A stretch of 64,000 nt of DNA, from contig JBEKIL010000004.1 in assembly GCA_050011775.1 (NCBI GenBank), positions 99,825-163,824 on the forward strand, given 5' to 3'. Within the stretch, counting starts at the first letter, position 1, and the number at the start of each line of letters is the position of its first letter. This document shows positions 1 through 64,000 of the stretch, piece by piece. This DNA comes from Bacteroidota bacterium (GTDB lineage: Bacteria > Bacteroidota > Ignavibacteria > UBA10030 > CAVZMI01). The position numbers and the translations under genes were made by a program. Under the pieces are notes generated by a model. The model saw nothing but the letters and a program-made list of their open reading frames with translations. It was not told the origin of the DNA and did no database searches.

Positions 1-2
1 GT

Positions 3-425
3 CCCCCGATTTGCAACAATTCTTGAACCGCCGCATGAAACATAATAACCACCACTCGCTGCAATTGAACCCATCGAGACGACGACCGGCTTCCCATCAT
101 CACGAACTTTACGTACTGCCTCATAAATTTCCTGGCTGGCGACAACCCCGCCGCCGGGTGATTCAACCCGGAACACGATACCCTTGATCGATTTATCGTC
201 ACCGTATTTTTTAAACTGGCGGACGATTTCTTCCGACGAGACGATCGTTTCCTTCAATTCAATGACCGCCAGTTTATCGCCGGACGATTTCCCTATTGTC
301 ACTTCATATGTCTCATCAGAGGAAGATATGTTTTTAAGAAGGAAAATCCCAATACCGAAAAAGACGATCAATATAACTCCACAAATACCGAGGAACCAGA
401 GGATAATCTTCGTGTTCTTTGTCAT
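3..425 (-). CDS. sppA: Signal peptide peptidase SppA (S49), 3' part runs off the window
   Basis: Not in the ORF track. Hand translation from ATG at 425: MTKNTKIILWFLGICGVILIVFFGIGIFLL (TM) ... RVESPGGGVVASQEIYEAV...KPVVVSMGSIAASGGYYVSC, typical S49 motifs. Confidence 0.92.
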   Translation of the reverse strand, partial: MTKNTKIILWFLGICGVILIVFFGIGIFLLKNISSSDETYEVTIGKSSGDKLAVIELKETIVSSEEIVRQFKKYGDDKSIKGIVFRVESPGGGVVASQEIYEAVRKVRDDGKPVVVSMGSIAASGGYYVSCGGSRIVANRG

Positions 426-545
426 GGATGGATGCGATAAGTTATTGATTTTGAATGTATTATACAAAAGGTTGGATAAAAAGTCAATAAGAGATTCGAC
501 TTCCTCTGAATGGATATAATGAGTTCGTAGAGTTTCCCAATGTTT

Positions 546-2936
546 TTATTGTTTTTTCCTTGTTTTGTTTTTCTTCGACAATTTCAAGCGAGATGCTTTT
601 TTCGGCTGTAAAGCGATCTTCAACACCTCTCCCATTTCCTTGACAAAGAAGAAATTGATTGATTGCCGGACGTTCTCCGGAATTTCCTCGACATCCGCAC
701 GGTTTCGATCAGGCAAAACAACCGTGGTAATTCCCGCCCGTGCGGCAGCGAGTACTTTCTCTTTTACACCACCGATAGGTAACACAGTACCGCGTAAGGT
801 AATCTCTCCGGTCATTGCGAGATCATTCCGTACATGGCGATCGGTAAGCAATGACACCAATGCCGTCAACATCGTAACCCCCGCTGATGGACCGTCCTTT
901 GGAATTGCTCCCGCCGGCACATGAACATGTATATCGTATTTATCCCTGAAGTTCTGCTCGATCCCCAGATCCCTGCTATTCGAAGCGATATAACTCACAG
1001 CCGCCTGAATAGATTCCTTCATGATATCACCGAGTTGACCGGTGATGATCAGAGCCCCCTTCCCCTTCATTTTCGTCGCTTCGATGAAAAGAATATCACC
1101 GCCAACGGGAGTCCATGCAAGCCCAGTAGCAATCCCCGGTTTGGAAATCCTCTCGGACACTTCCGAATAAAACTTATCTTTCCCAAGAAATGCAATAACA
1201 TCATCTCTCCCAATAACCCGCCCCTCTTTTTTCCCTTCTACGATGTCCCGGGCAGCACCACGGCAGACATCTGCAATCCTGCGCTCGAGCGAACGTACAC
1301 CGGCTTCCTTAGTGTATGCGTTTATGATTTTTTTCAGCGCAACGTCTTCGAATACAAGACTCTTATCCTTCAAGCCGTGTTCTTTGATTTGTTTAGGCAC
1401 GAGGAAGCGTTTCGCGATCATCAGCTTTTCCTCTTCGGTGTAACTGGGAATCTCGATGATCTCCATTCGATCCCGCAGTGCCGGAGGAATCGGTTCCAGC
1501 ATATTTCCGGTAGTGATAAACATTACATTCGACAAATCAAACGCCGCTTCAATATAATGATCGCTGAATGAAAAGTTTTGTTCCGGATCGAGGACTTCAA
1601 GCAAGGCCGAGGATGGATCACCCCGAAAATCCATTCCTATCTTATCCACTTCATCGAGCATAAAGACAGGATTATTCGATCCAGCTTTTTTCAATCCCTG
1701 AATTATCCGTCCCGGTAAAGCGCCGATATAAGTCCGGCGATGACCCCTGATTTCGGCTTCATCATGCACACCGCCGAGCGAGATTCTGACAAATTTTCGC
1801 CCAAGGGCATTCGCAATCGATCGGCCCAGCGAGGTTTTACCTACACCCGGAGGACCCACGAAACACAAAATCGGACCCTTCATATCTTTTTTCAATTTCC
1901 GGACGGCAAGATATTCCAGAATTCGTTTTTTCACCTTATCCAGACCGTAATGCTCGTCATTAAGCACTCCCTCGGCCTTTTTGATGTCAAGCCGATCTTC
2001 CGTGCCTACACTCCAGGGAAGTTCCAGGAGCCAGTCGAGATACGTTCGCGATACTGTATACTCGGCCGAGGCGGGACTCATCCGTGAAAGCCGATCGAGT
2101 TCTTTATCGGCAATGGTTTTCACTTCCTGGGGGAATTTTGTTTCATCTATTTTATTCCTGAGTTCCTTGATTTCAACGTTACCCTCATCTTCCCCGAGTT
2201 CTTTCCTAATTGCTTTCATCTGCTCACGGAGATAATATTCGCGTTGAGTCTTGCCTATTTCATCCTGGACATCAGATTGGATCTTGTTTCCGAGTTCCAG
2301 CCGCTGGACAAGTTTATTCAAAGCAAGATTTGTTTTTACAAGACGTTCCTTCACCTTGAGGCTTTCAAGGACATCCTGTTTTTCCTGTATATTTGCGTTT
2401 ACGAGCGACATTATAACATCAGCGAGTGGTCCCTGTTCCTGCATGTTCATAACTATTGCGAGGTGCTCCGAAGTGAGATCATTCGAGAGGTCGACGACTT
2501 TTCGAAATAGAGAGCGTATGTTTGCGATAAGGGCTTCTTCTTCAACATCCGCTGTCTCTTCATCGCCAACACGCTGTGAAAGAGCGCGCAAATACGGTTC
2601 AGTCTGTACAAAATTTAACACTCTAGCGCGGTACATTCCCTGTACAAGGACGCTCTTTGTCCCGTCAGGCAAGGCATAAACTTTTAGGATTTTAGCCGCA
2701 GTACCGAAGTTATAGACATCAGCCGGAATCGGGACATCGACTGAGGAATCCTTCTGGGCGAGAAGAAGGATTGTCGAATTCGAGTGGACTGCTTCATCGA
2801 CGACTTTGATCGTACTTTCACGACCGATCGACAGCGGTACGACCTGCCGGGGATAGAATACAGTGTTACGTAAGGGAATTACCGGAAGAACTTCCGGTAC
2901 ATTGACATTGTCAGGAGTTGTTGTTTTCATTGACAT
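546..2936 (-). CDS. lon: ATP-dependent Lon protease
   Basis: LON N-domain (PVIPLRNTVFYP), Walker A GPPGVGKT, Walker B MLDEVDK, catalytic PKDGPSAG and IGGVKEK. Start placed at ATG 2936 (2930 is an alternative) rather than the ORF-track start at 2987. Confidence 0.97.
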   Translation of the reverse strand: MSMKTTTPDNVNVPEVLPVIPLRNTVFYPRQVVPLSIGRESTIKVVDEAVHSNSTILLLAQKDSSVDVPIPADVYNFGTAAKILKVYALPDGTKSVLVQGMYRARVLNFVQTEPYLRALSQRVGDEETADVEEEALIANIRSLFRKVVDLSNDLTSEHLAIVMNMQEQGPLADVIMSLVNANIQEKQDVLESLKVKERLVKTNLALNKLVQRLELGNKIQSDVQDEIGKTQREYYLREQMKAIRKELGEDEGNVEIKELRNKIDETKFPQEVKTIADKELDRLSRMSPASAEYTVSRTYLDWLLELPWSVGTEDRLDIKKAEGVLNDEHYGLDKVKKRILEYLAVRKLKKDMKGPILCFVGPPGVGKTSLGRSIANALGRKFVRISLGGVHDEAEIRGHRRTYIGALPGRIIQGLKKAGSNNPVFMLDEVDKIGMDFRGDPSSALLEVLDPEQNFSFSDHYIEAAFDLSNVMFITTGNMLEPIPPALRDRMEIIEIPSYTEEEKLMIAKRFLVPKQIKEHGLKDKSLVFEDVALKKIINAYTKEAGVRSLERRIADVCRGAARDIVEGKKEGRVIGRDDVIAFLGKDKFYSEVSERISKPGIATGLAWTPVGGDILFIEATKMKGKGALIITGQLGDIMKESIQAAVSYIASNSRDLGIEQNFRDKYDIHVHVPAGAIPKDGPSAGVTMLTALVSLLTDRHVRNDLAMTGEITLRGTVLPIGGVKEKVLAAARAGITTVVLPDRNRADVEEIPENVRQSINFFFVKEMGEVLKIALQPKKASRLKLSKKNKTRKKQ

Positions 2937-3136
2937 CACACGACCCTTCTTTCCCGTCTCATCGAATAACCAACCGGGAACGCACAAAGTTCCCCTCTTT
3001 CATATGGATTTATCTCAATACAAATAAGTGATTTCAATGATTTCTCTTTTTATCTTAAACATATTGCTTTTTGATGTCAACGATTATAACAATCCGGCTC
3101 CTTCAGATATTCTTTGGTATTACAATCTATATATAT

Positions 3137-3165
3137 GAGCGGGTACTCTCACCTTGTACCCGCTC
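3137..3165. terminator. Perfect 10-bp hairpin downstream of hsp20 (terminator or mRNA-stabilising stem)
   Basis: GAGCGGGTAC (3137-3146) pairs with GTACCCGCTC (3156-3165). No clean poly-U tail on the minus strand. Confidence 0.45.
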
Positions 3166-3183
3166 CTACCGCGATTCGATGAT

Positions 3184-3672
3184 TCAGGCAGCCTTGATCT
3201 GAATCTCTTTCGGTTTTACTTCTTCAGCTTTAGGGATTTCGATCGTCAGCACACCGTCCTTAAAGTTTGCCTCGATCTTTTCTCCTTTTACTAATGAAGG
3301 AAGAGTAAACGTCCTCTCGAACGAACCGTAGACACGTTCACTGCGAAAGTAGCTCTTATCTTTTTCTTCCTTCTCTCTCTTCTTCTCGCCGTGAATTGTC
3401 AGGAGATTTTCCTTCAGTGTGATTTTCACATCTTCCTTCGAGACTCCGGGAAGTTCAGCTTTCATGACGTATGCATCTTCTTTTTCAGTGACGTCAACAT
3501 TCGGATACCAGTTGTTGATACGAAGATTGTTGTCATCAGCTATCCCGCGGTTGAAGAATCGATCGAAAACACGATTGATTTCGTCTTGCATCGAGAACAG
3601 GTCCGTGGAAAGATCAGCCATCGGCGTCCACGATGCAATGTCATGCGTCGGTTTCCAACGAATGAGTGTCAT
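3184..3672 (-). CDS. Hsp20/alpha-crystallin small heat-shock protein
   Basis: WYPNVDVTEKED..AELPGVSKEDV..RSERVYGSFERTFTLP..ANFKDGVLTIEIPK. Confidence 0.95.
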   Translation of the reverse strand: MTLIRWKPTHDIASWTPMADLSTDLFSMQDEINRVFDRFFNRGIADDNNLRINNWYPNVDVTEKEDAYVMKAELPGVSKEDVKITLKENLLTIHGEKKREKEEKDKSYFRSERVYGSFERTFTLPSLVKGEKIEANFKDGVLTIEIPKAEEVKPKEIQIKAA

Positions 3673-3725
3673 AGTGTTAACCCTCCTGTTCTTTTGTATA
3701 GATTTTTACTTATTGATAATTGATA

Positions 3726-4139
3726 TTAATGAATAGGTATTTCCTTTACTTTTGATTGTTCCTGTTTCGGCAGTTTAATTCTTAGTATACCGTTTGCATA
3801 TTCCGTCGTCACCGCATCGACGTTTACCGTCGATGGAAGTTTGAACTTCCTGGAAAAGTCACCGCGTGATATCTCGGAAACAATCCTCCGTCTTCCATCA
3901 TTCGATGATGCGGAACGCTTACCGGAGACACTCAGGATATTCTGATGAATCGAAACTTTCAAATCCTCTTTTGTCACACCGGGAACTTCAACGACAACTT
4001 CAAACGAATCTCCGGCTTCATCGATATCAACAGCAGGACAGTATTGATGAACATAGGATCTTGTATTGAATAGATCTCCAAATATATCATCATTCAATAC
4101 TTCGTCGATAAGTGAACGACTATTTAATTTTACTTCCAT
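3726..4139 (-). CDS. Hsp20/alpha-crystallin small heat-shock protein (second paralogue)
   Basis: PAVDIDEAGD..VEVPGVTKEDL..SEISRGDFSRKFKLP..EYANGILRIKLPK; RBS AAGGAG upstream. Confidence 0.93.
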   Translation of the reverse strand: MEVKLNSRSLIDEVLNDDIFGDLFNTRSYVHQYCPAVDIDEAGDSFEVVVEVPGVTKEDLKVSIHQNILSVSGKRSASSNDGRRRIVSEISRGDFSRKFKLPSTVNVDAVTTEYANGILRIKLPKQEQSKVKEIPIH

Positions 4140-4171
4140 TGTTTTCTCCTTGTCTTTTTAGTCAATAAAAT

Positions 4172-4188
4172 CTCAAACGATGTGCCAA
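4172..4188 (-). promoter_or_regulatory. Candidate sigma-54 (-24/-12) promoter of the hsp20-hsp20-lon-sppA run
   Basis: Minus strand reads TTGGCACATCGTTTGAG versus consensus YTGGCACGNNNNTTGCW. Spacing is correct, with A instead of C at -12. It lies ~30 nt upstream of the hsp20 start codon. Confidence 0.5.
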
Positions 4189-4398
4189 TTTTAAATTCAT
4201 TAAATTTGACTATTTTTTCAGCATATGTGTCAGAAGAAAATTCCTATGACAGTCAGAATGACAGTAACACTGATAATTTTTCAGAGAATAATGACATTTT
4301 GCAATATCAGTGAATGAAATTATGACAGATAAAAAGAAAAAGTCCATCACAAAGTGACGGACTTTTTAAAAACTTATAATACAATTATAGGACTGTAC

Positions 4399-5352
4399 CT
4401 ACGCTTGTTCCTGAGCTTCAAGGAAACGTTCTGCATCGATCGCTGCCATACATCCGCTCCCTGCCGCCGTAACCGCCTGGCGATAAGAACTGTCAGCAAC
4501 GTCGCCCGCAGCAAACACACCCGGAATATTTGTCTGTGTGTTCCTTCCCCGAAGTACGATATACTCCTTTTGATCCAATTCGACTTGTCCCTTGAATATC
4601 CCGGTATTCGGTTGATGACCGATAGCAACAAAGACACCATCGCATTGCAGATCCGATAGTGCTTCGGTTTTCACATTTCGTAATCGGACACCCGTGATAC
4701 TCTTTTTATTGTTTTCCTCCCGCCCGATTATTTCATCCACGACGGAATTCCACACGAACGAGATCTTTGGATTTTTTTTAACACGTTCCTGCATGAATTT
4801 CGACGCCCTCAAGGCATCACGTCGATGCACAATAGTTATTTTCGATGCAAACCGTGTAAGAAAAAGTGCCTCTTCCATTGCTGTGTCCCCGCCACCAACA
4901 ACAACAACCTCGAGATTTTTAAAGAAGAAACCATCGCATGTTGCACATGCCGATACACCGTACCCCATATATTTCTTTTCAGACGGAATATTTAATAGTC
5001 TGGCCGATGCGCCTGATGCAATAATTACCGAATCACCATAATATATTTCATCTTCTGCCACAATTTTGAAAGGCCGTTTTGAGAAATTAACTTCGGTTAC
5101 ATCCTTAAACATCGTTTCGGCTCCAAATTTCTGAGCCTGCTTTCTAAAAAGTTCCATCATCTCGGGTCCCATGATTCCATCGGGGAATCCGGGATAATTC
5201 TCAACATCAGTGGTAATCGTCAGCTGTCCGCCGGGCTGAAATCCCTCAAAAACCGCCGGTTTCAGGTCTGCCCGTGCAGCATATAATGCAGCTGTCAATC
5301 CTGCTGGCCCTGAACCAATAATTATAATTTTATATCGTTTTTCTTCTGCCAT
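4399..5352 (-). CDS. trxB: Thioredoxin-disulfide reductase
   Basis: IIGSGPAGLTAA FAD motif, redox CATCDG, VVGGGDTA NADPH motif, GVFAAGD. Confidence 0.97.
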   Translation of the reverse strand: MAEEKRYKIIIIGSGPAGLTAALYAARADLKPAVFEGFQPGGQLTITTDVENYPGFPDGIMGPEMMELFRKQAQKFGAETMFKDVTEVNFSKRPFKIVAEDEIYYGDSVIIASGASARLLNIPSEKKYMGYGVSACATCDGFFFKNLEVVVVGGGDTAMEEALFLTRFASKITIVHRRDALRASKFMQERVKKNPKISFVWNSVVDEIIGREENNKKSITGVRLRNVKTEALSDLQCDGVFVAIGHQPNTGIFKGQVELDQKEYIVLRGRNTQTNIPGVFAAGDVADSSYRQAVTAAGSGCMAAIDAERFLEAQEQA

Positions 5353-5495
5353 ACTAAATCTCCTGGAAGCAGGTTAAATTCGTATCGCTCATATGATGCA
5401 CAAAAATAATAAAAGATTCGTGCCATGGTTGCCTTGATACATCTTCCGGTTTGGCAGGTACGCCCGGCAATGCATCACATTAAAGTCTTTTCGAA

Positions 5496-6431
5496 TCATT
5501 CTTTATTCATAGCGTACTCTATATTCCGCATCAATCCTTTGTGTTTTGCACGTTTTATGGCGCTTTTTGAAAATTTTCTTGAAAAATCCTCTTTTGTCAT
5601 TTTCCCCCATTGATCTAACTGCGGGGACAGATTTTCTTCATGAGGCCGAAAATCATCAATCAATGATGGAATAGAAAATCTCTCATTCCACGGGCAGACG
5701 TCCTGACAGATATCGCATCCATATATCCACCCGTTGAATTTATCTCTATATTGCGGATCGATTTCTCCTCGATGTTCAATAGTAAGATATGATAAACATT
5801 TCGACGAATCAACAACATAGGGTGCAATAATGGCCCGAGTAGGGCATGCCTCAATGCATCTTGAACAGGAACCGCAAAAATCCTGCATGGGAGTATCCGG
5901 AACAAGCTCCAACGAAGTAATGATTTCACCGAGAAAGATCCACGAGCCGGCGTCACGCGTGATTATGTTTGTATGTTTCCCGAGCCAGCCGATTCCCGCC
6001 CTTGCTGCCCAGACTTTTTCCATTACGGGACCTGTATCCACATACGTTTTCGTTTCAATCCCCGTGAAGTTTTCATGAAGCAAATTAGCGAGGGTGTCGA
6101 CCATGGATTTAATAACCTCATGATAATCATTTCCCCATGCATATCGTGAGATTTTTCCTACTCCAGGTTTATCAAGGTGTGAATATGGATGATAATAGTT
6201 CACGGCACAACAGATAATCGAGCGTGCAGACGGCAGAATATCACGTGGATTCTTTCGCTTCTGAGTGTCGTTCTTCATCCATTCCATTGACGCATGATAA
6301 CCGCGCAGGAGCCACTCATCAAGGTGAACGCCTTCTTCATCCAGTGTTTGCACAGTAGAAATGCCGACATGGGTAAATCCGACTTCCCGAGCCCGATTCT
6401 TCACCCATATAGCGGCTTCATTAAACGTCAT
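5496..6431 (-). CDS. queG: tRNA epoxyqueuosine(34) reductase QueG
   Basis: ISRYAWGNDYH, YVDTGPVMEK, AGIGWLGKH, CGSCSRCIEACPT, GCDICQDVCPWN. Confidence 0.95.
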   Translation of the reverse strand: MTFNEAAIWVKNRAREVGFTHVGISTVQTLDEEGVHLDEWLLRGYHASMEWMKNDTQKRKNPRDILPSARSIICCAVNYYHPYSHLDKPGVGKISRYAWGNDYHEVIKSMVDTLANLLHENFTGIETKTYVDTGPVMEKVWAARAGIGWLGKHTNIITRDAGSWIFLGEIITSLELVPDTPMQDFCGSCSRCIEACPTRAIIAPYVVDSSKCLSYLTIEHRGEIDPQYRDKFNGWIYGCDICQDVCPWNERFSIPSLIDDFRPHEENLSPQLDQWGKMTKEDFSRKFSKSAIKRAKHKGLMRNIEYAMNKE

Positions 6432-6471
6432 GTGGATTCACCCAAATTATATTCTAAGGTAAAGATAAAAT

Positions 6472-6505
6472 AAAAAGGTCGGTCGTCATAGATATGAGAC
6501 CGACC
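6472..6505 (-). terminator. Intrinsic terminator after the ferredoxin gene
   Basis: GGTCGGTC-G-TCATA GA TATGA-GACCGACC hairpin (6477-6505), followed by TTTTT on the minus strand. Confidence 0.75.
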
Positions 6506-6527
6506 TCAACTCTACATCTTCAAGTAC

Positions 6528-6866
6528 TCATTTCCGGAAATGTGAATTTGCAGCCGATAATTCACCGATGGATTTCTCCGGAAGTATTTTCTTTGCCCGT
6601 TCAAGCAGTACATCTTCGGCCTCGACACGGTTTGGATCGGGAACACAGCAATCTACCGGGCAGACAGCAGCACACTGCTCTGTATCGGCATGACCAACGC
6701 ATTCTGTGCATTTATCCGGAACGATATAATAAAAATCGTTGGAGAGTGCATCGTTCATCGCGCCATTCAATTCCCATTGTACGCCGCCTGCATATATCGC
6801 AGTGTTTGGACACTCAGGCTCGCATGCTCCGCAGTTTATGCACTCCTCAGTGATCATCGTTGCCAT
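6528..6866 (-). CDS. 4Fe-4S dicluster ferredoxin (YfhL-like)
   Basis: CINCGACEPECP and CTECVG...CAAVCPVDCC. Confidence 0.9.
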   Translation of the reverse strand: MATMITEECINCGACEPECPNTAIYAGGVQWELNGAMNDALSNDFYYIVPDKCTECVGHADTEQCAAVCPVDCCVPDPNRVEAEDVLLERAKKILPEKSIGELSAANSHFRK

Positions 6867-6911
6867 ATTTATTTCTCCTTAAAATATATTCGTAAAGAAA
6901 CAAACTGAATA

Positions 6912-6940
6912 ATAATAAGAAAAACCACACCCAAGTTCAA
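6912..6940 (-). promoter_or_regulatory. Sigma70-type promoter for the ferredoxin gene
   Basis: Minus strand TTGAAC-N17-TATTAT. Confidence 0.45.
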
Positions 6941-6978
6941 GGTATTTTTTTCAATTCTCTTATGAAAAAGCCTTATTT

Positions 6979-9900
6979 TTAGGACTTTTCGGGGCGTATA
7001 TTAAAATATTTTGCCTGAGGATGATGGACAATTATTGCACTTGTCGATTGTTCCGGAACGATCTGGAATTCCTCCGTCAACGACACTCCGATCCTTTCCG
7101 GACAAAGCAGTTCAAAGAGCTTCGTTTGGTCCTCGAGATTCGGACAGGCGGGATATCCAAAGCTGTACCGCGAGCCCTGATATCCCTGACTGAATAATTT
7201 CTTCATATCTGCCGCATCATTTCCGGCGATACCAAGGTCCTGACGGATAACCTTGTGCCAGAATTCGGCCAATGCCTCGGCCGACTCGACGCCCAGACCG
7301 TGAAAGAACAAGTAGTCACGATAATCGCCTGCATCATAGAGAGTTTTTGCAAACTCGGATGCCTTGCTTCCCATTGTCACGAGCTGTAGTGCAACGACGT
7401 CCTGTTTTCCAGATTCGACCGGAAGAAAGAAATCCGAAATGCACAGGAATCGATCATCCGACTGCCGCGGGAATGTAAATCGAAGCCTCTCGTTCACTCC
7501 ACCCTCATCATAAACAATAAGATCGTTTCCATCGCTGTTACATGGAAAATAACCGTAGACGACCTTTGGCTGAAGAAGTTTTTCTCGATCCGCCCGTGCT
7601 TTCCATTCGTGCAACGCAGGGCGTACTGAGTCATCCAGGAATTTCTCGAACTCGGGGATTGATAGCTTCCCCCTCCTAAACTGCCATTGCCCTTTCACCA
7701 GAGCAGTTTCGTTGATGTATCGATATACCTCGGTCAATGGAATATCATCGACCACACGAACGCCATAAAAAGGAGCGTCTGGAATTTTCTCGAGCACCCT
7801 TACATATGTACTGCGCTGTGCAGTTTGTCTCTGCGTGCTTTTATCAGGTATCTCTTTCAATATTTTGTTCTCTGTCGTTTTTCGCGCGATAGTTCCAATA
7901 TCACGAGGCGTCTTGTCCAGACTACCCTGTACTACATGTTCCATAAATCGCAGGCCGTCGAAGGCATCATTTGCGTATTCAACGTAGCCATTGTAAACCG
8001 ATCGAAGATTTTCTTCGACATAACGGCGCGTCAATGCCGCCCCTCCAAGGACGACCGGTACTTCTATCCGCCGCTCATTAAGCACTTCGAGATTTTCCTT
8101 CATGATGAGTGTCGATTTCACCAGCAATCCGCTCATTCCGATGGCGTTTGCTTTATGCTCTTCGACGCTTCGCAATATATTCTCAACCGGTTGTTTGATT
8201 CCGAGATTGATGACCTTGTAGCCATTGTTGGTCAGAATAATATCAACGAGATTCTTACCGATATCATGTACATCGCCTTTCACCGTGGCAAGAACAAGTA
8301 TTCCCTTGTTCGTCGATTCGGATTTTTCCATAAATTGTTCGAGATAAGCGACAGCCGTCTTCATTACCTCGGCCGATTGAAGAACAAAAGGAAGCTGCAT
8401 TTCACCTCGCCCGAAAAGATCGCCGACCACCTTCATTCCATCGAGGAGAATCGTATTAATAATCTCCAACGGCTTGTACCGACGGAGCGCGTTATCAAGA
8501 TCAGCCTGAATATCAACCTTATCGCCGTCGATAATTCGCCGTTTTAATATCTCCTCAATCGTCCCGACTGAACGAACGACGTGTTCTTTCGGTACGGTAG
8601 ACTTCCTGGTGTAGAATTCCATTATCGCCTTGAGCGGATCTAATTCCGGAGTACGTTCATCGAAGATCAATTTCCGACAGAGTTCAAGTCCCTCCTTTTC
8701 GATTTTATAGAGAGGAAGGATTTTCTGCGCGTTCACGATTGCCATATCGAGACCGGTTTCAATGGCATAATGTAGAAAAACACTGTTGATGATCTGCCGC
8801 GCCTGGGGGGCCAGACCGAATGAGATGTTGCTGACTCCAAGAAGAGTCCGCACATTCGGGAATTCCTTTTTGATCAGACGGATCCCTTCGATGGTCTCGA
8901 GACCGGCTTTTCTGAATTCCTCATCGCCCGATCCGAGTGTTAATGTCAGCGTATCGAAGATCAGGTCCTCTTCCGGCAGGCCATATTTTTTCGTGACGAT
9001 ATCATGAATATGCCGTGCAATTGCAAGCTTTTTCTGTGCCGTTTTTGCCATACCATCTTCATCAATTGTCAGGGCAACAACAGCAGCACCATACTTTTTA
9101 CAGAGCGGGACGATCTTCGCGATCCGTTCCTCACCGTCTTCACAATTGATTGAATTAACGATTGGCTTTCCGGCAATCAGCTTCAACGCCTCTTCGACAA
9201 CCTGCCATTCGGTAGAGTCGATCATTAGCGGCACTAAAACCTGCGTATTGAACCGTTTGATAATTTCGTGCATATCCCGGACTTCATCGCGGCCAGCATA
9301 GGCAGCGCAGACGTCAAGGATATGTGCCCCTTCGCGGACCTGTTCCTTCGCCATCGCAACTATGCCGTCGTAGTCCTCGGCCTGCAATAACTCACGGAAT
9401 TTCTTGCTGCCGTTGGCATTCGTCCGCTCACCGACGATCACCGGCGGCGGTTCGATATGTGTTGTTGCAATTGAATACAAACTCGCTACTGATGGTACAA
9501 AATCGACCGTCCGTTGATACATTGTCGTATCACGTACAGCTTCGACCAGGGCGTGAATATGCTCGGGCGTTGTGCCACAGCACCCGCCGACAATCTGCAC
9601 ACCGAGATCGCGCACAAAATGTCCGAGCGACGAGGCAAGCTCATCCGGCGTAAGATTATAATGAGCTCTTCCTCCAATATTCTCCGGCATACCGGCATTT
9701 GGCATGACGAACACTGGTTTCGGACTCGCCCCGCAGAGATAGCGCACGTTCTCGGACATTTCTTTCGGTCCGGTCGCGCAGTTCATTCCTATAATATTGA
9801 CGGGAAAACTCATGAGCGTTGTAAGCGCAGCGTTGATTTCGGTCCCGAGAAGCATCGTACCGGTCGATTCAATTGTGATAGAGGAAATGACCGGTACGGA

Positions 9901-10452
9901 ACGGCCCGCCTGCCGGAAATATTCGAAGATCGCCACAAGTGCCGCTTTCGCTTGAAGAAGATCCTGACAGGTCTCAACCGAAAGAAGATCCACTCCTCCA
10001 TCCATCAATCCACGAACCTGATCGTAAAACGAATTTTTCATATCCGCGAAGGAAATATGTTGAAGTGACGGTAGCTTTGTCGTCGGTCCGATCGATCCGG
10101 CAACATACCGCGGATAAGATTCAGATGAGTAGTGAGTTGCGATTCTTTTTGCGATTCTCGCAGCTTCGCGATTTAACTCGTAGGATTTGTCTTGAAGTCC
10201 GTACTCAGCCAAAACAATGCTCGCGCCGCCGAATGTATCGGTTTCAATAACATCACAGCCGGCTTCAAGAAAATCGACGTGCACTTTTTCGACAGCCGAC
10301 GGTTTTGAGAAGACGAGGTTTTCATTACAGCCGTTAAGGTGCTCACCGCCGAAATCGGCCGCGTTCAGGTTCTGTCGCTGTATACTCGTACCCGTTGCTC
10401 CATCGAACACGATGACGCGATTCTGGAGTCTATGTAAGAAGGATTCAGGCAT
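6979..10452 (-). CDS. metH: Cobalamin-dependent methionine synthase
   Basis: Hcy domain (FDGATGT, GGCCGT), pterin-binding domain (VGERTNANGS), B12-binding motif (KGDVHDIGKNLV..MSGLL), activation domain (RYSFGYPACP). Confidence 0.97.
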   Translation of the reverse strand: MPESFLHRLQNRVIVFDGATGTSIQRQNLNAADFGGEHLNGCNENLVFSKPSAVEKVHVDFLEAGCDVIETDTFGGASIVLAEYGLQDKSYELNREAARIAKRIATHYSSESYPRYVAGSIGPTTKLPSLQHISFADMKNSFYDQVRGLMDGGVDLLSVETCQDLLQAKAALVAIFEYFRQAGRSVPVISSITIESTGTMLLGTEINAALTTLMSFPVNIIGMNCATGPKEMSENVRYLCGASPKPVFVMPNAGMPENIGGRAHYNLTPDELASSLGHFVRDLGVQIVGGCCGTTPEHIHALVEAVRDTTMYQRTVDFVPSVASLYSIATTHIEPPPVIVGERTNANGSKKFRELLQAEDYDGIVAMAKEQVREGAHILDVCAAYAGRDEVRDMHEIIKRFNTQVLVPLMIDSTEWQVVEEALKLIAGKPIVNSINCEDGEERIAKIVPLCKKYGAAVVALTIDEDGMAKTAQKKLAIARHIHDIVTKKYGLPEEDLIFDTLTLTLGSGDEEFRKAGLETIEGIRLIKKEFPNVRTLLGVSNISFGLAPQARQIINSVFLHYAIETGLDMAIVNAQKILPLYKIEKEGLELCRKLIFDERTPELDPLKAIMEFYTRKSTVPKEHVVRSVGTIEEILKRRIIDGDKVDIQADLDNALRRYKPLEIINTILLDGMKVVGDLFGRGEMQLPFVLQSAEVMKTAVAYLEQFMEKSESTNKGILVLATVKGDVHDIGKNLVDIILTNNGYKVINLGIKQPVENILRSVEEHKANAIGMSGLLVKSTLIMKENLEVLNERRIEVPVVLGGAALTRRYVEENLRSVYNGYVEYANDAFDGLRFMEHVVQGSLDKTPRDIGTIARKTTENKILKEIPDKSTQRQTAQRSTYVRVLEKIPDAPFYGVRVVDDIPLTEVYRYINETALVKGQWQFRRGKLSIPEFEKFLDDSVRPALHEWKARADREKLLQPKVVYGYFPCNSDGNDLIVYDEGGVNERLRFTFPRQSDDRFLCISDFFLPVESGKQDVVALQLVTMGSKASEFAKTLYDAGDYRDYLFFHGLGVESAEALAEFWHKVIRQDLGIAGNDAADMKKLFSQGYQGSRYSFGYPACPNLEDQTKLFELLCPERIGVSLTEEFQIVPEQSTSAIIVHHPQAKYFNIRPEKS

Positions 10453-10591
10453 TAAAATAATGATTTTGTACCAATTTCGGTGTTTAATACACTATTATTC
10501 TAAGGTTATATAATCTTCAATCAATTCAGACTCATAAAGATACAATAATAACCCAAGAGAGCGTGAAATAATTCCATTATATGATCATAAA

Positions 10592-10620
10592 AATATACAA
10601 AAAAATGCAGCGCCTAGCAA
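10592..10620 (-). promoter_or_regulatory. Sigma70-type promoter upstream of metH
   Basis: Minus strand TTGCTA-N17-TATATT, with TG immediately before the -10 box. Confidence 0.5.
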
Positions 10621-10840
10621 AAAGGTCTGAATGATATCTAATTGTAGATCTTTAAGATCTATTTAAAACAAAAAATCCCAATTTGTCTTTCCGGTAAGAA
10701 AGGGATAGAAAGTAGCACTTTAGATGCTGTCTCTTAAATCGAAGTTTTGGCTATGAGAAAATAATGAATTCTTTTATTACCGATTTAAGACATAAATTGA
10801 AAAGAAAAGTCCACGTGGCATGCACCAACAAACAACACTC

Positions 10841-10960
10841 TGCCCTCTTCCGGATTGACAGGACTTCAACGGTGAGGGCAAAATCGGAATCACTTCTTTT
10901 CTGGCTGAGGAGACAGGTCTATACTCCTGAAGAACAACAGGTGAGAGGCTTATATCTCCC
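10841..10960. ncRNA. Candidate structured non-coding RNA, family not recognised
   Basis: GC-richer patch in an AT-rich intergenic region with three stems: TGCCCTC/GAGGGCA (10841-10880, inner CCG/CGG and TTGA/TCAA), AGGAG/CTCCT (10908-10928), GAGA/TCTC (10943-10958). Confidence 0.25.
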
Positions 10961-10977
10961 ATAGAACCAATCACACT

Positions 10978-11005
10978 ACTAAACCGCAGGCGAAAGATCC
11001 TGCGG
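10978..11005 (-). terminator. Intrinsic terminator after the small ORF
   Basis: CCGCAGG-N8-CCTGCGG (10984-11005), followed by TTTAGT on the minus strand. Confidence 0.6.
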
Positions 11006-11019
11006 CAAAGAAGTACTTC

Positions 11020-11166
11020 TTAACTTGCTTCGAATTCTTCTTCGAAGATCTCATCGAGTGTCGGATATCCAACTGTTGCTTTTTGTTCCTTTTTCATATT
11101 GCTCATTATTAAAGCAACAGGAATAGCAACCGCTGCGATGATCCCCACCAACTTCAAGATTTTCAT
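11020..11166 (-). CDS. Small single-TM protein (48 aa)
   Basis: MKILKLVGIIAAVAIPVALIMSNMKKEQK... with RBS AAAGGGG before ATG 11166. Confidence 0.55.
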   Translation of the reverse strand: MKILKLVGIIAAVAIPVALIMSNMKKEQKATVGYPTLDEIFEEEFEAS

Positions 11167-11249
11167 AACATCCCCTTTCTGAGGAATCCTCCTCAACACT
11201 AAGGTACGAAACCCGCGGGGATGCCACAAGTTAATTCTTATTAATGAAA

Positions 11250-13142
11250 TCACTTTAATCTAAGCTCAATCCCTCCCCGGATCCATCGACCGGGTTGCGG
11301 AACGCCAGGGATCTCCTCGTAGGCGGCATCAAAGACATTCTGCGCCGTGATATACACCCAAACCGGGTTGATTTCCTTCCGCGCACTGATGTCAATGAGG
11401 GTGTAAGACTCTCCCGAGGTACGTTCTTTCCACGTTCCGGAGATCAATGCCTTAATTTTTATCGGGAGGTCCATAACTATCAGGCCTGAAAGGGTATGAC
11501 GCGGATGATTGAGGCTGTATTTGGTCCTGTAACTGCTCCCGCGATCAATTCGCGAGGAGAGGAAAAGATAATTGACATTTACGTTCCGGATGGAGAGCGG
11601 GAATTCATCGTGCGACGATTGGTTCCCGGTCAACCATTCGATACCCAACTCACCTCCACGAGTTTCGGCTCCAGTAAAGTTTACAGCATGGTACTGATCA
11701 CCGTCGAAGAACTGAACATAGTCGATCAGATCCCTCTGGTCTCTAAGAAATATAGCGCTGCTGATCATGAAATTTTGGATGGAAGAATTTCTGATACCGA
11801 GCTCATATGACCATCCGATCTCCGGCGACAGATTTGGATTCCCGACATTTGCCGGATCGTTATAATATAAATCCGTATAACTCGGAGCCCGAAACGATCT
11901 GCCTGCCGATGCAAATATTTTTGTCGTTCCCATAAAAATATATCCGATGCCGATACCGGGCGAGAATTGCCGTCCGTAATCCGAATGCCAATCCTGCCGC
12001 GTTCCGATATCAAAAGAGAAAATGCTGTCGATCAAAGTCTGGAAGGTACTGAATATTGCCTGCGTTGAACGGTGATGATTGCCCAGAGAGGTACTCGTGA
12101 TCCTGTCCCAGTTCCCTTCGACGCCGAGAAGAAGGGATGTGGATTTACTGAAAGTCATCGTGCCAACGATTTCTCCGCCGGCAACATGCGTTGTGTGAGT
12201 ATTCGGAGTGCTACCCGGCATATAAATGAATTCGTCATCATGGCGCCGGTAACGGACTTTTGGCTGAAGAAGCAGCGATCCCGCAGTAATTTCTGTCCCC
12301 AGCGTAATCCAGCCGACGGCTGTTTTTTCCTTCGATGCCGCATTTCGTCCCGGCGAGTAAAAATCAAATGCTCCGAATTTCTTTTTCGTATAGCCGCCGA
12401 GAAGGGTATAATTCCCGATTGGAAAATTCAACTCGTTGTTCGTGGTCATATTCCAGATAGTAAACTCAGTATCATCCCGGAATCCATCCGACTTTCTTAT
12501 TTCAAATGTATTTCGCGTTTTCACTATCGTGTTATTTGTGGTGAATGATGCCGATCCTGTCAGTAATCCGTACTCCCCGCCCCCTAACCGGAGAGTGAGA
12601 CTTTCATCGGTCGGACGTTTTGTAATAATATTAATGACGCCGGCATAAGCATCTGCGCCGTATTGAGCCGATGCGTGACCTTTGACAATCTCGACCCGCT
12701 CGATTTCATCGATTCCGACAGGAACATCGAATGTATGATGACCTGTTTGCGGATCGTTAAGCCGCTGACCGTCAATAAGGATGAGATTCTGACTGAATGT
12801 CGAGCCCCTGATGCTCACATCGGTCTGAACACCGAAGACTCCGCGCGATTGAATCCCGCTAACCGATGAGTAACGCAATATTTCTTCGAGCGAGATAGGC
12901 GGCACTGCACTCATCTCTGAGGGATGGATTATTTCGTATGCTCTGTTGACGGCGGTGGTGATCGTCGGAATACGGGTCGCGGTGATCACCGTCGTGGGGA
13001 GCGTAACAACGGCTTGCTGTGAAAGAGAATCGGATGTCTGGGAATAGATAAGTGTATTATGAAAGTTGAAAAAAAATACAACTAGAAGAAATAATACCAA
13101 TCCTTTTTCAGAAATCCGTCGATCGGTACTGTGCCCCTTCAT
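11250..13142 (-). CDS. TonB-dependent receptor (BtuB-like plug and barrel)
   Basis: TonB-box region VITATRIP, plug motifs SIRGS..ILIDGQRL and IERVEIVKGHASAQYGADAYAGVINIITK, barrel motifs SFRAPSYTDLY and NPNLSPE. Start placed at ATG 13142. Confidence 0.9.
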   Translation of the reverse strand: MKGHSTDRRISEKGLVLFLLVVFFFNFHNTLIYSQTSDSLSQQAVVTLPTTVITATRIPTITTAVNRAYEIIHPSEMSAVPPISLEEILRYSSVSGIQSRGVFGVQTDVSIRGSTFSQNLILIDGQRLNDPQTGHHTFDVPVGIDEIERVEIVKGHASAQYGADAYAGVINIITKRPTDESLTLRLGGGEYGLLTGSASFTTNNTIVKTRNTFEIRKSDGFRDDTEFTIWNMTTNNELNFPIGNYTLLGGYTKKKFGAFDFYSPGRNAASKEKTAVGWITLGTEITAGSLLLQPKVRYRRHDDEFIYMPGSTPNTHTTHVAGGEIVGTMTFSKSTSLLLGVEGNWDRITSTSLGNHHRSTQAIFSTFQTLIDSIFSFDIGTRQDWHSDYGRQFSPGIGIGYIFMGTTKIFASAGRSFRAPSYTDLYYNDPANVGNPNLSPEIGWSYELGIRNSSIQNFMISSAIFLRDQRDLIDYVQFFDGDQYHAVNFTGAETRGGELGIEWLTGNQSSHDEFPLSIRNVNVNYLFLSSRIDRGSSYRTKYSLNHPRHTLSGLIVMDLPIKIKALISGTWKERTSGESYTLIDISARKEINPVWVYITAQNVFDAAYEEIPGVPQPGRWIRGGIELRLK

Positions 13143-13228
13143 AAATAAGTAAAAATTATGATAGGAGCACCGCCAAAAAGGACACAGAGAATCTACAGAG
13201 GACACAGAGTATGAAATTCTTCTCATTA

Positions 13229-13822
13229 TTATTCAAGTGTTAATAATATTTCTTTCATTCGAGCGAGGGCTTTTGAGCGGTGGCTTAGAGAGTTTTTCAT
13301 ATCGGTGCTCATCTCGGCATATGTCTGTGTGTATCCATTCGGGACAAAAATAGGATCGTAGCCGAATCCGTTTCTCCCACGGGAATATTCGATGATCACT
13401 CCTTCGACAATTCCTTCGACACTTCTTTCATATCCCGGCCCGACAAGTGCGAGGACAGTCCGAAACTGTGCTTGACGGCGGCGAGGCGGCACTCCTTTTA
13501 ACACTTTTAAAAGCTTCCGGTTATTATCATCGTAGCTGCACCTTTCTCCGGCGAAGCGCGAGGAATATATACCCGGTTGTTTATTCAGATACAGCACCTC
13601 AAGGCCAGAATCATCGGCAAGCGCCGGTATGCCGGTCGATTGAAAAACGACCCGCGCTTTCTTCAGGGCATTTCCTTCAAGAGTCGGCTGGTCTTCCTCC
13701 ACTTCAGACAGATAAGGGAAATCTTCCAGGCTCTTCACGGCAATTCCGCTTCCAGAAAGCATCGCCTCCAGTTCCTTGATTTTATGGAGATTTCGGGTTG
13801 CAAGGATTATTTGATCGATCAT
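13229..13822 (-). CDS. rdgB: RdgB/HAM1 non-canonical purine NTP pyrophosphatase
   Basis: LATRNLHK, ALADDSGLEV, GFGYDPIF, KNSLSHRSKAL. Confidence 0.95.
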   Translation of the reverse strand: MIDQIILATRNLHKIKELEAMLSGSGIAVKSLEDFPYLSEVEEDQPTLEGNALKKARVVFQSTGIPALADDSGLEVLYLNKQPGIYSSRFAGERCSYDDNNRKLLKVLKGVPPRRRQAQFRTVLALVGPGYERSVEGIVEGVIIEYSRGRNGFGYDPIFVPNGYTQTYAEMSTDMKNSLSHRSKALARMKEILLTLE

Positions 13823-13850
13823 CTGTGCCTTTTATCAATTGAATGTTACA

Positions 13851-13973
13851 CTGTGTCCTCTGCAGACAGAACTATATTAGTTCTCTGTGAACTCTGTGGT
13901 TATTCTTTTTCGTCCATAATTATAACCACGGAGTCCTCAGAGAATTTAGAATTCTTATTAAGAGGACACAGAG
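13851..13973. repeat. REP-like cluster (GGACACAGAG / CTCTGTG family)
   Basis: CTCTGTGGTTAT (13892) pairs with ATAACCACGGAG (13922). GGACACAGAG occurs at 13964, 13180 and 13200; its partial complement CTGTGTCC is at 13851. Confidence 0.55.
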
Positions 13974-13981
13974 TGAAGGGC

Positions 13982-15337
13982 TTAAGAAAGAATTGATTTA
14001 ATTGCTTCTTCCACACTTTCGACAGGAATGATCTCGATTTCGCCGTTCATCTTCATTCCCTTCACATTATTTTTCGGAATGACGATCCGCTTAAATCCTA
14101 GCTTTCCGGCCTCCTGCACACGTTTTTCGATCTGGCTGATGGTGCGGATTTCGCCGCCAAGCCCCACCTCCCCCACCACCACCGATGACGAATCAGTTGG
14201 GATATCCCGAAGACTCGAAACGATCGCAACGGCAATTCCAAGATCGACAGCTGGTTCATCGACTTTGACACCTCCCGCGATATTCACAAAAACGTCGTAA
14301 CTGCCGATATTGAGGCCGACACGCTTTTCGAGCACTGCCAGCAGCAATTGAAGACGTTTTGTATCGAATCCGGCCGATGTCCGCTGGGGCATTCCATAAC
14401 TCGTCGGTGAGACAAGGGCTTGAACTTCCAACAAAATCGGGCGTGTTCCTTCGATACTGGCTACGACAGTAGAGCCTGACACACCATAATTCCGCTCTGC
14501 GAGAAGCACTTCCGATGGGTTTTTTACCTCACGCAGTCCGCTATCGCGCATCTCAAAAATACCGATTTCGTTCGTGGATCCAAATCGATTTTTCATGGAC
14601 CTGAGGATGCGGTATGAATAATGATGTTCTCCTTCAAATTGCAGGACAGTATCGACCATATGCTCGACGACCCGCGGACCGGCAATTACGCCTTCTTTTG
14701 TCACATGGCCGACCAGAAATACCGGGATTTCTTCGGTTTTAGCTATTCGCATGATCATTGCAGTCGATTCACGAACCTGACTGATCGAGCCGGGCGCGCT
14801 TTCGAGCTCCGGCCGGTACATTGTTTGTATCGAATCTATAACAATGAGATTTGGCTTCAATTTTAGTATACACTCCGAAACGACATCGAGATTTGTTTCT
14901 GCAAGCAGTTGGATCGTCTGGACGGATGAAATTTTCAACCGTTCAGCCCGAAGCTTAATCTGTTTTGCCGATTCTTCACCCGTTACATAAAGTACCGTAC
15001 CAGGAATTTTCGCAGCGACTTGCATCATGAGCGTCGATTTCCCTATTCCGGGATCGCCTCCCACCAATATCACAGATCCGCGGACAATTCCTCCGCCCAA
15101 CACGCGGTCGAATTCTTCAAGGCGAGTCAGGATTCTTTTTTCTTCAACGGTATCCACATCACTCAACGGAACCGGTTTCCCCCCGCTGCTTGAGAGACTC
15201 CCCTTTTTACTTTTAGCTTCGTGATGGATTATTTCTTCGACGTACGTATTCCATTCGCCGCACGCGGGACATCGTCCGAGCCAACGAGGTGATGAAGAGC
15301 CGCAAGACTGGCAAACGTATTTCGATTTAGGCTGCAT
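13982..15337 (-). CDS. radA: DNA repair protein RadA/Sms
   Basis: Zn finger CQSC..CPAC, GDPGIGKST, KNRFG motif, Lon-like C-terminal domain. Confidence 0.97.
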   Translation of the reverse strand: MQPKSKYVCQSCGSSSPRWLGRCPACGEWNTYVEEIIHHEAKSKKGSLSSSGGKPVPLSDVDTVEEKRILTRLEEFDRVLGGGIVRGSVILVGGDPGIGKSTLMMQVAAKIPGTVLYVTGEESAKQIKLRAERLKISSVQTIQLLAETNLDVVSECILKLKPNLIVIDSIQTMYRPELESAPGSISQVRESTAMIMRIAKTEEIPVFLVGHVTKEGVIAGPRVVEHMVDTVLQFEGEHHYSYRILRSMKNRFGSTNEIGIFEMRDSGLREVKNPSEVLLAERNYGVSGSTVVASIEGTRPILLEVQALVSPTSYGMPQRTSAGFDTKRLQLLLAVLEKRVGLNIGSYDVFVNIAGGVKVDEPAVDLGIAVAIVSSLRDIPTDSSSVVVGEVGLGGEIRTISQIEKRVQEAGKLGFKRIVIPKNNVKGMKMNGEIEIIPVESVEEAIKSILS

Positions 15338-15507
15338 AGGTGGGATAATATAGGCATAGGGTTATTATGATTCAAGTGGCAAAAGAAAAGGTAGAGGTAA
15401 AAGTAAAGGTAGAGGTAAAGGTAAAGGGATTTTTAAAGAATACTCTTTTTACCTGCCTGTCATAATTGCATTTTCCGATGTAATTCCTTACGTTGAGTCC
15501 ATCAATA

Positions 15508-15593
15508 GCAACGAAGTAGTACTTTAGTGCAACTAAGTAGTCCCGCGAAGCGGGGCAACGAAGTAGTCCCGCGAAGCGGGGCGACGAAGTAGT
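15508..15593 (+). repeat. Four 13-bp direct repeats separated in part by identical 13-bp hairpins
   Basis: GC(A/G)AC(G/T)AAGTAGT at 15508, 15529, 15555 and 15581. Spacers are ACTTTAGT, CCCGCGAAGCGGG and CCCGCGAAGCGGG. Confidence 0.85.
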
Positions 15594-15693
15594 ACCATAA
15601 AAGTGCAATGAATTAAATCGTTGAGACAAAGTACGCTGTTAAGCGAGTTATGTGCTATTGCCCTTCAACCACACTTCGAAAGGATTAAATATC

Positions 15694-18600
15694 ATGCGTG
15701 TACTTCGTTTGATCATGTTTCTATCTTTCATGTTGCTTCTTCAGAGAGAGGCAATTCACGCTCAATGGCAGCAAACAAACGGTCCCTATGGTGGCACCAT
15801 TAGTTGTTTTGCCGTCTCAGGCACGAATCTTTTTGCCGGTACTTATTTCGGCGGCGTCTTTCTTTCTACTGACAACGGTACAAGCTGGAGTGCGGTGAAT
15901 ACCGGTTTGCCGATCATTCGTGTCAATGCTCTTGCTGTTTCCGGCACGAATCTCTTTGCCGGGACTCCAAGCGGCGTCTATCTTTCCACCAACAACGGCA
16001 CAAGCTGGACTGCGGTTAATAACGGCTTGACGTACACTTCTGTCAATGCTCTTGCCGTCTCCGGCACGAATCTCTTTGCCGGGATTTTGGGCGGCGGCGT
16101 CTTTCTTTCCACAAACAACGGCACAAACTGGAGTGCGGTCAATACCGGCTTGACGAATACTAATGTCCAGGCCTTTGCGGTCAGCGGTACGAATCTCTTT
16201 GCCGGGACTAATGGCGGCGGCGTCTTTCTTTCCACCGATAGCGGCACAAGCTGGAAAGCCACAAGCACAGGCTTGCCGTGGAAGACTTCTTATGTCGAGG
16301 CCTTTGCGATCAGCGGTACGAATCTCTTTGCCGGGACTTATGGCGGCGTCTTGCTTTCTACCAACAACGGCACAAGCTGGACTTCAGTCAATATCGGCTT
16401 GACAAATACTTATGTTCATACTCTTGCCGTCTCCGGCACGAATCTCTTTGCCGGAACTGATAGCGGCGTCTTTGTTTCCACCAACAACGGCACAAGCTGG
16501 ACTGCGGTTAATAACGGCTTGACGTACACTTCTGTCAATGCTCTTGCTGTTTCCGGCACGAATCTCTTTGCCGGGACTCCAAGCGGCGTCTTTCTTTCCA
16601 CCAACAACGGCACAAACTGGACTGCGGTTAATTCCGGCTTAACAGGCGCTTATGTCAGTGCCTTTACGGTCATCGGTACGAAACTCTTTGCCGGGACTTC
16701 TGACGGCGTCTTTCTTTCCACGGATAGCGGCACAAGCTGGAGTCCAGTCAATACCGGCTTGACGAGCATTTATGTCCGGGCCCTAGCGGTCATCGGTACG
16801 AATCTCTTTGCCGGGACTAATGCCGGCGTCTTTCTTTCTACCAACAACGGCACAAGCTGGAGTCCAGTCAATAACGGTTTGACGAACGCTTATGTCATCG
16901 CTTTCGCCGTCTTAGGAACGAATCTCTTTGCCGGGGATTATGGCGTCGGCGTCTTTCTTTCCACCGATAGCGGCGCAAGCTGGAGTCCAGTCAACACCGG
17001 CTTGACGAACATTTATGTCCAGGCCTTAGCGGTCATCGGTACAAATCTCTATGCCGGTACCTGGGGCGGCGGCGTCTTCCTTTCCACCAACAACGGCGCA
17101 AGCTGGAGTCCAGTCAATACCGGATTGACGAATGGTAGTGTCGAGGTTCTCGCCGTCTCTCCCGACTCATCGGGAAATCTCTTTGCCGGGACTTATGGCA
17201 GCGGCGTCTTTCTTTCTACCGATAGCGGCACAAGCTGGAGTGCAGCTAATACCGGAATTAAGTACGAAATTGTCAATACTCTTGCCGTCTCCGGTAATAA
17301 TCTCTTTGCCGGGACTTCAAGCGGCGTCTTTCTTTCCACAAACAACAGCACAAGCTGGACTGCGATCAATAACGGCATGGGGACCAGTAGTGTCACTGCT
17401 CTTGCCGCCTCCGGCACGAATCTCTTTGCCGGGGCTTATGGCGGCGGCATATGGAGGAGACCGTTGTCGGAATTTGTCTCTACTCCTCCAACTATTTCAT
17501 CCTTTTCACCAACCTATGGTCCAATCGGCACAACCGTTACTATTACTGGTACTCACTTTAATCAAACCCCAAGCAACGATATTGTCTATTTCGGAGCCAC
17601 AAAAGCGGCTGTCAATTCAGCATCTGCAACATCGCTGATGGTAACGGTGCCAAGCGGTGCAACGTATGCACCGATTACTGTAACCGATTTAGCGACCGGC
17701 TTCACGGTATATTCCTCGAAGCAATTTAATGTCACGTTCCCCGGTGGCGGTTCTATTACAAGTTCATCATTTGCCGATAAGATTGATGATACTACAGGAA
17801 TCTATCCTCATGGTATAACAATTTCCGATATAGATGTAGACGGAAAGCCGGATGTAGTTGTGGTAAATTGGGTTAGTAATACTCTGTCTGTCTTGCGCAA
17901 TACAAGCATAAGTGGAGTAGTGGCATTTGCGACCAAGGTAGATTATGCAACAGAAATCTTTCCTAGTAGCTTAGCTATTGCCGATATCGATGGAGATGGA
18001 AAATCGGATGTAGTAGTAACAAATTATAATAGTAATACAATATCGGTCTTTCGCAACACGAGTACGATGGGGAGTGTATCATTTGCAAGTAAGGTTAATT
18101 ATGCAACCGGAAGCTATCCTATAGGTATAGCTATCGCCGATATCGATGGAAATGGAAAGCCGGATGTAGTTGTAACAAATGGTGAAGATAGTACCATCTC
18201 TGTTTTTCGCAACACGAGTACGATGGGGAGTATATCATTTGCAAGCAGGGTCAATTATAAAACAGGAAGCCGGCCTGTTGATGTGGCTATTACAGATATC
18301 GATGGAGATGAAAAGCCAGATATAGCAGTAATAAATGAATTTGATAATACTCTCTCTATCTTTCTCAACACGAGCACAAGCGGAAGTATATCACTGGCAA
18401 GTAAGGTTGATTATACAACAGGAAGTGATCCCCTTGGTATAGCGATTGGTGATATTGATGGAGATGGAAAACATGATGTAGTTGTGACAAATTTTGGTAG
18501 TAATACCATTTCTGTCTTTCGCAACACGAGCACAAGCGGGAGTGTATCACTGGCAAGCAAGATAGATTATACAGCGGGAAATGCTCCTTATGGTATAGCT

Positions 18601-19146
18601 ACTACCGATATCGATGGAGATGGTAAGCCGGATATAGTTGTGACAAATTTTGGTGGTAATACCGTATCTGTCCTTCGTAACACCAGCACAAGCGGGAGTG
18701 TATCATTGGCTAGTAAAGTTGATTATACAACAGGAAACAGTCCAATTGATATAGCTATCACCGATATCAACGGAGATGGTAAACCTGATCTTGTAACTGC
18801 AAATTATGGTAGTAATATTATTTCTCTGCTTCGAAATACGGTGGGTACTGTTGGCGTAGAAAGTGATGGCCAGACTCTTCCGACACATTTCTCTCTGATG
18901 CAGAATTACCCCAATCCATTCAACCCGACCACAACGATCAATTATCAGCTTCCATCGCGGAGCCACGTGACGCTGAAGGTGTTCGACATACTGGGCCGGG
19001 ATGTGGCGACGCTCGTGGCTGAGGAGAAAGCGCCGGGTAGGTATACAGCGACGTGGAATGCGGCGGACTTAGCAGGTGGGGTGTACTTCTACAAGATGAG
19101 CGCCGGCTCATTCAGTGAGACCAAAAAACTTATTTTACTGAGATAA
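15694..19146 (+). CDS. T9SS-secreted repeat protein: BNR/beta-propeller repeats, IPT/TIG, FG-GAP/VCBS repeats, T9SS C-terminal domain
   Basis: Signal peptide MRVLRLIMF..AIHAQ; about 14 ~41-aa repeats NLFAGT..GVFLSTNNGTSW; about 7 DIDGDGKPDVVVTN repeats; C-terminal NYPNPFNPTT..KKLILLR. Start placed at ATG 15694. Confidence 0.88.
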   Translation: MRVLRLIMFLSFMLLLQREAIHAQWQQTNGPYGGTISCFAVSGTNLFAGTYFGGVFLSTDNGTSWSAVNTGLPIIRVNALAVSGTNLFAGTPSGVYLSTNNGTSWTAVNNGLTYTSVNALAVSGTNLFAGILGGGVFLSTNNGTNWSAVNTGLTNTNVQAFAVSGTNLFAGTNGGGVFLSTDSGTSWKATSTGLPWKTSYVEAFAISGTNLFAGTYGGVLLSTNNGTSWTSVNIGLTNTYVHTLAVSGTNLFAGTDSGVFVSTNNGTSWTAVNNGLTYTSVNALAVSGTNLFAGTPSGVFLSTNNGTNWTAVNSGLTGAYVSAFTVIGTKLFAGTSDGVFLSTDSGTSWSPVNTGLTSIYVRALAVIGTNLFAGTNAGVFLSTNNGTSWSPVNNGLTNAYVIAFAVLGTNLFAGDYGVGVFLSTDSGASWSPVNTGLTNIYVQALAVIGTNLYAGTWGGGVFLSTNNGASWSPVNTGLTNGSVEVLAVSPDSSGNLFAGTYGSGVFLSTDSGTSWSAANTGIKYEIVNTLAVSGNNLFAGTSSGVFLSTNNSTSWTAINNGMGTSSVTALAASGTNLFAGAYGGGIWRRPLSEFVSTPPTISSFSPTYGPIGTTVTITGTHFNQTPSNDIVYFGATKAAVNSASATSLMVTVPSGATYAPITVTDLATGFTVYSSKQFNVTFPGGGSITSSSFADKIDDTTGIYPHGITISDIDVDGKPDVVVVNWVSNTLSVLRNTSISGVVAFATKVDYATEIFPSSLAIADIDGDGKSDVVVTNYNSNTISVFRNTSTMGSVSFASKVNYATGSYPIGIAIADIDGNGKPDVVVTNGEDSTISVFRNTSTMGSISFASRVNYKTGSRPVDVAITDIDGDEKPDIAVINEFDNTLSIFLNTSTSGSISLASKVDYTTGSDPLGIAIGDIDGDGKHDVVVTNFGSNTISVFRNTSTSGSVSLASKIDYTAGNAPYGIATTDIDGDGKPDIVVTNFGGNTVSVLRNTSTSGSVSLASKVDYTTGNSPIDIAITDINGDGKPDLVTANYGSNIISLLRNTVGTVGVESDGQTLPTHFSLMQNYPNPFNPTTTINYQLPSRSHVTLKVFDILGRDVATLVAEEKAPGRYTATWNAADLAGGVYFYKMSAGSFSETKKLILLR

Positions 19147-19255
19147 CGGGCCCGTAGACGGGACTGCGCCGGCGACCTGTCCGCCGGAGTGAAACGAAGG
19201 CGGAAGCGAAACGCAGGCGAAAATCCCGCAAGTTGGGACGCAGGTGAGCAACTGC

Positions 19256-19355
19256 ACACAAAAGCGGGCACTATGACATGAAGAACATTCAACCCCACCC
19301 GTCAATTAATAAAGTATAGTCGGGCGGGATTGCGTAGTGCCCGCATATGTTACTT
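19256..19355 (+). other. Degenerate attC-like site
   Basis: GCGGGCACTATG (19264) pairs with CGTAGTGCCCGC (19333), followed by ATAT-GTTACTT. Same family as the site at 40230; the left core is decayed (ACACAAA). Confidence 0.65.
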
Positions 19356-19779
19356 AAAATGTTTAAGGAAAAGAGAGCCATAAAAAGCGATACCAAAAAT
19401 AAATATTCAAACAAAATTATGAATGTATGCAAATTGGAATGAAATCAGTGCTGTCCAAAATAGATTATTATAAGTTGATAATCACTTCAAATATGTTGCT
19501 TAAGGTATAAGTATTTCGATTTATAAATTGGAGCCATAGAACAAAAATGGCCATTTCCATAATAATTAATTCCTTGATGACAAAATCGCTGGCGTGTAGC
19601 GGGAAGAAGGGAGGCCGTGTGTTGGCGCAATTTCGTGTGTTTCGATCGAGACTTATAAAAGCTATCGACTGAATATTCCTTAGATTAAAGGCCGAGATCG
19701 ACGGACTCGAATGTGCCATCACAACAGCGCGTGCTGGAGGCCATCTCACGTGGGTTGCGATTTTGTCAGGCTTTCTTTC

Positions 19780-19809
19780 TGTCCCTTTCTTTCCAGAAAG
19801 AAAGGGACA
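19780..19809. terminator. Perfect 13-bp hairpin, possible bidirectional terminator
   Basis: TGTCCCTTTCTTT-CCAG-AAAGAAAGGGACA. Confidence 0.5.
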
Positions 19810-19841
19810 AAATACTATAGCTCTTTCTGCAATTTATTTTG

Positions 19842-19956
19842 GACAAGTCTGGAATGAAATAATTTATAAGAAGAATTTTCACAGGAAAAGAAGATTGTAA
19901 AAAACATACCAAATTTGCCGACCACCGGACCTTGCATTTTCTCCAGTACTTCCTTA
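19842..19956. repeat. 115-bp dispersed repeat, copy 1 (copy 2 at 25933-26047)
   Basis: Ungapped hand alignment gives 96/115 identical. Confidence 0.85.
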
Positions 19957-19979
19957 CGTCGTGGTTTTTTAATAAGAGC

Positions 19980-20107
19980 ATACCTGCAACAATCACAGGC
20001 ATTCATTCGTAACTGTAATATATAAAGATATTGCGGTTACGATCGAATTCATTTAATAGCAATGAAGTAAATCGCCGAGATAAAGTGCATTGTTATGCAA
20101 GTTAGGC
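19980..20107 (+). other. Degenerate attC-like site
   Basis: Right end GAGATAAAGTGCATTGTTATGCAA-GTTAGGC resembles GAGACAAAGTACGCTGTTAAGCGA-GTTATGT at 15623-15653. Inner hairpin CGTAACTGTAAT/ATTGCGGTTACG. Left core not clear. Confidence 0.5.
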
Positions 20108-20291
20108 GCCAGTAGCTTCTCACCCAGATTCATCACAAAAGGAGCTTATATGCATTTTTCAAGGATAGGTTTACAGACGAAACATTTTATCTCTACGAGA
20201 ACAATCGTCAGTATAATTTCGGTCCTTACAACAAGTTAACTATGCCTGCTCCCGGCATTTTGCAGTTCATCGATTATGAAATCTGACAGGG

Positions 20292-21509
20292 TTGGGTGTT
20301 AATATGAAAAATCAATATTTATTATACATTTCATTGACAATATTAATTGCCCTGTTCAGTTCCTGCTGTTCCATTCCTAAACCACCAGATAATATTGTAA
20401 GTATTTCGGAACTTGAGGACTACCTTAACAAAGTAGTGGAATCCGGTACTCCTCCCGGTATGTCTTTAGCAGTGGTGAAGAACGGCAGTATTATATACAG
20501 CAAAGGCTTTGGCTGGGCTGACGAACCGCGGGAAATCTGCGCCGCACCAAAGACAGTGTATCATTGGTGGTCGTGTACAAAAATTGCCACCGCAATTGCC
20601 ATTCTTCAACTGAAGGAAAAGGGGAAGCTGTCTTTAAATGATCCGGTTGTCTTGCATCTCCCTTTTTTCAAAGTGAAGTACCCTTCCGACACCAGTAAGG
20701 AGGTAACCATTCTGAATCTCCTCAATCACAGTTCAGGATTGCCAGACCCGTCGGTTTTTACCTTTATACGCTGGATCCATCATGATGGAGAGCCCCCTGT
20801 TAATCAAACTGATTTTATAAAGAAAGTGCTTCCGGATTATTCTGAGCTCAAGTTTGAGCCTGGAGACCATGCTGAATATTCTAACATCGGTTATATGGTA
20901 CTGGGTGCTATTATTGAGAAGATAACAGGTATAGCTTATGAAGATTATATCCGGCAAAATATTCTTCGGCCGCTGGGAATGAACCACACCGATTTTCTCT
21001 ACACGAAAGCAATGGAACCGGACGAGGCAGCAGGTGCTCATCCAATATTTAATTTGATGAGTCCATTACTTCCCTTCGTTGGCGGATCATATATCCGTGA
21101 GCTTGACAACGATCATATATGGATGGAACGGGTTTACACAGACCAGACCCCATCCACAGGACTAATTGGTTCAGCTACAGATGCAGCTAGACTGGTCGCT
21201 GCATATTTGAATGGCGGAGTGTTTGATGGTCAACGAATACTATCGCAGGAATCAATTACAACAATGACGTATGAGGGGCAAATAAAAGCAAAGAATGAGG
21301 ATTCTCTAAACTACCGCAGGCAGGGAATCGGCTGGCAAATATATGGCAAATCTGGACGTTGGGTTCTTACGCATGATGGTGGCGGTCCTGGATTTAGTAC
21401 GAAAATTCAATTGTATCCGGATGAAAATCTCGGATTTGTTCTGTTCACAAATGACGCTACATGCGAAGCCTGGAAAATAATTAATTTAGCTGGTACCCTG
21501 AAATGGTGA
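20292..21509 (+). CDS. Serine hydrolase, beta-lactamase/AmpC-like family, probable lipoprotein
   Basis: Lipobox LFSSC, SxxK (SCTK), LLNHSSG, YSN, HDGGGPG. Real start is probably ATG 20304 (MKNQ). Confidence 0.88.
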   Translation: MGVNMKNQYLLYISLTILIALFSSCCSIPKPPDNIVSISELEDYLNKVVESGTPPGMSLAVVKNGSIIYSKGFGWADEPREICAAPKTVYHWWSCTKIATAIAILQLKEKGKLSLNDPVVLHLPFFKVKYPSDTSKEVTILNLLNHSSGLPDPSVFTFIRWIHHDGEPPVNQTDFIKKVLPDYSELKFEPGDHAEYSNIGYMVLGAIIEKITGIAYEDYIRQNILRPLGMNHTDFLYTKAMEPDEAAGAHPIFNLMSPLLPFVGGSYIRELDNDHIWMERVYTDQTPSTGLIGSATDAARLVAAYLNGGVFDGQRILSQESITTMTYEGQIKAKNEDSLNYRRQGIGWQIYGKSGRWVLTHDGGGPGFSTKIQLYPDENLGFVLFTNDATCEAWKIINLAGTLKW

Positions 21510-21633
21510 AATGAATATGTGTGTACTCAGATATAAATTAATATTACACGGCAATTTTACGGTGACATTTTATATTTCATATATTTATAATTTTATGCCA
21601 AAATATATTTAATCATTAATTAAAATAATTACC

Positions 21634-23076
21634 ATGAAAAAACTATTAATTATTCTTGTCTTCATTAACAGTATGTCTGTTAGTGTACATTCTCAGACAC
21701 AGAGACGATTCTCGGTAAAAGAGATAAAAAGTGACTTAGAGTATCTGCGCAGTACCCTGGAAGCTTCGCATTATAATCTTTATGCCTATACGAAAAAAGA
21801 AGTTTTTGACAGCGCATATAATAAAATAGAAAGTTCTATTAATGATTCACTAACCTCTATGCAGGCTTACAGACTTTTCCAACCCTATCTCGCATTGGCA
21901 AAGATAGGTGAATGTATAATCTTTTATCCTTTTGGTGAGTATTTTGGAAATTACCTAAGACAGGGTGGAACCGTATTCCCATTGAATCTGGGTTTCTCAA
22001 AAGGCAAGGTATTTGTCAAAGATAACTTTTCCAATGAATCCCAGATTTCCAAGGGCGATGAAATCCTGTCATTCAATGGAAAGCCGATCAAGGAATTCAT
22101 GGAAGGTGTTTATCGTTTCATGTCCGGTCAGAGTGAATACTATAAAAACTCTTATCTTGAAAACATAAACTTTTCAAGAATCTATTGGTTCATCTACGAC
22201 AAGTGCGATGTCTTTCATTTGGAAATCAAGAAAAAGGATGGAAGCAAAATAAAGGTGCAACTCCCCGCCATTTCGGGATGGGAATACGAAGGGAAACTCT
22301 CCAAACAATATCCTCCGCGCAATCCAGCGAGGGAATTCCGGCTCATTGATGACGTCGCCTATTTGTATCCGGGTGAATTTGTAAACAATCCGGGGAGACA
22401 CGATGACATGATGAGCCCGACAAAATGGGACAACACTGAATTCTGTCACTTTATTGATTCCGCGTTTACCGCATTTCGTAAAGCCGGAGCGAAGAACCTG
22501 ATCATTGATCTCAGAAATAACCTGGGCGGAGCCAACAACTTTAGCGATTACATGATTTCCTACATTGCGTCAAAACCATTTACGTTTTGCTCAAAAGCCA
22601 AGATCAGAACCAGCCGGATAACCAAAGACTTCTGGAAAAATATCAACATCCCGTCTCTCGAGGAAATGAAGCAGGCGATCCTTTCGCACGATGATGGCTC
22701 CCGCTTTGAAGTGTCCTTGCCCGAAAATCAGCCCCAACCCGATTCAATACGGTTTACGGGACATGTGTATGCCTTGATCAATCGATTCTCCATCTCCAAC
22801 ACGACATCCGTGGCGTCTGTCATTCAGGATTACCGTTTAGGCAAATTGATTGGCGAGGAGACGCCGGATTTCGTATCATTCTATGGAGGCACCCATCAGT
22901 TTAATTTACCAAATACACAACTCGCGGTTACCTATCCAAAGGGACTCATGATACGGCCGAATGGGGATACGACACCTCGGAGTATAATTCCCGATTACAT
23001 AGTCGAGGATAATATGTCAACTGATAAGGATGAGATATTGGATTATACATTGGAAACAATTGCTAAGAATAAATAA
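21634..23076 (+). CDS. S41 family peptidase, secreted
   Basis: Signal peptide, LIIDLRNNLGG, YALINRFSISN, GKLIGEET, IIPDYIV. Confidence 0.8.
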   Translation: MKKLLIILVFINSMSVSVHSQTQRRFSVKEIKSDLEYLRSTLEASHYNLYAYTKKEVFDSAYNKIESSINDSLTSMQAYRLFQPYLALAKIGECIIFYPFGEYFGNYLRQGGTVFPLNLGFSKGKVFVKDNFSNESQISKGDEILSFNGKPIKEFMEGVYRFMSGQSEYYKNSYLENINFSRIYWFIYDKCDVFHLEIKKKDGSKIKVQLPAISGWEYEGKLSKQYPPRNPAREFRLIDDVAYLYPGEFVNNPGRHDDMMSPTKWDNTEFCHFIDSAFTAFRKAGAKNLIIDLRNNLGGANNFSDYMISYIASKPFTFCSKAKIRTSRITKDFWKNINIPSLEEMKQAILSHDDGSRFEVSLPENQPQPDSIRFTGHVYALINRFSISNTTSVASVIQDYRLGKLIGEETPDFVSFYGGTHQFNLPNTQLAVTYPKGLMIRPNGDTTPRSIIPDYIVEDNMSTDKDEILDYTLETIAKNK

Positions 23077-23118
23077 AAACCTTAATTGAATCATTTAGTA
23101 AAATTAAAATCAAGTATT

Positions 23119-24231
23119 ATGAAAAACATCGTAATGAAAAGTATTTCTTATCTCCTTTTAATTTTTCTTGTTGTAATTTTTACAGCTTTCGATGAAAAGA
23201 AGAATGAAAGTGACAAGATAAAAACAGTAAATGGAAGTTTTATTTCTTTTTTAGAAATGGATAAATTCCTGCATTCTCAAATGGATTCAATAGGATTGCC
23301 CGGATTATCCATAGCCATAATCAATGATTCAAAAATCATCTACCATCGAACTTTAGGTGTAACCAATGTTGAAACAAAAGAGAAAGTATCAGAAGAAACC
23401 CTCTTTGATGCCGGTTCTTTATCAAAAACACCTTTTACCTATCTTGTAATGAAAATGGTTGAGAAAGGAATATTGAATTTGGATCAGCCTCTATATACTT
23501 ACTTACCATATCCTGATATTGCATATGACGATCGTTATAAATTAATAACGGCCCGCATGGTTTTGTGCCATACATCCGGCTTTGTCAATTGGAGGTTCCT
23601 TAATAAGGATAATAAGTTGGATATTAAATTTACACCTGGAACCCAGTTTCTCTATTCCGGAGAGGGTTTTGAGTATCTGGCAAATGTTGTGGCTTATCTG
23701 AAGAATATTAAAAAAAATGATCTTCAGGATTTATTTGAAAAAGAAGTTGCTGCTCCCCTAGGAATGCAATACGCTTTTTATACATGGAACGATTATGTAG
23801 AAAAACTGCGTGCGACTGGACATGTTGATGGTAAGGTTTTTTCTACAGAATGGGGTACAAGCACTAAAAATCCAAATTTTTATGCTGCATATAGCTTGCA
23901 GACGGAAGCAATAAGTTATGCCAAATTTCTAATTGCAATGATACGGGAAGAAGGATTGAAAAAAGCGACTTACGATGAGATGTTAAAAGTCCATGTCGAA
24001 ACTCCTTCCAAAACCGATAGTATTCCATACTGTCTTGGCATAAGGATGAAACACTCAGAGTTTGGTAATGAATACATGCATGATGGTGATAATTACAATT
24101 TTACTTGCGCTTTTATGTTCAACCAGGAACAAAAGTTCGGTTATGTATTTTTCACTAACTGTAATAAAGGAAGTGAGTTCAACAAAAAGTTGGAGCCATT
24201 TTTAACGGGAAAGGATGCCTCGCGAAGATAG
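23119..24231 (+). CDS. Serine hydrolase, beta-lactamase family
   Basis: SxxK (SLSK), VLCHTSG, YSGEG, HDG; signal peptide. Confidence 0.88.
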   Translation: MKNIVMKSISYLLLIFLVVIFTAFDEKKNESDKIKTVNGSFISFLEMDKFLHSQMDSIGLPGLSIAIINDSKIIYHRTLGVTNVETKEKVSEETLFDAGSLSKTPFTYLVMKMVEKGILNLDQPLYTYLPYPDIAYDDRYKLITARMVLCHTSGFVNWRFLNKDNKLDIKFTPGTQFLYSGEGFEYLANVVAYLKNIKKNDLQDLFEKEVAAPLGMQYAFYTWNDYVEKLRATGHVDGKVFSTEWGTSTKNPNFYAAYSLQTEAISYAKFLIAMIREEGLKKATYDEMLKVHVETPSKTDSIPYCLGIRMKHSEFGNEYMHDGDNYNFTCAFMFNQEQKFGYVFFTNCNKGSEFNKKLEPFLTGKDASRR

Positions 24232-24440
24232 GCACGTCTTTTCTTATTCCGACGTTCCGTCAAAACTCAACTTGATTTGCTGAGTCGGCTTTGCTACTTT
24301 TTTGGTGTTCATGCGATTGTTCCTTTCTGAGTTTAATGAATATGACAAGTTTGTTATTCTAAGAATATACATCGCCATGGGCTTTGTTACACCTCAGATT
24401 TCAACGAATAGCGGGACATCATCCCAAAAGAAGAAAAAAC

Positions 24441-25565
24441 ATGAAAAGAAATTATGTTGTTTGTTGCAGCTTGCTCCTAGTATTCATTGCGATCACATTA
24501 ACCACAACATTTGCCTTTAAAAAAGAAAATGCTGAAAAGATCAAAACTTTAAGCGGTAAAGAAATAACCGTGGCAGAAATGGATGAATATCTAAAAGCCC
24601 AAATGGATTCATTGAATATCAAAGGTATATCTATTGCTATTATCAATGATGCAAAGGTTGTATACCATCGTTCTTTTGGCATAGCTGATGCTTATTCTTT
24701 GGACACGGTGAATGATCAAACCTTATTTCAGGCGGCTTCCGTATCTAAATCAATATTCGCATATTTTGTAATGAAAATTGTAGAGAAAGGGTTGTTAGAT
24801 TTAGATACTCCTTTGTACCGGTATATGCCTTATCCGGATGCCGAGAGTGATCCACGCTATAAGCTAATTACGGCCCGCATGGTACTCTGCCATACATCAG
24901 GCTTTCCTAACTGGAGACCGAACTATACCGGGAAATTAGAAATAGAATTTACTCCCGGGACCAAATTTTCATATTCCGGCGAGGGTTACATGTATTTAAC
25001 GAAGGTCATAGCACATCTAACGAATACTGACTTGTCAAATCTAGATAGCGTATTTCAGCAGGAAGTCTGCAAACCGTTGAATCTGAAGCATGCATATTTT
25101 GGCATGAATAATTACGTAGCAAAACATTTGGCAAAGGGGCATGATGAAAATAAAATAGTTTATGACAAGGACTTTAATATAATAAATTTCAATTCAGCAG
25201 GAGGTTTATATACCGAAGCGATCAGTTTTGCAAATTTTCTTATCGCCGTAATGGAAAATAAAGGTTTGAAACAGGCAAACATCGATGAAATGCTTAAAAA
25301 ACAAGTAATAGTACCTAATGATGACAACCTAAGAAAGTACTCTGGTGTTATCGAATGGGGTCTTGGATTTGAGAGAAAACCTTCAATCTATGGAATAAAA
25401 ATTGCACATGGAGGAAATAATCAGGGCTTTTCATCATCATTTATGTTTAATAAAGAAAAAAAGTTTGGATATGTATTTTTTACCAATAGTAATTCATGCC
25501 ACAATTGGGGATGCCCCGAGTTATGGAGAAAATTAGAACCTTTTCTGATAGATCGCACTAAATAG
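24441..25565 (+). CDS. Serine hydrolase, beta-lactamase family (tandem paralogue of 23119-24231)
   Basis: SxxK (SVSK), KLITARMVLCHTSGF, FTPGT..YSGEG, HGG, KFGYVFFTN, KLEPFL shared with the upstream gene. Confidence 0.88.
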   Translation: MKRNYVVCCSLLLVFIAITLTTTFAFKKENAEKIKTLSGKEITVAEMDEYLKAQMDSLNIKGISIAIINDAKVVYHRSFGIADAYSLDTVNDQTLFQAASVSKSIFAYFVMKIVEKGLLDLDTPLYRYMPYPDAESDPRYKLITARMVLCHTSGFPNWRPNYTGKLEIEFTPGTKFSYSGEGYMYLTKVIAHLTNTDLSNLDSVFQQEVCKPLNLKHAYFGMNNYVAKHLAKGHDENKIVYDKDFNIINFNSAGGLYTEAISFANFLIAVMENKGLKQANIDEMLKKQVIVPNDDNLRKYSGVIEWGLGFERKPSIYGIKIAHGGNNQGFSSSFMFNKEKKFGYVFFTNSNSCHNWGCPELWRKLEPFLIDRTK

Positions 25566-25692
25566 TTCGAGTTATTTTGATGACCTATAAATACTTGCGG
25601 ACGATTTATTGCCTGAAAGATATTTGTTCCGACATCTTCAAGCTGAAGATGTCGAAGAAGCATATTCAATAATATGTTATGCATCGTTCCAT

Positions 25693-25953
25693 ATGCGTAG
25701 AAAAGATAGAGAAATATCAAAACAAGAAACAATGGCTGTATTACAGAAGGCCGAATATGGCATACTGTCAATAGCATCTCTTGATGGTATACCATATGGG
25801 ATTCCTCTGAATTATTGTGTCATGAATGATACAATATATTTTCATTGTGCAGTACATGGCAGAAAATTAGATATTTTAGCCCAAAACGGCTCCGTTTCCT
25901 TTTGCGTCGTAGGTGATACTGAAGTCTTACCAGATAAGTTTGGGATGAAATAA
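25693..25953 (+). pseudogene. Truncated pyridoxamine 5'-phosphate oxidase / NimA-like flavin-binding protein
   Basis: MRRKDREI..PYGIPLNY..IYFHCA..GRKLDIL..VSFCVV, then a stop after PDKFGMK at 86 aa where the 115-bp repeat begins. The usual (Y)xSVIVFG half is absent. Confidence 0.7.
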
Positions 25954-26047
25954 TTTATAAGAAGAATTTCGACAGGAAGAGTAGGTTGTAAAAAGCACAC
26001 TAAATTTACCAGCCATCGAAACTTGCATCTTCCCCAGTACTTCCTTA
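25933..26047. repeat. 115-bp dispersed repeat, copy 2
   Basis: 96/115 identical to 19842-19956. Confidence 0.85.
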
Positions 26048-26094
26048 AGTTCCTACATATTACGAACAATGCTGAAAGAAAGGAGTAATAAAAA

Positions 26095-26619
26095 TTGAGT
26101 ATGAGAAAAGTGACCTTATGTATATGTGCGATAATGATTTTTATTTTCATGAGTTGTTCAAAATCATCAGAGCAAGTTGTCGAGCTTAAGGTTTTTCCCG
26201 TTGATAACCTCGATGGACTTATCACGCTGTCTGGCGTCCAACTTGACAAGCAAATTACAAGCGATGGCAACGGCTCCCTTAAAATTACGGCAACAGGGCC
26301 TACGGTAGTGCGATTGTATGAAACAGGCGACATCGATATCGAGAATGCACGACTGATTTATCAGGCAAAGATCCGTACGGAAGGTATGAAGGGTCAAGTG
26401 TATTTAGAAATGTGGTGCCATTTCCCCGGTAAAGGAGAGTTTCTTTCCCGCGGTCTTCAAACATCGGTGACCGGCACAACAAATTGGTCCACAACAGAAA
26501 CACCATTCTTCTTGAATAAAGGAGAAAACCCCGACAATGTAAAACTCAATCTGGTTATCAACGGCGAGGGAACTGCCTGGATTGATAATATCAGACTCTT
26601 AAAGGGACCGCTTCAATAA
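26095..26619 (+). CDS. Hypothetical lipoprotein, possible carbohydrate-binding (galactose-binding-like) fold
   Basis: Lipobox IFMSC; beta-rich, ending GTAWIDNIRL as in CBM-like jelly rolls (inference). Confidence 0.7.
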   Translation: MSMRKVTLCICAIMIFIFMSCSKSSEQVVELKVFPVDNLDGLITLSGVQLDKQITSDGNGSLKITATGPTVVRLYETGDIDIENARLIYQAKIRTEGMKGQVYLEMWCHFPGKGEFLSRGLQTSVTGTTNWSTTETPFFLNKGENPDNVKLNLVINGEGTAWIDNIRLLKGPLQ

Positions 26620-26693
26620 TAAATAGAAAAAAACCAAGTTGGATATATAAGGCGGGCCGAGAGGCAACCGATAGAGAAATTAAGGGAGATTGC

Positions 26694-29600
26694 ATGTATT
26701 ATCGAGGTATGACATTTCTGTGTTCGGCAATTGTATTGATTGCATTATGTTCGACTCTTTTATCACAACAAGTTTTGGACGAGCCGGCTTTTTCTTCGAC
26801 GAGGGGATTTTACGAAAATAAATTCACATTGGAGATCGCATACAATTCTCCCGGCGCAACCATTAAGTATACCAGAGATGGAACAAACCCATATACATCA
26901 TCGACATCTAAAAGTCAATCTTCACCGGCTATTCTCACCATTGATCCGACAGATACACTTGACAGGGACCGGGCACCGGGTGTAGTAATAAGAGCCTGTG
27001 CCGTAAAGGATGGAATACTATTAACAAAAGTAGCAACTCATACATTTTTATTCATTGATAAGATAGAAGAACTTTCTCCTGATGGCAAAAAGCCGGGGCC
27101 CTCATGGCCGGATCCGAATCCCGGGACACAATTTACACAACAGGGAATGGACTACGGTATGGATCCCGACATCCTGCATGACCTTCGATACCGGAATAAA
27201 ATTAAAGATGCATTGTTATCCATTCCGACCATTTCGCTGGTCACCGATCTGAAGAATCTATTTGATCCGGATTCGGGGATTTATATGAACGCGCTTCCTC
27301 ACGGTCGTGAGTGGGAAAGGCAAACATCCGTCGAGTTATTGAATCCGGACGGGACCACCGGTTTTCAAATTGATGCCGGCCTGCGTATCCGTGGAGCATG
27401 GGGAAGAACCGGAATTAATTTTAAACATGCCTTCCGTCTTTTTTTCAGGAAAGAATATGGTGAAGCAAAATTACGCTATCCCTTGTTCGGAGATGAAGGA
27501 GTGACGGAATTCGACAATGTAGATCTCAGAACAAGCCAGAATTATTCCTGGGCTTTCTACGGCGATCCTGAAGGTCGGAAAAATACGGAACTCCGGGAAG
27601 TTTTTTCCAGGGATACACAAAGGGATATGGGACAGCCTTACACACGAAGCCGCTATTATCATCTATATATCAACGGTACCTATTGGGGACTCTATCAGAC
27701 TCAGGAAAGATCTGAAGCTTCTTTTGGTGCATCATATTTAGGCGGTTCCAGTGAAGACTATGATGTCATAAAAGTCGACGTCACAGACAGCCTGAGTATT
27801 CCCAATTATCATATTGAAGCCACCGATGGTAATTTAGATACCTATCGACGACTCTGGGAAATGGCCACAGTGGGTTTTAATACCGATGAATCTTATTACA
27901 GAATACAGGGCCTGAATCCCGACGGCTCAAGAAATCCTGAATACCCCATTCTGGTAGATATAGATAATCTGATCGATTTCATGCTCTGTACCATCTATGT
28001 TTGTGATCCCGATGGTCCTACAGCCGGTGGAATCCCAAACAATTTCTACGGGATATACAACAGAAATGGGGATCGGGGTTTCGTTTTTTTCAGGCACGAT
28101 GCGGAACACAGTCTCATGTACCCCGAGGTCGACAATACTGTTCAGACGAGCATCGGTATGGAGTTTAGACATTTCAACCCTCGATGGCTGCATCAACGAC
28201 TCAGCTATCATCCCGATTACCGTCTTAAATTTTTCGACCGTGTATACAAACATTTATTCAACAATGGTGCTCTGACGCTCCAGGCTTGCCGGAACCGGTT
28301 TCTGGATAGAAAACAACAAATGGATGAAGCTATTATTGCCGAATCGGCCCGTTGGGGAGATGCACATTCCGATATTCCCAGAACAAGAGACGACGACTGG
28401 CTGCCGGAAGTAAATTGGGTTGTCGATCAATTTTTTCCCCCACGCGTAGATAATATGCTGAAGCAATTAAGAGCTCAGAAATTGTATCCCGATTTCAATC
28501 CGCCTGTTTTTAATCTGACGGGCGGCAAAGTCTCAAAAGGAACGGTCTTTACCATAGATACAACAGAAGGCCCCGTCTATTATACGGTGGATGGGAATGA
28601 TACCCACATGCCTTCATCGCTGCAGAAAGCATTTCAAACAATACTGGTTCCGCGAAATGCGGAAAAACGCGTTCTTGTTCCTACCGCAAATATAGACATT
28701 AAATGGAGATATGATCTCAATTTCAACGATACTGCATGGCCGTTGTGCAACAGTTCTCCGGGCGGTATCGGTTATGATCTTGGTTCTAGGTATGAGGATC
28801 TGATATCGTTCGACATTGAGAAACAAATGTATAACGTGAACAGCACATGTATGATTCGAATCCCTTTCGAAGTAACCCAGGAGCAACTGAATGATTTTAA
28901 CTATATGACGCTGCGAGTGCAGTACGATGATGGAATTATTGTATATCTCAATAATAGAAGCGCGATACTGATACGAAATTCTTCCGGCATCGTCAACTGG
29001 AATTCTACTGCCAACAAGACGAATGACGGTAAATTCATCGAGTCTTTTGACATCACCCCATATTTATCGAAACTCGTTCCGGGTAAGAATCTGCTCGCGA
29101 TTCAAGCCATGAATGTTGCTCCCGCAGACTCTGATTTTTTTATTTCTGTCGAATTGATTGCGGGAAATCCCATGAAATCCAGCAGTCCCCTTTCACCCAG
29201 CGCCGTTGCCTATACGGGTCCCATTACGATAGAGCATACGACCAGAATTAAGGCTAGGGTCTATAAGGATGAGAAGTGGAGTGCACTCAATGAGGTTATC
29301 TTATGGGTACCTGAAGGGAATGACAATCTGAAAATATCGGAGATCCATTACCACCCGCTGGGCGAAGAAGGAATCGATGAAAAGGAGTTCGAATTTATAG
29401 AACTTAAAAATGCGGGTACAACATCGCTCGATTTGAGCGGAATGACATTTTCAAAGGGAATAAAATATACATTCCCCTCAGGGACAATCATCGAGCCCGA
29501 CTCTTTTCTCGTTCTGGCATCCAATGCCCAGGTATTTGAGACCCGTTATCCATTCCCTCCCGATGGCGAATATAACGGACAACTGGATAATGCAGGAGAA

Positions 29601-30095
29601 ACCATTATTTTGCAGACAAGCAAAGGTGATACAATTATTAATCTGACATACGGCAATGATTATCCATGGCCGCACTCACCGGATGGATCGGGGTATTCTC
29701 TTGTCCGTAAGCCGGAGAGATTATACGACGATGAGAATGATCCTTCCGGCTGGTCCAGCTCTGTCTACATACACGGGAATCCGGGCTTTAATAACGACGC
29801 CGATACGGTCTTTCGAAAAGAAAAAATCCCAGGCGAATTCCGTCTTCTTCAAAATTATCCCAATCCATTCAATCTATTGACGATAATTTCATTCAGTCTT
29901 CCATCACGGTGTTTTGTGACTTTGAAAGTATTTGATTTGATTGGAAGAGAAGTGGCAACGATCGTCTCGGAAGAACTGTCACCCAGTACCTATATACGAC
30001 AATGGAACGCGAAAGGTATGGCAAGCGGAATCTATTTTTATCAGCTTCGGGCGGGGAATTATCTTGAAACAAAGAAATTAGTTTTACTTAAGTAA
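26694..30095 (+). CDS. T9SS-secreted CotH-kinase-family protein with Fn3-associated and lamin-tail domains
   Basis: PAFSSTRGFY..IKYTRDG, WERQTSVE, LRIRG, LYINGTYWGLY, LTD-like ISEIHYHP..EFIELKN, C-terminal NYPNPFN..KKLVLLK. Confidence 0.82.
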   Translation: MYYRGMTFLCSAIVLIALCSTLLSQQVLDEPAFSSTRGFYENKFTLEIAYNSPGATIKYTRDGTNPYTSSTSKSQSSPAILTIDPTDTLDRDRAPGVVIRACAVKDGILLTKVATHTFLFIDKIEELSPDGKKPGPSWPDPNPGTQFTQQGMDYGMDPDILHDLRYRNKIKDALLSIPTISLVTDLKNLFDPDSGIYMNALPHGREWERQTSVELLNPDGTTGFQIDAGLRIRGAWGRTGINFKHAFRLFFRKEYGEAKLRYPLFGDEGVTEFDNVDLRTSQNYSWAFYGDPEGRKNTELREVFSRDTQRDMGQPYTRSRYYHLYINGTYWGLYQTQERSEASFGASYLGGSSEDYDVIKVDVTDSLSIPNYHIEATDGNLDTYRRLWEMATVGFNTDESYYRIQGLNPDGSRNPEYPILVDIDNLIDFMLCTIYVCDPDGPTAGGIPNNFYGIYNRNGDRGFVFFRHDAEHSLMYPEVDNTVQTSIGMEFRHFNPRWLHQRLSYHPDYRLKFFDRVYKHLFNNGALTLQACRNRFLDRKQQMDEAIIAESARWGDAHSDIPRTRDDDWLPEVNWVVDQFFPPRVDNMLKQLRAQKLYPDFNPPVFNLTGGKVSKGTVFTIDTTEGPVYYTVDGNDTHMPSSLQKAFQTILVPRNAEKRVLVPTANIDIKWRYDLNFNDTAWPLCNSSPGGIGYDLGSRYEDLISFDIEKQMYNVNSTCMIRIPFEVTQEQLNDFNYMTLRVQYDDGIIVYLNNRSAILIRNSSGIVNWNSTANKTNDGKFIESFDITPYLSKLVPGKNLLAIQAMNVAPADSDFFISVELIAGNPMKSSSPLSPSAVAYTGPITIEHTTRIKARVYKDEKWSALNEVILWVPEGNDNLKISEIHYHPLGEEGIDEKEFEFIELKNAGTTSLDLSGMTFSKGIKYTFPSGTIIEPDSFLVLASNAQVFETRYPFPPDGEYNGQLDNAGETIILQTSKGDTIINLTYGNDYPWPHSPDGSGYSLVRKPERLYDDENDPSGWSSSVYIHGNPGFNNDADTVFRKEKIPGEFRLLQNYPNPFNLLTIISFSLPSRCFVTLKVFDLIGREVATIVSEELSPSTYIRQWNAKGMASGIYFYQLRAGNYLETKKLVLLK

Positions 30096-30263
30096 CACAC
30101 ACTTGTATCCACCGCTTGAAAAATCACTTTCTATATGTATTTTATTGCTTTTTTCCTCTCTGTTTCGTACAATCATCAAACAGAATATGTCTACATGGTC
30201 AGTAATTCTAACTGCCATCAGAAAAACTATAATGTAAATGATTATCAGAAAAGGAATCTACAA

Positions 30264-31952
30264 ATGTTTAATCGAACTCGGCTTTTATTAACTTGCGGAT
30301 TGTTTATTACTGCAGTTATGTTTCCAGCGGCGTTTGTACAGGCCCAAACCGACACCATTCGGGTGGTATGTGTCGGTAATAGCATCACCGAAGGATATAC
30401 TACAGTTAATCCCGCAACTGACGGCTATCCTGCACAGCTTGGAGTATTGCTCGGAAGCGGGTGGAACGTGAAAAATTCCGGAGTATCCGGACGCACAATG
30501 CTTAAAAACGGCGACTTCCCGATCTGGAATGAACAGAAGTTTAAGGACGGACTCGCCTTCAATCCCGATATCGTAACTATCTGCCTCGGGACAAACGACA
30601 CTAAACCATGGAACTGGGATGATCATAAAGGTGAATTCATCGGCGACTATAACGCGATGATCGATACGTTCAGGTCACTCCCAAGTCATCCGGTGGTGTG
30701 GCTCTGTCTTCCTCCTCCATCCTTCAGCGATGCATTCAGTATCCGGGATTCGGTGATAAACGCTGACATCATTCCTATGATCCAACAAATTGCTGCCAAC
30801 AAAGAATGCCAGATTATCGACTTTAACACTCTGCTGAAAAGTCGCTCCGACGTCGTCCCAGACGGAATTCATCCTAACGGTGCCGGATCGGCGGTGATGG
30901 CTAAATTACTCTATGAAAAACTCACCGGCAATACGATCATAACTGTAAATGACGAGAATTGTGCGGCAGGAAAAACCGTAAGCGTAAGCGGATCGATCGA
31001 TTCGCTCGTGTACGGCGGAGCGAATCTTGTGGACGGCAAAAGTACAACGCAATGGATTACCCTTGGATTCCCCGCAGAGGCGACCATCGATCTCGGCTCG
31101 ACTCAGATCATAGATTTATTCAGGGTCGATTTCACCGGTACGCGGGAAGCGAATGCGGGTTATCAATTTCGCATCGAAATTCCGTCAGTAACAGGCGGAT
31201 GGATAACGGCACTCGATCGCACAACAAGAACCGACTCGGCGGCCACAATACTTGAAAAGACAGATTCTATCTCAGCGCGATTCATACGTCTCACAGTCAC
31301 AGGCGCCGCCCGGCCCAGAGGCGATACAGTAAGCATAGCCGAAATCCGCGTACTGAAAGCAAACGGAGGGGCACACTCACCTGTAATTTCATTCAAAAAG
31401 ACAGGTGCCTCGGGTTCGAATATAAAATATGACATCAAATTCCAGTGGCCAAACGGCGCCGTAGGAAAAGTAATTCCGTATCGTCATAAAAATGTGGGGG
31501 GACTCGATGCCGTCAGAGGTTTCATGGATGGAAGTACGTACACAATAACCAGTGAATACATCAAAACGGTAAATTACAATGTCTATTACGCCGAGACATT
31601 TCTTAATGGAATTGAGGTAATCTCGGATACAACGGTAATCGGTGCCCTTCCGACTGGAATCAAAGAAATAGAATCGCCCGAAATGCCGTCGGAAATCCAG
31701 CTCCTGCCGTCCTATCCTAATCCATTTAATCCATCGACTACAATTTCATTTATTCTTCCATCAAAATCATTTATTACGCTTAAGATTTTTGATGCACTAG
31801 GAAGAGAAATTACGACACTATTTTCGGGACAGCTGCAGGCAGGATTTCATTCACGGCAATGGAATGCGGTAAACATGCCGAGCGGTGTTTATTTTTATCG
31901 CCTCCAGGCTGGTGAATTTGCTCAAACGAGAAAGTTAATCTTGATGAAATAA
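30264..31952 (+). CDS. T9SS-secreted SGNH/GDSL esterase with a discoidin (F5/8)-like domain
   Basis: CVGNSIT, GVSG, LGTND, DGIHPN, NLVDGKSTTQW, C-terminal YPNPFNPST. Start placed at ATG 30264 after AAGGA. Confidence 0.85.
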   Translation: MFNRTRLLLTCGLFITAVMFPAAFVQAQTDTIRVVCVGNSITEGYTTVNPATDGYPAQLGVLLGSGWNVKNSGVSGRTMLKNGDFPIWNEQKFKDGLAFNPDIVTICLGTNDTKPWNWDDHKGEFIGDYNAMIDTFRSLPSHPVVWLCLPPPSFSDAFSIRDSVINADIIPMIQQIAANKECQIIDFNTLLKSRSDVVPDGIHPNGAGSAVMAKLLYEKLTGNTIITVNDENCAAGKTVSVSGSIDSLVYGGANLVDGKSTTQWITLGFPAEATIDLGSTQIIDLFRVDFTGTREANAGYQFRIEIPSVTGGWITALDRTTRTDSAATILEKTDSISARFIRLTVTGAARPRGDTVSIAEIRVLKANGGAHSPVISFKKTGASGSNIKYDIKFQWPNGAVGKVIPYRHKNVGGLDAVRGFMDGSTYTITSEYIKTVNYNVYYAETFLNGIEVISDTTVIGALPTGIKEIESPEMPSEIQLLPSYPNPFNPSTTISFILPSKSFITLKIFDALGREITTLFSGQLQAGFHSRQWNAVNMPSGVYFYRLQAGEFAQTRKLILMK

Positions 31953-32239
31953 CGAGCGAGAAGAACATGGCGTGCGAACATTGCGCCGCTCACAGAAATA
32001 AATGAGTCGTTATTAGTCCCGCCAACCCCACTGTGGAGCGTGGGGCGTAAAAAGCACGAATACGGCGGGATGCATAAAACGCATTCGCGGCGGAACGTCA
32101 TTTTTATGCGAAACATTTTGTTCCCTACACATGCTAAGGCCCAAATGGCAAACGATTGTTTTAAATTGTTTATGGGTTTTTCTACTTGAATAGAGATTAT
32201 TAGATCAAACCTTACCAACTACACGAAAGGAATATATTC

Positions 32240-32887
32240 ATGCTAACAAGATTGAAAATCAACTCATCGCAAGGGATTATTCTTGCTGTGATTACTCTTC
32301 TTGCGTCTATTGACTTCGGATGCACCTCTTCTCGTCTGACAAATGTGTGGAAAGATCCGGAGTTCAAGAATCCGCCGATGACCAACATGCTTATCGTCGC
32401 AGCGAAAAAAAGTCCTGTGAACCGACGTATATGGGAGGACGTAATCGCTGCAGAATTGTCCGCTCATGGTGTTACAGCCACCCCTTCGTACCGATTATTT
32501 GAAGATTCTATTCCTGATCCCGACCAGGTAGGAGCCGCTGTTCGAGATACGAAAATCGACGGCGTGCTTTTTATCAGGAGACTACCGACCGCGATCTCTA
32601 CCAATTATATACCACCATCTGTAAAGACCGAGGCGGTTACACGGTATAATGAGCGTAAACAGACATACTCCACTTACTATCGAGATGTACAGCAGCCCGG
32701 TTATACTGACACTACCAAAATCGTGCGTCATGAGGTCAGCATTTTTACAACACAAGAAGGAGGCCATTTAGTGTGGGCCGGCACGGGTGAAATGATTGAT
32801 CCAAGCTCTAGAGAAGCAGTCAGAAATGAAATCACTGGTTTGGTTATTCCAGAATTGGCACGACAGGGAATCATCCCTGCAAAGTAG
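32240..32887 (+). CDS. Hypothetical lipoprotein (DUF4136-like)
   Basis: Lipobox DFGC, VWKDPEF, RRIWEDVIAAEL, LVWAGTGE; RBS AAGGA. Confidence 0.7.
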   Translation: MLTRLKINSSQGIILAVITLLASIDFGCTSSRLTNVWKDPEFKNPPMTNMLIVAAKKSPVNRRIWEDVIAAELSAHGVTATPSYRLFEDSIPDPDQVGAAVRDTKIDGVLFIRRLPTAISTNYIPPSVKTEAVTRYNERKQTYSTYYRDVQQPGYTDTTKIVRHEVSIFTTQEGGHLVWAGTGEMIDPSSREAVRNEITGLVIPELARQGIIPAK

Positions 32888-33137
32888 TTCTTTTTGATCT
32901 TTGGAGACCGTCTTTTTATCGCAGTGTATCCAATTGCAAGAAGAGCATTTACATAGATAGAATCCAGATTACCATCAAATACGATGCAGGTGCACATCAG
33001 ATAATAGCAGAAAAAATATAAAATGAATTATTCCGTTGCTCATCCCGCACTGAAAGTACGGGACAACGGTACGGCATTTTTGCTGCACACGTCAGTTGGT
33101 ATTATCCTTTTAAATATAAATGAAAGGAGACATTACT

Positions 33138-35219
33138 ATGCGTGCCAATTCTCACTTTTTATTTCTCATTGGATTTTTCGTACTCGGTCAGGCCACTTTG
33201 AAGGCGCAGTGGAGTCAGACGAACGGACCAACAGGCGGTTGCATTAATGCACTCACGACACTTGGGTCTACGATTATTGCTGGAACGGAAGCAGGAGCAT
33301 TCCGATCCACCGATAATGGCGCGCACTGGACAGCGGCAAACACGGGACTTACTAATTACGAAATTCTCGCCCTCACATCGGGTGAGCGCATCTTCATGGG
33401 AACAGGTTCCGATTTGGTATCATCGACAGATCAGGGAGTGACTTGGTCATCATCTCTTATGAACGATTATGTTCTTTCTATTGCCACAAACGGTACATAT
33501 CTCCTTGTCGGAACATACAGCGGTGTTTCACTCTCAACCGATAATGGTACAAACTGGACGCAGGTGAACAACGGATTGACGAATACTACCGTTCAGGCGC
33601 TCGCCATCGTTGGATCTACGTTTTTTGCCGGAACCGGAAACGGATTATTCCTCTCGACAGATCAAGGTGCAAGTTGGCATGCTCCTACAACAGGCCCGAC
33701 AAATTCGAATATCAGATGCTTTACAGTAAAAGACACGAATGTATATGCAGGTACATGGGGCGGCGGTGTGTTTGTCACATCAGACACCGGTGCACATTGG
33801 TCTGAGACGAACAACGGATTTTCTTCGTCAGAGATCGTGATGTCCTTGTACACCTTTGGTACGGTGCTCTGTGTCGGGACAGGAAACGACGGTCCATACG
33901 TCTCGACTGATGATGGTGCGCATTGGAATTCTACGGCATCGCTGCCGGGGGGTGAAGTGCATGCGTTCACCTCGAATAACACAACACTCTTTACAGGGAC
34001 ACGCAGTTCTTTGTACGCCTCCACCGATACAGGAAAGCACTGGACAGAAGCATGTGACGGTATGATTGCTGCATACTGTTCTGCACTAGGGGGTTCTGGT
34101 TCGACTATCTATGCTGCTTCTGGTACTAACGGTGTGTATCTTTCCACAAATGAAGGAACAAGCTGGACAGCATCGAACAATGGATTAGATATCCCTATCG
34201 CGTATACAATTGCCGTAGACGGATCGTTTATTTATCTTGGCGACAACGGCGGAGCTCATCGTTCAACGGATGGCGGTGCAAATTGGTTAACAGCTAATAC
34301 AGGTTTCGTGAATTACAATCCTGTTAATGCATTTTTTGTAGATGGTACAAATCTGTACTCTGGCGGAGATGATGGAGTATATCTATCTACTGATCATGCC
34401 GCAAACTGGACACCGGCAAAAACCGGATTACCTCAAGAGAATCCCCACAATATAATCTATGCACTCGGCAAAATTGGCTCTAAACTCATTGCAGCAACGT
34501 ATGATTCCGGCTTCTTTGTATCGACGAACAATGCAGCTAATTGGGCACCATCCAGTACAGGCCTTCCGCTACCTGCGAGGGGGAAAAAATTCGTGACAGT
34601 CGGAACAAAAATCTATGCGGGATTGCAGAATAATAGAGGTGTATATGTTTCGGCAGATAGCTGCAACAGCTGGACAGCTATCAATGAAGGATTAACGGAT
34701 TTGGACATAAATGCATTGGCAAGTGACGGAACAAATCTGTTTGCCGGCACACTTAATTGTGTATCCATTTTGATGCATGGAAGTACGAGTTGGATACCTA
34801 TGGCAACAGGGCTTCCTGTGGTGGGGTCGAATGAAATAGATGCGTTGCTTGTTAATGGTGATTACCTTTATGCCGCAGTCGGGAGCTCAGGCGTCTGGCG
34901 GCGTCTCTTATCAGAGATGACGGATGTGAAAAATTACACCGCTCAGAATCAGCCTGATGTATTTACCCTAAAGCAAAACTATCCAAATCCGTTCAATCCA
35001 ACCACAACAATTTCCTTTAGTCTTCCGACACCATCCAAGGTGTCTTTGAAAGTATTTGATTTGTTAGGAAGAGAGGTTGCAATAATTGTTTCCGAAGTAC
35101 TATCGGCTGGTGATCACTCTCGGCAATGGAATGCATCAGGTTTTGCGAGTGGTATTTATTATTACAGATTAGAGGCTGGAATTTTTGTTGAAACAAAGAA
35201 ACTTGTTTTACTTCGATGA
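33138..35219 (+). CDS. T9SS-secreted BNR/beta-propeller repeat protein
   Basis: Signal peptide ..LKAQWSQTNGP, S-T-D-x-G-x-x-W Asp-box repeats, C-terminal NYPNPFNPTT..KKLVLLR; RBS AAGGAG. Confidence 0.88.
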   Translation: MRANSHFLFLIGFFVLGQATLKAQWSQTNGPTGGCINALTTLGSTIIAGTEAGAFRSTDNGAHWTAANTGLTNYEILALTSGERIFMGTGSDLVSSTDQGVTWSSSLMNDYVLSIATNGTYLLVGTYSGVSLSTDNGTNWTQVNNGLTNTTVQALAIVGSTFFAGTGNGLFLSTDQGASWHAPTTGPTNSNIRCFTVKDTNVYAGTWGGGVFVTSDTGAHWSETNNGFSSSEIVMSLYTFGTVLCVGTGNDGPYVSTDDGAHWNSTASLPGGEVHAFTSNNTTLFTGTRSSLYASTDTGKHWTEACDGMIAAYCSALGGSGSTIYAASGTNGVYLSTNEGTSWTASNNGLDIPIAYTIAVDGSFIYLGDNGGAHRSTDGGANWLTANTGFVNYNPVNAFFVDGTNLYSGGDDGVYLSTDHAANWTPAKTGLPQENPHNIIYALGKIGSKLIAATYDSGFFVSTNNAANWAPSSTGLPLPARGKKFVTVGTKIYAGLQNNRGVYVSADSCNSWTAINEGLTDLDINALASDGTNLFAGTLNCVSILMHGSTSWIPMATGLPVVGSNEIDALLVNGDYLYAAVGSSGVWRRLLSEMTDVKNYTAQNQPDVFTLKQNYPNPFNPTTTISFSLPTPSKVSLKVFDLLGREVAIIVSEVLSAGDHSRQWNASGFASGIYYYRLEAGIFVETKKLVLLR

Positions 35220-35299
35220 ACGGGCCTGCACGCCGACCTGTTCGCCGAAATGGAGTGCAGGCGGAAGGGCCGCGTTCTAGCCCGCAGGCGGGCAACTGT

Positions 35300-35416
35300 A
35301 CATAACGGCGAAACAGTACTTTAGTACAACGGACACTGCAACACTTTGTCCAATCCTGCAGTCATTTTTAAAAGTTTTGTTCTGCGGACTCGACGTAATG
35401 CCCATGGACGTTGAGT
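35300..35416 (+). other. attC-like site with intact cores and poorly paired inner arms
   Basis: Left core ACATAAC (35300-35306), right core GTTGAGT (35410-35416). The interior shares AGTACTTTAGT(A/G)CAAC with the 15517 region. Confidence 0.5.
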
Positions 35417-35465
35417 GCCATTTTTTTGCGTTAACACAAGAAATAACAATAAGGAACATTATATC

Positions 35466-36137
35466 ATGATCTCTACATTTCTCACAATCACCCGTTTTGT
35501 TGGCTTCCTTTTCACAATATACATTTGGCGTATAATTCAATACGGACAGTATTCTCAACTCACGTCATTCATCATAATTATTGGATCAGTCCTGCTGGTT
35601 TTCCCCGTAGTTTGGGTTGGACGGAAAGCGATCGATGTCCAACCATCGATCCAGCGTCTCGCCTGGATAACAAGCTTTGTTCATACAATACTGATGATTT
35701 TCTTTGGCGCTTCTGTTATCGAAGCCATTAAATTTTTTCAAGTCTCACGCGGCATAACTATACCATTGCCGGTTGAAGTCGGAACGGTACTGCTTTATAT
35801 TACTGGTGCATGTTTATCGTTGACCGTCGTAAATCTTGCATTAAGCGGACTCGGTGCACCCTTTGCTATTGCGTTGAGCAAACGCCTTGCAGATCGCTGG
35901 ATGTACAGATGGACAAGAAATCCGATGGTCTTGTGCTCTCTCGCTACGCTTATTTCCATTGGCCTGTACTTGCAGTCTTTTTATTTTATTTTCTGGGTTA
36001 TTATACTTTTAACACCGGCATGGATTTACTTTCTCAAAGCATATGAAGAACGCGAGCTTGAAATCCGTTTTGGTGCATCATACCAGGACTACAAAGCCAG
36101 GACTTCTTTCTTCTGGCCAAGAAAGCCGAAGAGATAG
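35466..36137 (+). CDS. Isoprenylcysteine carboxylmethyltransferase / PEMT-family membrane protein
   Basis: Multiple TM helices, MYRWTRNPM, EEREL..RFGASYQDYKARTSFFWP. Confidence 0.85.
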   Translation: MISTFLTITRFVGFLFTIYIWRIIQYGQYSQLTSFIIIIGSVLLVFPVVWVGRKAIDVQPSIQRLAWITSFVHTILMIFFGASVIEAIKFFQVSRGITIPLPVEVGTVLLYITGACLSLTVVNLALSGLGAPFAIALSKRLADRWMYRWTRNPMVLCSLATLISIGLYLQSFYFIFWVIILLTPAWIYFLKAYEERELEIRFGASYQDYKARTSFFWPRKPKR

Positions 36138-36303
36138 AATCAAGCCGTAGCACAACGAACGCACAACAGTTAAAAACATGATCCGTTTCCCGCGGAGCGA
36201 GAGATGAGACTATAATTGAAAAAAATAAAATACCCTCCGGACTCATAAATCGAGACTTCTGAATAACATATCCGGTCGGAGAAAAATGAATGCCGAATGA
36301 ATG

Positions 36304-36460
36304 GCCACGACCTTCAGGTCGTGGATTTTTAAATCCAAAAAATCTTTGCGGGCTTTAGCCCTACATCAATCTAATGTGGGGTTAAAACCCCTCATTTTTC
36401 TCCTCTTATTTCCCACGAGCTACTCGCCTCGCTCCGCTTCAGCGGAGCAGGAAGCTCGTG
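36304..36460. repeat. Cluster of REP-like palindromes
   Basis: CCACGACC-TTCA-GGTCGTGG (36304), GGGCTTTAGCCC (36350), GGGGTTAAAACCCC (36378), CACGAGCT..CTCGCCTCGCTCCGCTTCAGCGGAGCAGG..AGCTCGTG (36414-36460). Confidence 0.7.
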
Positions 36461-36770
36461 GCAATTCAGAAAATACAGATTGTTTTAGACCACTGGCTCA
36501 AGTGTGTCCATAGAAAATATATAAACAGAGTTTTTCAGACGTCTCAAATCGTCAATCCCGAAGGGTCGTAGACATAAATCATCAATATCAATGGCCATTT
36601 CATACTTTGGTTTGCATTTCCCCTCGTAATTTCTTACGTTCTAACAGAAATTACACATACTTCCTTCAGTCGATACTAGAGGGGCTTCGATTACGAAATT
36701 GTCTGTCCCACGTTTACTTGCACGGCACGGATAAGTCGAAGACCATTAAAGCATACAGAGGCTGACAGGT

Positions 36771-36846
36771 ACATCCAAAAGAAATAAATACGCTATACCA
36801 CGAAGTGGTACTGTTCCACCGTATAGCGTCTTTACAGATGTTATAC
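36771..36846 (+). other. Degenerate attC-like site
   Basis: AAATACGCTATAC pairs with GTATAGCGTCTTT (12/13), outer ACATC/GATGT, right core GTTATAC at 36840. Confidence 0.55.
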
Positions 36847-36878
36847 GCCATGTGCCCGTCATATTTACAGAGGATCGA

Positions 36879-37364
36879 ATGGAATGGATATCCGGAATTA
36901 TTAGCATCGGAAATAAACTTTTTCCGTGGATTGGGAAAATATGGAACAAACGCCGCTTTGGTCCTCGAATTCAACTAGACCTGAGCTGGGATCATCCACA
37001 AATCTACATTGCCGGTGAACCTATTAGAACATGGCGAACCCTTTTGATCCAGGCAATAGGCGCAAAAGAAAGTGAGTATGAGATAGCATCGGGTTATTTA
37101 GAAGCACGAGAATTCAACACGAAAAAATTTATCCTAATTACAGATTTATCAAACTTGATTCTACTACCACTACACCTAGATGCTAATCGACAAAAAGATT
37201 TTGAAATAGATGGAACAACGGTGACAAAGCATCTTCGTCGTATTTTTAAGGAAAATACTCCAATAGAAATTCGTGTGAATGTTCAGGATTATTACGGCAC
37301 ACGAATAATCAGCAAACCATTTCAAGTTACTATAACTGAATTGGAGCGCAAGGAAACTCGATGA
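36879..37364 (+). CDS. Hypothetical protein (161 aa), sole ORF of a complete cassette
   Basis: RBS AGAGG before ATG 36879; bounded by attC-like sites; no recognisable motif. Confidence 0.7.
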   Translation: MEWISGIISIGNKLFPWIGKIWNKRRFGPRIQLDLSWDHPQIYIAGEPIRTWRTLLIQAIGAKESEYEIASGYLEAREFNTKKFILITDLSNLILLPLHLDANRQKDFEIDGTTVTKHLRRIFKENTPIEIRVNVQDYYGTRIISKPFQVTITELERKETR

Positions 37365-37419
37365 GAAGTCCCTGTCTAATAATAGACTATATAATTGAAT
37401 ATTATACGGGCACACGGGC

Positions 37420-37585
37420 GTATAACAAGCGTGCCCACGACGGTCGCACATTTGCTAAAGCTTTTGTAAATTCGATTTGAGAATAGATAATAGTGCTCCC
37501 TCAATACCATGCCGGAGCTTAGAGTATAAATAATTCATTCGCAAGTTACCGGCATGGTACTGCGTGGGCACGCCAGACGTTATGT
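37420..37585 (+). other. attC recombination site (166 bp)
   Basis: GTATAAC-AA-GCGTGCCCACG ... CGTGGGCACGC-CAGAC-GTTATGT: perfect 11-bp inner arms plus complementary ATAAC/GTTAT cores. Confidence 0.8.
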
Positions 37586-37612
37586 GAAATTGTGCCCCTC
37601 AAGGAAAATACA

Positions 37613-40216
37613 ATGGATAAAAAATTTTTATTCAAACTTTCGAGTACACCAACAACGACTTACTCCGATGCCGAAGTATTATTCCGAGACCTAAAAAACC
37701 GTGATCCGAAAATTCAACATCTTTGGTCCCACCAAGCTGATATTCTGAGGGAATATCATAGGAGCATTGATCAAATTGACATCGCACTCGAATTACCTAC
37801 AGGTGCCGGCAAAACACTAGTCGGCTTGCTTATTGCTGAGTGGCGCAGACTTTCCCTCAATCAACGGGTTGCCTACCTTTGCCCTACTCGCCAGCTTGCA
37901 TACCAAGTTGGCCAAAAAGCTACTGAATATGGAATAAAGGCACATGTCTTGGTCGGATCACAATCTCTATATCCCGCAGGTCAATTTGCAGAATATGCGT
38001 CAGCGAAAGCCATTGCTGTGACTACTTATTCGGGTTTTTTCAACACGAATCCAAGAATCGATCGGCCTGAGACTGTCGTGTTCGATGATGCCCATGCTGG
38101 TGAGAATTATATTGCTAAAATGTGGTCAATGAATATATCTCGTTTTGACAACAAGACTTTATTCGATCAGATCGTGGATCTGTTTTGCTCGGAACTACCC
38201 GATTACTCAATTAGTACTTTAAAAGATGATGATGCTAGACCATATCAGAGACAGTTGGTTGAAATGGTTCCAGTTCCAAGATTCCTTAAAAAATTACAAC
38301 CACTAACAGACCTTCTGGACGCCTCAACAGCAGATACCGAACTCGCTTACCCTTGGAGTTTGATAAGAAATAAGCTGGCAGCTTGTTGTGTTTTTTTCTC
38401 TTGGTCTGATATTCTAGTCCGGCCTTGGATACCTCCAACATTAACTCATCTTCCATTTGCCTCTTCGAAGCAAAGGATCTATATGTCTGCAACTATCGGT
38501 GCAGGCGGCGAGCTTGAGCGTATTATTGGAGTGCCTTCGATTCATAGAATTCCAGTTCCTCAAGGTTGGGATAAACAGAGCACTGGCAGGAGGTTGTTCA
38601 TTTTCCCGGATCATTCCTTCTCCTATACTGAGTACGATGATTGGTTGACGAGGACTTTGGATTCAAAGGAACGATCGCTAGTGCTCACACCGCATGGTTT
38701 ATCCTTGCGATCTTTTTTGGAAACAATGGCACAATTCGGCCTCACTCACCAGATACTTAAAGCACAAGACGTCGAAGAAACATTAGATCCCTTTATAAAT
38801 TCCTCAAACGTTCTTCTTGCTCTGACGAATCGCTATGATGGCATCGATTTGCCTGGTGATAGTTGTAGAATATTGGTTGTCTACGGATTACCCACGGCTG
38901 TGAATCTCCAAGAAAGATTCCTATGGACAAAACTCGGTCTTACCACTGTACTTAAAGATAGAATCAGAACCAGAATCACCCAAGCAGTCGGTCGATGTAC
39001 TCGCAACTCCACAGATTATGCAGTGGTGCTAATGATTGGAGAATCATTATTCGATTTCTGTGTAAAACACGAGAATAGGTCAGAACTTCACCCAGAACTA
39101 CGTGCAGAGATAGACTTTGGAATTGATAATTCTAGCCAATCTAACATAGGCGAATTGACTGCTTTGATTGAATTGTTCTTAAATCGCGACGCGTCTTGGA
39201 ATCAAGCAGAAGCAGACATTAGCAAGAGACGAGATGAGACGCTCCATCCCCCACCCGCCTATGTCGGAGTTCTACGGACAGTAGTCCATTACGAAGTAGA
39301 CTATCAATATGATCTGTGGAAAGAAGATTATTCTCAAGCTTTAGTGAAGGCGACTACTATTATTGACAATCTTTCTGGCGACGAGCTGGCCGGATATAGG
39401 GCTTTATGGAATTATTTTGCAGGATGCGCTTCATATCAACTTGGTCTTGTATCAGGAAAGAATGAAATGATACAAACCGCTGCAGACCGGTTCTTACGTG
39501 CATCACAGGCTGTCCGTACATTATCCTGGTTCGCCCGTTTAGCTCACGAATTCGGTGCAACACCGACCCGGCAATCTCAATCTCAATACCTTACAGTACT
39601 AGCGACTGAATTTATCAATTCCTATTTGATGAATTTGGGGACTGTTGGAAGACGCTTTGATAAAGTATTATCAGAGTTTGAATCTAAAATCCGAGTTACG
39701 GATTCTGATAGTTTTGATCAAGGATTAACCGAACTTGGTAAAATGTTAGGATTCGATGCCGAAAAACCCGAAGGCGTAGGAGTCCCTGATAGCGTTTGGC
39801 GTATTGGTGGAGAGTTCGTGCTTCTATTTGAATCAAAGAGTGATGAAAGCCCAGATGATAAGATATCCATCAGAACCTGTAGACAAGCGCAAGGCCATTT
39901 GAATTGGGAGCGATCCAGACCATTCTTTACCCAAAACGCCAAACTTCATTGTATTGTTGTCACTCCCCGTTCAGTGCTCGATAAGGCCGCTTTGCCACAT
40001 TCCGATAATCTCTATTATCTTTCATCGGACGCCATTAGAAAACTCTTCAGAGAAGCCGATGCTTGTTTACGACTGATTAGGAGTAAATCACCCGACCTGG
40101 AAAGCGAGCAACGGCTTGGGTTAATTCAAGCCGAACTTCTACAGGCACAATTGATACCTGAAGCAATTATTAAGCATTTAACTTCAACTCGGCTTGCTGA
40201 TATAACATGCAAATGA
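37613..40216 (+). CDS. SF2 (DinG/XPD-like) helicase with C-terminal PD-(D/E)xK nuclease, Hna-like candidate anti-phage protein
   Basis: Q motif LWSHQ, LPTGAGKT, YLCPTRQL, VFDDAH, MSAT, DGIDLP, QAVGRCTR; nuclease PD-x13-ESK. Start placed at ATG 37613 after AAGGA. Confidence 0.8.
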   Translation: MDKKFLFKLSSTPTTTYSDAEVLFRDLKNRDPKIQHLWSHQADILREYHRSIDQIDIALELPTGAGKTLVGLLIAEWRRLSLNQRVAYLCPTRQLAYQVGQKATEYGIKAHVLVGSQSLYPAGQFAEYASAKAIAVTTYSGFFNTNPRIDRPETVVFDDAHAGENYIAKMWSMNISRFDNKTLFDQIVDLFCSELPDYSISTLKDDDARPYQRQLVEMVPVPRFLKKLQPLTDLLDASTADTELAYPWSLIRNKLAACCVFFSWSDILVRPWIPPTLTHLPFASSKQRIYMSATIGAGGELERIIGVPSIHRIPVPQGWDKQSTGRRLFIFPDHSFSYTEYDDWLTRTLDSKERSLVLTPHGLSLRSFLETMAQFGLTHQILKAQDVEETLDPFINSSNVLLALTNRYDGIDLPGDSCRILVVYGLPTAVNLQERFLWTKLGLTTVLKDRIRTRITQAVGRCTRNSTDYAVVLMIGESLFDFCVKHENRSELHPELRAEIDFGIDNSSQSNIGELTALIELFLNRDASWNQAEADISKRRDETLHPPPAYVGVLRTVVHYEVDYQYDLWKEDYSQALVKATTIIDNLSGDELAGYRALWNYFAGCASYQLGLVSGKNEMIQTAADRFLRASQAVRTLSWFARLAHEFGATPTRQSQSQYLTVLATEFINSYLMNLGTVGRRFDKVLSEFESKIRVTDSDSFDQGLTELGKMLGFDAEKPEGVGVPDSVWRIGGEFVLLFESKSDESPDDKISIRTCRQAQGHLNWERSRPFFTQNAKLHCIVVTPRSVLDKAALPHSDNLYYLSSDAIRKLFREADACLRLIRSKSPDLESEQRLGLIQAELLQAQLIPEAIIKHLTSTRLADITCK

Positions 40217-40229
40217 GGGGCACAACTTC

Positions 40230-40341
40230 ATATAACAGCGGGCACCACGACACTTCATTCAAGCCCGCCACGGTGCAGTTATTAAATGGGTCGTTCGCCA
40301 TATCCCGTGTCGGGCTTGCGTGGTGCCCGCACACGTTATGC
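40230..40341 (+). other. attC recombination site (112 bp)
   Basis: ATATAAC-A-GCGGGCACCACG ... CAAGCCCG ... CGGGCTTG-CGTGGTGCCCGC-ACAC-GTTATGC: perfect 12-bp and 8-bp arms. Confidence 0.85.
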
Positions 40342-40428
40342 GCCACGCGGCTTGTTGTCTAGTCGACTAAATTCGTCATGCCTAAAAATGGCGGGAATCT
40401 TGCCCCCAGAAATAAAAGGAGGAAAACC

Positions 40429-41376
40429 ATGAAGAGCTACATGAAGCTCGGAATTCTTGCGCTCGCACTTGCGTGCTCAGTGCGAGCTCAATCGGTGCAA
40501 GGATCAGCAGAGGGAAAGCAAGCAGTGGAAGTACTCCCCCGGGCCACAGTCACCGTGCTGGTGGACAACATGGTAGGTCGCGGAGATGTGCTCGGCGAAT
40601 GGGGTGCCGCATTTCTGATCAACACAGACCAGCACCAGATTCTCTTCGATACTGGTGGGGGACAAGTCCTCATCGGAAATTCCCGAGCCCTTGGTGTGGA
40701 TCTCGCCAAAACTGAAGCCATTGTCATCAGCCATGGGCATCCGGATCACACAGGGGGACTCGATGCTGCTTTGAATGTCTGCAAGTCTGTGGATTTATTT
40801 GTTCACCCAGCCGTTTTCGAGACTAGATATTATAAGGGAGATTCAGGCGCGGTGGCTTATAGCTTCGTTTTCACCAGACAACAACTGCTTCAACGAGTTC
40901 GCAATCTGGTTGAGACGAAGGGACCGACTCTCATTTCTGAACGAGTAATGGTCACGGGCCAGGTTCCCCGACTAAACGATTTTGAAGATACCGGTTTGCG
41001 CGGGTACGTTTTCCTTGACAGCAGTTTGACAATAGAAGATCCAATTCCGGATGATCAAGCCGTGTTCTTCCGCGTTCCAGAGGGAGTCGTTATATTGCTC
41101 GGATGCGGCCACGCCGGGCTGGTCAATACAATGGAGTATGTATGCAAGCTAACGGGTGAGCAGCACATCTACGCGGTCATTGGCGGCACTCATTTGCTTA
41201 ATGCTTCTCCCTCGCGTATGCTAAAGACTATCGAAGCGCTGCGGATGTACGACGTACAGAAGATCATGCTGTCGCATTGTACCGGCCTTCGCGCATACGC
41301 ACAGCTGGCAAATGCTTTTCCAGGTCGATGCAGCTGGCCGGCTAGTGGAACCACAATCAAGTTCGGTTCTCAGTAA
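40429..41376 (+). CDS. MBL-fold metallo-hydrolase (COG1237-like) with a signal peptide
   Basis: VLVDN, GEWG, ILFDTG, SHGHPDHTGG, GCGHAG, GGTHL, HCTG. Start placed at ATG 40429 after GGAGG. Confidence 0.85.
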   Translation: MKSYMKLGILALALACSVRAQSVQGSAEGKQAVEVLPRATVTVLVDNMVGRGDVLGEWGAAFLINTDQHQILFDTGGGQVLIGNSRALGVDLAKTEAIVISHGHPDHTGGLDAALNVCKSVDLFVHPAVFETRYYKGDSGAVAYSFVFTRQQLLQRVRNLVETKGPTLISERVMVTGQVPRLNDFEDTGLRGYVFLDSSLTIEDPIPDDQAVFFRVPEGVVILLGCGHAGLVNTMEYVCKLTGEQHIYAVIGGTHLLNASPSRMLKTIEALRMYDVQKIMLSHCTGLRAYAQLANAFPGRCSWPASGTTIKFGSQ

Positions 41377-41479
41377 TCTGTGATGTGAAATGCTGGAAGA
41401 TATGATGCAACAGTGAAGTGGTTCACTACACGGCGGGCAGGCGCTTCCGCCAAAAGATTCCGCCAGACCCTAAAGGGCC

Positions 41480-41759
41480 GTAAATCCCACTGGAAAGTGT
41501 GGGACGAGAAAAACCGGAACACGGAAACGGCGGACGCACATCCCACTGAATAGAGTGGGACGAAAGAGATCGAAACGCGACAGCATGGCGGACCCGCTCC
41601 GCCTCGAGATGCTCGGCAGAGCGAGGCGAGCAGACGCACGCTGGATAGGCGATGTTGAAGCAAAGGTTGGCTAAATATAAAGTGCTCGATTGCTCGCCGC
41701 CACGAAATCGAGTAAGTCGTAGTGGCGGCTCGCAACGGCAGTTTGCCTAAACGTTAAGT
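41480..41759 (+). repeat. REP-rich structured spacer ending in an attC right core
   Basis: Two TCCCACT..GTGGGACG hairpins, REP CCCGCTCCGC..GCAGAGCGAGGCGAG (41593-41630), GCCGCCAC/GTGGCGGC, TAGGC/GCCTA, right core GTTAAGT at 41753. Confidence 0.6.
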
Positions 41760-41803
41760 GCAACGCGTATCCGTATAGAACAATTTCCAAAAAATTAAAA
41801 CTA

Positions 41804-43615
41804 GTGGAGCAATCCTTGAAAAATATCCTCCTCGTCATAAGTTTCTTTTCAATTTTTTCTATACACGTATTGTACGCTGGACGGGAATCGGAGTATAGTG
41901 ATAGGTATCCAAAGTTCACCGAAATTATTAAACACGATTCTAGTCTCTATTTTGCCGGGAGCTGGACAAATCGATACATTGTTGTCGAAAGAGAAAGAAA
42001 TGGAACATGGCATACTTATAGCTGTCAGGGAGATAAATATTATCTTGCGGCAACAAGTATTTTTAGTGTTACGGATGGATTACTTTTCATGTGTGGTAAC
42101 GGAGGCTATAAAAAGTTTCTCTTTCAGACAAAGAAGTGGGAAACAACGACCTACGAAATAATAAGACCTTTCTATAAATCTCAATATTCAAATCAACAAA
42201 ATGAAATAAGAAAAATACAAAGCCCTGATAATCTAGAACAATTTGAATTTCCACTTCCATCATATAATACACTCTGCCGCTGGCGATTTTTCCCAAACTC
42301 CCTCAATCATATAAATGCTTCAATAGGCCCAAATATTACGAGACATAACACGATATGGTTTACAATAAATTTCTATGATGGAGAAGGATCAACGGGGATT
42401 GGCGGACTTGGACTATTTGATCTCGATAAAAGAATATTTGGCGTAATAAGGGATAAATTTCTCGCATCTTGTTCAGGAGGATTACTCACTAACCGCGGAG
42501 ATACTATCATTATTGCCACAAATCAATCATGTGAATATGGTACGTATGGTGATAATGGTTTAGTATTAATCGATATAAAAAAAGGATTGTTGTCAAATAT
42601 TCCCTGTGCACAAAATACACTTAATGGCGATTATTTCTTAGCCATGAAAATTATTGATGATGTCCTCTGGATAACATCCGATAGATCCATCATCTCATGG
42701 TATTTCAATAGCAACTCGTGGAATTCTTACCGCATTGAATCGCTAGTCATAAATAATAATTGTAACGTGTATCGGAAACCGAAAAGATATTCCGATTTTA
42801 GTAACGGCGGACTGCCAAACCATATCGATTATGATAGCAGCATCGCTGTCTCTCGTTACATAAAAGGTGATACCGTTGTATGTGAATGGCCGGGGGATGA
42901 TTATGCAGAAATACAATGCAAAGAAAATATTTACGGGTGGATATCAAAAGATAAATATGCCTCTTTTTCAAAAAGGACAAAAGAAGAACGTGCAATAAGC
43001 TACCCCGACGAAATTCTCTACACCGATAGTACACTTAAGATACCATTCCATTCTTTCCGCTCATCCACAATATCCCTAGAGAGACAGAATGCTGACGCTG
43101 TTATGATAGCTGTAAATACTGGATGGATTCGCATGGATGACGTCGATCCAATCCTCTCAGAATCATCGCGAGGCAGCACTCCTCAATTACGGTGGCATAG
43201 TGTTCTTAATTCTGCAATTGATATAAAGCAAGAGGCGTTCTTGACGTTAGGGACAGAACAACAAGAGATACGATCGAAGATACCTATTCTCGATACCACA
43301 CTTACAATTTGTAACACAATGGATCTGTACAATAATTTCGAAAATATCATTGATGTGCGATGGTTACCATCGGGCAGTTTTGACAAGAATTCATGTCCAA
43401 AAGGGATAAAGTTAAATTACGATACGGAATTCTGGATTCGAAATAATAGAGTAGAATATAATGGCAAGTTAATATCAGTAGGTGATACTATTCATGCTGA
43501 AGCTGGAGATGCAGTCTACACCTATACAATTTTAGGCTATTCCATAAACGATTCAATAGAGAATTGTTTAAAAGAGTTAAAATTAAAATATACCGTTGTT
43601 ATGATACCTAAATGA
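41804..43615 (+). CDS. Hypothetical secreted protein (603 aa)
   Basis: Long AT-rich ORF with an N-terminal signal-like segment; no recognisable catalytic motif. Confidence 0.7.
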   Translation: MEQSLKNILLVISFFSIFSIHVLYAGRESEYSDRYPKFTEIIKHDSSLYFAGSWTNRYIVVERERNGTWHTYSCQGDKYYLAATSIFSVTDGLLFMCGNGGYKKFLFQTKKWETTTYEIIRPFYKSQYSNQQNEIRKIQSPDNLEQFEFPLPSYNTLCRWRFFPNSLNHINASIGPNITRHNTIWFTINFYDGEGSTGIGGLGLFDLDKRIFGVIRDKFLASCSGGLLTNRGDTIIIATNQSCEYGTYGDNGLVLIDIKKGLLSNIPCAQNTLNGDYFLAMKIIDDVLWITSDRSIISWYFNSNSWNSYRIESLVINNNCNVYRKPKRYSDFSNGGLPNHIDYDSSIAVSRYIKGDTVVCEWPGDDYAEIQCKENIYGWISKDKYASFSKRTKEERAISYPDEILYTDSTLKIPFHSFRSSTISLERQNADAVMIAVNTGWIRMDDVDPILSESSRGSTPQLRWHSVLNSAIDIKQEAFLTLGTEQQEIRSKIPILDTTLTICNTMDLYNNFENIIDVRWLPSGSFDKNSCPKGIKLNYDTEFWIRNNRVEYNGKLISVGDTIHAEAGDAVYTYTILGYSINDSIENCLKELKLKYTVVMIPK

Positions 43616-43674
43616 TAGGATGTCTCTTTAAATGTAACTAGTGATCATGGCAATTGTCATTTTAATCGAGCTGC

Positions 43675-43904
43675 GCATAACACGCATGGTTACGATGCCC
43701 GCCTTCGTCACGACCAATTCCGTCGTGACTCCGGCGGGTAAACTGACAGCTGGTTTCGACGGACTCAATACCGATAAAGTGCAGGTATTGAATGAGTCGT
43801 TTGCCGCGGCCTGGCCCGGGGTGAATCGGCAGGCTCATCACAGAATCGGTCGAGGGCGGGTAAGTTACGGGGTCGGGGCAGCATGGGCACGTCAGACATT
43901 ATCT
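43675..43904 (+). other. Degenerate terminal attC-like site
   Basis: Left core GCATAAC. Right end CATGGGCACGTCAGAC-ATTATCT resembles CGTGGGCACGCCAGAC-GTTATGT at 37563. Internal hairpin CCCGCC..GTCACGAC/GTCGTGAC..GGCGGG (43698-43738). Confidence 0.55.
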
Positions 43905-44049
43905 ATAGAAAAGAATGTCAAGAGAAAAAGGATCCCCGGTACGAAAGGGGATGACCAAGTGCGTGTGTAGTTAATAAAGGAAAGCGAAAGAATCATCTAG
44001 TTCGGAGTATATTAAACCTCAGGTATAAATGCCGGAGCTATATTTTTAT

Positions 44050-44742
44050 CTATCCCTTCTCTTTTTTCTTCCCTTCAATGACAATGACAAATTCCCCCTT
44101 GATGTTCCGTGATGAAAAATGTTCGAGGACCGAAGAAACGGAGCCGCGCAGCACTTCCTCGAATTTTTTCGTCAGCTCGCGCGCCACGGCAATCCGGCGA
44201 TCGCCAAAATACTGCTGTATATCTGCAAGCGTGCGGAGTACTTTATGAGGAGATTCGTAGAGAATGACAGTCCGCTCCTCTTTTGCAAGCCGTTTCAGCA
44301 TCGTCTGGCGTCCCTTCTTAGCCGGCAGAAAGCCTTCGAAGACAAATGCATCCGCCGATAAACCGCTGACGACGAGAGCGGCCACAAAGGCGGTGGGGCC
44401 CGGAATGGGAACGACCGGCACATCGGCGTCGATTGCGGCACGCACAATGCTGTAAGCAGGATCCGAAATTCCCGGCGTCCCGGCATCCGACACTAGCGCG
44501 ATCGATTGACCCTGCTCGAGTTTGTCTATAAGATCGGGGACCCGGCGCTGCTCGTTATAACTGTAGAAGCTTATGATCGGTTTTTTAATCTCGAAATGGT
44601 CTAATAGAATCTTCGTCGTTCGTGTGTCTTCTGCGGCTATTAGATCGACAGATTTTAATATCTCCAGCGCCCGTACGGTGATATCGCCGAGATTGCCGAT
44701 AGGAGTCGCGACAATAAATAAGACTCCTCGCGAAGCATTCAT
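44050..44742 (-). CDS. rsmI: 16S rRNA (cytidine1402-2'-O)-methyltransferase
   Basis: LFIVATPIGNLGDIT, IAAEDTR, LVSDAGTPGISDPA, YESPH, RELTKKFEE, KGEFV. Start placed at ATG 44742. Confidence 0.96.
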   Translation of the reverse strand: MNASRGVLFIVATPIGNLGDITVRALEILKSVDLIAAEDTRTTKILLDHFEIKKPIISFYSYNEQRRVPDLIDKLEQGQSIALVSDAGTPGISDPAYSIVRAAIDADVPVVPIPGPTAFVAALVVSGLSADAFVFEGFLPAKKGRQTMLKRLAKEERTVILYESPHKVLRTLADIQQYFGDRRIAVARELTKKFEEVLRGSVSSVLEHFSSRNIKGEFVIVIEGKKKEKG

Positions 44743-45049
44743 TTTATTTGATGAAGAATATTCAATCATAATGTCATAATATAGGAATATGAGATGAAAA
44801 AAAGAAATAAAAATACGATTCAAACTGACAGTGATATAAATTACTACCCTCAACGTCGGTGGCCTTCGTTGAACCCCCTCTTTGTCTCTCTCCGAGTCGT
44901 AGACCCCCTTGATAAAGGGGGAGATACACGTTTTCACTTCCTAACTCTTTCAAAGTTGTTGAGAGAATATAGTCGTAATTATGATTACAAAACTGGCAGA
45001 TCCAACATACATAACCGCTATCATAAGCAGTAGATTTCTGGTTTGCATC

Positions 45050-45086
45050 AAAAAAAAACGGCCAGATGCCCCAAGGCTCCTGGCCG
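45050..45086 (-). terminator. Intrinsic terminator after lat
   Basis: CGGCCAG-N14-CTGGCCG (45059-45086), followed by T9 on the minus strand. Confidence 0.75.
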
Positions 45087-45132
45087 CATTATGGCGTTCT
45101 CCCCGTATTTTACATTCCGAAATCCGGAGATC

Positions 45133-46530
45133 CTATTTCAGTGATGAAAGGACCTGACGAATAATTTGCATTCCCCTATCGACATCTTCCTTTGAAAGTA
45201 TAAGCGGGGGACGGAACCGGATCGTCCGCTCTCCACAACCCATAATAATCAATCCCAGCTCATAAGCTTTTTTACGAAATTCTCTCCGGCTCTCGGGAGA
45301 ATCGAAATCCATGGCGCACATGAGTCCTCTGCCGCGAATGTTGTGAATCAGCAGCGGAAATTCCTCGCCGATCTCCTGAAGCCGTATCAGAAGATACTCG
45401 CCGACAACGCGGGCATTCTCAACGAGATTTTCTTCCTCGATGATCTGCAGTATCTTTGTGAACCGCACCATGTCGACGAGATTCCCGCCGAAAGTCGAAT
45501 TCAGACGGCTCGATTTATGAAATACATTATCCTTCACTTCGTCGACGCGCGTACTGCACATGAAGCCGCAGATATGCGTTTTCTTACCGAATGCCATCAT
45601 GTCGGGCTTCACGAAATGTTCATGTGCCCACATGGCTCCGGTCAGGCCGACGCCTGTCTGCACCTCATCGAAGATCAGCATGATCTCGTTTTCATCGCAG
45701 ATTCTTCGCAGCTCGACGAAAAACTCTTTCCGGAAGTGGTGATCTCCCCCTTCGGACTGGATCGGTTCGATGATCATCGCCGCAATGTCATCCGGATTGT
45801 TGATTATCGCTTCTTTGATCTGACCGAGGGCAATCTGCTCCGCATTGATTACCTCATTGAGGTTTCGTTCATTCAACGGGAAGCGGATCGCCGGATTCAG
45901 AATCCGCGGCCACTTGAACTTCGGGAAATAATTTGTCTTGGTCGGATCTGTATTCGTGAGCGACATCGTATATCCGCTCCGGCCGTGAAATGCCTGCCGG
46001 AAATGAATGACCTGATGTCCCCGTTCTATCGTATATCCTTTTATAAAATTTTTTCGGACCTTCCAATCAAACGCCGTCTTCAAGGCATTTTCATTCGCCA
46101 ACGCACCGCCGTCAATATAAAATACATATGGGAAATACGACGGCATCGCGATGCGGCTGAAAGTCTCGACGAATTCGGCCATCTCAACCGTGTAGATATC
46201 CGAAAGCGTCGGCTTATTCACAGCAGCATAACCAAGTTTCTCGCGGAATGCGGGCGAGTTCAAACCGGGATGGTTCATTCCCACCGCCGATGATGCGAAA
46301 AATGAGAAGAAGTCAAGGAATTCTCTCTCACGCCGCGAATCATAAATATAGCAGCCGTGACTTTTTTGCAGGTCAACGACCATATCAAGACCGTCGGCCA
46401 GCATGTGCTTCGCGAGCGTGGAATGTACTTCCTGTGGCGTGATGTGGACGGGGGCCGCGGTGACTTTCTTCCCCGTTACTTCTGTTTCCTTCTGAACGGG
46501 GTTCTTATCGACAACCAATGTGTCGGGCAT
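45133..46530 (-). CDS. lat: L-lysine 6-transaminase (lysine epsilon-aminotransferase)
   Basis: FLDFFSFFAS, GGALANENALKTAFDWK, AFHGRSGYTMSLTNT, IEPIQSEGGD, DEVQTG, FGKK, NSTFGGN. Confidence 0.9.
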   Translation of the reverse strand: MPDTLVVDKNPVQKETEVTGKKVTAAPVHITPQEVHSTLAKHMLADGLDMVVDLQKSHGCYIYDSRREREFLDFFSFFASSAVGMNHPGLNSPAFREKLGYAAVNKPTLSDIYTVEMAEFVETFSRIAMPSYFPYVFYIDGGALANENALKTAFDWKVRKNFIKGYTIERGHQVIHFRQAFHGRSGYTMSLTNTDPTKTNYFPKFKWPRILNPAIRFPLNERNLNEVINAEQIALGQIKEAIINNPDDIAAMIIEPIQSEGGDHHFRKEFFVELRRICDENEIMLIFDEVQTGVGLTGAMWAHEHFVKPDMMAFGKKTHICGFMCSTRVDEVKDNVFHKSSRLNSTFGGNLVDMVRFTKILQIIEEENLVENARVVGEYLLIRLQEIGEEFPLLIHNIRGRGLMCAMDFDSPESRREFRKKAYELGLIIMGCGERTIRFRPPLILSKEDVDRGMQIIRQVLSSLK

Positions 46531-46828
46531 GGAACACCTCCTTCATGATTAAGGGTACTATGTCGTTGTAATAAAATAGACACAATCCCCCTCTCAGAAG
46601 AATTCTTCATGCTCAAAAAACGAAACAATATATGTTACACGACCGACCATGTTATAATATACCTGTTTATAATGAAAAGAACAATTGTCCCCTTGCTGAC
46701 GTTCCCTACCTCTATAATAATCGACATCTTTATGTCTTCACTTAAGGAGAAATCCTAATAAATATTGAATTGCACCTCTATGCCTCGGGAGGTGGACCTC
46801 CCTCGTAACACTCTCTTTATTCCGCACC

Positions 46829-46906
46829 TTCCGAGGGAGCTCTCGCCTCGCTCCTCGCTTCGCTCGGCGAAGCGAGCGCTCGGCGGAGCGGGTTGCTCCC
46901 GAGGAA
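46829..46906. repeat. Nested REP-like palindrome
   Basis: CTCGCCTCGCTCC..TCGCTTCGCTCGGCGAAGCGA..GGAGCGGG inside outer TTCC..GGAGC/GCTCC..GGAA arms. Confidence 0.7.
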
Positions 46907-46950
46907 TCTATGCCAACCTTCAACCTTAAACCTTCAACCTTAAACGCTCT

Positions 46951-48438
46951 TCAGTAATTATCTATTTGTGCTCGTTGCAACTTGCCGCTGTAGTCGACAT
47001 ACACTGTTTTCCATTCTGTGTAGAAGTCGTACACCGCCCATCCACCCTCACGGTGCCCGTTACCCGTTTCTTTGACCCCACCGAACGGCATATGGGCTTC
47101 GGCGCCGATGGTCGGGACATTAATATAGGTGATGCCTGCTTTGATATCCCGTATGGCCTGAAATGCCGAGTTTATGTTTGTCGTGTAGATGGAAGATGAG
47201 AGTCCGTACGGTGTGTCGTTGAGAACTGTAATCGCTTCTTCGAGCGTCTTCACTTTAAGAACCGATAATACAGGACCGAAAATTTCTTCCCTTGCAATTC
47301 TCATTTCCGGAGTCACATCGGTGAAAATTGTCGGTTTGTAGAACCATCCTTTGCTTGCCTCGCCTTCGGTATAGATCTCACCGCCTATTGCAATTTTCGC
47401 TCTCTCCTTCTTTCCGATTTCTACATAGCTCTGAATTGTATCGCGTTGTGATTTATTAACACATGGACCGACATCAACATCCGGCAGCAAACCGTCACCG
47501 AGTTTAAGTTTTTCAGTCCGCTTGATCAACATATCGATGAATATATTGTAAACACCTTCCTGAAGTATAAGCCGGCTCGTTGCAGTGCAGCGCTGCCCGG
47601 TGGTCCCGAACGCACCCCAGAGGACGCCGTCGAGTGCGAGCTCAAGATTCGCATCGTCCATAACAATCTGCGCATTTTTCCCGCCGAGTTCGAGTGAAAC
47701 ACGTTTGAGTGTCTTCCCCGCGGCTGAAGCAATAATCTTCCCGACGGATGAAGAACCCGTGAAGCTGATCAGGTCGATATCCGGATGTTCAACTATCTCC
47801 ATTCCGACTTCACTGCCGGTACCGTGGACGATATTGACGACTCCATCAGGAACTCCGGCTTCCGTCAGAATTTCAACAAGCTTTGCGGCAGTCTCAGGAG
47901 TATCCGATGCCGGTTTAAACACCACGGTATTACCGCTAAGCAGGGCCGGAAAGATTTTCCAGGTTGGAATTGCCATTGGAAAATTCCATGGAGTGATAAT
48001 GCCGGCAACGCCGATCGGCACTCTTATTGCCATATTAAACTTGTTTGGAAGCTCTGAAGGTACTGTATAGCCGAACAGCCGCCGTCCTTCTGTCGCCGCA
48101 TAGTATGCGGTATCGATTCCTTCCTGAACGTCGGCACGTGTTTCGAGCAGCACCTTCCCCATTTCTTTCGTCATTATTCGAGCCAGCTCCTCTTTTCTTG
48201 CTACGAGGATATCTCCGACCTTTCGCATGACGTCGCCGCGTCTTGGTGCAGGTACGAGGCGCCATTTCTCGAATGCCGCTCGCGCTGCTTTCACAGCTTC
48301 ATCAACATCTTCTTTTGTGGATTTTGGAAAGGTACTGAGGATTTCATCCCAATTGGCAGGATTTCTATTTTCGAAGGCACGCCCTGATTGTGAATCGATG
48401 TTCTTACCATTGATGAAGTTTTTGTAATGCTTCGCCAT
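46951..48438 (-). CDS. Aldehyde dehydrogenase (candidate piperideine-6-carboxylate / aminoadipate semialdehyde dehydrogenase)
   Basis: ITPWNFP, FTGSS, LELGGKNA, GQRCT, EEIFGP, PFGG. The specific function is inferred only from adjacency to lat. Confidence 0.85.
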   Translation of the reverse strand: MAKHYKNFINGKNIDSQSGRAFENRNPANWDEILSTFPKSTKEDVDEAVKAARAAFEKWRLVPAPRRGDVMRKVGDILVARKEELARIMTKEMGKVLLETRADVQEGIDTAYYAATEGRRLFGYTVPSELPNKFNMAIRVPIGVAGIITPWNFPMAIPTWKIFPALLSGNTVVFKPASDTPETAAKLVEILTEAGVPDGVVNIVHGTGSEVGMEIVEHPDIDLISFTGSSSVGKIIASAAGKTLKRVSLELGGKNAQIVMDDANLELALDGVLWGAFGTTGQRCTATSRLILQEGVYNIFIDMLIKRTEKLKLGDGLLPDVDVGPCVNKSQRDTIQSYVEIGKKERAKIAIGGEIYTEGEASKGWFYKPTIFTDVTPEMRIAREEIFGPVLSVLKVKTLEEAITVLNDTPYGLSSSIYTTNINSAFQAIRDIKAGITYINVPTIGAEAHMPFGGVKETGNGHREGGWAVYDFYTEWKTVYVDYSGKLQRAQIDNY

Positions 48439-48449
48439 GGTACACCCCC

Positions 48450-49745
48450 TTATGTCAGACCGACCCTTTTGAAGATCGTGTCGACATGTTTTGTGCTTCT
48501 GGAGAGATCGAATAATTCGTCAATCTCTTTTTGTGAAAGGATTGCCGTAATTTCGGGTTCCGCTTTAAGGAGGTCCTTGAATTCCTGTTTGGTTTGCCAG
48601 GCCTCCATCGCATTTTTCTGGACCAGCCGGTACGCATCTTCGCGATTCATCCCCTTTTTTGTCAGTGCTAGAAGCACCGGTTGCGAGAAAATGAGCCCGT
48701 GCGTAAGGTTCAGATTCGCCAGCATGTTTTCTGGATAAATAAGAAGTCTGTCCAGAACGTTCGAGGTCAGATGGATCATGTAATCGAGTAAGATGCAGCT
48801 ATCGGGGATCACAACACGTTCAACCGATGAATGGGTGATATCGCGCTCGTGCCACAACGCGACGTTTTCGAGTGCCGCCATTGCATTTCCGCGCAGAACG
48901 CGGGCGAGTCCGGCAATCCGTTCGCATGTGATCGGATTCCGTTTATGCGGCATGGCGGAGGAGCCTTTCTGGCCCTTAGAAAAATATTCCTCGGCTTCGA
49001 ATACCTCGGTTCTTTGTAAATGCCGGATTTCCGTCGCAAATTTCTCGAGTGACGCTCCGATAATGGCAAGCGTGCTCATGAATTCCGCATGACGATCGCG
49101 CTGAAGCACCTGTGTTGAAACCGATGCCGGTTTCAATCCCAGTTTTCCGCACACATATTCTTCCACTTTCGGACTTAGATGCTCGAACGTTCCGACTGCA
49201 CCCGAAATCATCCCCACCGAGATGGTTTCGATGGCGCGTTCCAGCCGCGAAATATTCCGCTTGGTTTCTTCATACCAGATTGCAAATTTCAGCCCCATTG
49301 TAACAGGTTCCGCATGGATACCGTGTGTACGGCCGACCATGATGGTATTTTTTAATTCCACCGCACGCCGGGCAAGGATTTCTTTCAATCCCTGAAGTCC
49401 TTTTAAAAGCAGCTCTCCCGATTGTTTCATCTGCACCGCCAGTGCCGTATCGAGAACATCCGAAGACGTCATGCCGAGGTGAATGAAACGCGATTCCGGA
49501 CCGATATATTCTCCAACGTTTGTCAGAAAGGCGATCACATCGTGCTTGACTTCTTCTTCGATGGCCGCGATACGTTCAACATCGAATGCCGCCTTCCCCC
49601 GAATTACCGATACCGCTTCAGAAGGAATCACACCCAGCTGTGCCTGTGCTTCACATGCAAGGATTTCGATTTGAAGCCATATAGAAAATTTGTTTTTATC
49701 ATTCCAGATCGCCCCTATTGCAGGACGTGTATATCGTGAGATCAC
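48450..49745 (-). CDS. purB: Adenylosuccinate lyase
   Basis: [42 protein letters not shown]. Confidence 0.97.
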
Positions 49746-49846
49746 TTGATAAGCACTCCTCTCTCTATTAATTAAAAATTATACTCCGAATTTGAGGAAC
49801 ACAACCTTAAAAAATAAATCGCCAGCCTGTTATTAATTACAGACTC

Positions 49847-51058
49847 CTATTTCTGCTTTTCCAGTTTGAGTGAGACATTTATTTTTTTCTTATCGCGCAT
49901 GACGGTCATTTTTAATGTATCACCGGTTTTTGCATCGCGAATCACTTCCATTATAGATTCTTCATTCACTATGGGAATACCATTGGCCTCAACGATCACA
50001 TCGCCGGGTTGCAATCCTGCCCGATCTCCCGGACTATTCTTTTGAACATCGGTGATGATAACTCCCTCGGTTTTCTGCAGGCCAAGTGGTTTTACCATGC
50101 GTTCATCCACATTCTGAACACTGATGCCCGTCCAGAAATCCCTCTCAACCTTTCCATCTTTCTTGAGAATCTCAAGGACCTTCTTGATACGATTAATCGG
50201 AATTGCAAAACCGTATCCGACATATGTCTGAGAATACCCCGCGGTAAAGATCAATGTGTTCATTCCAATGACTTCACTGTTCATGTTGACCAGCGGACCG
50301 CCGCTGTTTCCCTTATTGATCTGGGCGTTCGTCGCGATCATATCACGATAGATTCTCCCTTCATCGCCTGAGAGATTCATGCCGGTCGAGCTGACGATTC
50401 CATTCGTAACGATCGGCTTATCGTTAATATCGAAGAGGCCAAACGGATTGCCAAAGGCAACCACATCTTCACCGACCATAATATCGTCCGAGTCACCGAA
50501 TTGTATATAAGGGAAATTTTCTCCTTCGATTTTCAGGAGTGCAACATCGGAGACATGGTCGGAACCGACGAGTCGTGCTTTGTAGCGTTGTTTATTCGTC
50601 ATGGTGATTGTAATTTCTTTCGCATTACCGACAACGTGATCGTTCGTGAGGAGGTAGCCATCCGCAGAGATGATAAAGCCAGAGCCGAGTCCCTGTACTT
50701 CTTCCTTATATGTTTGATCGCGCTTCTGGTGGCCAAAAAACTGATCGAAGAAAGGATCATTGAAAAAATTTTGAAATGGATCGCGTACCGTATATTCACG
50801 CACTTCTTTAACGTTGATTCCGACGACTGCTGGACTCGCGACCGCTGCGACATGCGTAATCAATGAGCGTCGTGTTTCACGGGTATTCGGTTGTTTTGTG
50901 TTCTCCTGTTGGAACACCGCCTTTTCAGTATCGTAATGGCGGGTATCGACCCCCAAATTATCCATCGGGCGCGAAGGAGCCGTAGCACGGCCGATAACAA
51001 AACCCGCAATGCCAAATAATAAAAAAACCAGTGCAACGATGATAATACGCCGAGCCAT
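49847..51058 (-). CDS. HtrA/DegP-family serine protease with one PDZ domain
   Basis: GLGSGFII, LTNDHVV, DVALLKI, INKGNSGGPL, PDZ SPGDRAGLQPGDVI. Confidence 0.93.
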   Translation of the reverse strand: MARRIIIVALVFLLFGIAGFVIGRATAPSRPMDNLGVDTRHYDTEKAVFQQENTKQPNTRETRRSLITHVAAVASPAVVGINVKEVREYTVRDPFQNFFNDPFFDQFFGHQKRDQTYKEEVQGLGSGFIISADGYLLTNDHVVGNAKEITITMTNKQRYKARLVGSDHVSDVALLKIEGENFPYIQFGDSDDIMVGEDVVAFGNPFGLFDINDKPIVTNGIVSSTGMNLSGDEGRIYRDMIATNAQINKGNSGGPLVNMNSEVIGMNTLIFTAGYSQTYVGYGFAIPINRIKKVLEILKKDGKVERDFWTGISVQNVDERMVKPLGLQKTEGVIITDVQKNSPGDRAGLQPGDVIVEANGIPIVNEESIMEVIRDAKTGDTLKMTVMRDKKKINVSLKLEKQK

Positions 51059-51069
51059 AATTATCCTCC

Positions 51070-52020
51070 CTACCGTTTTCTTTTCATCACTTTCTGTACC
51101 GATGCAACGATATCATTTTTATGGATATGGTATTTTTGCAGTAACTCGTTCGGCGTACCGGATTCACCAAATACGTCATTCACTGCTACCATCTCAACCG
51201 GAACCGGAGCATTTCGCACCACAACCTGAGCGACAGCATCGCCGAGTCCGTTATTGATCTGATGTTCTTCGGCTGTGACAATTGCACCGGTTTCTCGAGC
51301 TGCTGTAATAATCGCTTCACGATCAAGGGGTTTGATTGTGTGCATATTGATAACCCGGGCCTTGATACCTGCTTGGGCCAGCTCATCTGCGGCTTGAAGT
51401 GCCTGCCAGACCATTACACCGCATGCGATAATCGTGACATCATTACCCTGCAGAAGTGTATCCGATTTTCCCAGGACAAAAGGAGTTGCGGGATCTGTAA
51501 ATACCGGCAGAGCAGGTCGGCTGAAGCGGAGGTATGCGGGACCCTTGAGTTCGGCAATCGCAAATGTCGCTTTTCGTGTCTCGTTCGCATCGCACGGGAC
51601 TATAACGGTCATATTCGGGAGTCCGCGCATCAATCCGATATCTTCAAGCATCTGATGCGTCGCCCCATCTTCGCCAAGTGTGAGACCGGCGTGTGATGCA
51701 CAGATTTTTACATTCATCCTGCTGTAAGCAATACTCTGGCGGATAGTATCGTATACACGACCCGTCGCGAAAACTGCGAATGTTCCTGTGAATGGTATTT
51801 TTCCCGTGATCGAGAGTCCGGCCGCCATTCCGATCATATTGTGTTCGGCAACGCCTGCGTGTACAAAACGGTCCGGAAACTCTTTAGCGAATTTGTGCAT
51901 ATTGACCGATTCGGTTAAATCTGCACAGAGAGCGACGACATTCGGATTTTTCCGGCCGAGTTCGACGAGTGCTTCACCGAAGGCAACGCGGGTGGCTTTT
52001 TGTTCTGCTGCTTGTATCAT
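51070..52020 (-). CDS. Transketolase, C-terminal subunit
   Basis: [35 protein letters not shown]. Start placed at ATG 52020. Confidence 0.92.
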
Positions 52021-52043
52021 GAATTTTTCTTCCTTTGCAATAT

Positions 52044-52934
52044 TTAAGTATTGTTCTTTTCCCATTCAAGTGTTATAAAGTCGCCGAATTTTGTCGGGGC
52101 AAGATCGGCAAGCGCTTTCTTTGCCTGTTCTTCGTTTGGCGCTACACCATGCCATTTAAAATCTCCCTCCATCCACGGCACTCCTTTGCCCATAATTGTA
52201 CGAGCGAGTATCACCGATGGTTTCCCTTTCGTTTGGAATCCTTTATCGATGGCATTTCGGATCTGGTCGATGTTGTGTCCGTCAATTTCCTGCACATCCC
52301 AGCCGAAGGCAGAATATTTATCCGCCAGCGGATTGATATCGTACAATTTGTCCATAAGGCCGTCAATTTGAATATTATTCCGGTCGACTATAGCAAGAAG
52401 ATTATCGAGTTTTCTATATCCCGCCATCATGATGCCCTCCCAGCTCGATCCCTCCTGAAGCTCGCCATCGCTCCCGATCATAACGACGCGGTTTGGCTTT
52501 TTGTCCAGACGCATTCCGAAGGCTGTCCCCGTCGCTACCGACATTCCCTGTCCCAGTGAACCTGAAGCGATTTCAATACCGGGCGCACCATGAATCCACA
52601 TAGGCGCAGGATGACCCTGAAGACGGCCGTTGAACTTCCGGTATGTCGCAAGCTCACTCAAAGGGAAATAGCCGGCACGCGCTAAAGCCGAATACCAAAC
52701 GGCAGCCACATGCCCACACGAGACATAAAAATAATCGCGTCCTTCCCATCCGGGATTGGTAGGATCATATTGTAAGACATTAAAAAATAATGTCGCAAAT
52801 ATATCGGCAAGGCCAAGTGGTGCACCTGTATGGCCGGACTTGGCAAGATAGAGCATTTTAATAATATCGCGACGCATCTGTCGTGCCATTTCTTGAAGAT
52901 CGGGTGTTTCAAATTTCTGAAATTTCCGTTCCAT
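52044..52934 (-). CDS. Transketolase, N-terminal subunit
   Basis: [47 protein letters not shown]. Confidence 0.92.
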
Positions 52935-52943
52935 TTTGTCCTT

Positions 52944-53588
52944 TCATTGATCAGAAGAAGATTGACCGCGTTTTGTATGAATCAGACCGCGGATGAAATC
53001 CACATGACGCAGAAGGATAAGCACACACAACGCCGTACACAACCAAATCATTTCATTCCACTGTACCGGTGTCCATAAACTTACTTCAACCCACGACCGG
53101 GGGAGAAAGAACAACAATACGGGGGTAATAATAGTCGCTACTACATTCCCACCAAGTACGTTCCGCCAGATCTTGTATGTTATATACCAGAGAAGACACC
53201 AAACGAGAGGAAAAATCGATCCGAGTAATAACATGACTCCAAGCGCTGTAGCCAGACCACGACCGCCACGAAACCGTAACCAGATATTAAAATCATGTCC
53301 GACGATTGCCGACAATCCGGCAAGAGCCTGAATCGGATATCCAGACTGCTCGAATCGCGATGCGACAACTACAGCAGCTGCTCCTTTGCATACATCAAAC
53401 AGAAGAACAGCAATACCCACCCATTTTTTCCGGGTCACCTGAAAACTGTTGAGGGCACCGACATTTCCCGAGCCTGCAAGGCGAATATCACGCTGTGAAG
53501 AAAGCTTCACAATGATATAGGCTGCAGGTATCGAGCCGATAAGATATCCGATCAGAATCGCAAGAATGCCACTGGACAGCAACTGCAC
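52944..53588 (-). CDS. plsY: Glycerol-3-phosphate acyltransferase PlsY
   Basis: YLIGSIP, GSGNVGALN, DVCKG, VGHDF, FRGGRGLAT, LLRH. Confidence 0.93.
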   Translation of the reverse strand: MQLLSSGILAILIGYLIGSIPAAYIIVKLSSQRDIRLAGSGNVGALNSFQVTRKKWVGIAVLLFDVCKGAAAVVVASRFEQSGYPIQALAGLSAIVGHDFNIWLRFRGGRGLATALGVMLLLGSIFPLVWCLLWYITYKIWRNVLGGNVVATIITPVLLFFLPRSWVEVSLWTPVQWNEMIWLCTALCVLILLRHVDFIRGLIHTKRGQSSSDQ

Positions 53589-53860
53589 CTCGGTCGAGTA
53601 ACCTCAGGAATGATGATTCATCTACTATAAAAATAGGGAAAATATGGCGAAGAAGCAAGGAAGCGGGACGGGGGAAAGATAGAGGTAGAGGTTAAGGTTG
53701 AGGTTGAGGTGGAACATTATAGTTGGATTGCGCGTCATCTGTATGAAACGCTTTTTAGAGAATATTCTCCTGAAAGAAGATTTTGAACTACATTATTGAA
53801 CGACTATCAAATTATCGTTATATTTTTGATTATGTTGCCTATCGCAAAATCGGAATCCCA

Positions 53861-54751
53861 ATGAGATATTCTATACTGTTTTTTCTTACTATTTTCTTCA
53901 CTTTCTTTCAGAGAACTAATGCGCAGGAACTTGAATTCGACGTTTCCATAGATGCACAGCAGCTCCCCGCAGCAAACAAGGAGTATGTCACCCACTTTGC
54001 GGAAGAGGTGAAGAAGTACCTAAACGATTTTAGATGGACAACCGAAGATTATCTCGGCGAGAAGATCCATTGTACAATGTCGATCTTTTTTCTCTCAGGA
54101 TCTCCGGATAACCGATATAGTGTCAGGGTCTTCATCGGGAGCCAGCGACCGATATACCGGTCGAACAAAGGAACATTGACATTGCGTATACTCGATGATA
54201 AGTGGGAGTTCAGTTACATCCCCGGACAGGGATTCCGTCACAATGAAACTCAATTCGACCCGTTGTTAAGCTTCCTCGATTTCTACGCCTGCCTTATCAT
54301 TGGATACGATACGGATACATTCTCAGAGATGGGCGGCACCCAATATTTTCAAAGGGCTTCCGATATTGCCGCACGCGGAGCTTCAGAAAATTCGAAGGGG
54401 TGGCCGAAAGGAGGCACCAGCTATACGCGGCAACAGATCATCGAAGACCTGCTGAACTCTAAATATGCCCCTATCCGCAAGGCACTCTTCATATACCATT
54501 TTCACGGTCTAGATATGCTGGAGACGAATCAGAATCGCGGTCTCGATAATATGCTGTACGCGATCGATCTGATCGGAAAAGCACAAAAAGCTGAGAACAC
54601 AGCCCTCCCCCTCGCCAGAATTTTCTTTGAGGCAAAATATCAGGAAATTGCAGATCGCTTTGCCAACTACCCCGACCGTTCGGTGATCGGAAGATTCGCA
54701 GACTACGATCCGACACATAAGAGGGATTACGACCAAGCCGGCAGAAGATGA
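53861..54751 (+). CDS. porD: DUF4835 family protein (T9SS component PorD-like)
   Basis: AQELEFDVSI, LNDFRWT, IGSQRPIY, DFYACLIIGYDTDTFSEMGG, YHFHGLD. Start placed at ATG 53861. Confidence 0.75.
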   Translation: MRYSILFFLTIFFTFFQRTNAQELEFDVSIDAQQLPAANKEYVTHFAEEVKKYLNDFRWTTEDYLGEKIHCTMSIFFLSGSPDNRYSVRVFIGSQRPIYRSNKGTLTLRILDDKWEFSYIPGQGFRHNETQFDPLLSFLDFYACLIIGYDTDTFSEMGGTQYFQRASDIAARGASENSKGWPKGGTSYTRQQIIEDLLNSKYAPIRKALFIYHFHGLDMLETNQNRGLDNMLYAIDLIGKAQKAENTALPLARIFFEAKYQEIADRFANYPDRSVIGRFADYDPTHKRDYDQAGRR

Positions 54752-54780
54752 CTAAAGTATATAAATTTCCCACCCCGTTT

Positions 54781-54981
54781 TTACTTTTTACGACGAAGCT
54801 TCGACAATGATTTTTCGTCAGCAGCATACTGCTCCACATAACCGCACGATGTACAAATATACCGCGTTAGGTTCGCAAAACCGAACATATCAACCTTAAT
54901 TACATTATATGTACCAATTTCGCTGGGTATAACTGCTATCTTCTTGGAGGAGCATTTTGGGCAAACGCCTGTAGATTTCAT
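54781..54981 (-). CDS. Small zinc-ribbon protein
   Basis: CPKC...YICTSCGYVEQY. Confidence 0.8.
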   Translation of the reverse strand: MKSTGVCPKCSSKKIAVIPSEIGTYNVIKVDMFGFANLTRYICTSCGYVEQYAADEKSLSKLRRKK

Positions 54982-55068
54982 GATGATTATCCGGAATATT
55001 TTTTCATTTAATGATCTGATTTACTCAAGGTTACAAGTCGTCGGTTTTTATCAACAAATATGAAATCA

Positions 55069-55206
55069 TTACATAATTTCAATTGCCTTCTCCAGTACAA
55101 TATCATGTTCATCTTTAATACTTTCAGATGCATCAATCGCGATATTAGGAAATATACCGACGTCTTCAAGAATTGTCATATCCAATTTATATTCAACTAT
55201 CTCATT
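55069..55206 (-). pseudogene. Orphan 3' end of an S41-type peptidase
   Basis: Hand translation NEIVEYKLDMTILEDVGIFPNIAIDASESIKDEHDIVLEKAIEIM* parallels the tail of the S41 gene at 60760 (TEIG..IVEGKGIPPDV..DRIIEKGIEII). Confidence 0.5.
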
Positions 55207-58200
55207 CTTCAATAGAAAAACCGCCAAATCCCACAACAGGCTTCTCGCCGTGCGTATCGGCGTTTTCCAATTCCATTTTAACTAAACGCTGCTCGCCGGG
55301 CATAAGCGAAATATAATTATCGCTGTATATAACCGGTAAAATCCTCTCGCCGCTTTTTTCTCCCGTTACTTTCAACACAACCATTAGCGCGGGTTGATCG
55401 GTATTGTTTTTCAGACTGGTCGTCAAATACCAGCGGTTTCCTTTCTGTTCCGCTCTTGTGTCTGAATCCAATTTCACCTTTGGAAGTCTGCGGATCGCTT
55501 TGAGATCGCCTTCTTCCAATCCGTGCCAGTAAAAATTTTCCGAGATCACTTCGCCGCCTTTTTCAAGCTTGAGCCTGATAAAACAAACGCGGCTCAGGCT
55601 ATCGGCAGATTCAATACTGAAACAATGTATTATGCTGTCTTCCGGACAACTCATCGTTGTTTTCCTTTTTATTTTTACTGTTCCGTCCAGACCGATAATT
55701 TCCATGCTTGCCGTAAGCTCGCGACCGTTCGGATCGCTGTAATTAACAACTTCAATGCTGTCGCTCAATGGATTCCACTGAATATGCAGCGGTTCGCAGG
55801 CTTTCTTGCAGCCGAAATAAGCTGCAGTCGGCTCGAAGTAATAATCATAGGTTTGCCAGACAAGAGAAGGCCACGCAGGGTGGCTCATCCATAATAACAT
55901 TCCCATCCTGTTCTTACCTTGAGCTTCAAACATTGCGCGATATCCCTGGTAGTTCATCCACTGTGAGAATGAAAGCCACTCTTTCAAATCATTCACGGGT
56001 CCGAAACTTTCCTCAAGCTGTTGAATAAATGACGATCCACCTTGAGCACCATTCAGACAAAAATCGTGGATCCCCCACATACGCTCCCGGGGCCATATTG
56101 CAGAATCGGGCATCATTTGTTTTAGACTTTCAAACGAGACGATGTCAGGCATTCCCATTTCACTGTGGAGTTTTTCCGTTGCCCTTTTTTCGAAATAAAA
56201 CTTTGTCGGCATTGCCCTATAGGGCCCTCCACCGCTCACCACTCCGAATGCCGAGTTTGATATGTAGTGCACATCCGGGTGTAATTCCTCCAATAATTTC
56301 CTGATTGCCGAATCTATTACCTCAGGCGGATTGCCTTCGTTACGCCCACAGTATAATGCAAGTGAGGGGTGATTGCGAATTCGCTTTACAAAGTCTTCCA
56401 CATTCCGTACGAACATATTATTATTGCTTGGGTTCGGACCGTCTACCGGGTTCGCCAGCCAGAAATCCTGCCATATCATAATACCGTGGCGGTCACAAGC
56501 CTTATAAAATTCTTCGTCGCCCGTCTGTCCGACCCAGTTTCTAATCATGGTGAAATTCATCTCTTTGTGATAGCGTACCGCGATATCATACTCCCTTCCC
56601 CGGTAACGAAGCATCGATTCGGAAAAACCCCAGTTGCCGCCTTTGCCGATGAACCTCCTGCCGTTAATCCAGATTTTCAAAATCCCACCGTCTTCGGAAT
56701 AAGTCATTTCTCTGATGCCCGTTGAAAACGAAATTGAATCCGATACTCGATCATCTGCAAGAACGAATGTAAGTTCAACATTATACAAATTAGGTTTACC
56801 GTATCCGTTCGGCCACCACAACGCGGGATTGTGCAAGTGAAGCGACGGGTGTGTAGAGGAATTAAATCTTACCCTCGCTTTTTCAGAAGCTTTAAGTGTA
56901 ACAGATTGTTCAAAAGCAACCCCACCGAATTTACCTCGCAGCATTCCCGTTACGCGTTCCGAGCTATGATTATAAAGATGTGCTTCTATAATTACATCAG
57001 CCGACGATGTATCCGGAAGAGGTAGCTTGGTTGAAATAAAAGGATTTTCAATTGTGACTGGGCCACTCACCGACAGGTAAACGTCGTTCCAGATGCCGGT
57101 ATTGCGTCCACGTATAGTCGGTATCCAGTCCCAGCCGATGGATGCATGAAAGGTCGGATTATCTGCACCAAGCTCGCCGCCGTTCGCATCGGGACTGAAT
57201 TTCGTTTGTTCTGTGACAAATCCGGGTGCGGCATTTTTTTCGATATGTACAGCAATCACATTTTTCTTTCCAGGGATAATGATTCCTGAAACATCAAATT
57301 GGCCACGCGTAAAAGCTCCTTCTATCCGCCCGAGCTTTTGGCCGTTCAGAAAAACTTCCGCTTTCCAGTTTATTCCATCAAAGTTCAGAGATATCCGTTT
57401 CCCTTTATAGGAAGCAGGAGCACTGAACTCATCCCTGTACCAGAAATCCGAATAGAAGTAAGAATCCGAAATCATCAATTGATTGTCTCCATAATTCGGA
57501 TCGGGCAGAGCCCCCACGTTGAGGTAACTGACAAGCACTGTAGCCGGCACGGTTGCAACAATCCAGCTGCTGTCATTGAATCCCGGTCTGGACAACGCTC
57601 CACCGTCGGCGTGAACCTGCGAGCTGCGTTGAAGCTTCCATGCACCTCCGGACAAATACAATTTCCCATCTTCTTTCACAGAAGGCTGGGCATGCGGGAC
57701 CGCTACTGGACCACCCCTGCCGTACACTTCCAATTCACTTAAAATGTAATTGCCGTCTATAGCGGGCTTTTTTAAAAGTACGCGCACATACCTCCCTGTA
57801 ACAGGTTTGCTCAATTTAATATCATCGGTGTATCCCCAATTCTTAGGCAGCAACATGACATCCTTCCAGTGCGATGCGTCGTCCGACACCTGAATCGAAC
57901 CGGCTGTGGCACGGTGTAACCAATAGAGAACGATTCGATCAAACGAACATTCCGCGCCCAGATCTACATAAACCCACTCATCCCCTTTGCCTTCGCTCAT
58001 CCATGCGCTGGAAAACCGGTACGGTCCCCCAATAATGGAACGTGTTCCATTGGTGAACATGGCAAACTCGCCGATACCCCAACTCTTGGCGTTCGGGGAA
58101 TGTAAATCGACCCGATAGAACCGGTGGTGAGACGGTTTCTTCAAATCAAAAGGATAATTGAATATTCGAAAGTTGGGCGGAAGAAATTTTCGGTAAAAAC

Positions 58201-58762
58201 CGGTAATAGTGTCTCCGGGGAGACCACCACCGCTTACTGTACCCAATGTTTCCCAATTTCTCCCTTCATCAGAAACGCTTACAGCCATCTCCCAATGTTG
58301 AGGTTCCAGACTGTCAACCAGAAGGCTGCCTAATACAGCGATACTATCCACCTGCGGGATAATACTATTCCCGCTAATTTCTATCTGAGCCCAGACATTC
58401 GGACCTCCCAGATTTTTCCCGGTCATCATGTGACGATCCAAAATCCATTCTCTCTCGTTCTTTTTAGCTATTCCATCGCTGTAGGTCGTAACTACGAAGG
58501 GGGGAGGTTGTGATTCTTTTATTCCATCGGTAACAAGCTGCGCAGTCAGATTATAATCGTAACTGCTTGAATTGTAAGCAGGCCTGTGTAAAGCAAGGTT
58601 TCTATACGTTGCATTATCTATTCTTATCGACGGAGAGAAATCTTCTTTTGCGTTCCCGGGGTATATACCCACGCCACGTGTGTATTCCTGAGCCTTTGTC
58701 GTAGTGAAGACGAATATCGCAAGAAAAATAAAAATGGTATGGAGTAGAGTCATTTTTCTCAT
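55202..58762 (-). CDS. Glycoside hydrolase family 2 (exo-beta-glucosaminidase / beta-mannosidase-like) with discoidin domains
   Basis: F5/8 modules (WVYVDLG..ILSELEVYG), ATVPATVL, FDGINWKAEVFLNG, KGGNWG, MIRNWVG, RIRNHPSLALYCGRNEG, SEMG. Confidence 0.88.
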   Translation of the reverse strand: MRKMTLLHTIFIFLAIFVFTTTKAQEYTRGVGIYPGNAKEDFSPSIRIDNATYRNLALHRPAYNSSSYDYNLTAQLVTDGIKESQPPPFVVTTYSDGIAKKNEREWILDRHMMTGKNLGGPNVWAQIEISGNSIIPQVDSIAVLGSLLVDSLEPQHWEMAVSVSDEGRNWETLGTVSGGGLPGDTITGFYRKFLPPNFRIFNYPFDLKKPSHHRFYRVDLHSPNAKSWGIGEFAMFTNGTRSIIGGPYRFSSAWMSEGKGDEWVYVDLGAECSFDRIVLYWLHRATAGSIQVSDDASHWKDVMLLPKNWGYTDDIKLSKPVTGRYVRVLLKKPAIDGNYILSELEVYGRGGPVAVPHAQPSVKEDGKLYLSGGAWKLQRSSQVHADGGALSRPGFNDSSWIVATVPATVLVSYLNVGALPDPNYGDNQLMISDSYFYSDFWYRDEFSAPASYKGKRISLNFDGINWKAEVFLNGQKLGRIEGAFTRGQFDVSGIIIPGKKNVIAVHIEKNAAPGFVTEQTKFSPDANGGELGADNPTFHASIGWDWIPTIRGRNTGIWNDVYLSVSGPVTIENPFISTKLPLPDTSSADVIIEAHLYNHSSERVTGMLRGKFGGVAFEQSVTLKASEKARVRFNSSTHPSLHLHNPALWWPNGYGKPNLYNVELTFVLADDRVSDSISFSTGIREMTYSEDGGILKIWINGRRFIGKGGNWGFSESMLRYRGREYDIAVRYHKEMNFTMIRNWVGQTGDEEFYKACDRHGIMIWQDFWLANPVDGPNPSNNNMFVRNVEDFVKRIRNHPSLALYCGRNEGNPPEVIDSAIRKLLEELHPDVHYISNSAFGVVSGGGPYRAMPTKFYFEKRATEKLHSEMGMPDIVSFESLKQMMPDSAIWPRERMWGIHDFCLNGAQGGSSFIQQLEESFGPVNDLKEWLSFSQWMNYQGYRAMFEAQGKNRMGMLLWMSHPAWPSLVWQTYDYYFEPTAAYFGCKKACEPLHIQWNPLSDSIEVVNYSDPNGRELTASMEIIGLDGTVKIKRKTTMSCPEDSIIHCFSIESADSLSRVCFIRLKLEKGGEVISENFYWHGLEEGDLKAIRRLPKVKLDSDTRAEQKGNRWYLTTSLKNNTDQPALMVVLKVTGEKSGERILPVIYSDNYISLMPGEQRLVKMELENADTHGEKPVVGFGGFSIEE

Positions 58763-58838
58763 AGTACTTCCTGCTGAAACTGGATGATAGATGCCTTACT
58801 CCCGATCAATCTGTCGGTTCGCGAAGTAGAAGCTCTGC

Positions 58839-60704
58839 TTATGGTGCCTGCACGACGGTGATTTCAAACGGCTTTATGTTCAATGAAACATCACTAATAA
58901 CAGGTCCGCCGAATCGCACGAAACTTGTATCCTGCTTCACTGATAGCTCCTTGTTGTTCACTGCTTCACGCCAACCGGAAGTCGGAATCTTCTTGATGAA
59001 CCTAAGCGTCATCGCCGCTGTTTCATCGCTCATGTTATAAAGGACATATTGCTTGTCACCGAACAAGTACATGCCGACACCTCCGGGGCCATCCAACTCC
59101 GTTCCAAGTTCTCTTACGAAAGCACGTCGGATCAAATTGAGAGCCTGTGAGGGGAGACGCAGCAGATCGTAGCTGTTCTCCGGCATATTTAAGACATATA
59201 TTCTTCCCTGGAGGTATTGCACGTTAAAAAGGACTCCGAAGTCGTAGTCATCCAGCTCCACGGCGACATCGCGCGCGTAAGGCCAGGTAGTCGTTTCGAT
59301 GCGGGGGAAAGTGAAAGTCCTGTCCGCCTTGATGAGATCCTCCCGGAACCATCCTTCCCTCAGCCTGAATTCATCCGACGTCACGCTCCCACCGTAATCA
59401 ACTAGATTCAGAGTGTTCTTGAATTCTGTATTCTGAAGTTTTTTCCAGAGCCCCCACGTCATAAACAGGTCTTTTCCTTCACGCAGTCGTGCGAGCATCT
59501 CATCGGCGAGTCCGGAATCCTTGAGTGAGTGGAGAGTGAAAATTGCATTCTGGCTTTGCGTCGGAAACTGTGCCACCGGAGTGAGCGGAATTCCCGCCAT
59601 GCCCAAATAACCGAAAATATTATATTCGCCTGTAGAGCCGTAAGGCAAATAGATCGGGACTCCGCGCGAAGGGCCGTTCAGCATTCCAGCAACTCGGTCG
59701 AACTCCTTCAGCTTATCGCGGAAATAAGGGTAAACGTCGCTTGACGGACCGGTTGCAGGATGAAGCTGACCTGCGCACCATAGGATTATCTCCGGTGTCT
59801 GTGCAAGCACCGCCTGCCAGATCTGAGCATTGTAATCGTTATAGTCTCCCTTCATATCGTAATTGTCCAACCACGAGCCGACCCACTTGGAGGAATCGAC
59901 GCTTGAATACCATTTCTGGAAAATATAACCGCTGTAGATCGGTATATGCTGGTCGTGATTCATTCGATTCCGTGTTTCGATGCCGACGGCCATATTATCA
60001 AATAGACGAGTTTCGTTGTAGACGTCGTAACCGTTGTCTCCGAATCCTTCGTACCAGTTCGGGTACTTGATGATGATCCTGACTTCAGGATTTACCTGTT
60101 TGGCTGGAGCAATGATATATTTTTTGGATTGTTCGAGCAATAGTTTTGTGCGGTATTCGGCCCAGGTTTGATTGCCCCGTTCTTCTACACTTTTAGGATC
60201 CGTGGCTAAGGTAAAAAGCCAATCGTCGATAATGATATCGTCGAAGACCCCAGCCAGTGCGCTCATTCGTTTTTCGAGGGCTGCCAAGTCTCTAGGATCA
60301 TTGTAATATAACGGACCTTGTGCTCCGACCGGTACCATTGCGCCAGAGACTCCGATGCCCATCGCCCGAAACTTATCGGCGATTTTTTTCAATAAGGATA
60401 TATTAATTTCCCCGCGGCTTGTCCCTTCGAGATACACATGGCGAGCTCTTATTGGAGAGAAATATTCCATTGTCTTCTGGAATTTTTCAGGATCGGCGAG
60501 AAGTGTATCAATATCCCGCGATGTGAAGTAGATCGCGTACTTCAAGCACGGCCAGCCCGCTTCGCTCGTCTCGCCTTCGGCTCGCCGAAGCGAACGAGGC
60601 GAGCCCGCTATCTTGCTGTTTTCTTGACCGTGAGCAAAGTGTGTACCCAGAAGCAGGATGGACATCAGTCCGAGGGTGAAATATTTAGCGATTTTCTTTT
60701 CCAT
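58839..60704 (-). CDS. Secreted hypothetical protein, putative glycoside-hydrolase-like
   Basis: Signal peptide, TIM-barrel-like alternation with IIIDDWLF, co-transcribed upstream of GH2 (function is inference). Confidence 0.65.
   Translation of the reverse strand: MEKKIAKYFTLGLMSILLLGTHFAHGQENSKIAGSPRSLRRAEGETSEAGWPCLKYAIYFTSRDIDTLLADPEKFQKTMEYFSPIRARHVYLEGTSRGEINISLLKKIADKFRAMGIGVSGAMVPVGAQGPLYYNDPRDLAALEKRMSALAGVFDDIIIDDWLFTLATDPKSVEERGNQTWAEYRTKLLLEQSKKYIIAPAKQVNPEVRIIIKYPNWYEGFGDNGYDVYNETRLFDNMAVGIETRNRMNHDQHIPIYSGYIFQKWYSSVDSSKWVGSWLDNYDMKGDYNDYNAQIWQAVLAQTPEIILWCAGQLHPATGPSSDVYPYFRDKLKEFDRVAGMLNGPSRGVPIYLPYGSTGEYNIFGYLGMAGIPLTPVAQFPTQSQNAIFTLHSLKDSGLADEMLARLREGKDLFMTWGLWKKLQNTEFKNTLNLVDYGGSVTSDEFRLREGWFREDLIKADRTFTFPRIETTTWPYARDVAVELDDYDFGVLFNVQYLQGRIYVLNMPENSYDLLRLPSQALNLIRRAFVRELGTELDGPGGVGMYLFGDKQYVLYNMSDETAAMTLRFIKKIPTSGWREAVNNKELSVKQDTSFVRFGGPVISDVSLNIKPFEITVVQAP
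60556..60603. repeat. REP palindrome inside a reading frame
   Basis: CCCGCTTCGC..GAAGCGAACGAGGCGAG, same family as 36423, 41593 and 46842; encodes GSPRSLRRAEGETSEAG. Confidence 0.75.
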
Positions 60705-60759
60705 AATCTACTCCTTTATACAAAATTTATTCAATAGAATAAGATTGAAAGAACCAATA

Positions 60760-61797
60760 TTATTTTGAATTCTCGATGATCTCAATTCCTTTCTCGATGA
60801 TCCTGTCGATACCTTTGATAGAATCATCCACAGTTGTCAACACGGGAACATCGGGAGGGATGCCTTTGCCTTCAACAATGAAGCCATCGGCAGTGGCTCC
60901 AATTTCTGTAGATAACCTGTAGGTCCAGCCGTTGGGTAATTCTCTGAAGATCGGATTCCCGAGACCTCCGCCAGTCGTGTCGCCTACAATGGTAGCGTGC
61001 GGCAATACCTGGAATGCCATGACGAAGCACTCGGCAGCGCTGCAAGTCCCCCTGCTCGTGAGAATTACCACAGGTTTGGTGTATTGATACGCGCCTTTCG
61101 GTTCAATGTAACGATTGAGCCATTCGGAGAAATTATCCTTTCCGGGGCCATTTTTTGTGCAATATTTTGTATATAATCTTTTTTGATCGGCAAACCGGTC
61201 GGCAACAGTTTCTGCATTGAAGCCGTTGCCTCCGCTGTTCCAGCGAACATCGATGATGAGCCCTTTGGTATCCTTGAATTGCTGCAATATATCATCGATG
61301 ATGAGATATCGTTCATCGAGGATATTCAAACCTTCTCCCCCTCCCGAAAACGTATTGATATTAATATATCCTATATTATTATTTTTACATTGACGGAATT
61401 CCATAATCGAATTCTGAGCACCTCCACAAATGACGTACTTACATGAATTAATAAATTTACTGCTCGGATATTTCCCGAGCGTTACACCTTTCCAGTAGAC
61501 ATCGCCAAACGGTGTATACAAAGTAGAATGCATGTCATTCAACTTAAGTATTATATTCGACAAAATATCGAATAATTGCCTGTCGGTTGTTCGGAAAGAT
61601 ATTTGAGGCCGGGTGACAGTATATACTGAGTCCCAATCTATATGGCGGATTTTAAATTGAGCATAATACAGGTCGAAATCCTTCCAGAAGATCTCGAAAT
61701 TATTTTCGGGCGTATTTGCCGGATCGGCATCGAAGAATATTTTTTCGCATCCGATAAAGGAAACGAGGAACAGCATCAAGAGATATCGATATTTCAT
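60760..61797 (-). CDS. S41 family peptidase, lipoprotein
   Basis: Lipobox FIGC, NFEIFWKDF, LIIDVRWNSGG, TCSAAE, VGDTTGG, ELPNGW, GKGIPPD. Confidence 0.9.
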   Translation of the reverse strand: MKYRYLLMLFLVSFIGCEKIFFDADPANTPENNFEIFWKDFDLYYAQFKIRHIDWDSVYTVTRPQISFRTTDRQLFDILSNIILKLNDMHSTLYTPFGDVYWKGVTLGKYPSSKFINSCKYVICGGAQNSIMEFRQCKNNNIGYININTFSGGGEGLNILDERYLIIDDILQQFKDTKGLIIDVRWNSGGNGFNAETVADRFADQKRLYTKYCTKNGPGKDNFSEWLNRYIEPKGAYQYTKPVVILTSRGTCSAAECFVMAFQVLPHATIVGDTTGGGLGNPIFRELPNGWTYRLSTEIGATADGFIVEGKGIPPDVPVLTTVDDSIKGIDRIIEKGIEIIENSK

Positions 61798-61803
61798 AAC
61801 CTT

Positions 61804-62655
61804 TTAGAGAAGAATGATGAAACCGACAAGAAATTGATTGTTAACGTATCGCGTGTAAAAAAGGTTTTTGTATTCTGCAAACGAATAGAATTGAAATCTG
61901 TATTGAAATTCAAGCCCGATAGACTTACCGACGAACGTTAGATAGGAAAGCTCGGCCTGCAATTTAAACAATCTATTCAACGTGACAAAATCGCCTTTCT
62001 TGATTATTTGCCATAATAAATCCTTATTAAGATCCAGCTCGTTGAATGTCTCACTTACATTTATGTTGTATCTATCGTTCATCAATACGTAGGATATCAA
62101 AGGTATATGGATATGAAACGATAGAAAATCATCGGATGATTCGCTGAAAGTTGTTTCCGATAACGCATCAAAAGCAAGACTGGTCATTGGTTCCCCGGTT
62201 AACTCACTTTTATCTCTAGAATAATGGAAGTCTCTCAGGTTCAGAAAAAATGAAAAGCTACCTCCGAGGAAGCAGTTCGTATTGATCCTTTCGAATGCGA
62301 ACGCCTTTCTGCAATAGGAATATTCCAAGAAAATGTTTAGGTTATTCGCATAATGCGACACGGTATTGGTAATGGAAGAAGTAAGTTCTAAATTGTCATA
62401 AGATGCCGTGATGGTATGCCGATCTTTAATTCCCCTATACCTATAAGTCAAAAGAATTGGTAACTGACTGCCCTTATAAATAAGCGGGGAAATAATATCA
62501 TCCCGTATTATATGATTGCTTAACCCGATCGATAAACCAAGCATATGCTGTGGTTCGACAATCAACGAATCCTGTGCATTCGAAGCCATCAGGAAACATG
62601 AAGAGATAATTAATACGATAGTTATTCTTTTAATCATTTTGATAAATAATGACAA
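61804..62655 (-). CDS. Hypothetical outer-membrane/secreted protein paired with the S41 gene
   Basis: Signal peptide, aromatic-rich alternating beta strands, DDIISPLIYKG. Confidence 0.65.
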   Translation of the reverse strand: MSLFIKMIKRITIVLIISSCFLMASNAQDSLIVEPQHMLGLSIGLSNHIIRDDIISPLIYKGSQLPILLTYRYRGIKDRHTITASYDNLELTSSITNTVSHYANNLNIFLEYSYCRKAFAFERINTNCFLGGSFSFFLNLRDFHYSRDKSELTGEPMTSLAFDALSETTFSESSDDFLSFHIHIPLISYVLMNDRYNINVSETFNELDLNKDLLWQIIKKGDFVTLNRLFKLQAELSYLTFVGKSIGLEFQYRFQFYSFAEYKNLFYTRYVNNQFLVGFIILL

Positions 62656-62733
62656 TGCACTGCTTGTTATCAGGTGCAGCGGTTTCTACATTGTGTGGCG
62701 GAATTCCCTCGGAGCTTCCTCCTTTTACTAAGA

Positions 62734-64000
62734 TCAGAAATAGGGCCGCATCCGGTATTTCATCCCAAGCGTTTTCTCGACGAACTCTTTTGCCTTCTCC
62801 TGATCTACTTCATCCATGCCTACGATGCTCATGACAACCTCGGGAAGGTATTTCTGGCATTGCCTGGCGAACTCAAGCATTGCGGGATAGAAACGGGGAC
62901 CGTCGATACGCATCAGGCGGCCATACTGTTCAGGATCTGTGGAATTCAGGCTTATCGATACACTATCGATCAATCCCACAAGTTCCGGAACTATATTCCG
63001 TTTATTGATGACACTGCCGTGTCCGTCGGTGTTGATGCGGACTTTTCCACCGTGCTCTTTGACCCATCGGGCAATATCTTTCAGCTCATCGAGGCGAATC
63101 GTCGGCTCACCATACCCGCAAAAGACAATCTCATCGTATTTTGTCGGATCGCCGATCTGATCTATGACTTCCTGTGCGGTCGGTTCCTCAGTGATGCGAA
63201 GATTATGTCCTTTTATAACCGCCTCACCTTTGCGATCGCAGAAAACACAATCAGCATTGCAGCGGATCGTCAGGTTAATGTATAGAGCATTCTTGAGCTG
63301 GTACACGATCCGTGGCGGATCGAGGCTCCCGATACCAAATAACTTTTTTGCATTATACGACGTCGTCCGTTCTACATCTTTTATCGTTGCATGCATTATT
63401 TCGGCGATTTTTTCTACAACAATTTTCACATTTGCCGGTTCATTCCGGTGGCCGCGGAAGGGGACGGGAGTAAGATACGGGGCATCGGTTTCAACCATAA
63501 TATAATCGTAACTGATCTTTTTCAGCACATCGACGGTGTTGGAATTTTTAAACGTGACAATTCCCGGAAACGAAATCAGAAAACCCATCTCAATGAGTTT
63601 CCAGGCTGTTTCTGCATCCCCTGCATAACAATGGAACACTCCTTTATGAATGGGAACCTTACCGTCCGATCCTGTCGTTCCACTCCGCCATTTCGGTTCC
63701 TGAGCGATCGTTTCCTCGACGATATGTATGGCATCATTGAGAGAATCACGAGTGTGAATCACCACCGGGAGATTTCTCCGGCTGGCGATACGAAGCTGCT
63801 CGCGGAACACATCAACCTGAGTCTCACGGGGAGAAAAGTCGTAATAGTAATCGAGTCCGATCTCGCCGATAGCGACCACCTTCGGGTGTCTGCTTATTTG
63901 TTCAATTTCTTTGAGTGATTCCGCGGTGGCCTTGCCTGCATCATGGGGATGGAAACCGACACAGGCATAGATCATGTCGTATCGTTCGGCCAGATCGATA
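62734..64000 (-). CDS. TatD-family hydrolase fused to a radical SAM domain (5' end outside the window)
   Basis: TatD motifs GFHPH, AIGEIGLDYY, VIHTR, VFHCY, ETDAPYL, NEPA, then CNADCVFC (CxxxCxxC) and FCGYGEP in the same ORF. Confidence 0.9.
   Translation of the reverse strand, partial: IDLAERYDMIYACVGFHPHDAGKATAESLKEIEQISRHPKVVAIGEIGLDYYYDFSPRETQVDVFREQLRIASRRNLPVVIHTRDSLNDAIHIVEETIAQEPKWRSGTTGSDGKVPIHKGVFHCYAGDAETAWKLIEMGFLISFPGIVTFKNSNTVDVLKKISYDYIMVETDAPYLTPVPFRGHRNEPANVKIVVEKIAEIMHATIKDVERTTSYNAKKLFGIGSLDPPRIVYQLKNALYINLTIRCNADCVFCDRKGEAVIKGHNLRITEEPTAQEVIDQIGDPTKYDEIVFCGYGEPTIRLDELKDIARWVKEHGGKVRINTDGHGSVINKRNIVPELVGLIDSVSISLNSTDPEQYGRLMRIDGPRFYPAMLEFARQCQKYLPEVVMSIVGMDEVDQEKAKEFVEKTLGMKYRMRPYF

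Follow-up and report, generated by a model that had tools for sequence, protein, structure and literature searches.

CALINs are clusters of attC sites without an integrase (Cury et al. 2016, PMC4889954; Néron et al. 2022, PMC9024848). At present, an integron is called only when the IntI-specific domain is found (Cury et al., PMC4889954); this additional domain, carried by the IntI tyrosine recombinase of canonical integrons (Messier and Roy 2001, as cited in PMC9668308), is regarded as essential for integron activity. We analyzed a 64-kb stretch of DNA (here, the window) in which an earlier note had placed a chromosomal cassette array without a neighboring integrase. Our results support that placement, in an Ignavibacteriales-type genome: we consider it likely that positions 15495 to 44024 form a chromosomal CALIN-like array that has no integrase of its own and belongs to an Ignavibacteriales integron-like system. 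Features are on the + strand unless stated otherwise, and loci from related genomes are designated by L numbers.

A strain-variable block between radA and rsmI

The block spans 15.6 to 44.0 kb (28 kb) between radA (13982 to 15337) and rsmI (44050 to 44769). Both of these genes are on the − strand, as are housekeeping genes in both flanks (Pfam), whereas all substantial ORFs between them are on the + strand; the ORF and Pfam calls thus bear out the earlier description of a gene block facing opposite to its core flanks. The left flank, with radA, is conserved by Pfam and by synteny with L002 and L003, and the right flank, with rsmI, is conserved by synteny with strain L094 up to 44025. No tyrosine recombinase was found in the 64-kb window by Pfam and tblastn, in agreement with the claim that no integrase lies beside the array, and a tblastn search with six integrases as queries revealed no integrase remnant there. 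This absence of a recombinase counts against the reading that we favor. The recombinase of the source genome is either encoded elsewhere or lost. Neither an Rfam search at the gathering threshold nor a tRNA scan gave a match in the window.

Gene order between radA and rsmI was compared in relatives, a check that had been proposed earlier, and gene content differed in close strains (L002 and L094). The flanks are kept (92 to 97% DNA identity), and 15495 to 44024 is wholly replaced by other cassettes. The left flank is common with L002 up to 15494 and the right flank with L094 from 44025, and both loci carry different cassettes with model-positive sites. A search with RsmI gave a homologue (P0242) that is 98% identical. 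After the same junction as in the window, the first cassettes of L002 are 3-kb genes followed by sites. In L002 and L094, radA and rsmI are on different contigs, each running into other core genes, so the locus has undergone rearrangement in that strain, and not everything can be explained by a mere shuffling of cassettes.

The earlier reading of the whole 28 kb as a cassette array derives support from this strain variability rather than from sites. Only three strong sites are present in the 28 kb, and the covariance models found none across 13 kb (20.1 to 33.0 kb), which counts against an array of that extent. The siteless stretch (20102 to 32998), which lies inside the strain-variable block, holds nine genes (Pfam), encoding three serine-hydrolase/PBP-like proteins, an S41 peptidase, a truncated PNPOx-like ORF, proteins of 174 and 215 amino acids, and CotH and GDSL type IX secretion proteins. 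It may have arrived as cassettes.

The site family and its architecture

A covariance model (R2) was trained only on integrase-adjacent sites of three other Ignavibacteriales genomes (L004, L086, and L087). In the window, it matched three sites, on the + strand only: S1 (core, 37420 to 37585; 37406 to 37585 with the outer 5' arm at 37406 to 37419), with 71.7 bits (E = 2.8e-15); S2 (core, 40230 to 40341; 40214 to 40341 with the outer 5' arm), with 66.3 bits (E = 5.8e-14); and S3 (19256 to 19355), an attC-like site with degenerate R boxes, with 39 bits (E = 2.5e-7). All three are thus significant matches to the Ignavibacteriales integrase-linked site family. The earlier note had described well-formed attC folds at S1 and S2 and a degenerate homologue of S2 at S3; the arms and cores that it quoted are present, the single-stranded DNA folds have z scores of -4.4 (S1), -4.5 (S2), and -4.8 (S3), and for S3 the match comes from an independent model. 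It had also proposed at least three attC families, but the strong sites constitute one attC family, accompanied by two attI-like junctions. R2 gave no matches in 80 other recombinase loci (1 Mb in total), among them loci of true IntI genes, or in the 35 kb of core DNA flanking the block. Relatives of the recombinase were also sought in genome contigs by a profile search with the integrase alignment; the loci of those found (at most 52% identity, among the matches listed) carried no site of the S1/S2 family and served only as a negative control. A hand-written attC scanner, by which only S1 and S2 were above chance, was replaced by the covariance models. S1 and S2 are 2.6 kb apart with no integrase in the window, which agrees with the definition of a CALIN (at least two attC sites, within about 4 kb, and no intI nearby), here by a family-specific model and not the canonical one; a canonical attC model may already detect S1/S2-type sites as ordinary attC sites.

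Alignment of 18 sites revealed covariation that preserves pairing, with 91.9% of cells paired compared to 66.9% in shuffles and 29 to 46% in slid controls, compensatory changes in 23 of 30 pairs, and G-T pairs almost absent. Across 32 sites, the R''/R' cores fit RYYYAAC/GTTRRRY, with TAAC and GTTA nearly invariant. The spacer is asymmetric: 30 of the 32 sites have either 1 and 4 nt or 2 and 5 nt on its two arms (a constant 3-nt difference). Pairing in the 12-bp L stem reaches 96.8%, and neither bulges nor L-box extrahelical bases are present. Conserved A/C appositions flank a 10-bp R helix that is longer than the canonical one. Both strands fold, and the bottom strand has G-T pairs where the top strand has the A/C appositions, which is only suggestive of bottom-strand use. 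S1/S2-type sites therefore lack both the symmetric central spacer and the extrahelical L bases of canonical attC sites, which is what the earlier note had implied them to be. Their distribution is not the scatter of REP/MITE-type repeats, as all copies in the loci examined are at the 3' ends of co-oriented genes in variable blocks and none are in the 35-kb core flanks, and they are branched palindromes of 100 to 166 nt with covarying stems rather than the 28-bp Xer/dif duplex with its two 11-bp arms and central region of 6 to 8 bp.

Cassette boundaries and the circular-permutation signature

Synteny with L002 stops at 15494, next to the first copy of a repeated element, D14 (15466 to 15493; TTGCAT..CCTTACGT). 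AttI-like junction 1 is at 15628 to 15653 (AAAGTACGCTGTTAAGCGA-G^TTATGT), and cassette 1 starts at 15648. A second D11/D14 element (19842 to 19959) is present together with attI-like junction 2 (20082 to 20107), which has G^TT at 20101/20102, the whole occupying 19842 to 20107. The junction core pattern TGTTAYGC-NA-G^TTRRRY occurs at 15647 and 20101, and junction 1 is homologous to L002 copies and to an element of L004 (10917 to 10942) that immediately follows the stop codon of the integrase gene. These two positions, previously read as attC right cores, are instead attI-like junction cores. That an array without an integrase has two such junctions, within it or at its edge, counts against the explanation that we favor. 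D14 was considered as a sigma-70 promoter, and the sigma-70 scan makes no call there. The block also contains a small mobile element in addition to the repeated D14 element.

Cassette 1 (15648 to 19349), bounded by junction 1 and S3, has one ORF (from 15652 or 15695 to 19146), followed by S3; its product is a BNR/FG-GAP protein that carries a type IX secretion C-terminal domain (Pfam). Cassette A (36841 to 37579) encodes a 161-amino-acid protein, and cassette B (37580 to 40335) encodes an 867-amino-acid DEAD/DinG-like helicase with a full-length match to the PADLOC candidate defense gene PDC-S28. Cassette C (40336 to 43897) encodes a metallo-beta-lactamase-fold hydrolase and a 599-amino-acid protein and ends in S4. 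The 3-kb cassettes are bounded by sites in the window, in L002, and in L092, so the earlier claim of unusually large cassettes holds for those of several kilobases.

Other sites are weaker. S4, a decayed terminal site (43675 to 43903), has a right end that resembles that of S1 (37563 to 37585), and GCGCATAAC at S4 (43673 to 43681) is complementary to GTTATGCGC at the start of cassette C (40335/40336); it was rejected as a well-formed site, as it forms no single hairpin (z = -1.2), and R2 does not detect it. The earlier view of S4 as a degenerate homologous site is therefore sustained for its right end and its complementarity and not for its fold or its match to the model. A right core proposed at 41753 coincides with the end of a marginal, internal decayed site of cassette C (41616 to 41759), for which R2 gives only 14.8 bits (E = 0.19). 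A second marginal, decayed attC-like site (32999 to 33097; AGATAAT-A-GCAGAAAAAAT...ATTTTTGCTGC-ACAC-GTCAGTT) has the correct architecture of the site family and scores 12.8 bits with R2 (E = 0.6) and 10.5 bits with R1. The left end of a remnant site at 35289 to 35307 (..CTGTACATAAC), read from the sequence, is homologous to the left end of S3, and its right half is absent. No support was obtained for a proposed right core at 35410. Another, at 36840, proved to be a real cassette start by end-complementarity: a short hairpin ending in GTTATAC (36786 to 36846) places G^TT at 36840/36841, where cassette A begins. S3, S4, and the sites at 32999 and 41616 are decayed; thus, much of the array may now be immobile.

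The concentration of well-formed sites and of both permuted cassettes in 36.8 to 40.3 kb would suit an array restricted to the last 7 kb (36.8 to 43.9 kb), with 15.6 to 36.8 kb being unrelated accessory DNA. We regard this as very improbable, since S3 (19256) clearly belongs to the family, synteny with L002 ends exactly where the attI-like junction lies (15647), and L002 has 3-kb genes and sites after the same junction.

Cassettes A and B each begin with about 20 nt that are the reverse complement of the sequence just 5' of their own site: cassette A starts with GTTATACGCCATGTGCCCGT, the reverse complement of 37406 to 37426, and cassette B starts with that of 40214 to 40236. The end-complementarity scores of the two cassettes are 36 and 33 (33 for cassette A), compared to a background of at most 27. 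Among the 20 cassettes tested, the R' at the start and the cassette's own R'' agree at 3.6 of 4 variable positions (2.5 of 4 when the R' and R'' come from a single site). Pairing of the following 18 nt with the end of the same cassette scores 8.1 (controls, 2.1 ± 1.5), and the permutation signature is present in all 20. Joined as in a circle, sites fold 12 to 14 kcal/mol better than the same sites in array context (for the cassette A site, -51 versus -37 to -39 kcal/mol). Repeated cassettes, namely, a 321-bp cassette in four dispersed copies in L086 and a tandem duplicate in L004, are cut exactly at GTT and diverge only after GTTA. The cassettes are thus circularly permuted units with a crossover consistent with G^TT, the exact phosphate not being placeable because GTTA is invariant.

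These observations bear on whether the block is a generic flexible island that is swapped by homologous recombination in the flanks, its palindromes being terminators or REP/MITE-like repeats. Whole-block replacement between conserved flanks, the 13 kb devoid of sites, and the mobile element and D14 repeats could all be accommodated by such an island, but the permutation signature in 20 of 20 cassettes, the dispersed and tandem copies cut at GTT, the strict linkage and co-orientation of the site family with one recombinase family, and the absence of R2 matches in the core flanks and the 1 Mb of controls argue against it, and we consider it quite improbable. The integron-like array remains our preferred reading.

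The recombinase of related arrays and comparison with known systems

Four arrays of these sites (L004, L086, L087, and L092) are directly downstream of, and co-oriented with, a recombinase gene. In a sister species (L003; RadA, 94% identical), the recombinase gene is found at the same locus as the array in the window, adjoining radA and pointing into the array. The recombinase is closest to integron integrases but lacks the ~41-residue IntI-specific insertion (the I2 or additional domain): TIGR02249 gives 247.5 bits, under its cutoff of 265, and NCBIfam NF040815 (XerA/integron integrase) scores above its cutoff. The best solved-structure match is VchIntIA/IntI4 (PDB 2a3v; E = 1.8e-47), with the catalytic R, K, H-R-H, and Y conserved. 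The alignment is in two blocks, between which IntI4 residues 178 to 239 correspond to only 22 residues; therefore, the recombinase has no I2 region, the part of IntI4 in contact with extrahelical bases. Longer family members were considered as carriers of the IntI insertion and rejected, as their extra residues are N-terminal or elsewhere. The earlier picture of a canonical array whose integrase carries I2 thus does not hold: the window has no recombinase, and the recombinase that heads such arrays in relatives has no I2. Full-text literature searches turned up no account of cassette arrays headed by IntI-like recombinases without the insertion.

The array could instead be an ordinary CALIN of a canonical integron, in which the attC sites would be standard ones and a canonical IntI with the additional domain, encoded at another place in the genome, would act on them. 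The R cores that fit RYYYAAC/GTTRRRY, the integron-like cassette boundaries, and the complete integrons found in Ignavibacteriae by IntegronFinder 2.0 (PMC9024848) agree with this explanation. Nonetheless, we judge it unlikely, given that the recombinase adjoining the site family lacks the IntI insertion in four arrays, that extrahelical bases are missing from the L stem and the spacer, 1x4 or 2x5, is not symmetric, and that R2 is empty at true IntI loci.

The evidence points to an undescribed integron-like gene-capture branch in Ignavibacteriales. Judging from sequence, the relatives' recombinase is probably the acting enzyme, and we infer both its use of a folded single strand and the strand used. 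In the mechanism that we propose, the cassette unit begins at TTRRRY, extends to the G of the GTT that follows, and carries at its 3' end an imperfect palindrome of 100 to 166 nt, with an R box (RYYTAAC/GTTARRY), inside it an asymmetric spacer (5' arm, 1 to 2 nt; 3' arm, 4 to 5 nt; difference, 3 nt), and further in a perfectly paired 12-bp L stem and a branched inner part. The recombinase would act on the folded single strand with crossover at G^TT, and the cassette would be excised as a circle and inserted at an attI-like duplex site just after the recombinase gene; in the circle, the R helix gains ~13 to 16 bp, which would make it a full-length binding arm. We lean, by a narrow degree, toward the broader hypothesis that Ignavibacteriales, and possibly the wider Bacteroidota group, have a distinct, undescribed class of integron. 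Its integrase, without the “essential” IntI domain, would read a spacer with a 3-nt asymmetry and the two conserved A/C appositions that flank the 10-bp R helix instead of extrahelical L bases, with a binding arm complete only in the circle; its cassettes, some with several genes and as long as 3 kb, would include genes for secreted type IX secretion proteins and for defense, and the window would hold an integrase-less array of it.

If this is true, the way in which integrons are defined and detected is called into question, and current tools underestimate the breadth of gene capture of the integron type, since structured, permuted cassettes, 4 to 13 or more per array, stand behind an insertion-less IntI relative. 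The system would also be a natural experiment on folded-DNA recognition, in which the reader element and the extrahelical bases are missing together, and it would explain local genome variation, as close strains of an uncultured lineage differ at one locus by tens of kilobases that include secreted-protein and defense genes. VchIntIA/IntI4 has the I2 region contacting extrahelical bases, whereas the relatives' recombinase does not.

Sedentary chromosomal integrons and CALINs share with this system co-oriented cassettes with imperfect palindromes at their ends, RYYYAAC/GTTRRRY cores, a crossover consistent with G^TT, complementarity of a cassette's own ends (the signature of a circle), conservation of pairing over sequence, strain variability of the array, and many cassettes without known function, here with one candidate defense gene. 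The system described here differs in that the recombinase has no additional domain, the L box has no extrahelical bases, the spacer is 1x4 or 2x5, conserved A/C appositions flank the 10-bp R helix, the inner part is branched, complementarity extends 13 to 16 nt past the R box, and the integrase is co-oriented with the cassettes, with an attI-like site just after its stop codon. XerA, XerC, and XerD are likewise short, “simple” tyrosine recombinases of ~300 residues, but dif is a 28-bp duplex and not a covarying hairpin of 100 to 160 nt, and no arrays of permuted cassettes are known to follow Xer genes. In “inverted integrase” integrons, such as that of Treponema denticola, the integrase is oriented like the cassettes, as in the relatives' arrays. 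In archaeal integrons, attI is immediately downstream of intI (Ghaly et al. 2022, PMC9668308), again as in the relatives' arrays. Unlike in the system described here, the integrases of both of these groups keep the IntI-specific domain, and their attC sites are described as canonical.

Co-oriented genes between radA and rsmI

Every substantial ORF between radA and rsmI lies on the + strand, whereas the housekeeping genes to the left (lon, a trxB-like gene, queG, metH, a TonB-dependent receptor gene, a Ham1-family gene, and radA at 13982-15337) and to the right (rsmI at 44050-44769, aminotransferase and aldehyde dehydrogenase genes, purB, and others) lie on the - strand. This bears out the earlier note, which had described an all-+ block opposed to its flanks and lacking an integrase; we found neither an ORF nor a remnant of a tyrosine recombinase in the window. 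Four of the + strand genes in the block encode proteins with type IX secretion C-terminal domains, one of them a 1164-aa BNR/FG-GAP protein. Three more encode serine hydrolases of the beta-lactamase fold, whose scores fall far short of every beta-lactamase cutoff. The other products are an S41 peptidase, an 867-aa helicase, PEMT-like and metallo-beta-lactamase-fold proteins, and several proteins without an assigned family. Homologues of RadA and RsmI are labelled Ignavibacteriales or Bacteroidota in their source records.

Contigs of relatives were chosen by close RadA homologues. In a close strain, contig L002 (RadA 99% identical, DNA 92 to 96%) is collinear with the window as far as 15494 and then carries other + genes, including those for a TPR protein, a Kelch/reprolysin type IX secretion protein, and a HEPN protein, with three model-positive sites of 36 to 43 bits in this variable part. 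Contig L094 of the same strain (RsmI 98% identical) stays collinear with the window between 55016 and 44025, and past the latter lie seven other small genes, including one for a Cass2/GyrI-like protein, and sites of 44, 61, and 86 bits. Since only the flanks are collinear, the whole block from 15495 to 44024 is replaced in close relatives. These limits agree closely with the array bounds first proposed from sequence (15647-43904), and the comparison of gene order suggested there revealed other cassettes at the same place. The radA-rsmI locus is also rearranged in this strain, and its radA and rsmI sit on separate long contigs.

Several smaller features accompany the block. DNA for the C-terminal sorting domain is 61 to 76% identical among four type IX secretion genes (18901-19031, 29850-29980, 31707-31837, and 34974-35104), and two such genes are also alike downstream, as far as the left core of the site that follows each (19150-19255 versus 35222-35300); this common sequence suggests that the secreted-protein cassettes are paralogous. 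The repeat TTGCAT..N..CCTTACGT, up to 118 nt long at 83% identity, was found only in this lineage and has four copies (15466-15493, 19842-19959, 25933-26050, and 36612-36639), all on the + strand upstream of genes; the copy at 25933 truncates a PNPOx-like ORF (25609-25953). The repeat may be a portable promoter; a sigma-70 scan called no promoter at it. Purine-rich 18-nt tandem repeats (GGTAAAGGTAGAGGT-like) at 15360-15434 and 53654-53710 each lie just upstream of a - strand gene start (radA and plsY). At 19468-19830, inside the array, an ORF of ~93 to 104 aa belongs to a probable small mobile element; a homologous copy (L002, 14689-14983) is flanked by the TonB receptor gene and metH, and window positions 10686-10712 are an inverted match of 19775-19801 within the element.

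Putative recombination sites and their family

Two attC-like sites named in the earlier note, S1 (37420-37585) and S2 (40230-40341), contain the quoted arms and cores, and as single-stranded DNA they fold far beyond shuffled sequences (z = -4.4 and -4.5, respectively). Its two degenerate copies held up in part: S3 (19256-19355) has the arms of S2 but degenerate cores, and S4 (43675-43903) keeps an S1-like right end and the left core but forms no single hairpin (z = -1.2). A simple scanner for core-spacer-arm and arm-spacer-core found only S1 and S2 above chance in the window. We also searched with R2, a covariance model trained solely on sites of the recombinase-headed arrays L004, L086, and L087, none being from the window. 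R2 matched S1 (71.7 bits, E = 2.8e-15), S2 (66.3 bits, E = 5.8e-14), and S3 (39 bits, E = 2.5e-7), with marginal matches at 41616-41759 (14.8 bits, E = 0.19) and 32999-33097 (12.8 bits, E = 0.6); every one of these matches lies on the + strand, and the rest of the window had none of comparable strength. The 28-kb block has only three strong sites, which form a single family by this independent test, and several others are decayed. Between 20.1 and 33.0 kb, nine genes in tight, operon-like groups have no detectable site among them. Applied to 80 loci with more distantly related recombinases (1 Mb in all, true IntI loci included), R2 gave zero matches.

The family was characterized by aligning 18 sites with MAFFT and calling pairs with RNAalifold, which returned 30 pairs; compensatory changes occur in 23 of these. 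Paired cells made up 91.9% of the total (shuffles, 66.9%; partners slid, 29 to 46%) and reached 96.8% in the 12-bp L stem. Hardly any cells were G-T, which is the expectation for palindromic DNA and not for RNA. Among 32 sites, the base following the R'' core box is A in 31 and the base preceding R' is C in 27, and the L stem has no bulged bases. In 30 of the 32, a 1-nt spacer goes with one of 4 nt, or a 2-nt spacer with one of 5 nt, so that the 3' arm is always longer by 3 nucleotides.

Complementary cassette ends

Integron cassettes have classically been recognized by complementarity between their own ends. Cassette A (G|TT at 36840/36841) opens with GTTATACGCCATGTGCCCGT, the reverse complement of ACGGGCACACGGGCGTATAAC, which sits immediately before the arm of S1, the cassette's own downstream site. 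Cassette B, which starts at 37579/37580, opens with GTTATGTGAAATTGTGCCCCTCA, the reverse complement of 40214-40236, directly before S2. The end-pair scores are 33 and 36, respectively, and no other GTT/AAC pair of the window exceeds 27. Both cassettes look as former circles would if opened within the GTT of their own palindrome. A cassette end joined to its own start folds at -47.5 to -51.6 kcal/mol, compared with -34.6 to -38.7 for the same sites in array context. The helicase of cassette B (37613-40216) matches the PADLOC candidate defence gene PDC-S28 over its full length (E = 3.9e-122); cassette C opens with the metallo-beta-lactamase-fold hydrolase, which has a weak precomputed Apyc1-like match.

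Across 20 cassettes, 3.6 of 4 variable positions agree between the R' box at the start and the R'' of the same cassette, compared with 2.5 of 4 for R' and R'' within one site. The next 18 nt likewise pair with the end of that cassette (score, 8.1; controls, 2.1 ± 1.5). Because of this agreement and pairing, the helix at the crossover point extends over ~20 to 25 bp in the circle form, versus an R helix of only 7 to 10 bp in the array form. Outside the R box the pattern is GNC-A-T... opposite ...A-C-GNC, which places a second conserved A/C apposition four nucleotides beyond it; both appositions would become G-T pairs on the bottom strand. We propose that the R box with its outer extension would serve as the full binding arm of an active recombinase monomer.

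Recombinases of relatives and comparison with integrons

In a sister species (L003; RadA 94% identical), a 304-aa tyrosine recombinase immediately adjoins radA; being divergent from radA, it has the direction of the window's cassettes, and the contig stops 24 nt past its stop codon. Its best NCBIfam match is the integron integrase model TIGR02249 (247.5 bits in two pieces, under the cutoff of 265), and NF040815 (XerA/integron integrase) is above its cutoff. The best solved relative is VchIntIA (2a3v; residues 10-182 and 205-283 versus 5-177 and 240-318). Aligned with a Vibrio IntIA, the enzyme keeps all catalytic residues and has three deletions, ~41 residues in total, exactly at the IntI-specific domain. 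The earlier note had proposed a search for IntI-like recombinases with the I2 insertion; the relatives' enzyme is without it, as are longer members of the family.

This recombinase family runs to thousands of sequences; most come from Ignavibacteria/Bacteroidota metagenomes, and they often lie on very short contigs. On the long contigs L004, L086, L087, and L092, recombinases 63 to 74% identical to the L003 enzyme head runs of small co-oriented genes, most of them unannotated, with sites built like S1 and S2 between the genes. Short-read assemblies repeatedly break at array edges or just past the integrase gene (contig ends of L001, L090, L003, and L091), which agrees with the many 1- to 3-kb integrase contigs; such arrays will therefore be under-assembled in metagenome bins. 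One ORF-less 321-bp cassette is present in four dispersed copies within one array (L086, 10982-14342), L004 has a tandem duplicate of an ORF-less 466-bp cassette, and in L092 an IS91-family transposase accompanied by a small tyrosine recombinase of its own (11056-13077) is inserted directly behind the array integrase.

Directly past the integrase stop codon, L004 reads GCAATGCATTGTTACGCTA-G|TTATAC, and the first cassette of L086 begins at a comparable point. In build the element resembles a duplex site in which 2 nt separate an L'-like box from an R box. Copies lie at 15628-15653 and 20082-20107 in the window, and L002 has two. Since the same element follows the L004 integrase, the cores at 15647 and 20101, previously read as attC ends, are instead array-entry (attI-like) junctions. 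A 30-nt hairpin unit (GTAGTCCCGCGAAGCGGGGC.ACGAA) is tandemly duplicated at 15541-15596, between the TTGCAT.. element and the junction.

Integrons are known, including complete ones described in Ignavibacteriae (PMC9024848). Within their integron-like subgroup, Smyshlyaev et al. call the insertion "not fully conserved", yet essential for function (PMC8138268). Our full-text literature search turned up no account of an insertion-less IntI relative at the head of a cassette array. Judged from sequence, the window block is a genuine array of cassettes belonging to an integron-like system. On the same grounds, this system departs from the canonical integron in both enzyme and site, because the relatives' recombinase is without the insertion and the sites, set apart from canonical attC by their architecture, have a different build. 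In canonical integrons, extrahelical bases are read by the I2 element; here there are no bulges but an asymmetric spacer and A/C appositions, which may stand in for the extrahelical bases and the I2 element.

Follow-up and report, generated by a model that had tools for sequence, protein, structure and literature searches.

Why should gene cassettes carry inverted repeats at their ends that run well past the 7-bp R box, the point at which standard attC models end (PMC5371416, methods; PMC7439510)? Two consecutive cassettes in the window, the 64,000-nucleotide stretch of Bacteroidota DNA analyzed here, raise this question, as a first-pass annotation had described terminal inverted repeats of unusual length at the ends of both. 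Here, we ask whether these repeats belong to the recombination site, in which form of the cassette they would be complete, and what else they might be.

The second of the two cassettes carries an 867-aa helicase ORF (DEAD/ResIII/Helicase_C_2; 37613..40216, + strand). Its left arm (37579..37601, + strand), GTTATGTGAAATTGTGCCCCTCA, consists of the R′ core GTTATGT and a 16-nt extension, GAAATTGTGCCCCTCA, and terminates at AAGGA, the RBS, just 5′ of the ATG at 37613. The right arm (40214..40236, + strand), TGAGGGGCACAACTTCATATAAC, consists of the TGA stop codon (40214–40216), the extension GGGGCACAACTTC and the R″ core ATATAAC (40230–40236). The two ends are complementary at 21 of 23 positions, confirming the original claim, and form the only pair to reach at least 19/23 among the 52,830 GTT…AAC pairs that lie 300–4500 bp apart in the window (the runner-up reaches 18/23); in a gapped score anchored on the core, their pairing beyond the core scores 13.5 (15/16). 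An orthologous helicase at the related locus L024 (69% amino acid identity) keeps both arms, beside diverged UTR and coding DNA and an unrelated attC interior. The left arm is homologous to L024:1053–1076 and the right arm is identical at 18 of 20 positions to L024:3700–3719, where the adjoining coding DNA and the attC interior differ. The L024 arms are complementary at 17/23 positions, versus 21/23 in the window, and the left arm contains three to four uncompensated changes, a pattern as compatible with slow decay as with selection. The annotation had proposed a check of non-cassette homologues of the helicase: the repeats are missing from 40-odd other loci with such homologues, at none of which an attC is seen at the gene ends.

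The first cassette carries a 161-aa ORF (36879..37364, + strand) that belongs to no Pfam family and whose product has one homologue found, P0122 (75% identity). Its left arm (36840..36859, + strand) joins the R′ core GTTATAC (36840–36846, crossover G|TT) to a 13-nt extension, GCCATGTGCCCGT, and its right arm (37406..37426, + strand) joins the extension ACGGGCACACGGGC to the R″ core GTATAAC (37420–37426). The 19 matches reported for these ends were recovered, with a 1-nt indel and one mismatch, and the pairing beyond the core scores 8.5 (15/18). The exact fit of the repeats to the RBS and stop codon proposed by the annotation is a property of the helicase cassette only, as the 161-aa right arm begins 42 nt past the stop codon and the left arm terminates 9 nt before the RBS. 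In the orthologue at L116, ACGGGCACACGGGCG, a 15-nt segment of the right arm, is kept at 15/15 positions inside a 3′UTR that is only ∼44% identical; the left arm is the same outside the core and is conserved no better than the remainder of its 5′UTR. A short hairpin site with a degenerate R″ lies 5′ of the cassette (36782..36846, + strand; stem 36790–36798/36821–36829), ends in R′ GTTATAC, and is conserved in L116, where a single base pair has changed in compensation (T-A to A-T).

Pairing of this strength is not a general property of sequences bounded by GTT and AAC: on the gapped, core-anchored score none of 19,858 random pairs reaches 8.5, and 0.2% reach 5. In a small sample of about 13 cassettes on five contigs, a cassette's own ends have a median score of 5.0, against 1.0 for non-self ends (Mann–Whitney p = 2e-4). 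Two weaker pairs listed with the others by the annotation, 15647/19246 and 41753/43667, score 3.0 each and do not exceed the non-self background, whose 95th percentile is 3.6. As the cassettes stand in the array, pairing with the start of the neighbor is poor (core 4–5/7, extension score 0–3). Long own-end pairing is found in independent cassettes of a related complete array, L123 (cassette I, 14/17; II, 9/10; III, 7/8; IV, 9/11). Three further members of the family, L123 IVb, L123 V and the L124 215-aa cassette, show no extension, so the long arm is not obligatory.

Known integrons served as controls. In 12 class 1 cassettes own-end pairing runs +2 to +6 bp past the 7-bp core, and in 19 Vibrio VCR cassettes it runs a median of +3 and a maximum of +7 past the core; in the window and the related arrays the extension is +8 to +16 bp, making 15–24 bp in all. 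Part of the effect is thus ordinary, since known attC families have a shorter version of it. The annotation had allowed that extended pairing might already be routine; this holds for short extensions (+2 to +7 bp) in class 1 and VCR cassettes, while the length and pattern found here are unusual. From these sequence comparisons, long, patterned end pairing seems to be new, its short form being already routine in known integrons.

The sites between the cassettes identify the units as integron-type. attC “c” (166 nt; 37420..37585, + strand) runs from R″ GTATAAC to R′ GTTATGT; its palindrome is imperfect, and on the bottom strand a 3-nt bulge adjoins AAC. attC “d” (112 nt; 40230..40341, + strand) runs from R″ ATATAAC to R′ GTTATGC. 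attC “a” (100 nt; 19256..19355, + strand), behind the cassette of a 1164-aa T9SS protein, has a degenerate R″ (ACACAAA) and R′ GTTACTT, and attC “f” (230 nt; 43675..43904, + strand), the final site of the array, has R″ GCATAAC and a degenerate R′ (ATTATCT). An attC is expected to be an imperfect palindrome of some 55–150+ nt lying just behind an ORF that has no promoter, in a series of co-oriented cassettes. All four fold as long hairpins (the junction fold of attC d has a z-score of −10.5), and the genes are co-oriented and compact. A further attC-like site (41669..41759, + strand; R″ position uncertain) ends in R′ GTTAAGT (41753–41759) at the start of the last cassette, and is homologous to the last attC of L123 (7390–7488). 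The core pairs GTATAAC/GTTATGT, ATATAAC/GTTATGC and GCATAAC/ATTATCT conform to the R″/R′ pattern RYYYAAC/GTTRRRY with mutual complementarity, and are the same variant as those of the class 1 VIM/arr-3 sites (GCATAAC/GTTATGC). A 3-nt bulge right after AAC on the 5′ arm of the bottom strand, together with larger internal loops, is present in nine of nine predicted site folds, in which no canonical pair of single extrahelical bases (usually G and T, about 6 nt apart, on the bottom strand) stood out. The attC finder written for this work is a crude stand-in for the curated covariance model of IntegronFinder, which it replaced here; it recovered class 1 sites but gave false positives in GC-rich DNA. 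The likeness to canonical attC sites (class 1, VCR) extends to the crossover at G|TT, to an imperfect palindrome recombined as a folded strand, and to an R′ at the cassette start that pairs with the cassette's own R″ once circular. The earlier description of the units as integron-type cassettes bounded at G|TT, with arms drawn from their own ends and not from the neighbor's, stands.

The region is a CALIN, an attC cluster without an integrase in the window, in an FCB/Bacteroidota-type genome. By definition (Cury et al. 2016, PMC4889954), a CALIN has two or more attC sites on the same strand, spaced by less than 4 kb, and no intI close by. Here, attC c, attC d and the 41669–41759 site each lie <3 kb from the next, and there is no integrase within the 64-kb window, whose large ORFs all lack a Phage_integrase domain. 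Like other CALINs, the region thus has several co-oriented attC sites within 4 kb and no integrase near, but it departs from typical ones in that many of its sites are degenerate and its cassettes reach an unusual size (up to 3.7 kb, with several genes in some). The array is flanked by housekeeping genes, radA on one side and a tetrapyrrole methylase on the other.

Comparisons between loci place the boundaries of exchange at the cores. Against L121, a close relative, cassette content differs and homology breaks at 40333–40335; against L116, divergence begins directly after the G of R′; and an identical MBL cassette stands behind two different attCs in L127 and L123, with the breakpoint at GTTATGT. 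The presence of the same cassette behind different attCs lends indirect, sequence-based support to cassette mobility, and we infer that the units have circularized. The two best-armed cassettes (C7 and C8) are those missing from L121, and the degenerate sites of the array have no arms. In the window, the start of the MBL-fold cassette (40335..40351, + strand), GTTATGCGCCACGCGGC, is a left arm alone, its matching right arm and attC having been lost in this genome; the orthologous cassette in L123 has both arms, complementary at 16/17 positions. The attC interiors follow a different course from the ends. The interior of attC d matches attC a at 85% identity and has no relation to the attC that follows the helicase orthologue in L024. 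The two helicase orthologues have unrelated attC interiors, each like its array neighbors; the L123 paralogues I and VI have the first ∼32 nt of their attCs in common and then diverge. The inner stem of attC c differs from that of L116 by compensatory changes, GTGCCCACG/CGTGGGCAC versus GTGGTTACG/CGTAACCAC.

The statement that the repeats differ between cassettes proved partly correct: they do differ in part, but have in common the G at position +8, the asymmetry of A and G at position +11, and a TGTGCCC box. Position +8 is G in 12 of 16 starts and 11 of 12 ends. Position +11 is A in 13 of 16 starts (36850 in the 161-aa cassette, 37589 in the helicase cassette) and G in 10 of 12 reverse-complemented ends, the other two ends being indel-shifted, so that an A at the cassette start stands opposite a C before R″ (40226, position −11 of the helicase right arm), a pair that is a T·G wobble on the bottom strand and an A·C mismatch on the top strand. 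This pattern was not seen in the 12 class 1 cassettes compared nor, by a cruder profile, in VCR cassettes. The arms thus differ from those of class 1 and VCR cassettes both in the reach of the extension, from +8 to +16 bp, and in the conserved G:C at +8 and strand-asymmetric A/C (T·G) at +11. Three cassettes (161-aa, helicase and T9SS) carry the TGTGCCC/GGGCACA box between +12 and +19; its hexamer also forms inner stems of attC a, c and d, and 11 of the 20 copies of the box in the window lie in or next to attCs.

When the cassettes were joined end to start in silico, as the annotation had advised, the attC stem lengthened by 13–16 bp and the predicted folding energy fell by ∼13 to 14 kcal/mol. 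The predicted difference between circle and array ranges from −7.5 to −15.2 kcal/mol for nine cassettes of this family and from −1.5 to −9.6 kcal/mol for eight class 1 cassettes, the predicted extra stability of the circle being about double that in class 1. For the helicase junction, the predicted energy is −51.6 kcal/mol for the bottom strand versus −47.5 kcal/mol for the top strand, and the +11 pair appears in the bottom-strand folds only.

The explanation we favor, to which we give about an even chance, is that these are integron-type cassettes of an FCB/Bacteroidota lineage in which the R arm of the recombination site is extended and becomes whole only once the cassette is an excised circle. 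The 7-bp core (GTTRYRY/RYRYAAC, crossover G|TT) would be lengthened by pairing of the first 15–24 nt of the cassette with the 15–24 nt that end at its own R″, through a conserved G:C at +8, two variable pairs, the A/C at +11, and a GC-rich, cassette-specific clamp of 4–12 bp. In the array, the two halves lie 0.7–2.8 kb apart with the outer half of each attC supplied by the next cassette, so that the full helix could form only after excision joins the cassette ends. The free circle would then adopt a hairpin predicted to be ∼8–15 kcal/mol more stable than that of the same attC in the array, and would present the recombinase, at the R box that it cleaves, with an arm that is duplex over its full length. 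This would promote folding of the free cassette and its re-insertion, leaving resident attCs less prone to fold and be excised, and the +11 wobble would bias strand choice to the bottom strand; recombinase binding, folding in vivo, the balance of integration and excision, and strand choice could all be affected. The arms that classical tyrosine recombinases bind are 13 bp long in loxP and 11 bp in dif/Xer. A duplex arm of ∼11–13 bp outward of cleavage would explain the 3–5 paired bp past the core in ordinary cassettes, but leaves unexplained the pairing to +16 and the conserved wobble.

Other explanations must be weighed against the extended R arm. The arms may be neutral, decaying remnants of cassette assembly (for example, of a gene captured in a longer palindromic proto-site) with no role in recombination, which we regard as unlikely. 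The direct abutment of arm and stop codon in two cassettes (helicase, and AbiJ of L024), the uncompensated weakening of the L024 helicase arms and the existence of cassettes without arms all fit such a footprint, for which it also counts that the origin of cassettes is acknowledged as unknown (PMC5371416). However, the fit to stop codon and RBS is not general, 15 nt of the 161-aa right arm are conserved without a single change while the 3′UTR around them has diverged, the helicase arms outlast both the neighboring DNA and the entire attC interior, and +8 and +11 are conserved across unrelated cassettes; moreover, class 1 and VCR cassettes, whose origins are quite different, have shorter own-end extensions, which points to a shared functional need. 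The annotation had read the repeats as a possible footprint of cassette construction, but their conservation in orthologues amid diverged noncoding DNA and the family-wide positions point to selection instead. Terminal inverted repeats of another mobile element (MITE- or IS-like) within the array, or chance similarity, are extremely improbable: inverted repeats of 21–23 bp around a gene do resemble transposon ends, but the two units contain no transposase and show no target-site duplication or flanking direct repeat, the repeats start exactly at the G|TT and AAC of the attC cores and differ between cassettes, and chance is excluded by the lack of an equal among the window and random pairs described above.

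That the recombinase or a host protein binds the conserved part of the arm (G at +8, A/C at +11 and a TGTGCCC/TTGCCC box), complementarity being a by-product of two inverted copies flanking the R box, is improbable without being far-fetched. It would account for the recurrence of the box at +12 to +19 of three cassettes and in the inner stems of attC a, c and d, as well as for its pairing even between neighboring cassettes in an array (the c7_array fold), and a related recombinase, which lacks the insertion with which IntI reads extrahelical bases, may depend on other cues. Against this, the MBL, AbiJ and L123 I–IV cassettes lack the box yet pair at length between their own ends through other sequences, complementarity within a cassette extends to the variable spacer that separates core and box (GAAAT/GAAGT, GCCA/GCCCG), and the inner-stem copy of the hexamer is replaced in L116 by compensatory changes. 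attC hairpins influence the translation of downstream cassettes, and the arms might likewise act in the transcript, where a 5′UTR near the RBS would pair with the post-stop region or the upstream attC hairpin and tune translation or mRNA stability. We judge this very unlikely: it suits the helicase cassette, whose left arm stops exactly at the RBS and whose right arm begins at the stop codon, but not the 161-aa cassette, with its gaps of 42 and 9 nt, and the arms are anchored on the DNA crossover point rather than on translation signals. In addition, the +11 wobble lies on the bottom (noncoding) strand and the mismatch on the mRNA-sense strand, the opposite of an RNA-helix preference.

For the extended R arm, a candidate recombinase is provided by the related locus L123, where a tyrosine recombinase lies directly upstream of the array and co-oriented with it, a layout like that of integrons with an integrase co-oriented with the array; as the window itself has no integrase, the link to a recombinase comes from this related contig. 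The protein shares 33% identity with IntI1, and its best match of solved structure is VchIntIA (2a3v), but it is without the ∼45-residue IntI-specific insertion; it scores under the NCBIfam integron-integrase cut-off (TIGR02249; 217.8 vs 265 bits). Complete integrons are reported to be rare in Chlorobi, Ignavibacteriae and Salinibacter (PMC9024848). One joint reading of these observations, which we put forward tentatively and consider doubtful as a whole, is that FCB bacteria carry a distinct integron-like branch, in which an IntI-related recombinase without the insertion that reads extrahelical bases would instead recognize an R arm extended to 12 bp or more, with the conserved bottom-strand T·G at +11 as a strand mark. 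Through an outer clamp specific to each cassette, the excised circle would be licensed in preference to the resident site, and the heritable unit would be the gene with both arms and R cores, the attC interior being an exchangeable, array-specific module.

To our knowledge, the array and circle forms of attC sites have been treated as nearly equivalent. If the long outer stem stabilizes the excised form only, it would give a physical reason why free cassettes integrate well and resident arrays stay quiet, and the +11 wobble, if the proposal is right, would be an added strand-selection cue. Including positions +8 to +12 could improve the prediction of cassette boundaries and attC models for nonproteobacterial integrons. 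The orthologue comparisons show that the ends of a cassette can persist when its attC interior is swapped for the type of the host array, which offers a handle on two puzzles, the homogeneous attCs of sedentary arrays and the making of cassettes; an exchangeable attC interior, as in the joint reading above, would, if true, be of direct relevance to the way in which cassettes come by attC sites of the host type.

Flanked by radA and a gene for a tetrapyrrole methylase, co-oriented genes occupy the + strand of the window from ~15.6 to 43.9 kb, together with four intergenic long imperfect palindromes, all on the + strand, that carry boundary cores of the RYYYAAC and GTTRRRY types: attC a (19256–19355), attC c (37420–37585), attC d (40230–40341) and attC f (43675–43904); other sites are degenerate. 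A tyrosine-recombinase domain is absent from all ORFs examined in the 64-kb window, and the region thus matches the CALIN definition (PMC4889954). T9SS sorting domains occur in several of the cargo proteins, and the named homologues are from Bacteroidota, Bacteroidetes and Ignavibacteriales MAGs, which places the host in the FCB group. Judging by three locus comparisons, the units of the window are real, mobile cassettes. In the related locus L121, whose MBL cassette encodes a protein 97% identical to that of the window, the interval from the PEMT gene to the MBL gene holds different cassettes; homology returns at 40333–40335, the G|TT of attC d. In L116, an orthologue (75% aa identity) of the window's 161-aa cassette is followed by an IS110 element in place of the helicase, the divergence from the window beginning right after the G of R′. 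Finally, an identical MBL cassette stands behind two different attCs in L127 and L123, with GTTATGT as the junction. L007 and most of L116 were rejected as clean arrays on inspection.

The array also holds unusually large cassettes for T9SS-tailed surface proteins (15652–19146, 26694–30095, 30135–31952 and 33120–35219), with BNR/Sortilin, FG-GAP, CotH and GDSL lipase proteins and tandem coding repeats of 120 nt and 156 nt. At 20292–25565, the array includes three genes of the PF00144 beta-lactamase family plus one for an S41 peptidase, none separated from the next by an attC; they form either a 5.5-kb multi-gene cassette or else a non-cassette insertion. Direct repeats of CAACGAAGTAGTCCCGCGAAGCGGGG (2–3 copies, 15500–15600) are found just 5′ of the first cassette start at 15647, and a related stretch (20040–20100) precedes GTTATGC/GTTAGGC at 20092/20101; these regions may represent attI-like DNA in two copies. 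A ~270-nt module is present upstream of several cassette starts (28-nt core at 15466, 19932, 26023 and 36612) and in L121 (330–650, 6160–6380 and 8850–9150); because it is partly homologous to the pyridoxamine-5′-phosphate-oxidase-like gene starting at 25694 (MRRKDREI...), its copies look like recurring pseudogene fragments. Short hairpins also recur, as ATCCCACTG-N8-GTGGGACGA (twice) and CCCCACTGTGGAGCGTGGGG, at 41480–41560 and 32025–32045; they are found where the 3′ part of the MBL cassette is degenerate and downstream of the GDSL gene.

The first-pass annotation had proposed that cassettes carry their own terminal inverted repeats, and for the two principal cases this was borne out. The ends of the helicase cassette (867 aa), 37579–37601 and 40214–40236, are complementary at 21/23 positions, and those of the 161-aa cassette (36840–36859 and 37406–37426) share 19 matches with one 1-nt indel. 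When all 52,830 GTT...AAC pairs in the window with a spacing of 300–4500 bp were scored across 23 nt, the helicase cassette ends were the sole pair to reach at least 19/23, the runner-up scoring 18. A second, gapped scoring took the 7-bp core as its anchor (match +1, mismatch −1.5, gap −2.5, best prefix); under it, pairing beyond the core scored 13.5 for the helicase cassette (15/16) and 8.5 for the 161-aa cassette (15/18); among random GTT/AAC pairs (n = 19,858), 0.2% reached a score of 5 and none reached 8.5. The weaker pairs proposed alongside them did not hold up: they score 3.0, no better than the cross-paired ends of different cassettes (95th percentile 3.6). Counts of extended-core patterns across the window showed no excess over shuffles (9 vs 6.8; 4 vs 5.3), these patterns being too degenerate to be usable as a test.

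The lengths of own-end pairing were compared with controls covering two known attC families. In 12 distinct class 1 cassettes, drawn from ten plasmids, own start and own end pair for 2–6 bp past the core (score median 5, maximum 6.5), giving a total own-end pairing of usually 11–13 bp, and ~16 in blaGES and catB3. In 19 VCR-type cassettes of one Vibrio chromid, the extension runs for a median of 3 bp and at most 7, against a median of 0 for non-self and array-context pairings. As pairing continues past the core in both controls, a short cassette-specific extension is ordinary, despite attC models ending at the 7-bp box (PMC5371416; PMC7439510). In the FCB-type family (the cassettes of the window and of related loci), in contrast, the beyond-core tail is much longer: besides the two window cassettes, matches number 12/14 in the L116 orthologue of the 161-aa cassette, 14/17, 9/10, 7/8 and 9/11 in L123 cassettes I, II (MBL), III and IV, respectively, and 10/14 in the AbiJ cassette of L024. 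Three FCB-type cassettes show no extension. Within this family, and for a small number of cassettes, own ends pair better than non-self ends (p = 2e-4), while the start of the neighbouring cassette pairs only weakly with the R″ flank of the attC (core 4–5/7, extension score 0–3). The question of whether such pairing is already routine is thus answered in two parts for the two known attC families compared: the short extension is, the FCB-type length is not. No description of long outer stems was found in the literature searched, a weak piece of negative evidence as older subscription papers are unindexed.

The arms, comprising the cassette start with R′ (left) and the cassette end with R″ (right), show signs of constraint. 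Between the window and L116, the 3′ region of the 161-aa cassette shows ~44% identity over 41 nt past the stop codon, followed by a right arm identical at 15/15 positions; beyond it, R″ is altered in step with the cassette's own R′, and the inner stem of the attC carries compensatory changes. In L024, where the helicase is 69% identical (aa), 18/20 positions of the right arm and 17/22 of the left are kept despite divergence of the UTR and coding DNA next to them. These conservation data weaken the view that the arms are a footprint of cassette construction, which might still apply to the outermost bases. Of the flanks of helicase homologues compared (47 on the 3′ side, 91 on the 5′ side), only those of L024 are arm-like; the other homologue loci showed no attC at the gene ends, and all lack the arms. 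The neighbourhoods examined for these homologues include restriction-modification and other defence islands, a conjugative-type element and ordinary genes. A helicase-based metagenome scan found the cassette form in 0/80 loci, nor was it found at the homologues P0008–P0010. Apparent R″/R′ fusions 3′ of the L002 and L007 homologues were considered as scars and rejected, their arm similarity being at background (scores ≤9 vs 17 for L024).

In the helicase tree (P0001–P0016), the cassette-borne helicases of the window and L024 bracket a non-cassette clade (P0006,((P0003,P0005),((P0002,P0001),P0004))); this topology suggests that helicase genes left the cassette context several times. The MBL-fold cassette protein (40429–41376), which adjoins the helicase (37613–40216), has a weak match to the Anti-Pycsar protein Apyc1, and elsewhere, homologues of the helicase are neighboured by restriction-modification, AbiJ and HicAB genes, so the MBL and helicase cassettes may be connected with defence or counter-defence.

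The interiors of the attCs behave differently from the arms. Behind the orthologous helicase cassettes they are unrelated (window 40237–40334 vs L024:3720–3835, z = −0.5); the attC d interior is instead 85% identical to attC a (z = 15.8) and 78% to L116 c (z = 12.8), and L024 site 2 matches L024 site 1 (z = 11.9). Each helicase-cassette interior hence resembles the sites of its own array, with arms and R cores kept. Similarly, L123 paralogues I and VI (2233–2373 vs 7341–7481) are identical across their right arms and R″ and for ~32 nt into the attC; beyond that point they diverge completely. Canonical bottom-strand recombination cannot part a gene from its own attC interior, so another process must be at work; candidates are infrequent exchange at R″ via the top strand, recombination inside attCs, and homogenisation. 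Elsewhere in L123 (6620–6650), cassettes V and VI are fused with the intervening attC cleanly deleted, R″ and AAAC being joined to the next cassette just past its core (GCGCCTAAC AAAC|GGCATTGG).

A 290-aa tyrosine recombinase is encoded in L123 (589–1461), L124, L126 and L128, directly upstream of, and co-oriented with, an array of the same attC family; this array shares with the window an inner sequence, AGCGGGCACTATGAC, identical in attC a, an orthologous MBL cassette, and a last attC homologous to 41669–41759. Among solved structures, VchIntIA (2a3v, E = 2e-43) is the best relative of the L123-type enzyme, whose identity to IntI1 is 33%. Unlike IntI, this enzyme lacks the IntI-specific insertion of roughly 45 residues, and it scores 217.8 bits against the integron-integrase model, below the 265-bit cut-off. 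Approximately 330 nt of 10–11-nt periodic repeats of the form ACTCATNGRCT lie 5′ of its gene (L123:150–480). Exact-pattern scans with the R′-proximal part of attC c/f gave two matches in the genome contigs, both in coding DNA and so due to chance, and nothing, or chance matches only, in viral contigs. An attC finder using energy per nt alone was useless; an improved version recovers class 1 sites, and is unfit for array discovery because in GC-rich metagenome loci it calls numerous false sites on either strand.

Pattern alignment of cassette starts with reverse-complemented ends across the FCB-type family revealed two features, with positions counted from the first base of the 7-bp core. Both sides have G at +8. 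At +11, the base is A in 13/16 starts and G in 10/12 reverse-complemented ends (the remaining two ends are indel-shifted); almost all cassettes therefore have one and the same single 'mismatch' in their outer stem, an A facing a C on the top strand and T·G on the bottom strand. By our own arithmetic, the chance of A/G at +11 in about 10/13 cassettes is near 1e-9; the asymmetry was not seen in class 1 cassettes nor, by a cruder position profile, in VCR cassettes. Folded as DNA, the circular junction of the helicase cassette has predicted energies of −51.6 (bottom strand) and −47.5 kcal/mol (top strand), with the +11 pair predicted to form in the bottom-strand fold only, and a 3-nt bulge beside AAC is predicted in 9/9 folded sites. 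Joining a cassette's own ends at G|TT, the circle form, is predicted to give a fold 7.5–15.2 kcal/mol more stable than that of the array form, whose outer half comes from the neighbour, compared with 1.5–9.6 kcal/mol for class 1. Copies of GGGCAC/GTGCCC flanking each core were considered as small hairpins with R″ or R′ in the loop; this was rejected, as L116 has compensatory changes in place of the inner copy.

The simplest interpretation is that the R arm forms an extended helix, completed only once the cassette is excised as a circle. Positions to about +12 would serve the recombinase arm, a weaker form of which may be common to all integrons; past ~+12, a GC-rich clamp would add stability specific to the circle, and the wobble at +11 may mark the bottom strand.

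What the first reader, a model, noticed from the sequence alone, without database searches (positions are those of the whole stretch)
37613..40216. Hna-like SF2 helicase/nuclease packaged as a complete single-gene cassette: candidate anti-phage system
Seen: full SF2 motif set with a DDAH Walker B and a DinG/XPD-type motif VI (QAVGRCTR), no obvious Fe-S cysteine cluster, and a C-terminal PD-x13-ExK nuclease motif (PDSVW..FESK). It is bounded by the two best attC sites. Established: Hna of Sinorhizobium meliloti is a single-gene SF2 helicase plus PD-(D/E)xK nuclease giving abortive-infection phage resistance, and integron cassettes are known to carry defence genes. Inference: this is an Hna-family or related defence gene that was recently mobile, since its sites are the least decayed in the array.
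Basis: partly seen in the sequence, partly recalled or inferred. Interest (0 to 1): 0.7.

Follow-up and report, generated by a model that had tools for sequence, protein, structure and literature searches.

The report
Hna anti-phage gene in integron-type cassette
The gene is an intact but distant member of the known Hna helicase-nuclease family of bacterial anti-phage defence genes, and it is packaged as one integron-type gene cassette in an uncultured Ignavibacteriales-like genome: a correct first reading and a new member of a known kind.

Summary
Window 37613-40216 (+) is one intact 867-aa ORF with a full SF2 motif set, no Fe-S cysteine cluster, and a C-terminal PD-x13-ExK nuclease motif.

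The Hna interpretation holds too, now by direct test:
- The protein hits both PADLOC PDC-S28 models end to end (E 4e-122).
- The characterised S. meliloti Hna (SMa2245) hits the same two models.
- BLASTP against that Hna gives 25% identity over 823 residues (E 3e-43).
- The AlphaFold model (pLDDT 86.6) matches the Hna cryo-EM structure best, at full length (TM 0.66-0.69). DinG/XPD match only the helicase core.
- Query K742 aligns with catalytic K729 of Hna.

Close homologues sit in an ICE-like element, beside a type I R-M specificity gene and a NACHT-like ATPase, and between CBASS and type III R-M genes. They share no synteny.

The two flanking palindromes are by far the best attC-like sites in the window. 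Each cassette's first bases pair with its own end rather than its neighbour's, which fits a G|TT crossover.

No integrase lies within the 64 kb, so this is an attC cluster without an integrase, not a complete integron. "Recently mobile" is unproven, and defence activity is inferred.

The parts
37613..40216 (+). hna-like gene: 867-aa single-polypeptide SF2 helicase plus PD-(D/E)xK nuclease (stop TGA at 40214-40216)
   Evidence: ORF. PADLOC PDC-S28 E 3.9e-122 over the full length. BLASTP to S. meliloti Hna 25% identity over 823 aa, E 3e-43. Foldseek top hit is the Hna monomer 9yhn, E 6e-40.
37796..37816 (+). Walker A / motif I, PTGAGKT (residues 62-68)
   Evidence: Translation. P62, T63, G64, G66, K67 and T68 are invariant in 35 homologues.
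38084..38095 (+). Motif II, DDAH (residues 158-161)
   Evidence: Invariant D158 D159 A160 H161. Aligns with DDAH of S. meliloti Hna.
38666..39040 (+). Second RecA-like lobe (Pfam Helicase_C_2, residues 352-476), including motif VI QAVGRCTR (residues 457-464, nt 38981-39004)
   Evidence: Pfam PF13307 E 8.3e-10. Q457, G460, R461, T463 and R464 are invariant.
39092..39703 (+). All-helical linker region (about residues 494-697) between helicase and nuclease; the part least conserved relative to S. meliloti Hna
   Evidence: AlphaFold secondary structure. This stretch falls outside the two matched stretches in the HMMER comparisons with Hna.
39704..40024 (+). [quoted passage not shown] Catalytic motif P725-D726...E740-S-K742 at nt 39785-39838
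   Evidence: Secondary structure H698-711, E715-717, E727-731, E735-741, H753-767, E777-784. D726, E740 and K742 are invariant. K742 aligns with catalytic K729 of Hna (PMC13381803).
37420..37585 (+). attC-like site A, belonging to the upstream 170-aa cassette. R'' GTATAAC 37420-37426, L'' 37429-37439, L' 37563-37573, R' GTTATGT 37579-37585. Inferred crossover between G37579 and T37580
   Evidence: Hairpin fold z -4.33. Inner stem -28.6 kcal/mol against a window background of about -20. Compensatory changes relative to site B.
37580..40335 (+). Inferred hna cassette (2756 bp): 33-nt leader, ORF, then its own attC. The stop codon lies inside the outer stem of the attC
   Evidence: Own-end complementarity: 37586-37601 pairs with 40214-40229 at 15/16, against 4/16 for the neighbouring cassette's start. 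R box 6/7 against 5/7 (I4, 25, 75).
37586..37601 (+). Outer-stem arm at the cassette start (GAAATTGTGCCCCTCA)
   Evidence: Complementary to 40214-40229.
40214..40229 (+). Outer-stem arm just before R'' of the cassette's own attC (TGAGGGGCACAACTTC)
   Evidence: inverted repeat I4.
40230..40341 (+). attC-like site B, belonging to the hna cassette. R'' ATATAAC 40230-40236, L'' 40238-40249, L' 40319-40330, R' GTTATGC 40335-40341
   Evidence: Hairpin fold z -5.65, 0 of 200 shuffles as stable. Inner stem -29.4 kcal/mol, the best in the window.
36841..37579 (+). Neighbouring upstream cassette (ORF 36852/36879-37364, 161-170 aa, no family hit). It shows the same own-end complementarity
   Evidence: R'' against its own-start R' 7/7, against 5/7 for the array neighbour, plus a 16/19 outer extension. 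No Pfam or PADLOC hit.

Best explanation
Window 37613-40216 encodes a functional-looking, divergent member of the Hna family (PADLOC PDC-S28, DefenseFinder Hna). Hna is a stand-alone anti-phage abortive-infection protein.

Shown here:
- It belongs to the family by sequence, by profile and by fold.
- All helicase and nuclease catalytic residues are intact.
- It stands alone, with no conserved partner gene.
- Its close homologues lie in mobile elements and defence islands.

Inferred from the biochemistry of S. meliloti Hna (PMC13381803):
- The two RecA-like lobes bind ATP and single-stranded DNA.
- With cellular ATP the protein sits in an auto-inhibited state.
- During infection a phage product, for S. 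meliloti Hna a phage single-stranded-DNA-binding protein, releases the C-terminal PD-(D/E)xK domain. In the query this would use D726, E740 and K742.
- The nuclease then degrades DNA from free 3' single-stranded ends, which blocks phage replication and kills or arrests the cell.

The gene is packaged as one 2.76-kb integron-type cassette (37580-40335): a short leader, the ORF, and its own attC-like hairpin. The cassette lies in a cluster of attC-like sites with no integrase within 64 kb.

Moving it now would need an integrase encoded elsewhere. Expression must come from read-through or from a promoter in the upstream site.
For: Family membership.
- PADLOC PDC-S28 models PDLC04987 (407 bits) and PDLC04986 (384 bits) match over the full length.
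- S. meliloti Hna (SMa2245, L031:3827-6361) hits the same two models, at 400 and 1020 bits.
- PDC-S28 and Hna are assigned to the same proteins in PMC11811056.
- phmmer against PDB 10uj_A (Hna) gives E 5e-41. The family profile gives E 2.7e-70, with profile positions 11-534 aligned to Hna 10-540 and 693-828 aligned to 676-810.
- BLASTP gives 25% identity over 823 aa, E 3e-43.
- The AlphaFold model has pLDDT 86.6 and pTM 0.83.
- Foldseek ranks 9yhn 'Hna Monomer' first (E 6e-40, TM 0.66/0.69, 887 columns). The first non-Hna hit (DinG) has E 3e-13, and DinG/XPD hits have query TM about 0.35.

Catalytic integrity. Walker A, DDAH, motif VI, D726, E740 and K742 are invariant in 35 homologues. K742 aligns with K729, which is nuclease-dead when mutated.

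Defence context of homologues.
- The 81%-identical homologue lies in an ICE-like element with TraG/TrwB, a serine recombinase and SymE.
- The 76% homologue lies next to a type I R-M specificity gene (HsdS) and a large NACHT-like ATPase.
- The 62% homologue lies between type II CBASS-like genes (patatin plus an E1/E2/JAB protein) and type III R-M-like genes.
- The 59% homologue lies near an OLD-family nuclease and next to an attC array.
- 242 plasmids carry homologues.

Cassette.
Against: - No experiment bears on this protein. Identity to the only biochemically studied Hna is 25% by BLASTP and 21% in the structural alignment.
- The three residues shown to mediate the auto-inhibitory dimer in S. 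meliloti Hna (T30, D31, P34) align with P32, K33 and H36 here. Regulation may therefore differ.
- The helical linker (about residues 535-692) does not align in the HMMER comparisons.
- None of the six nearby proteins scanned in this window is a known defence protein.
- No promoter above chance was found for the gene.
- No integrase is present.
- The attC-like sites differ from textbook attC sites. Each R box departs from consensus at one position, the central spacer is asymmetric (1-2 nt against 4-5 nt), and there is an extra outer stem.
- They could not be scored with IntegronFinder's attC model.
Confidence: 0.8

Rival explanations
1. It is a housekeeping DinG/XPD/YoaA-type DNA-repair helicase that happens to lie in a variable region.
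For: The Pfam Helicase_C_2 domain and a DinG/XPD-type motif VI are present. DinG, XPD and CasDinG structures are significant Foldseek hits (E 1e-11 to 1e-13).
Against: - No NCBIfam repair-helicase model comes near its cutoff. The best, dinG_rel, scores 18.9 bits against a cutoff of 547.7.
- There is no Fe-S cysteine cluster.
- DinG/XPD matches cover only the helicase core at TM about 0.35, whereas Hna covers the full length at 0.66-0.69.
- The C-terminal PD-(D/E)xK domain is conserved.
- Homologues share no synteny.
Confidence: 0.03
2. It is an Hna-family enzyme, but here it serves the mobile element or cell in another way, for example plasmid or conjugation interference, or addiction-like stabilisation of the array, rather than phage abortive infection.
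For: The closest homologue (81%) lies inside an ICE-like element next to a SymE-type toxin. Many homologues are on conjugative plasmids (113 of 242 records). The dimer-interface residues differ from those of S. meliloti Hna. Large integron arrays are known to carry stabilising toxin-antitoxin cassettes (general knowledge).
Against: The only experimental data for the family are anti-phage (PMC13381803, PMC12445080). Homologues lie between CBASS and R-M genes and next to R-M and NACHT genes, which is typical of defence islands. Carriage on mobile elements is also typical of defence genes.
Confidence: 0.1
3. The flanking palindromes are not integron attC sites. They are a species-specific intergenic hairpin repeat (REP-like, terminator-like, or the target of a Xer-like recombinase), and the gene is an ordinary island gene rather than a cassette.
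For: - No IntI lies in 64 kb.
- The R boxes deviate from consensus, and an unusual third (outer) stem carries the same GGGCAC motif as the inner stem.
- A metagenome scan with the 3' half-site found no related arrays.
- None of the close homologues examined has such flanks.
- A related genome carries a short Xer-like, IntI-like recombinase, not a canonical IntI, next to radA.
Against: - Two adjacent units each begin with a sequence complementary to their own end and not to their neighbour's. The switch falls at the GTT of a GTTRRRY-like box. That is the signature of attC x attC or attI recombination, and REP elements or terminators do not explain it.
- Five double compensatory changes keep the inner stem paired while its sequence is inverted between sites A and B. 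This indicates selection on the hairpin structure.
- The ORFs point toward their sites, and GC content differs between units.
Confidence: 0.15

Closest known systems
Hna of Sinorhizobium meliloti (SMa2245 on pSymA; PDB 10UJ, 9YHN, 9YKJ)
   Same: - Single polypeptide of about 850 aa.
- HEL1 and HEL2 SF2 lobes with Walker A, DDAH and QxxGRxxR motifs.
- No Fe-S cluster.
- C-terminal PD-(D/E)xK core with the D...ExK motif in register (K742 aligns with K729).
- Same PADLOC models.
- Collinear alignment over 823 residues.
- Best structural match.
- Carried on mobile DNA.
   Different: - Only 25% identical.
- The query scores about equally on both PDC-S28 sub-models, whereas S. meliloti Hna clearly belongs to PDLC04986 (1020 bits).
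- The helical linker is not alignable in the HMMER comparisons.
- Dimer-loop residues T30, D31 and P34 are replaced by P32, K33 and H36.
- The host is an Ignavibacteriales-like bacterium, and the vehicle is an attC-bounded cassette rather than a megaplasmid locus.
Bacteriophage resistance integron cassettes (BRiCs; Kieffer et al., bioRxiv 10.1101/2024.07.02.601719) and defence cassettes of sedentary chromosomal integrons
   Same: A defence gene packaged as a cassette with its own attC. As reported for BRiCs, close homologues exist outside integrons without attC sites (here).
   Different: - No integrase lies within 64 kb.
- The cassette is large for an integron cassette (2.76 kb; the size comparison rests on general knowledge).
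- The sites are non-canonical.
- No paper in the searched library combined integron, cassettes, Hna and 'phage defense'.
- The host phylum lies outside the Proteobacteria studied in those papers.
ExoDinG / DinG / XPD and type IV CRISPR CasDinG (Csf4) helicases
   Same: Same SF2 subfamily fold for the helicase core, with the Helicase_C_2 domain. S. meliloti Hna is described as resembling 3'-5' exonucleolytic 'ExoDinG' proteins (PMC13381803).
   Different: - No Fe-S domain.
- Per PMC13381803, Hna has only a reduced Arch domain; this was not checked on the query model.
- The nuclease is a C-terminal PD-(D/E)xK, not an N-terminal DnaQ-type exonuclease.
- The PADLOC typeIV_DinG hit covers only residues 273-476 (E 7e-18).
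- No cas genes are nearby.
Other helicase-nuclease defence systems (Hachiman HamAB, Nhi, Cas3)
   Same: General logic: an SF helicase sensor coupled to a nuclease effector. Several of these are triggered by phage SSB or DNA damage (PMC13381803 introduction).
   Different: PADLOC hits to HamB and Cas3 are marginal (E 1e-5 to 1e-2) and confined to the Walker A region. Hachiman needs a separate HamA nuclease subunit (PMC10925250 abstract). Nhi is a different helicase superfamily by general knowledge.

Membership tests
Hna (DefenseFinder Hna = PADLOC PDC-S28) | Matches the family HMMs over the full length, as the founding member does | tested here: met
   Query: PDLC04987 407 bits and PDLC04986 384 bits, covering residues 18-862 and 9-858. 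S. meliloti Hna: 400 and 1020 bits on the same models. DefenseFinder's own HMM was not available. The equivalence is taken from PMC11811056, supplementary file 6.
Hna (DefenseFinder Hna = PADLOC PDC-S28) | Collinear sequence homology to experimentally characterised S. meliloti Hna | tested here: met
   BLASTP 25% identity over 823 aa, E 3e-43. phmmer E 5e-41. Family profile E 2.7e-70.
Hna (DefenseFinder Hna = PADLOC PDC-S28) | Architecture: N-terminal SF2 HEL1 and HEL2 plus C-terminal PD-(D/E)xK in one polypeptide of about 850 aa, without an Fe-S cluster | tested here: met
   Pfam domains, AlphaFold secondary structure, and a single Cys between motifs I and II. The architecture of Hna is as described in PMC13381803.
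Hna (DefenseFinder Hna = PADLOC PDC-S28) | Fold matches the solved Hna structure better than any other helicase | tested here: met
   Foldseek: 9yhn E 6e-40, TM 0.66/0.69. The next family (DinG/XPD) has E about 1e-13 and TM about 0.35.
Hna (DefenseFinder Hna = PADLOC PDC-S28) | Intact ATPase motifs and nuclease catalytic residues, including the Lys equivalent to K729 | tested here: met
   K67, D158, D159, H161, Q457, R461, R464, D726, E740 and K742 are invariant in 35 homologues. K742 aligns with K729.
Hna (DefenseFinder Hna = PADLOC PDC-S28) | ATP-stabilised auto-inhibitory dimer through the HEL1 loop (T30, D31, P34 in S. meliloti Hna) | tested here: inconclusive
   The equivalent loop exists and is predicted disordered (pLDDT below 50 at residues 34-36). 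It is conserved within the query's subfamily (R30, L37, W38, H40, Q41). The three named residues, however, align with P32, K33 and H36.
Hna (DefenseFinder Hna = PADLOC PDC-S28) | Confers phage resistance by abortive infection; triggered by phage SSB | not testable with these tools
   Needs expression with a phage panel and SSB co-expression.
Hna (DefenseFinder Hna = PADLOC PDC-S28) | Stand-alone gene with variable, mobile-element or defence-island neighbourhoods | tested here: met
   Six different contexts among homologues of 59-81% identity. 242 plasmid records carry homologues.
Integron gene cassette | attC with inverse-core RYYYAAC (R'') and core GTTRRRY (R') at its ends | tested here: inconclusive
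   ATATAAC/GTATAAC and GTTATGC/GTTATGT each depart from the consensus at one (complementary) position.
Integron gene cassette | The single strand folds into an imperfect hairpin (R and L stems, unpaired spacer, variable loop); structure rather than sequence is conserved | tested here: met
   DNA folds with z -5.65 and -4.33. Five double compensatory changes in the 11-12-bp L stem between sites A and B. The spacer is asymmetric, 1-2 nt against 4-5 nt. Extrahelical bases could not be assigned.
Integron gene cassette | Cassette boundary at G|TT of R', so that the first bases of a cassette belong to its own attC | tested here: met
   hna cassette: own start against own end 15/16 plus R box 6/7, compared with 4/16 and 5/7 for the neighbour. 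The 170-aa cassette gives 7/7 against 5/7. Background alignment scores are 19-24, against 36 and 31.
Integron gene cassette | One mostly promoterless ORF oriented toward its attC | tested here: met
   33-nt leader, stop codon inside the outer stem of the attC. No promoter-like site inside the cassette leader.
Integron gene cassette | Integron integrase (IntI) and attI adjacent to the array (complete integron) | tested here: not met
   No Phage_integrase domain in any plausible ORF of 120 aa or more; short ORFs nested on the opposite strand inside larger genes were not scanned. tblastn with the IntI-like recombinase of a related genome finds nothing in the window. This fits an attC cluster lacking an integrase. 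The rest of the genome could not be read.
Integron gene cassette | Scores above threshold with IntegronFinder's attC covariance model | not testable with these tools
   The model is not in Rfam, and the Rfam scan of the window found nothing.
Housekeeping DinG/XPD/YoaA helicases | 4-Cys Fe-S domain, curated family score, conserved synteny | tested here: not met
   One Cys in the relevant segment. NCBIfam best 18.9 bits against a cutoff of 547.7. No synteny.
Type IV CRISPR CasDinG (Csf4) | Full-length Csf4 match and adjacent csf/cas genes | tested here: not met
   PADLOC typeIV_DinG covers only residues 273-476. TIGR03117 scores 17.7 bits against a cutoff of 400. No cas genes among the neighbours.

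The most novel reading that the evidence does not exclude
The locus may belong to a non-canonical, integron-like cassette system of Ignavibacteriales-type bacteria.
- Its recombination hairpins carry a third, outer stem with the same GGGCAC motif as the inner stem, and an R box of type TATAAC/GTTATA.
- They might be serviced not by a classical IntI but by a short (304 aa) IntI-like, XerA-like tyrosine recombinase that lacks the IntI-specific insertion.
- Such a gene sits exactly at the radA-proximal edge of the variable region in a related genome (L028).
- In that reading the hna cassette would be the first Hna-type defence gene shown to be cassette-borne, and an unusually large one.
Probability: 0.15. 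Interest if true: 0.6.

Novelty: new member of a known kind. Interest (0 to 1): 0.35.

Why it matters
Hna is a recently characterised single-protein abortive-infection system, reported in about 2% of sequenced bacterial genomes.

This copy extends the family to a distant branch: 25% identity to the studied protein, in an uncultured Ignavibacteriales-like host. It keeps every catalytic residue but changes the residues of the auto-inhibitory dimer interface. That makes it a useful natural variant for asking which regulatory features are general.

It also adds a large, well-known defence gene to the growing list of phage-defence genes carried as integron-type cassettes. Clean sequence evidence marks the cassette boundaries, and close relatives in an ICE-like element and in defence islands lack such sites. 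This supports the idea that defence genes are recruited back and forth between islands and cassette arrays.

None of this changes current understanding. It confirms and extends it.

Tried and rejected
- Looking for an 'Hna' model by name in PADLOC gave nothing at E<=1. This was resolved by showing that PDC-S28 is the Hna family.
- A metagenome-wide scan with the 3' half of the attC-like site (TGGGCACGYCAGACRTTAT) returned four unrelated coding or eukaryote-like hits.
- The genome-contig scan with the protein returned only 34-40% identical homologues, mostly alphaproteobacterial. It did not return the source genome, so the host could not be identified that way. The host was placed through RadA homologues instead.
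- Exact-sequence look-ups of the two neighbouring cassette proteins, meant to find strains with or without the hna cassette, returned only the same arrangement. No presence/absence polymorphism was found, so 'recently mobile' stays untested.
- Related genomes reached through RadA show either different genes next to radA (L027) or a contig end after a recombinase gene (L028). Neither carries the window's attC-like sites within reach.
- The promoter scan gave 11 sites against 8.4 expected, which is no evidence.
- The site near 43666-43903 does not fold as one hairpin (z -1.3), and I treat it as decayed.
- My first attC heuristic, requiring at least 6/7 R-box pairing, missed site A. The relaxed version was used.
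- I considered a resemblance between the R' regions and XerC/D dif half-sites and dropped it. Only one arm matches, and IntI and Xer sites share that core anyway.
- Rfam and tRNA scans of the window were empty.


Full report
**1. What is in the sequence**

The finding's coordinates are right. The ORF listing gives an ORF 37592..40216 on the + strand from a GTG. The in-frame ATG at 37613 yields 867 aa. Independent gene calls on public contigs with the identical protein use that start, and so does the consensus N-terminus of homologues.

The translation contains the following:
- PTGAGKT, residues 62-68.
- DDAH, residues 158-161.
- QAVGRCTR, residues 457-464.
- VPDSVW...LLFESK, with D726, E740 and K742 and exactly 13 residues between D and E.

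Only one cysteine lies between motifs I and II, so there is no Fe-S module. Pfam finds DEAD (53-162), ResIII, and the DinG/XPD-type Helicase_C_2 domain (352-476).

**2. Which family**

NCBIfam gives nothing near any curated cutoff. The best hit, a DinG-related model, scores 18.9 bits against a cutoff of 547.7.

PADLOC gives two end-to-end hits to the candidate system PDC-S28, at E 3.9e-122 and 3.9e-115. The next hit, type IV CasDinG, has E 7e-18 and covers only residues 273-476. No model named Hna appears.

Three lines of evidence show that PDC-S28 is the Hna family.
- A survey of Bacillus cereus-group genomes lists the same proteins (EEM49825.1, EDX62926.1) as 'Hna' in DefenseFinder and 'PDC-S28' in PADLOC (PMC11811056, supplementary file 6).
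- Hna of S. meliloti is SMa2245 on pSymA (PMC12445080). I fetched it (L031:3827-6361, 845 aa). It hits the same two PADLOC models, PDLC04986 at 1020 bits and PDLC04987 at 400 bits.
- The PDB entries 10UJ and 9YKJ are the Hna cryo-EM structures (PMC13381803). The query matches that chain at E 5e-41. A profile of 35 homologues matches it at E 2.7e-70, with profile positions 11-534 aligned to Hna 10-540 and 693-828 aligned to 676-810.

BLASTP of the query against SMa2245 gives 25% identity over 823 residues, collinear from the Walker A region to near the C-terminus, with E 3e-43.

**3. Structure**

An AlphaFold2 model built on the 35-sequence alignment has mean pLDDT 86.6 and pTM 0.83.

Foldseek against the PDB ranks 'Hna Monomer' 9yhn first (E 6e-40, TM 0.66/0.69, 887 aligned columns). 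The two chains of the Hna dimer come next. DinG, XPD and CasDinG follow at E 1e-11 to 1e-13 and query TM about 0.35, matching the helicase core only.

**4. Conservation**

All ATPase motifs and D726, E740 and K742 are invariant across homologues of 42-81% identity.

K742 aligns with K729 of S. meliloti Hna, whose K729A mutant lacks all exonuclease activity.

The residues that form the ATP-stabilised auto-inhibitory dimer interface in S. meliloti Hna (T30, D31, P34) align with P32, K33 and H36 here. The loop itself is present. It is predicted disordered and is conserved within the query's own subfamily.

**5. Family size and neighbourhoods**

- The word-indexed search found at least 4369 90%-identity clusters at E<=1e-5 among the 8000 candidates scored.
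- The exhaustive profile search found 1316 50%-identity clusters at E<=1e-30.
- 242 plasmid records carry homologues, 113 of them on conjugative plasmids.

Neighbourhoods of the closest homologues all differ:

| Homologue | Identity | Neighbourhood |
|---|---|---|
| P0002 | 81% | ICE-like element with TraG/TrwB, a PD-(D/E)xK protein, a SymE-type toxin and a large serine recombinase |
| P0004 | 76% | Type I R-M specificity subunit and a 1926-aa NACHT-like ATPase |
| P0005 | 72% | Unrelated small genes |
| P0011 | 62% | Between type II CBASS-like genes (patatin, E1/E2/JAB) and type III R-M-like genes |
| P0018 | 60% | After alaS |
| P0016 | 59% | Near an OLD-family ATPase-nuclease, and 1.3 kb from seven canonical attC sites |

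There is no conserved partner gene and no housekeeping synteny. In the window itself the neighbouring proteins have no PADLOC hits.

**6. The cassette**

Both junctions of the gene carry a long imperfect palindrome.

- Site A spans 37420-37585. It reads GTATAAC-AA-GCGTGCCCACG ... CGTGGGCACGC-CAGAC-GTTATGT.
- Site B spans 40230-40341. It reads ATATAAC-A-GCGGGCACCACG ... CGTGGTGCCCGC-ACAC-GTTATGC.

As single-stranded DNA they fold into extended hairpins, with z -4.33 for A and -5.65 for B and none of 200 shuffles as stable.

In a window-wide scan for AAC...GTT-bounded hairpins, their inner stems score -28.6 and -29.4 kcal/mol. Every other candidate on either strand scores about -20 or weaker. 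The next plausible site is 19246-19355 at -19.3.

Between A and B the inner stem differs at five positions by double compensatory changes, so the motif GTGCCC becomes GGGCAC while pairing is kept. That points to selection on the hairpin, which is the hallmark of attC sites.

The strongest evidence is the register of complementarity.
- The 16 nt after the GTTATGT box at the start of the hna unit (37586-37601) pair 15/16 with the 16 nt just before the ATATAAC box at its end (40214-40229).
- The 16 nt after the next junction pair only 4/16.
- The R boxes pair 6/7 with the unit's own start, against 5/7 with the neighbour's.
- The upstream 170-aa unit behaves the same way, at 7/7 against 5/7 plus a 16/19 extension.

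This is what recombination at G|TT of an attC predicts, because the first bases of each cassette are the tail of its own attC. It defines a 2756-bp cassette, 37580-40335, made of a 33-nt leader, the ORF and the attC.

**7. What is missing or odd in the cassette reading**

No tyrosine recombinase is encoded anywhere in the 64 kb. Pfam scans covered every plausible ORF of 120 aa or more, and tblastn with a related recombinase found nothing. The flanks are ordinary chromosomal genes: radA, a Ham1-family gene, metH and queG to the left, and a methylase, an aminotransferase and an aldehyde dehydrogenase to the right.

The locus is therefore a cluster of attC-like sites without an integrase, not a complete integron.

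The sites also differ from textbook attC sites.
- Each R box departs from consensus at one position.
- The unpaired spacer is asymmetric.
- There is an extra outer stem carrying the same GGGCAC motif as the inner stem.

I could not score the sites with IntegronFinder's model.

The other 'sites' of the array are decayed. The one near 43666-43903 no longer folds as a hairpin. The cassettes at 40336-41752 and beyond show no own-end complementarity.

GC content varies between units, at about 42% for hna, 50% for the next unit and 36% for the one after. This fits separate origins.

'Recently mobile' could not be tested. All public contigs carrying the identical proteins show the same arrangement.

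**8. Host and relatives**

RadA homologues place the window in an uncultured Ignavibacteriales-like lineage. The named hits, at about 70% identity, are Ignavibacteriales or Bacteroidota genome bins. The many type IX secretion sorting domains in the region fit that placement.

- A genome whose RadA fragment is 99% identical over the 87% of the query it covers has entirely different genes next to radA, including a HEPN-domain protein. The interval next to radA is therefore hypervariable.
- In a genome with 94%-identical RadA, the contig ends just after a 304-aa tyrosine recombinase gene. That gene sits where the window's variable region begins and points toward it.
- This recombinase scores best on the integron-integrase model TIGR02249 (247.5 bits, just under the cutoff of 265). 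It passes NF040815, 'tyrosine recombinase/integron integrase'.
- Its Lys-to-His spacing of 67 residues is like Xer recombinases, so it lacks the IntI-specific insertion (my count).
- This is a lead on what may service the sites. It is not evidence.

**9. Mechanism**

Shown here: membership in the Hna family, intact catalytic sites, stand-alone organisation, and mobile-element or defence-island contexts among relatives.

Inferred from S. meliloti Hna (PMC13381803):
- Mg2+-dependent 3'-5' exonuclease activity on single-stranded DNA ends.
- Inhibition by ATP binding through dimerisation.
- Release of that inhibition by a phage single-stranded-DNA-binding protein.
- An abortive-infection outcome.

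Because the dimer-interface residues differ, the regulatory step is the least secure part of this transfer.

**10. Verdict**

The gene is a new, distant member of a known defence family. Its cassette packaging is well supported, but the locus lacks an integrase, and the recency of any movement is unknown. This is a good annotation with modest novelty.

Noticed in passing
L028:25-939 (related genome, RadA 94% identical; contig end): A 304-aa tyrosine recombinase sits directly beside radA, where the window's variable region begins, and is transcribed toward it. It scores best on the integron-integrase model TIGR02249 (247.5 bits, cutoff 265) and passes NF040815. Its Lys-to-His spacing is Xer-like, so it lacks the IntI-specific insertion. 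The window has no trace of this gene.
   Followed up: partly
L023:11900-17885 (contig carrying the 59%-identical homologue P0016 at 8001-10616): Seven regularly spaced canonical attC sites (CCTAAC-A..CTCGAGCT ... CGAGAC-GTTAGGC, about 122 nt each) each follow a small minus-strand ORF. The array ends 1.3 kb from the Hna homologue, which lies outside it in the opposite orientation.
   Followed up: partly
window 40378/40429-41376 (+): The next cassette encodes a metallo-beta-lactamase-fold protein with a signal-peptide-like N-terminus (MKSYMKLGILALALACSVRAQ). It has a weak precomputed Pfam hit to Anti-Pycsar_Apyc1 (PF23023). GC content here is about 50%, against about 42% for hna.
   Followed up: no
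L030:414-4893 and 11684-16008: The 62%-identical Hna homologue lies between type II CBASS-like genes (patatin effector, an E1/E2/JAB protein and a 368-aa protein that is a possible cyclase) and type III restriction-modification-like genes (ResIII helicase plus N6/N4 methylase).
   Followed up: no
window 19246-19355 and 19146-19250 / 35220-35300: A third, weaker attC-like hairpin (GCGGGCACTATG ... CGTAGTGCCCGC-ATAT-GTTACTT) follows the first large secreted-protein gene. It is preceded by a GC-rich segment that recurs after the secreted-protein gene ending at 35219. About 940 nt with no ORF of 120 aa or more follows (19355-20292).
   Followed up: partly
window 32017-32064, 41476-41523, 41532-41579: Three copies of a roughly 48-nt element with a small hairpin (CCCACTG..AGTGGG) lie in two separate intergenic regions of the plus-strand gene block (repeat finder family D14).
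   Followed up: no
window 15537-15590: A tandem duplicated hairpin motif (GTAGTCCCGCGAAGCGGGGCRACGAA, two copies) lies in the 315-nt gap between radA and the first gene of the plus-strand block.
   Followed up: no
window 20292-25565 (+): Three serine beta-lactamase-fold (PF00144) genes, the last two clearly paralogous at the DNA level (repeat families D15, D19, D20), with an S41 peptidase gene between the first and second. All of it lies inside a 28-kb one-directional block rich in type IX secretion-tailed proteins.
   Followed up: no
window 17761-18840 (+): Six or more tandem 156-nt coding repeats (FG-GAP-type) lie inside the 1164-aa secreted protein gene 15652-19146.
   Followed up: no
window 36137-36840: About 700 nt between the PEMT-like gene and the 170-aa cassette has no ORF of 100 aa or more. 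It holds two terminator-like hairpins (36305-36324, 36378-36391) and may be the remains of decayed cassettes.
   Followed up: no
L027:1158-2537: In the genome with 99%-identical RadA, the region next to radA carries different genes, including a HEPN_LA2681-domain protein. The radA-adjacent interval is therefore a strain-variable hotspot.
   Followed up: partly
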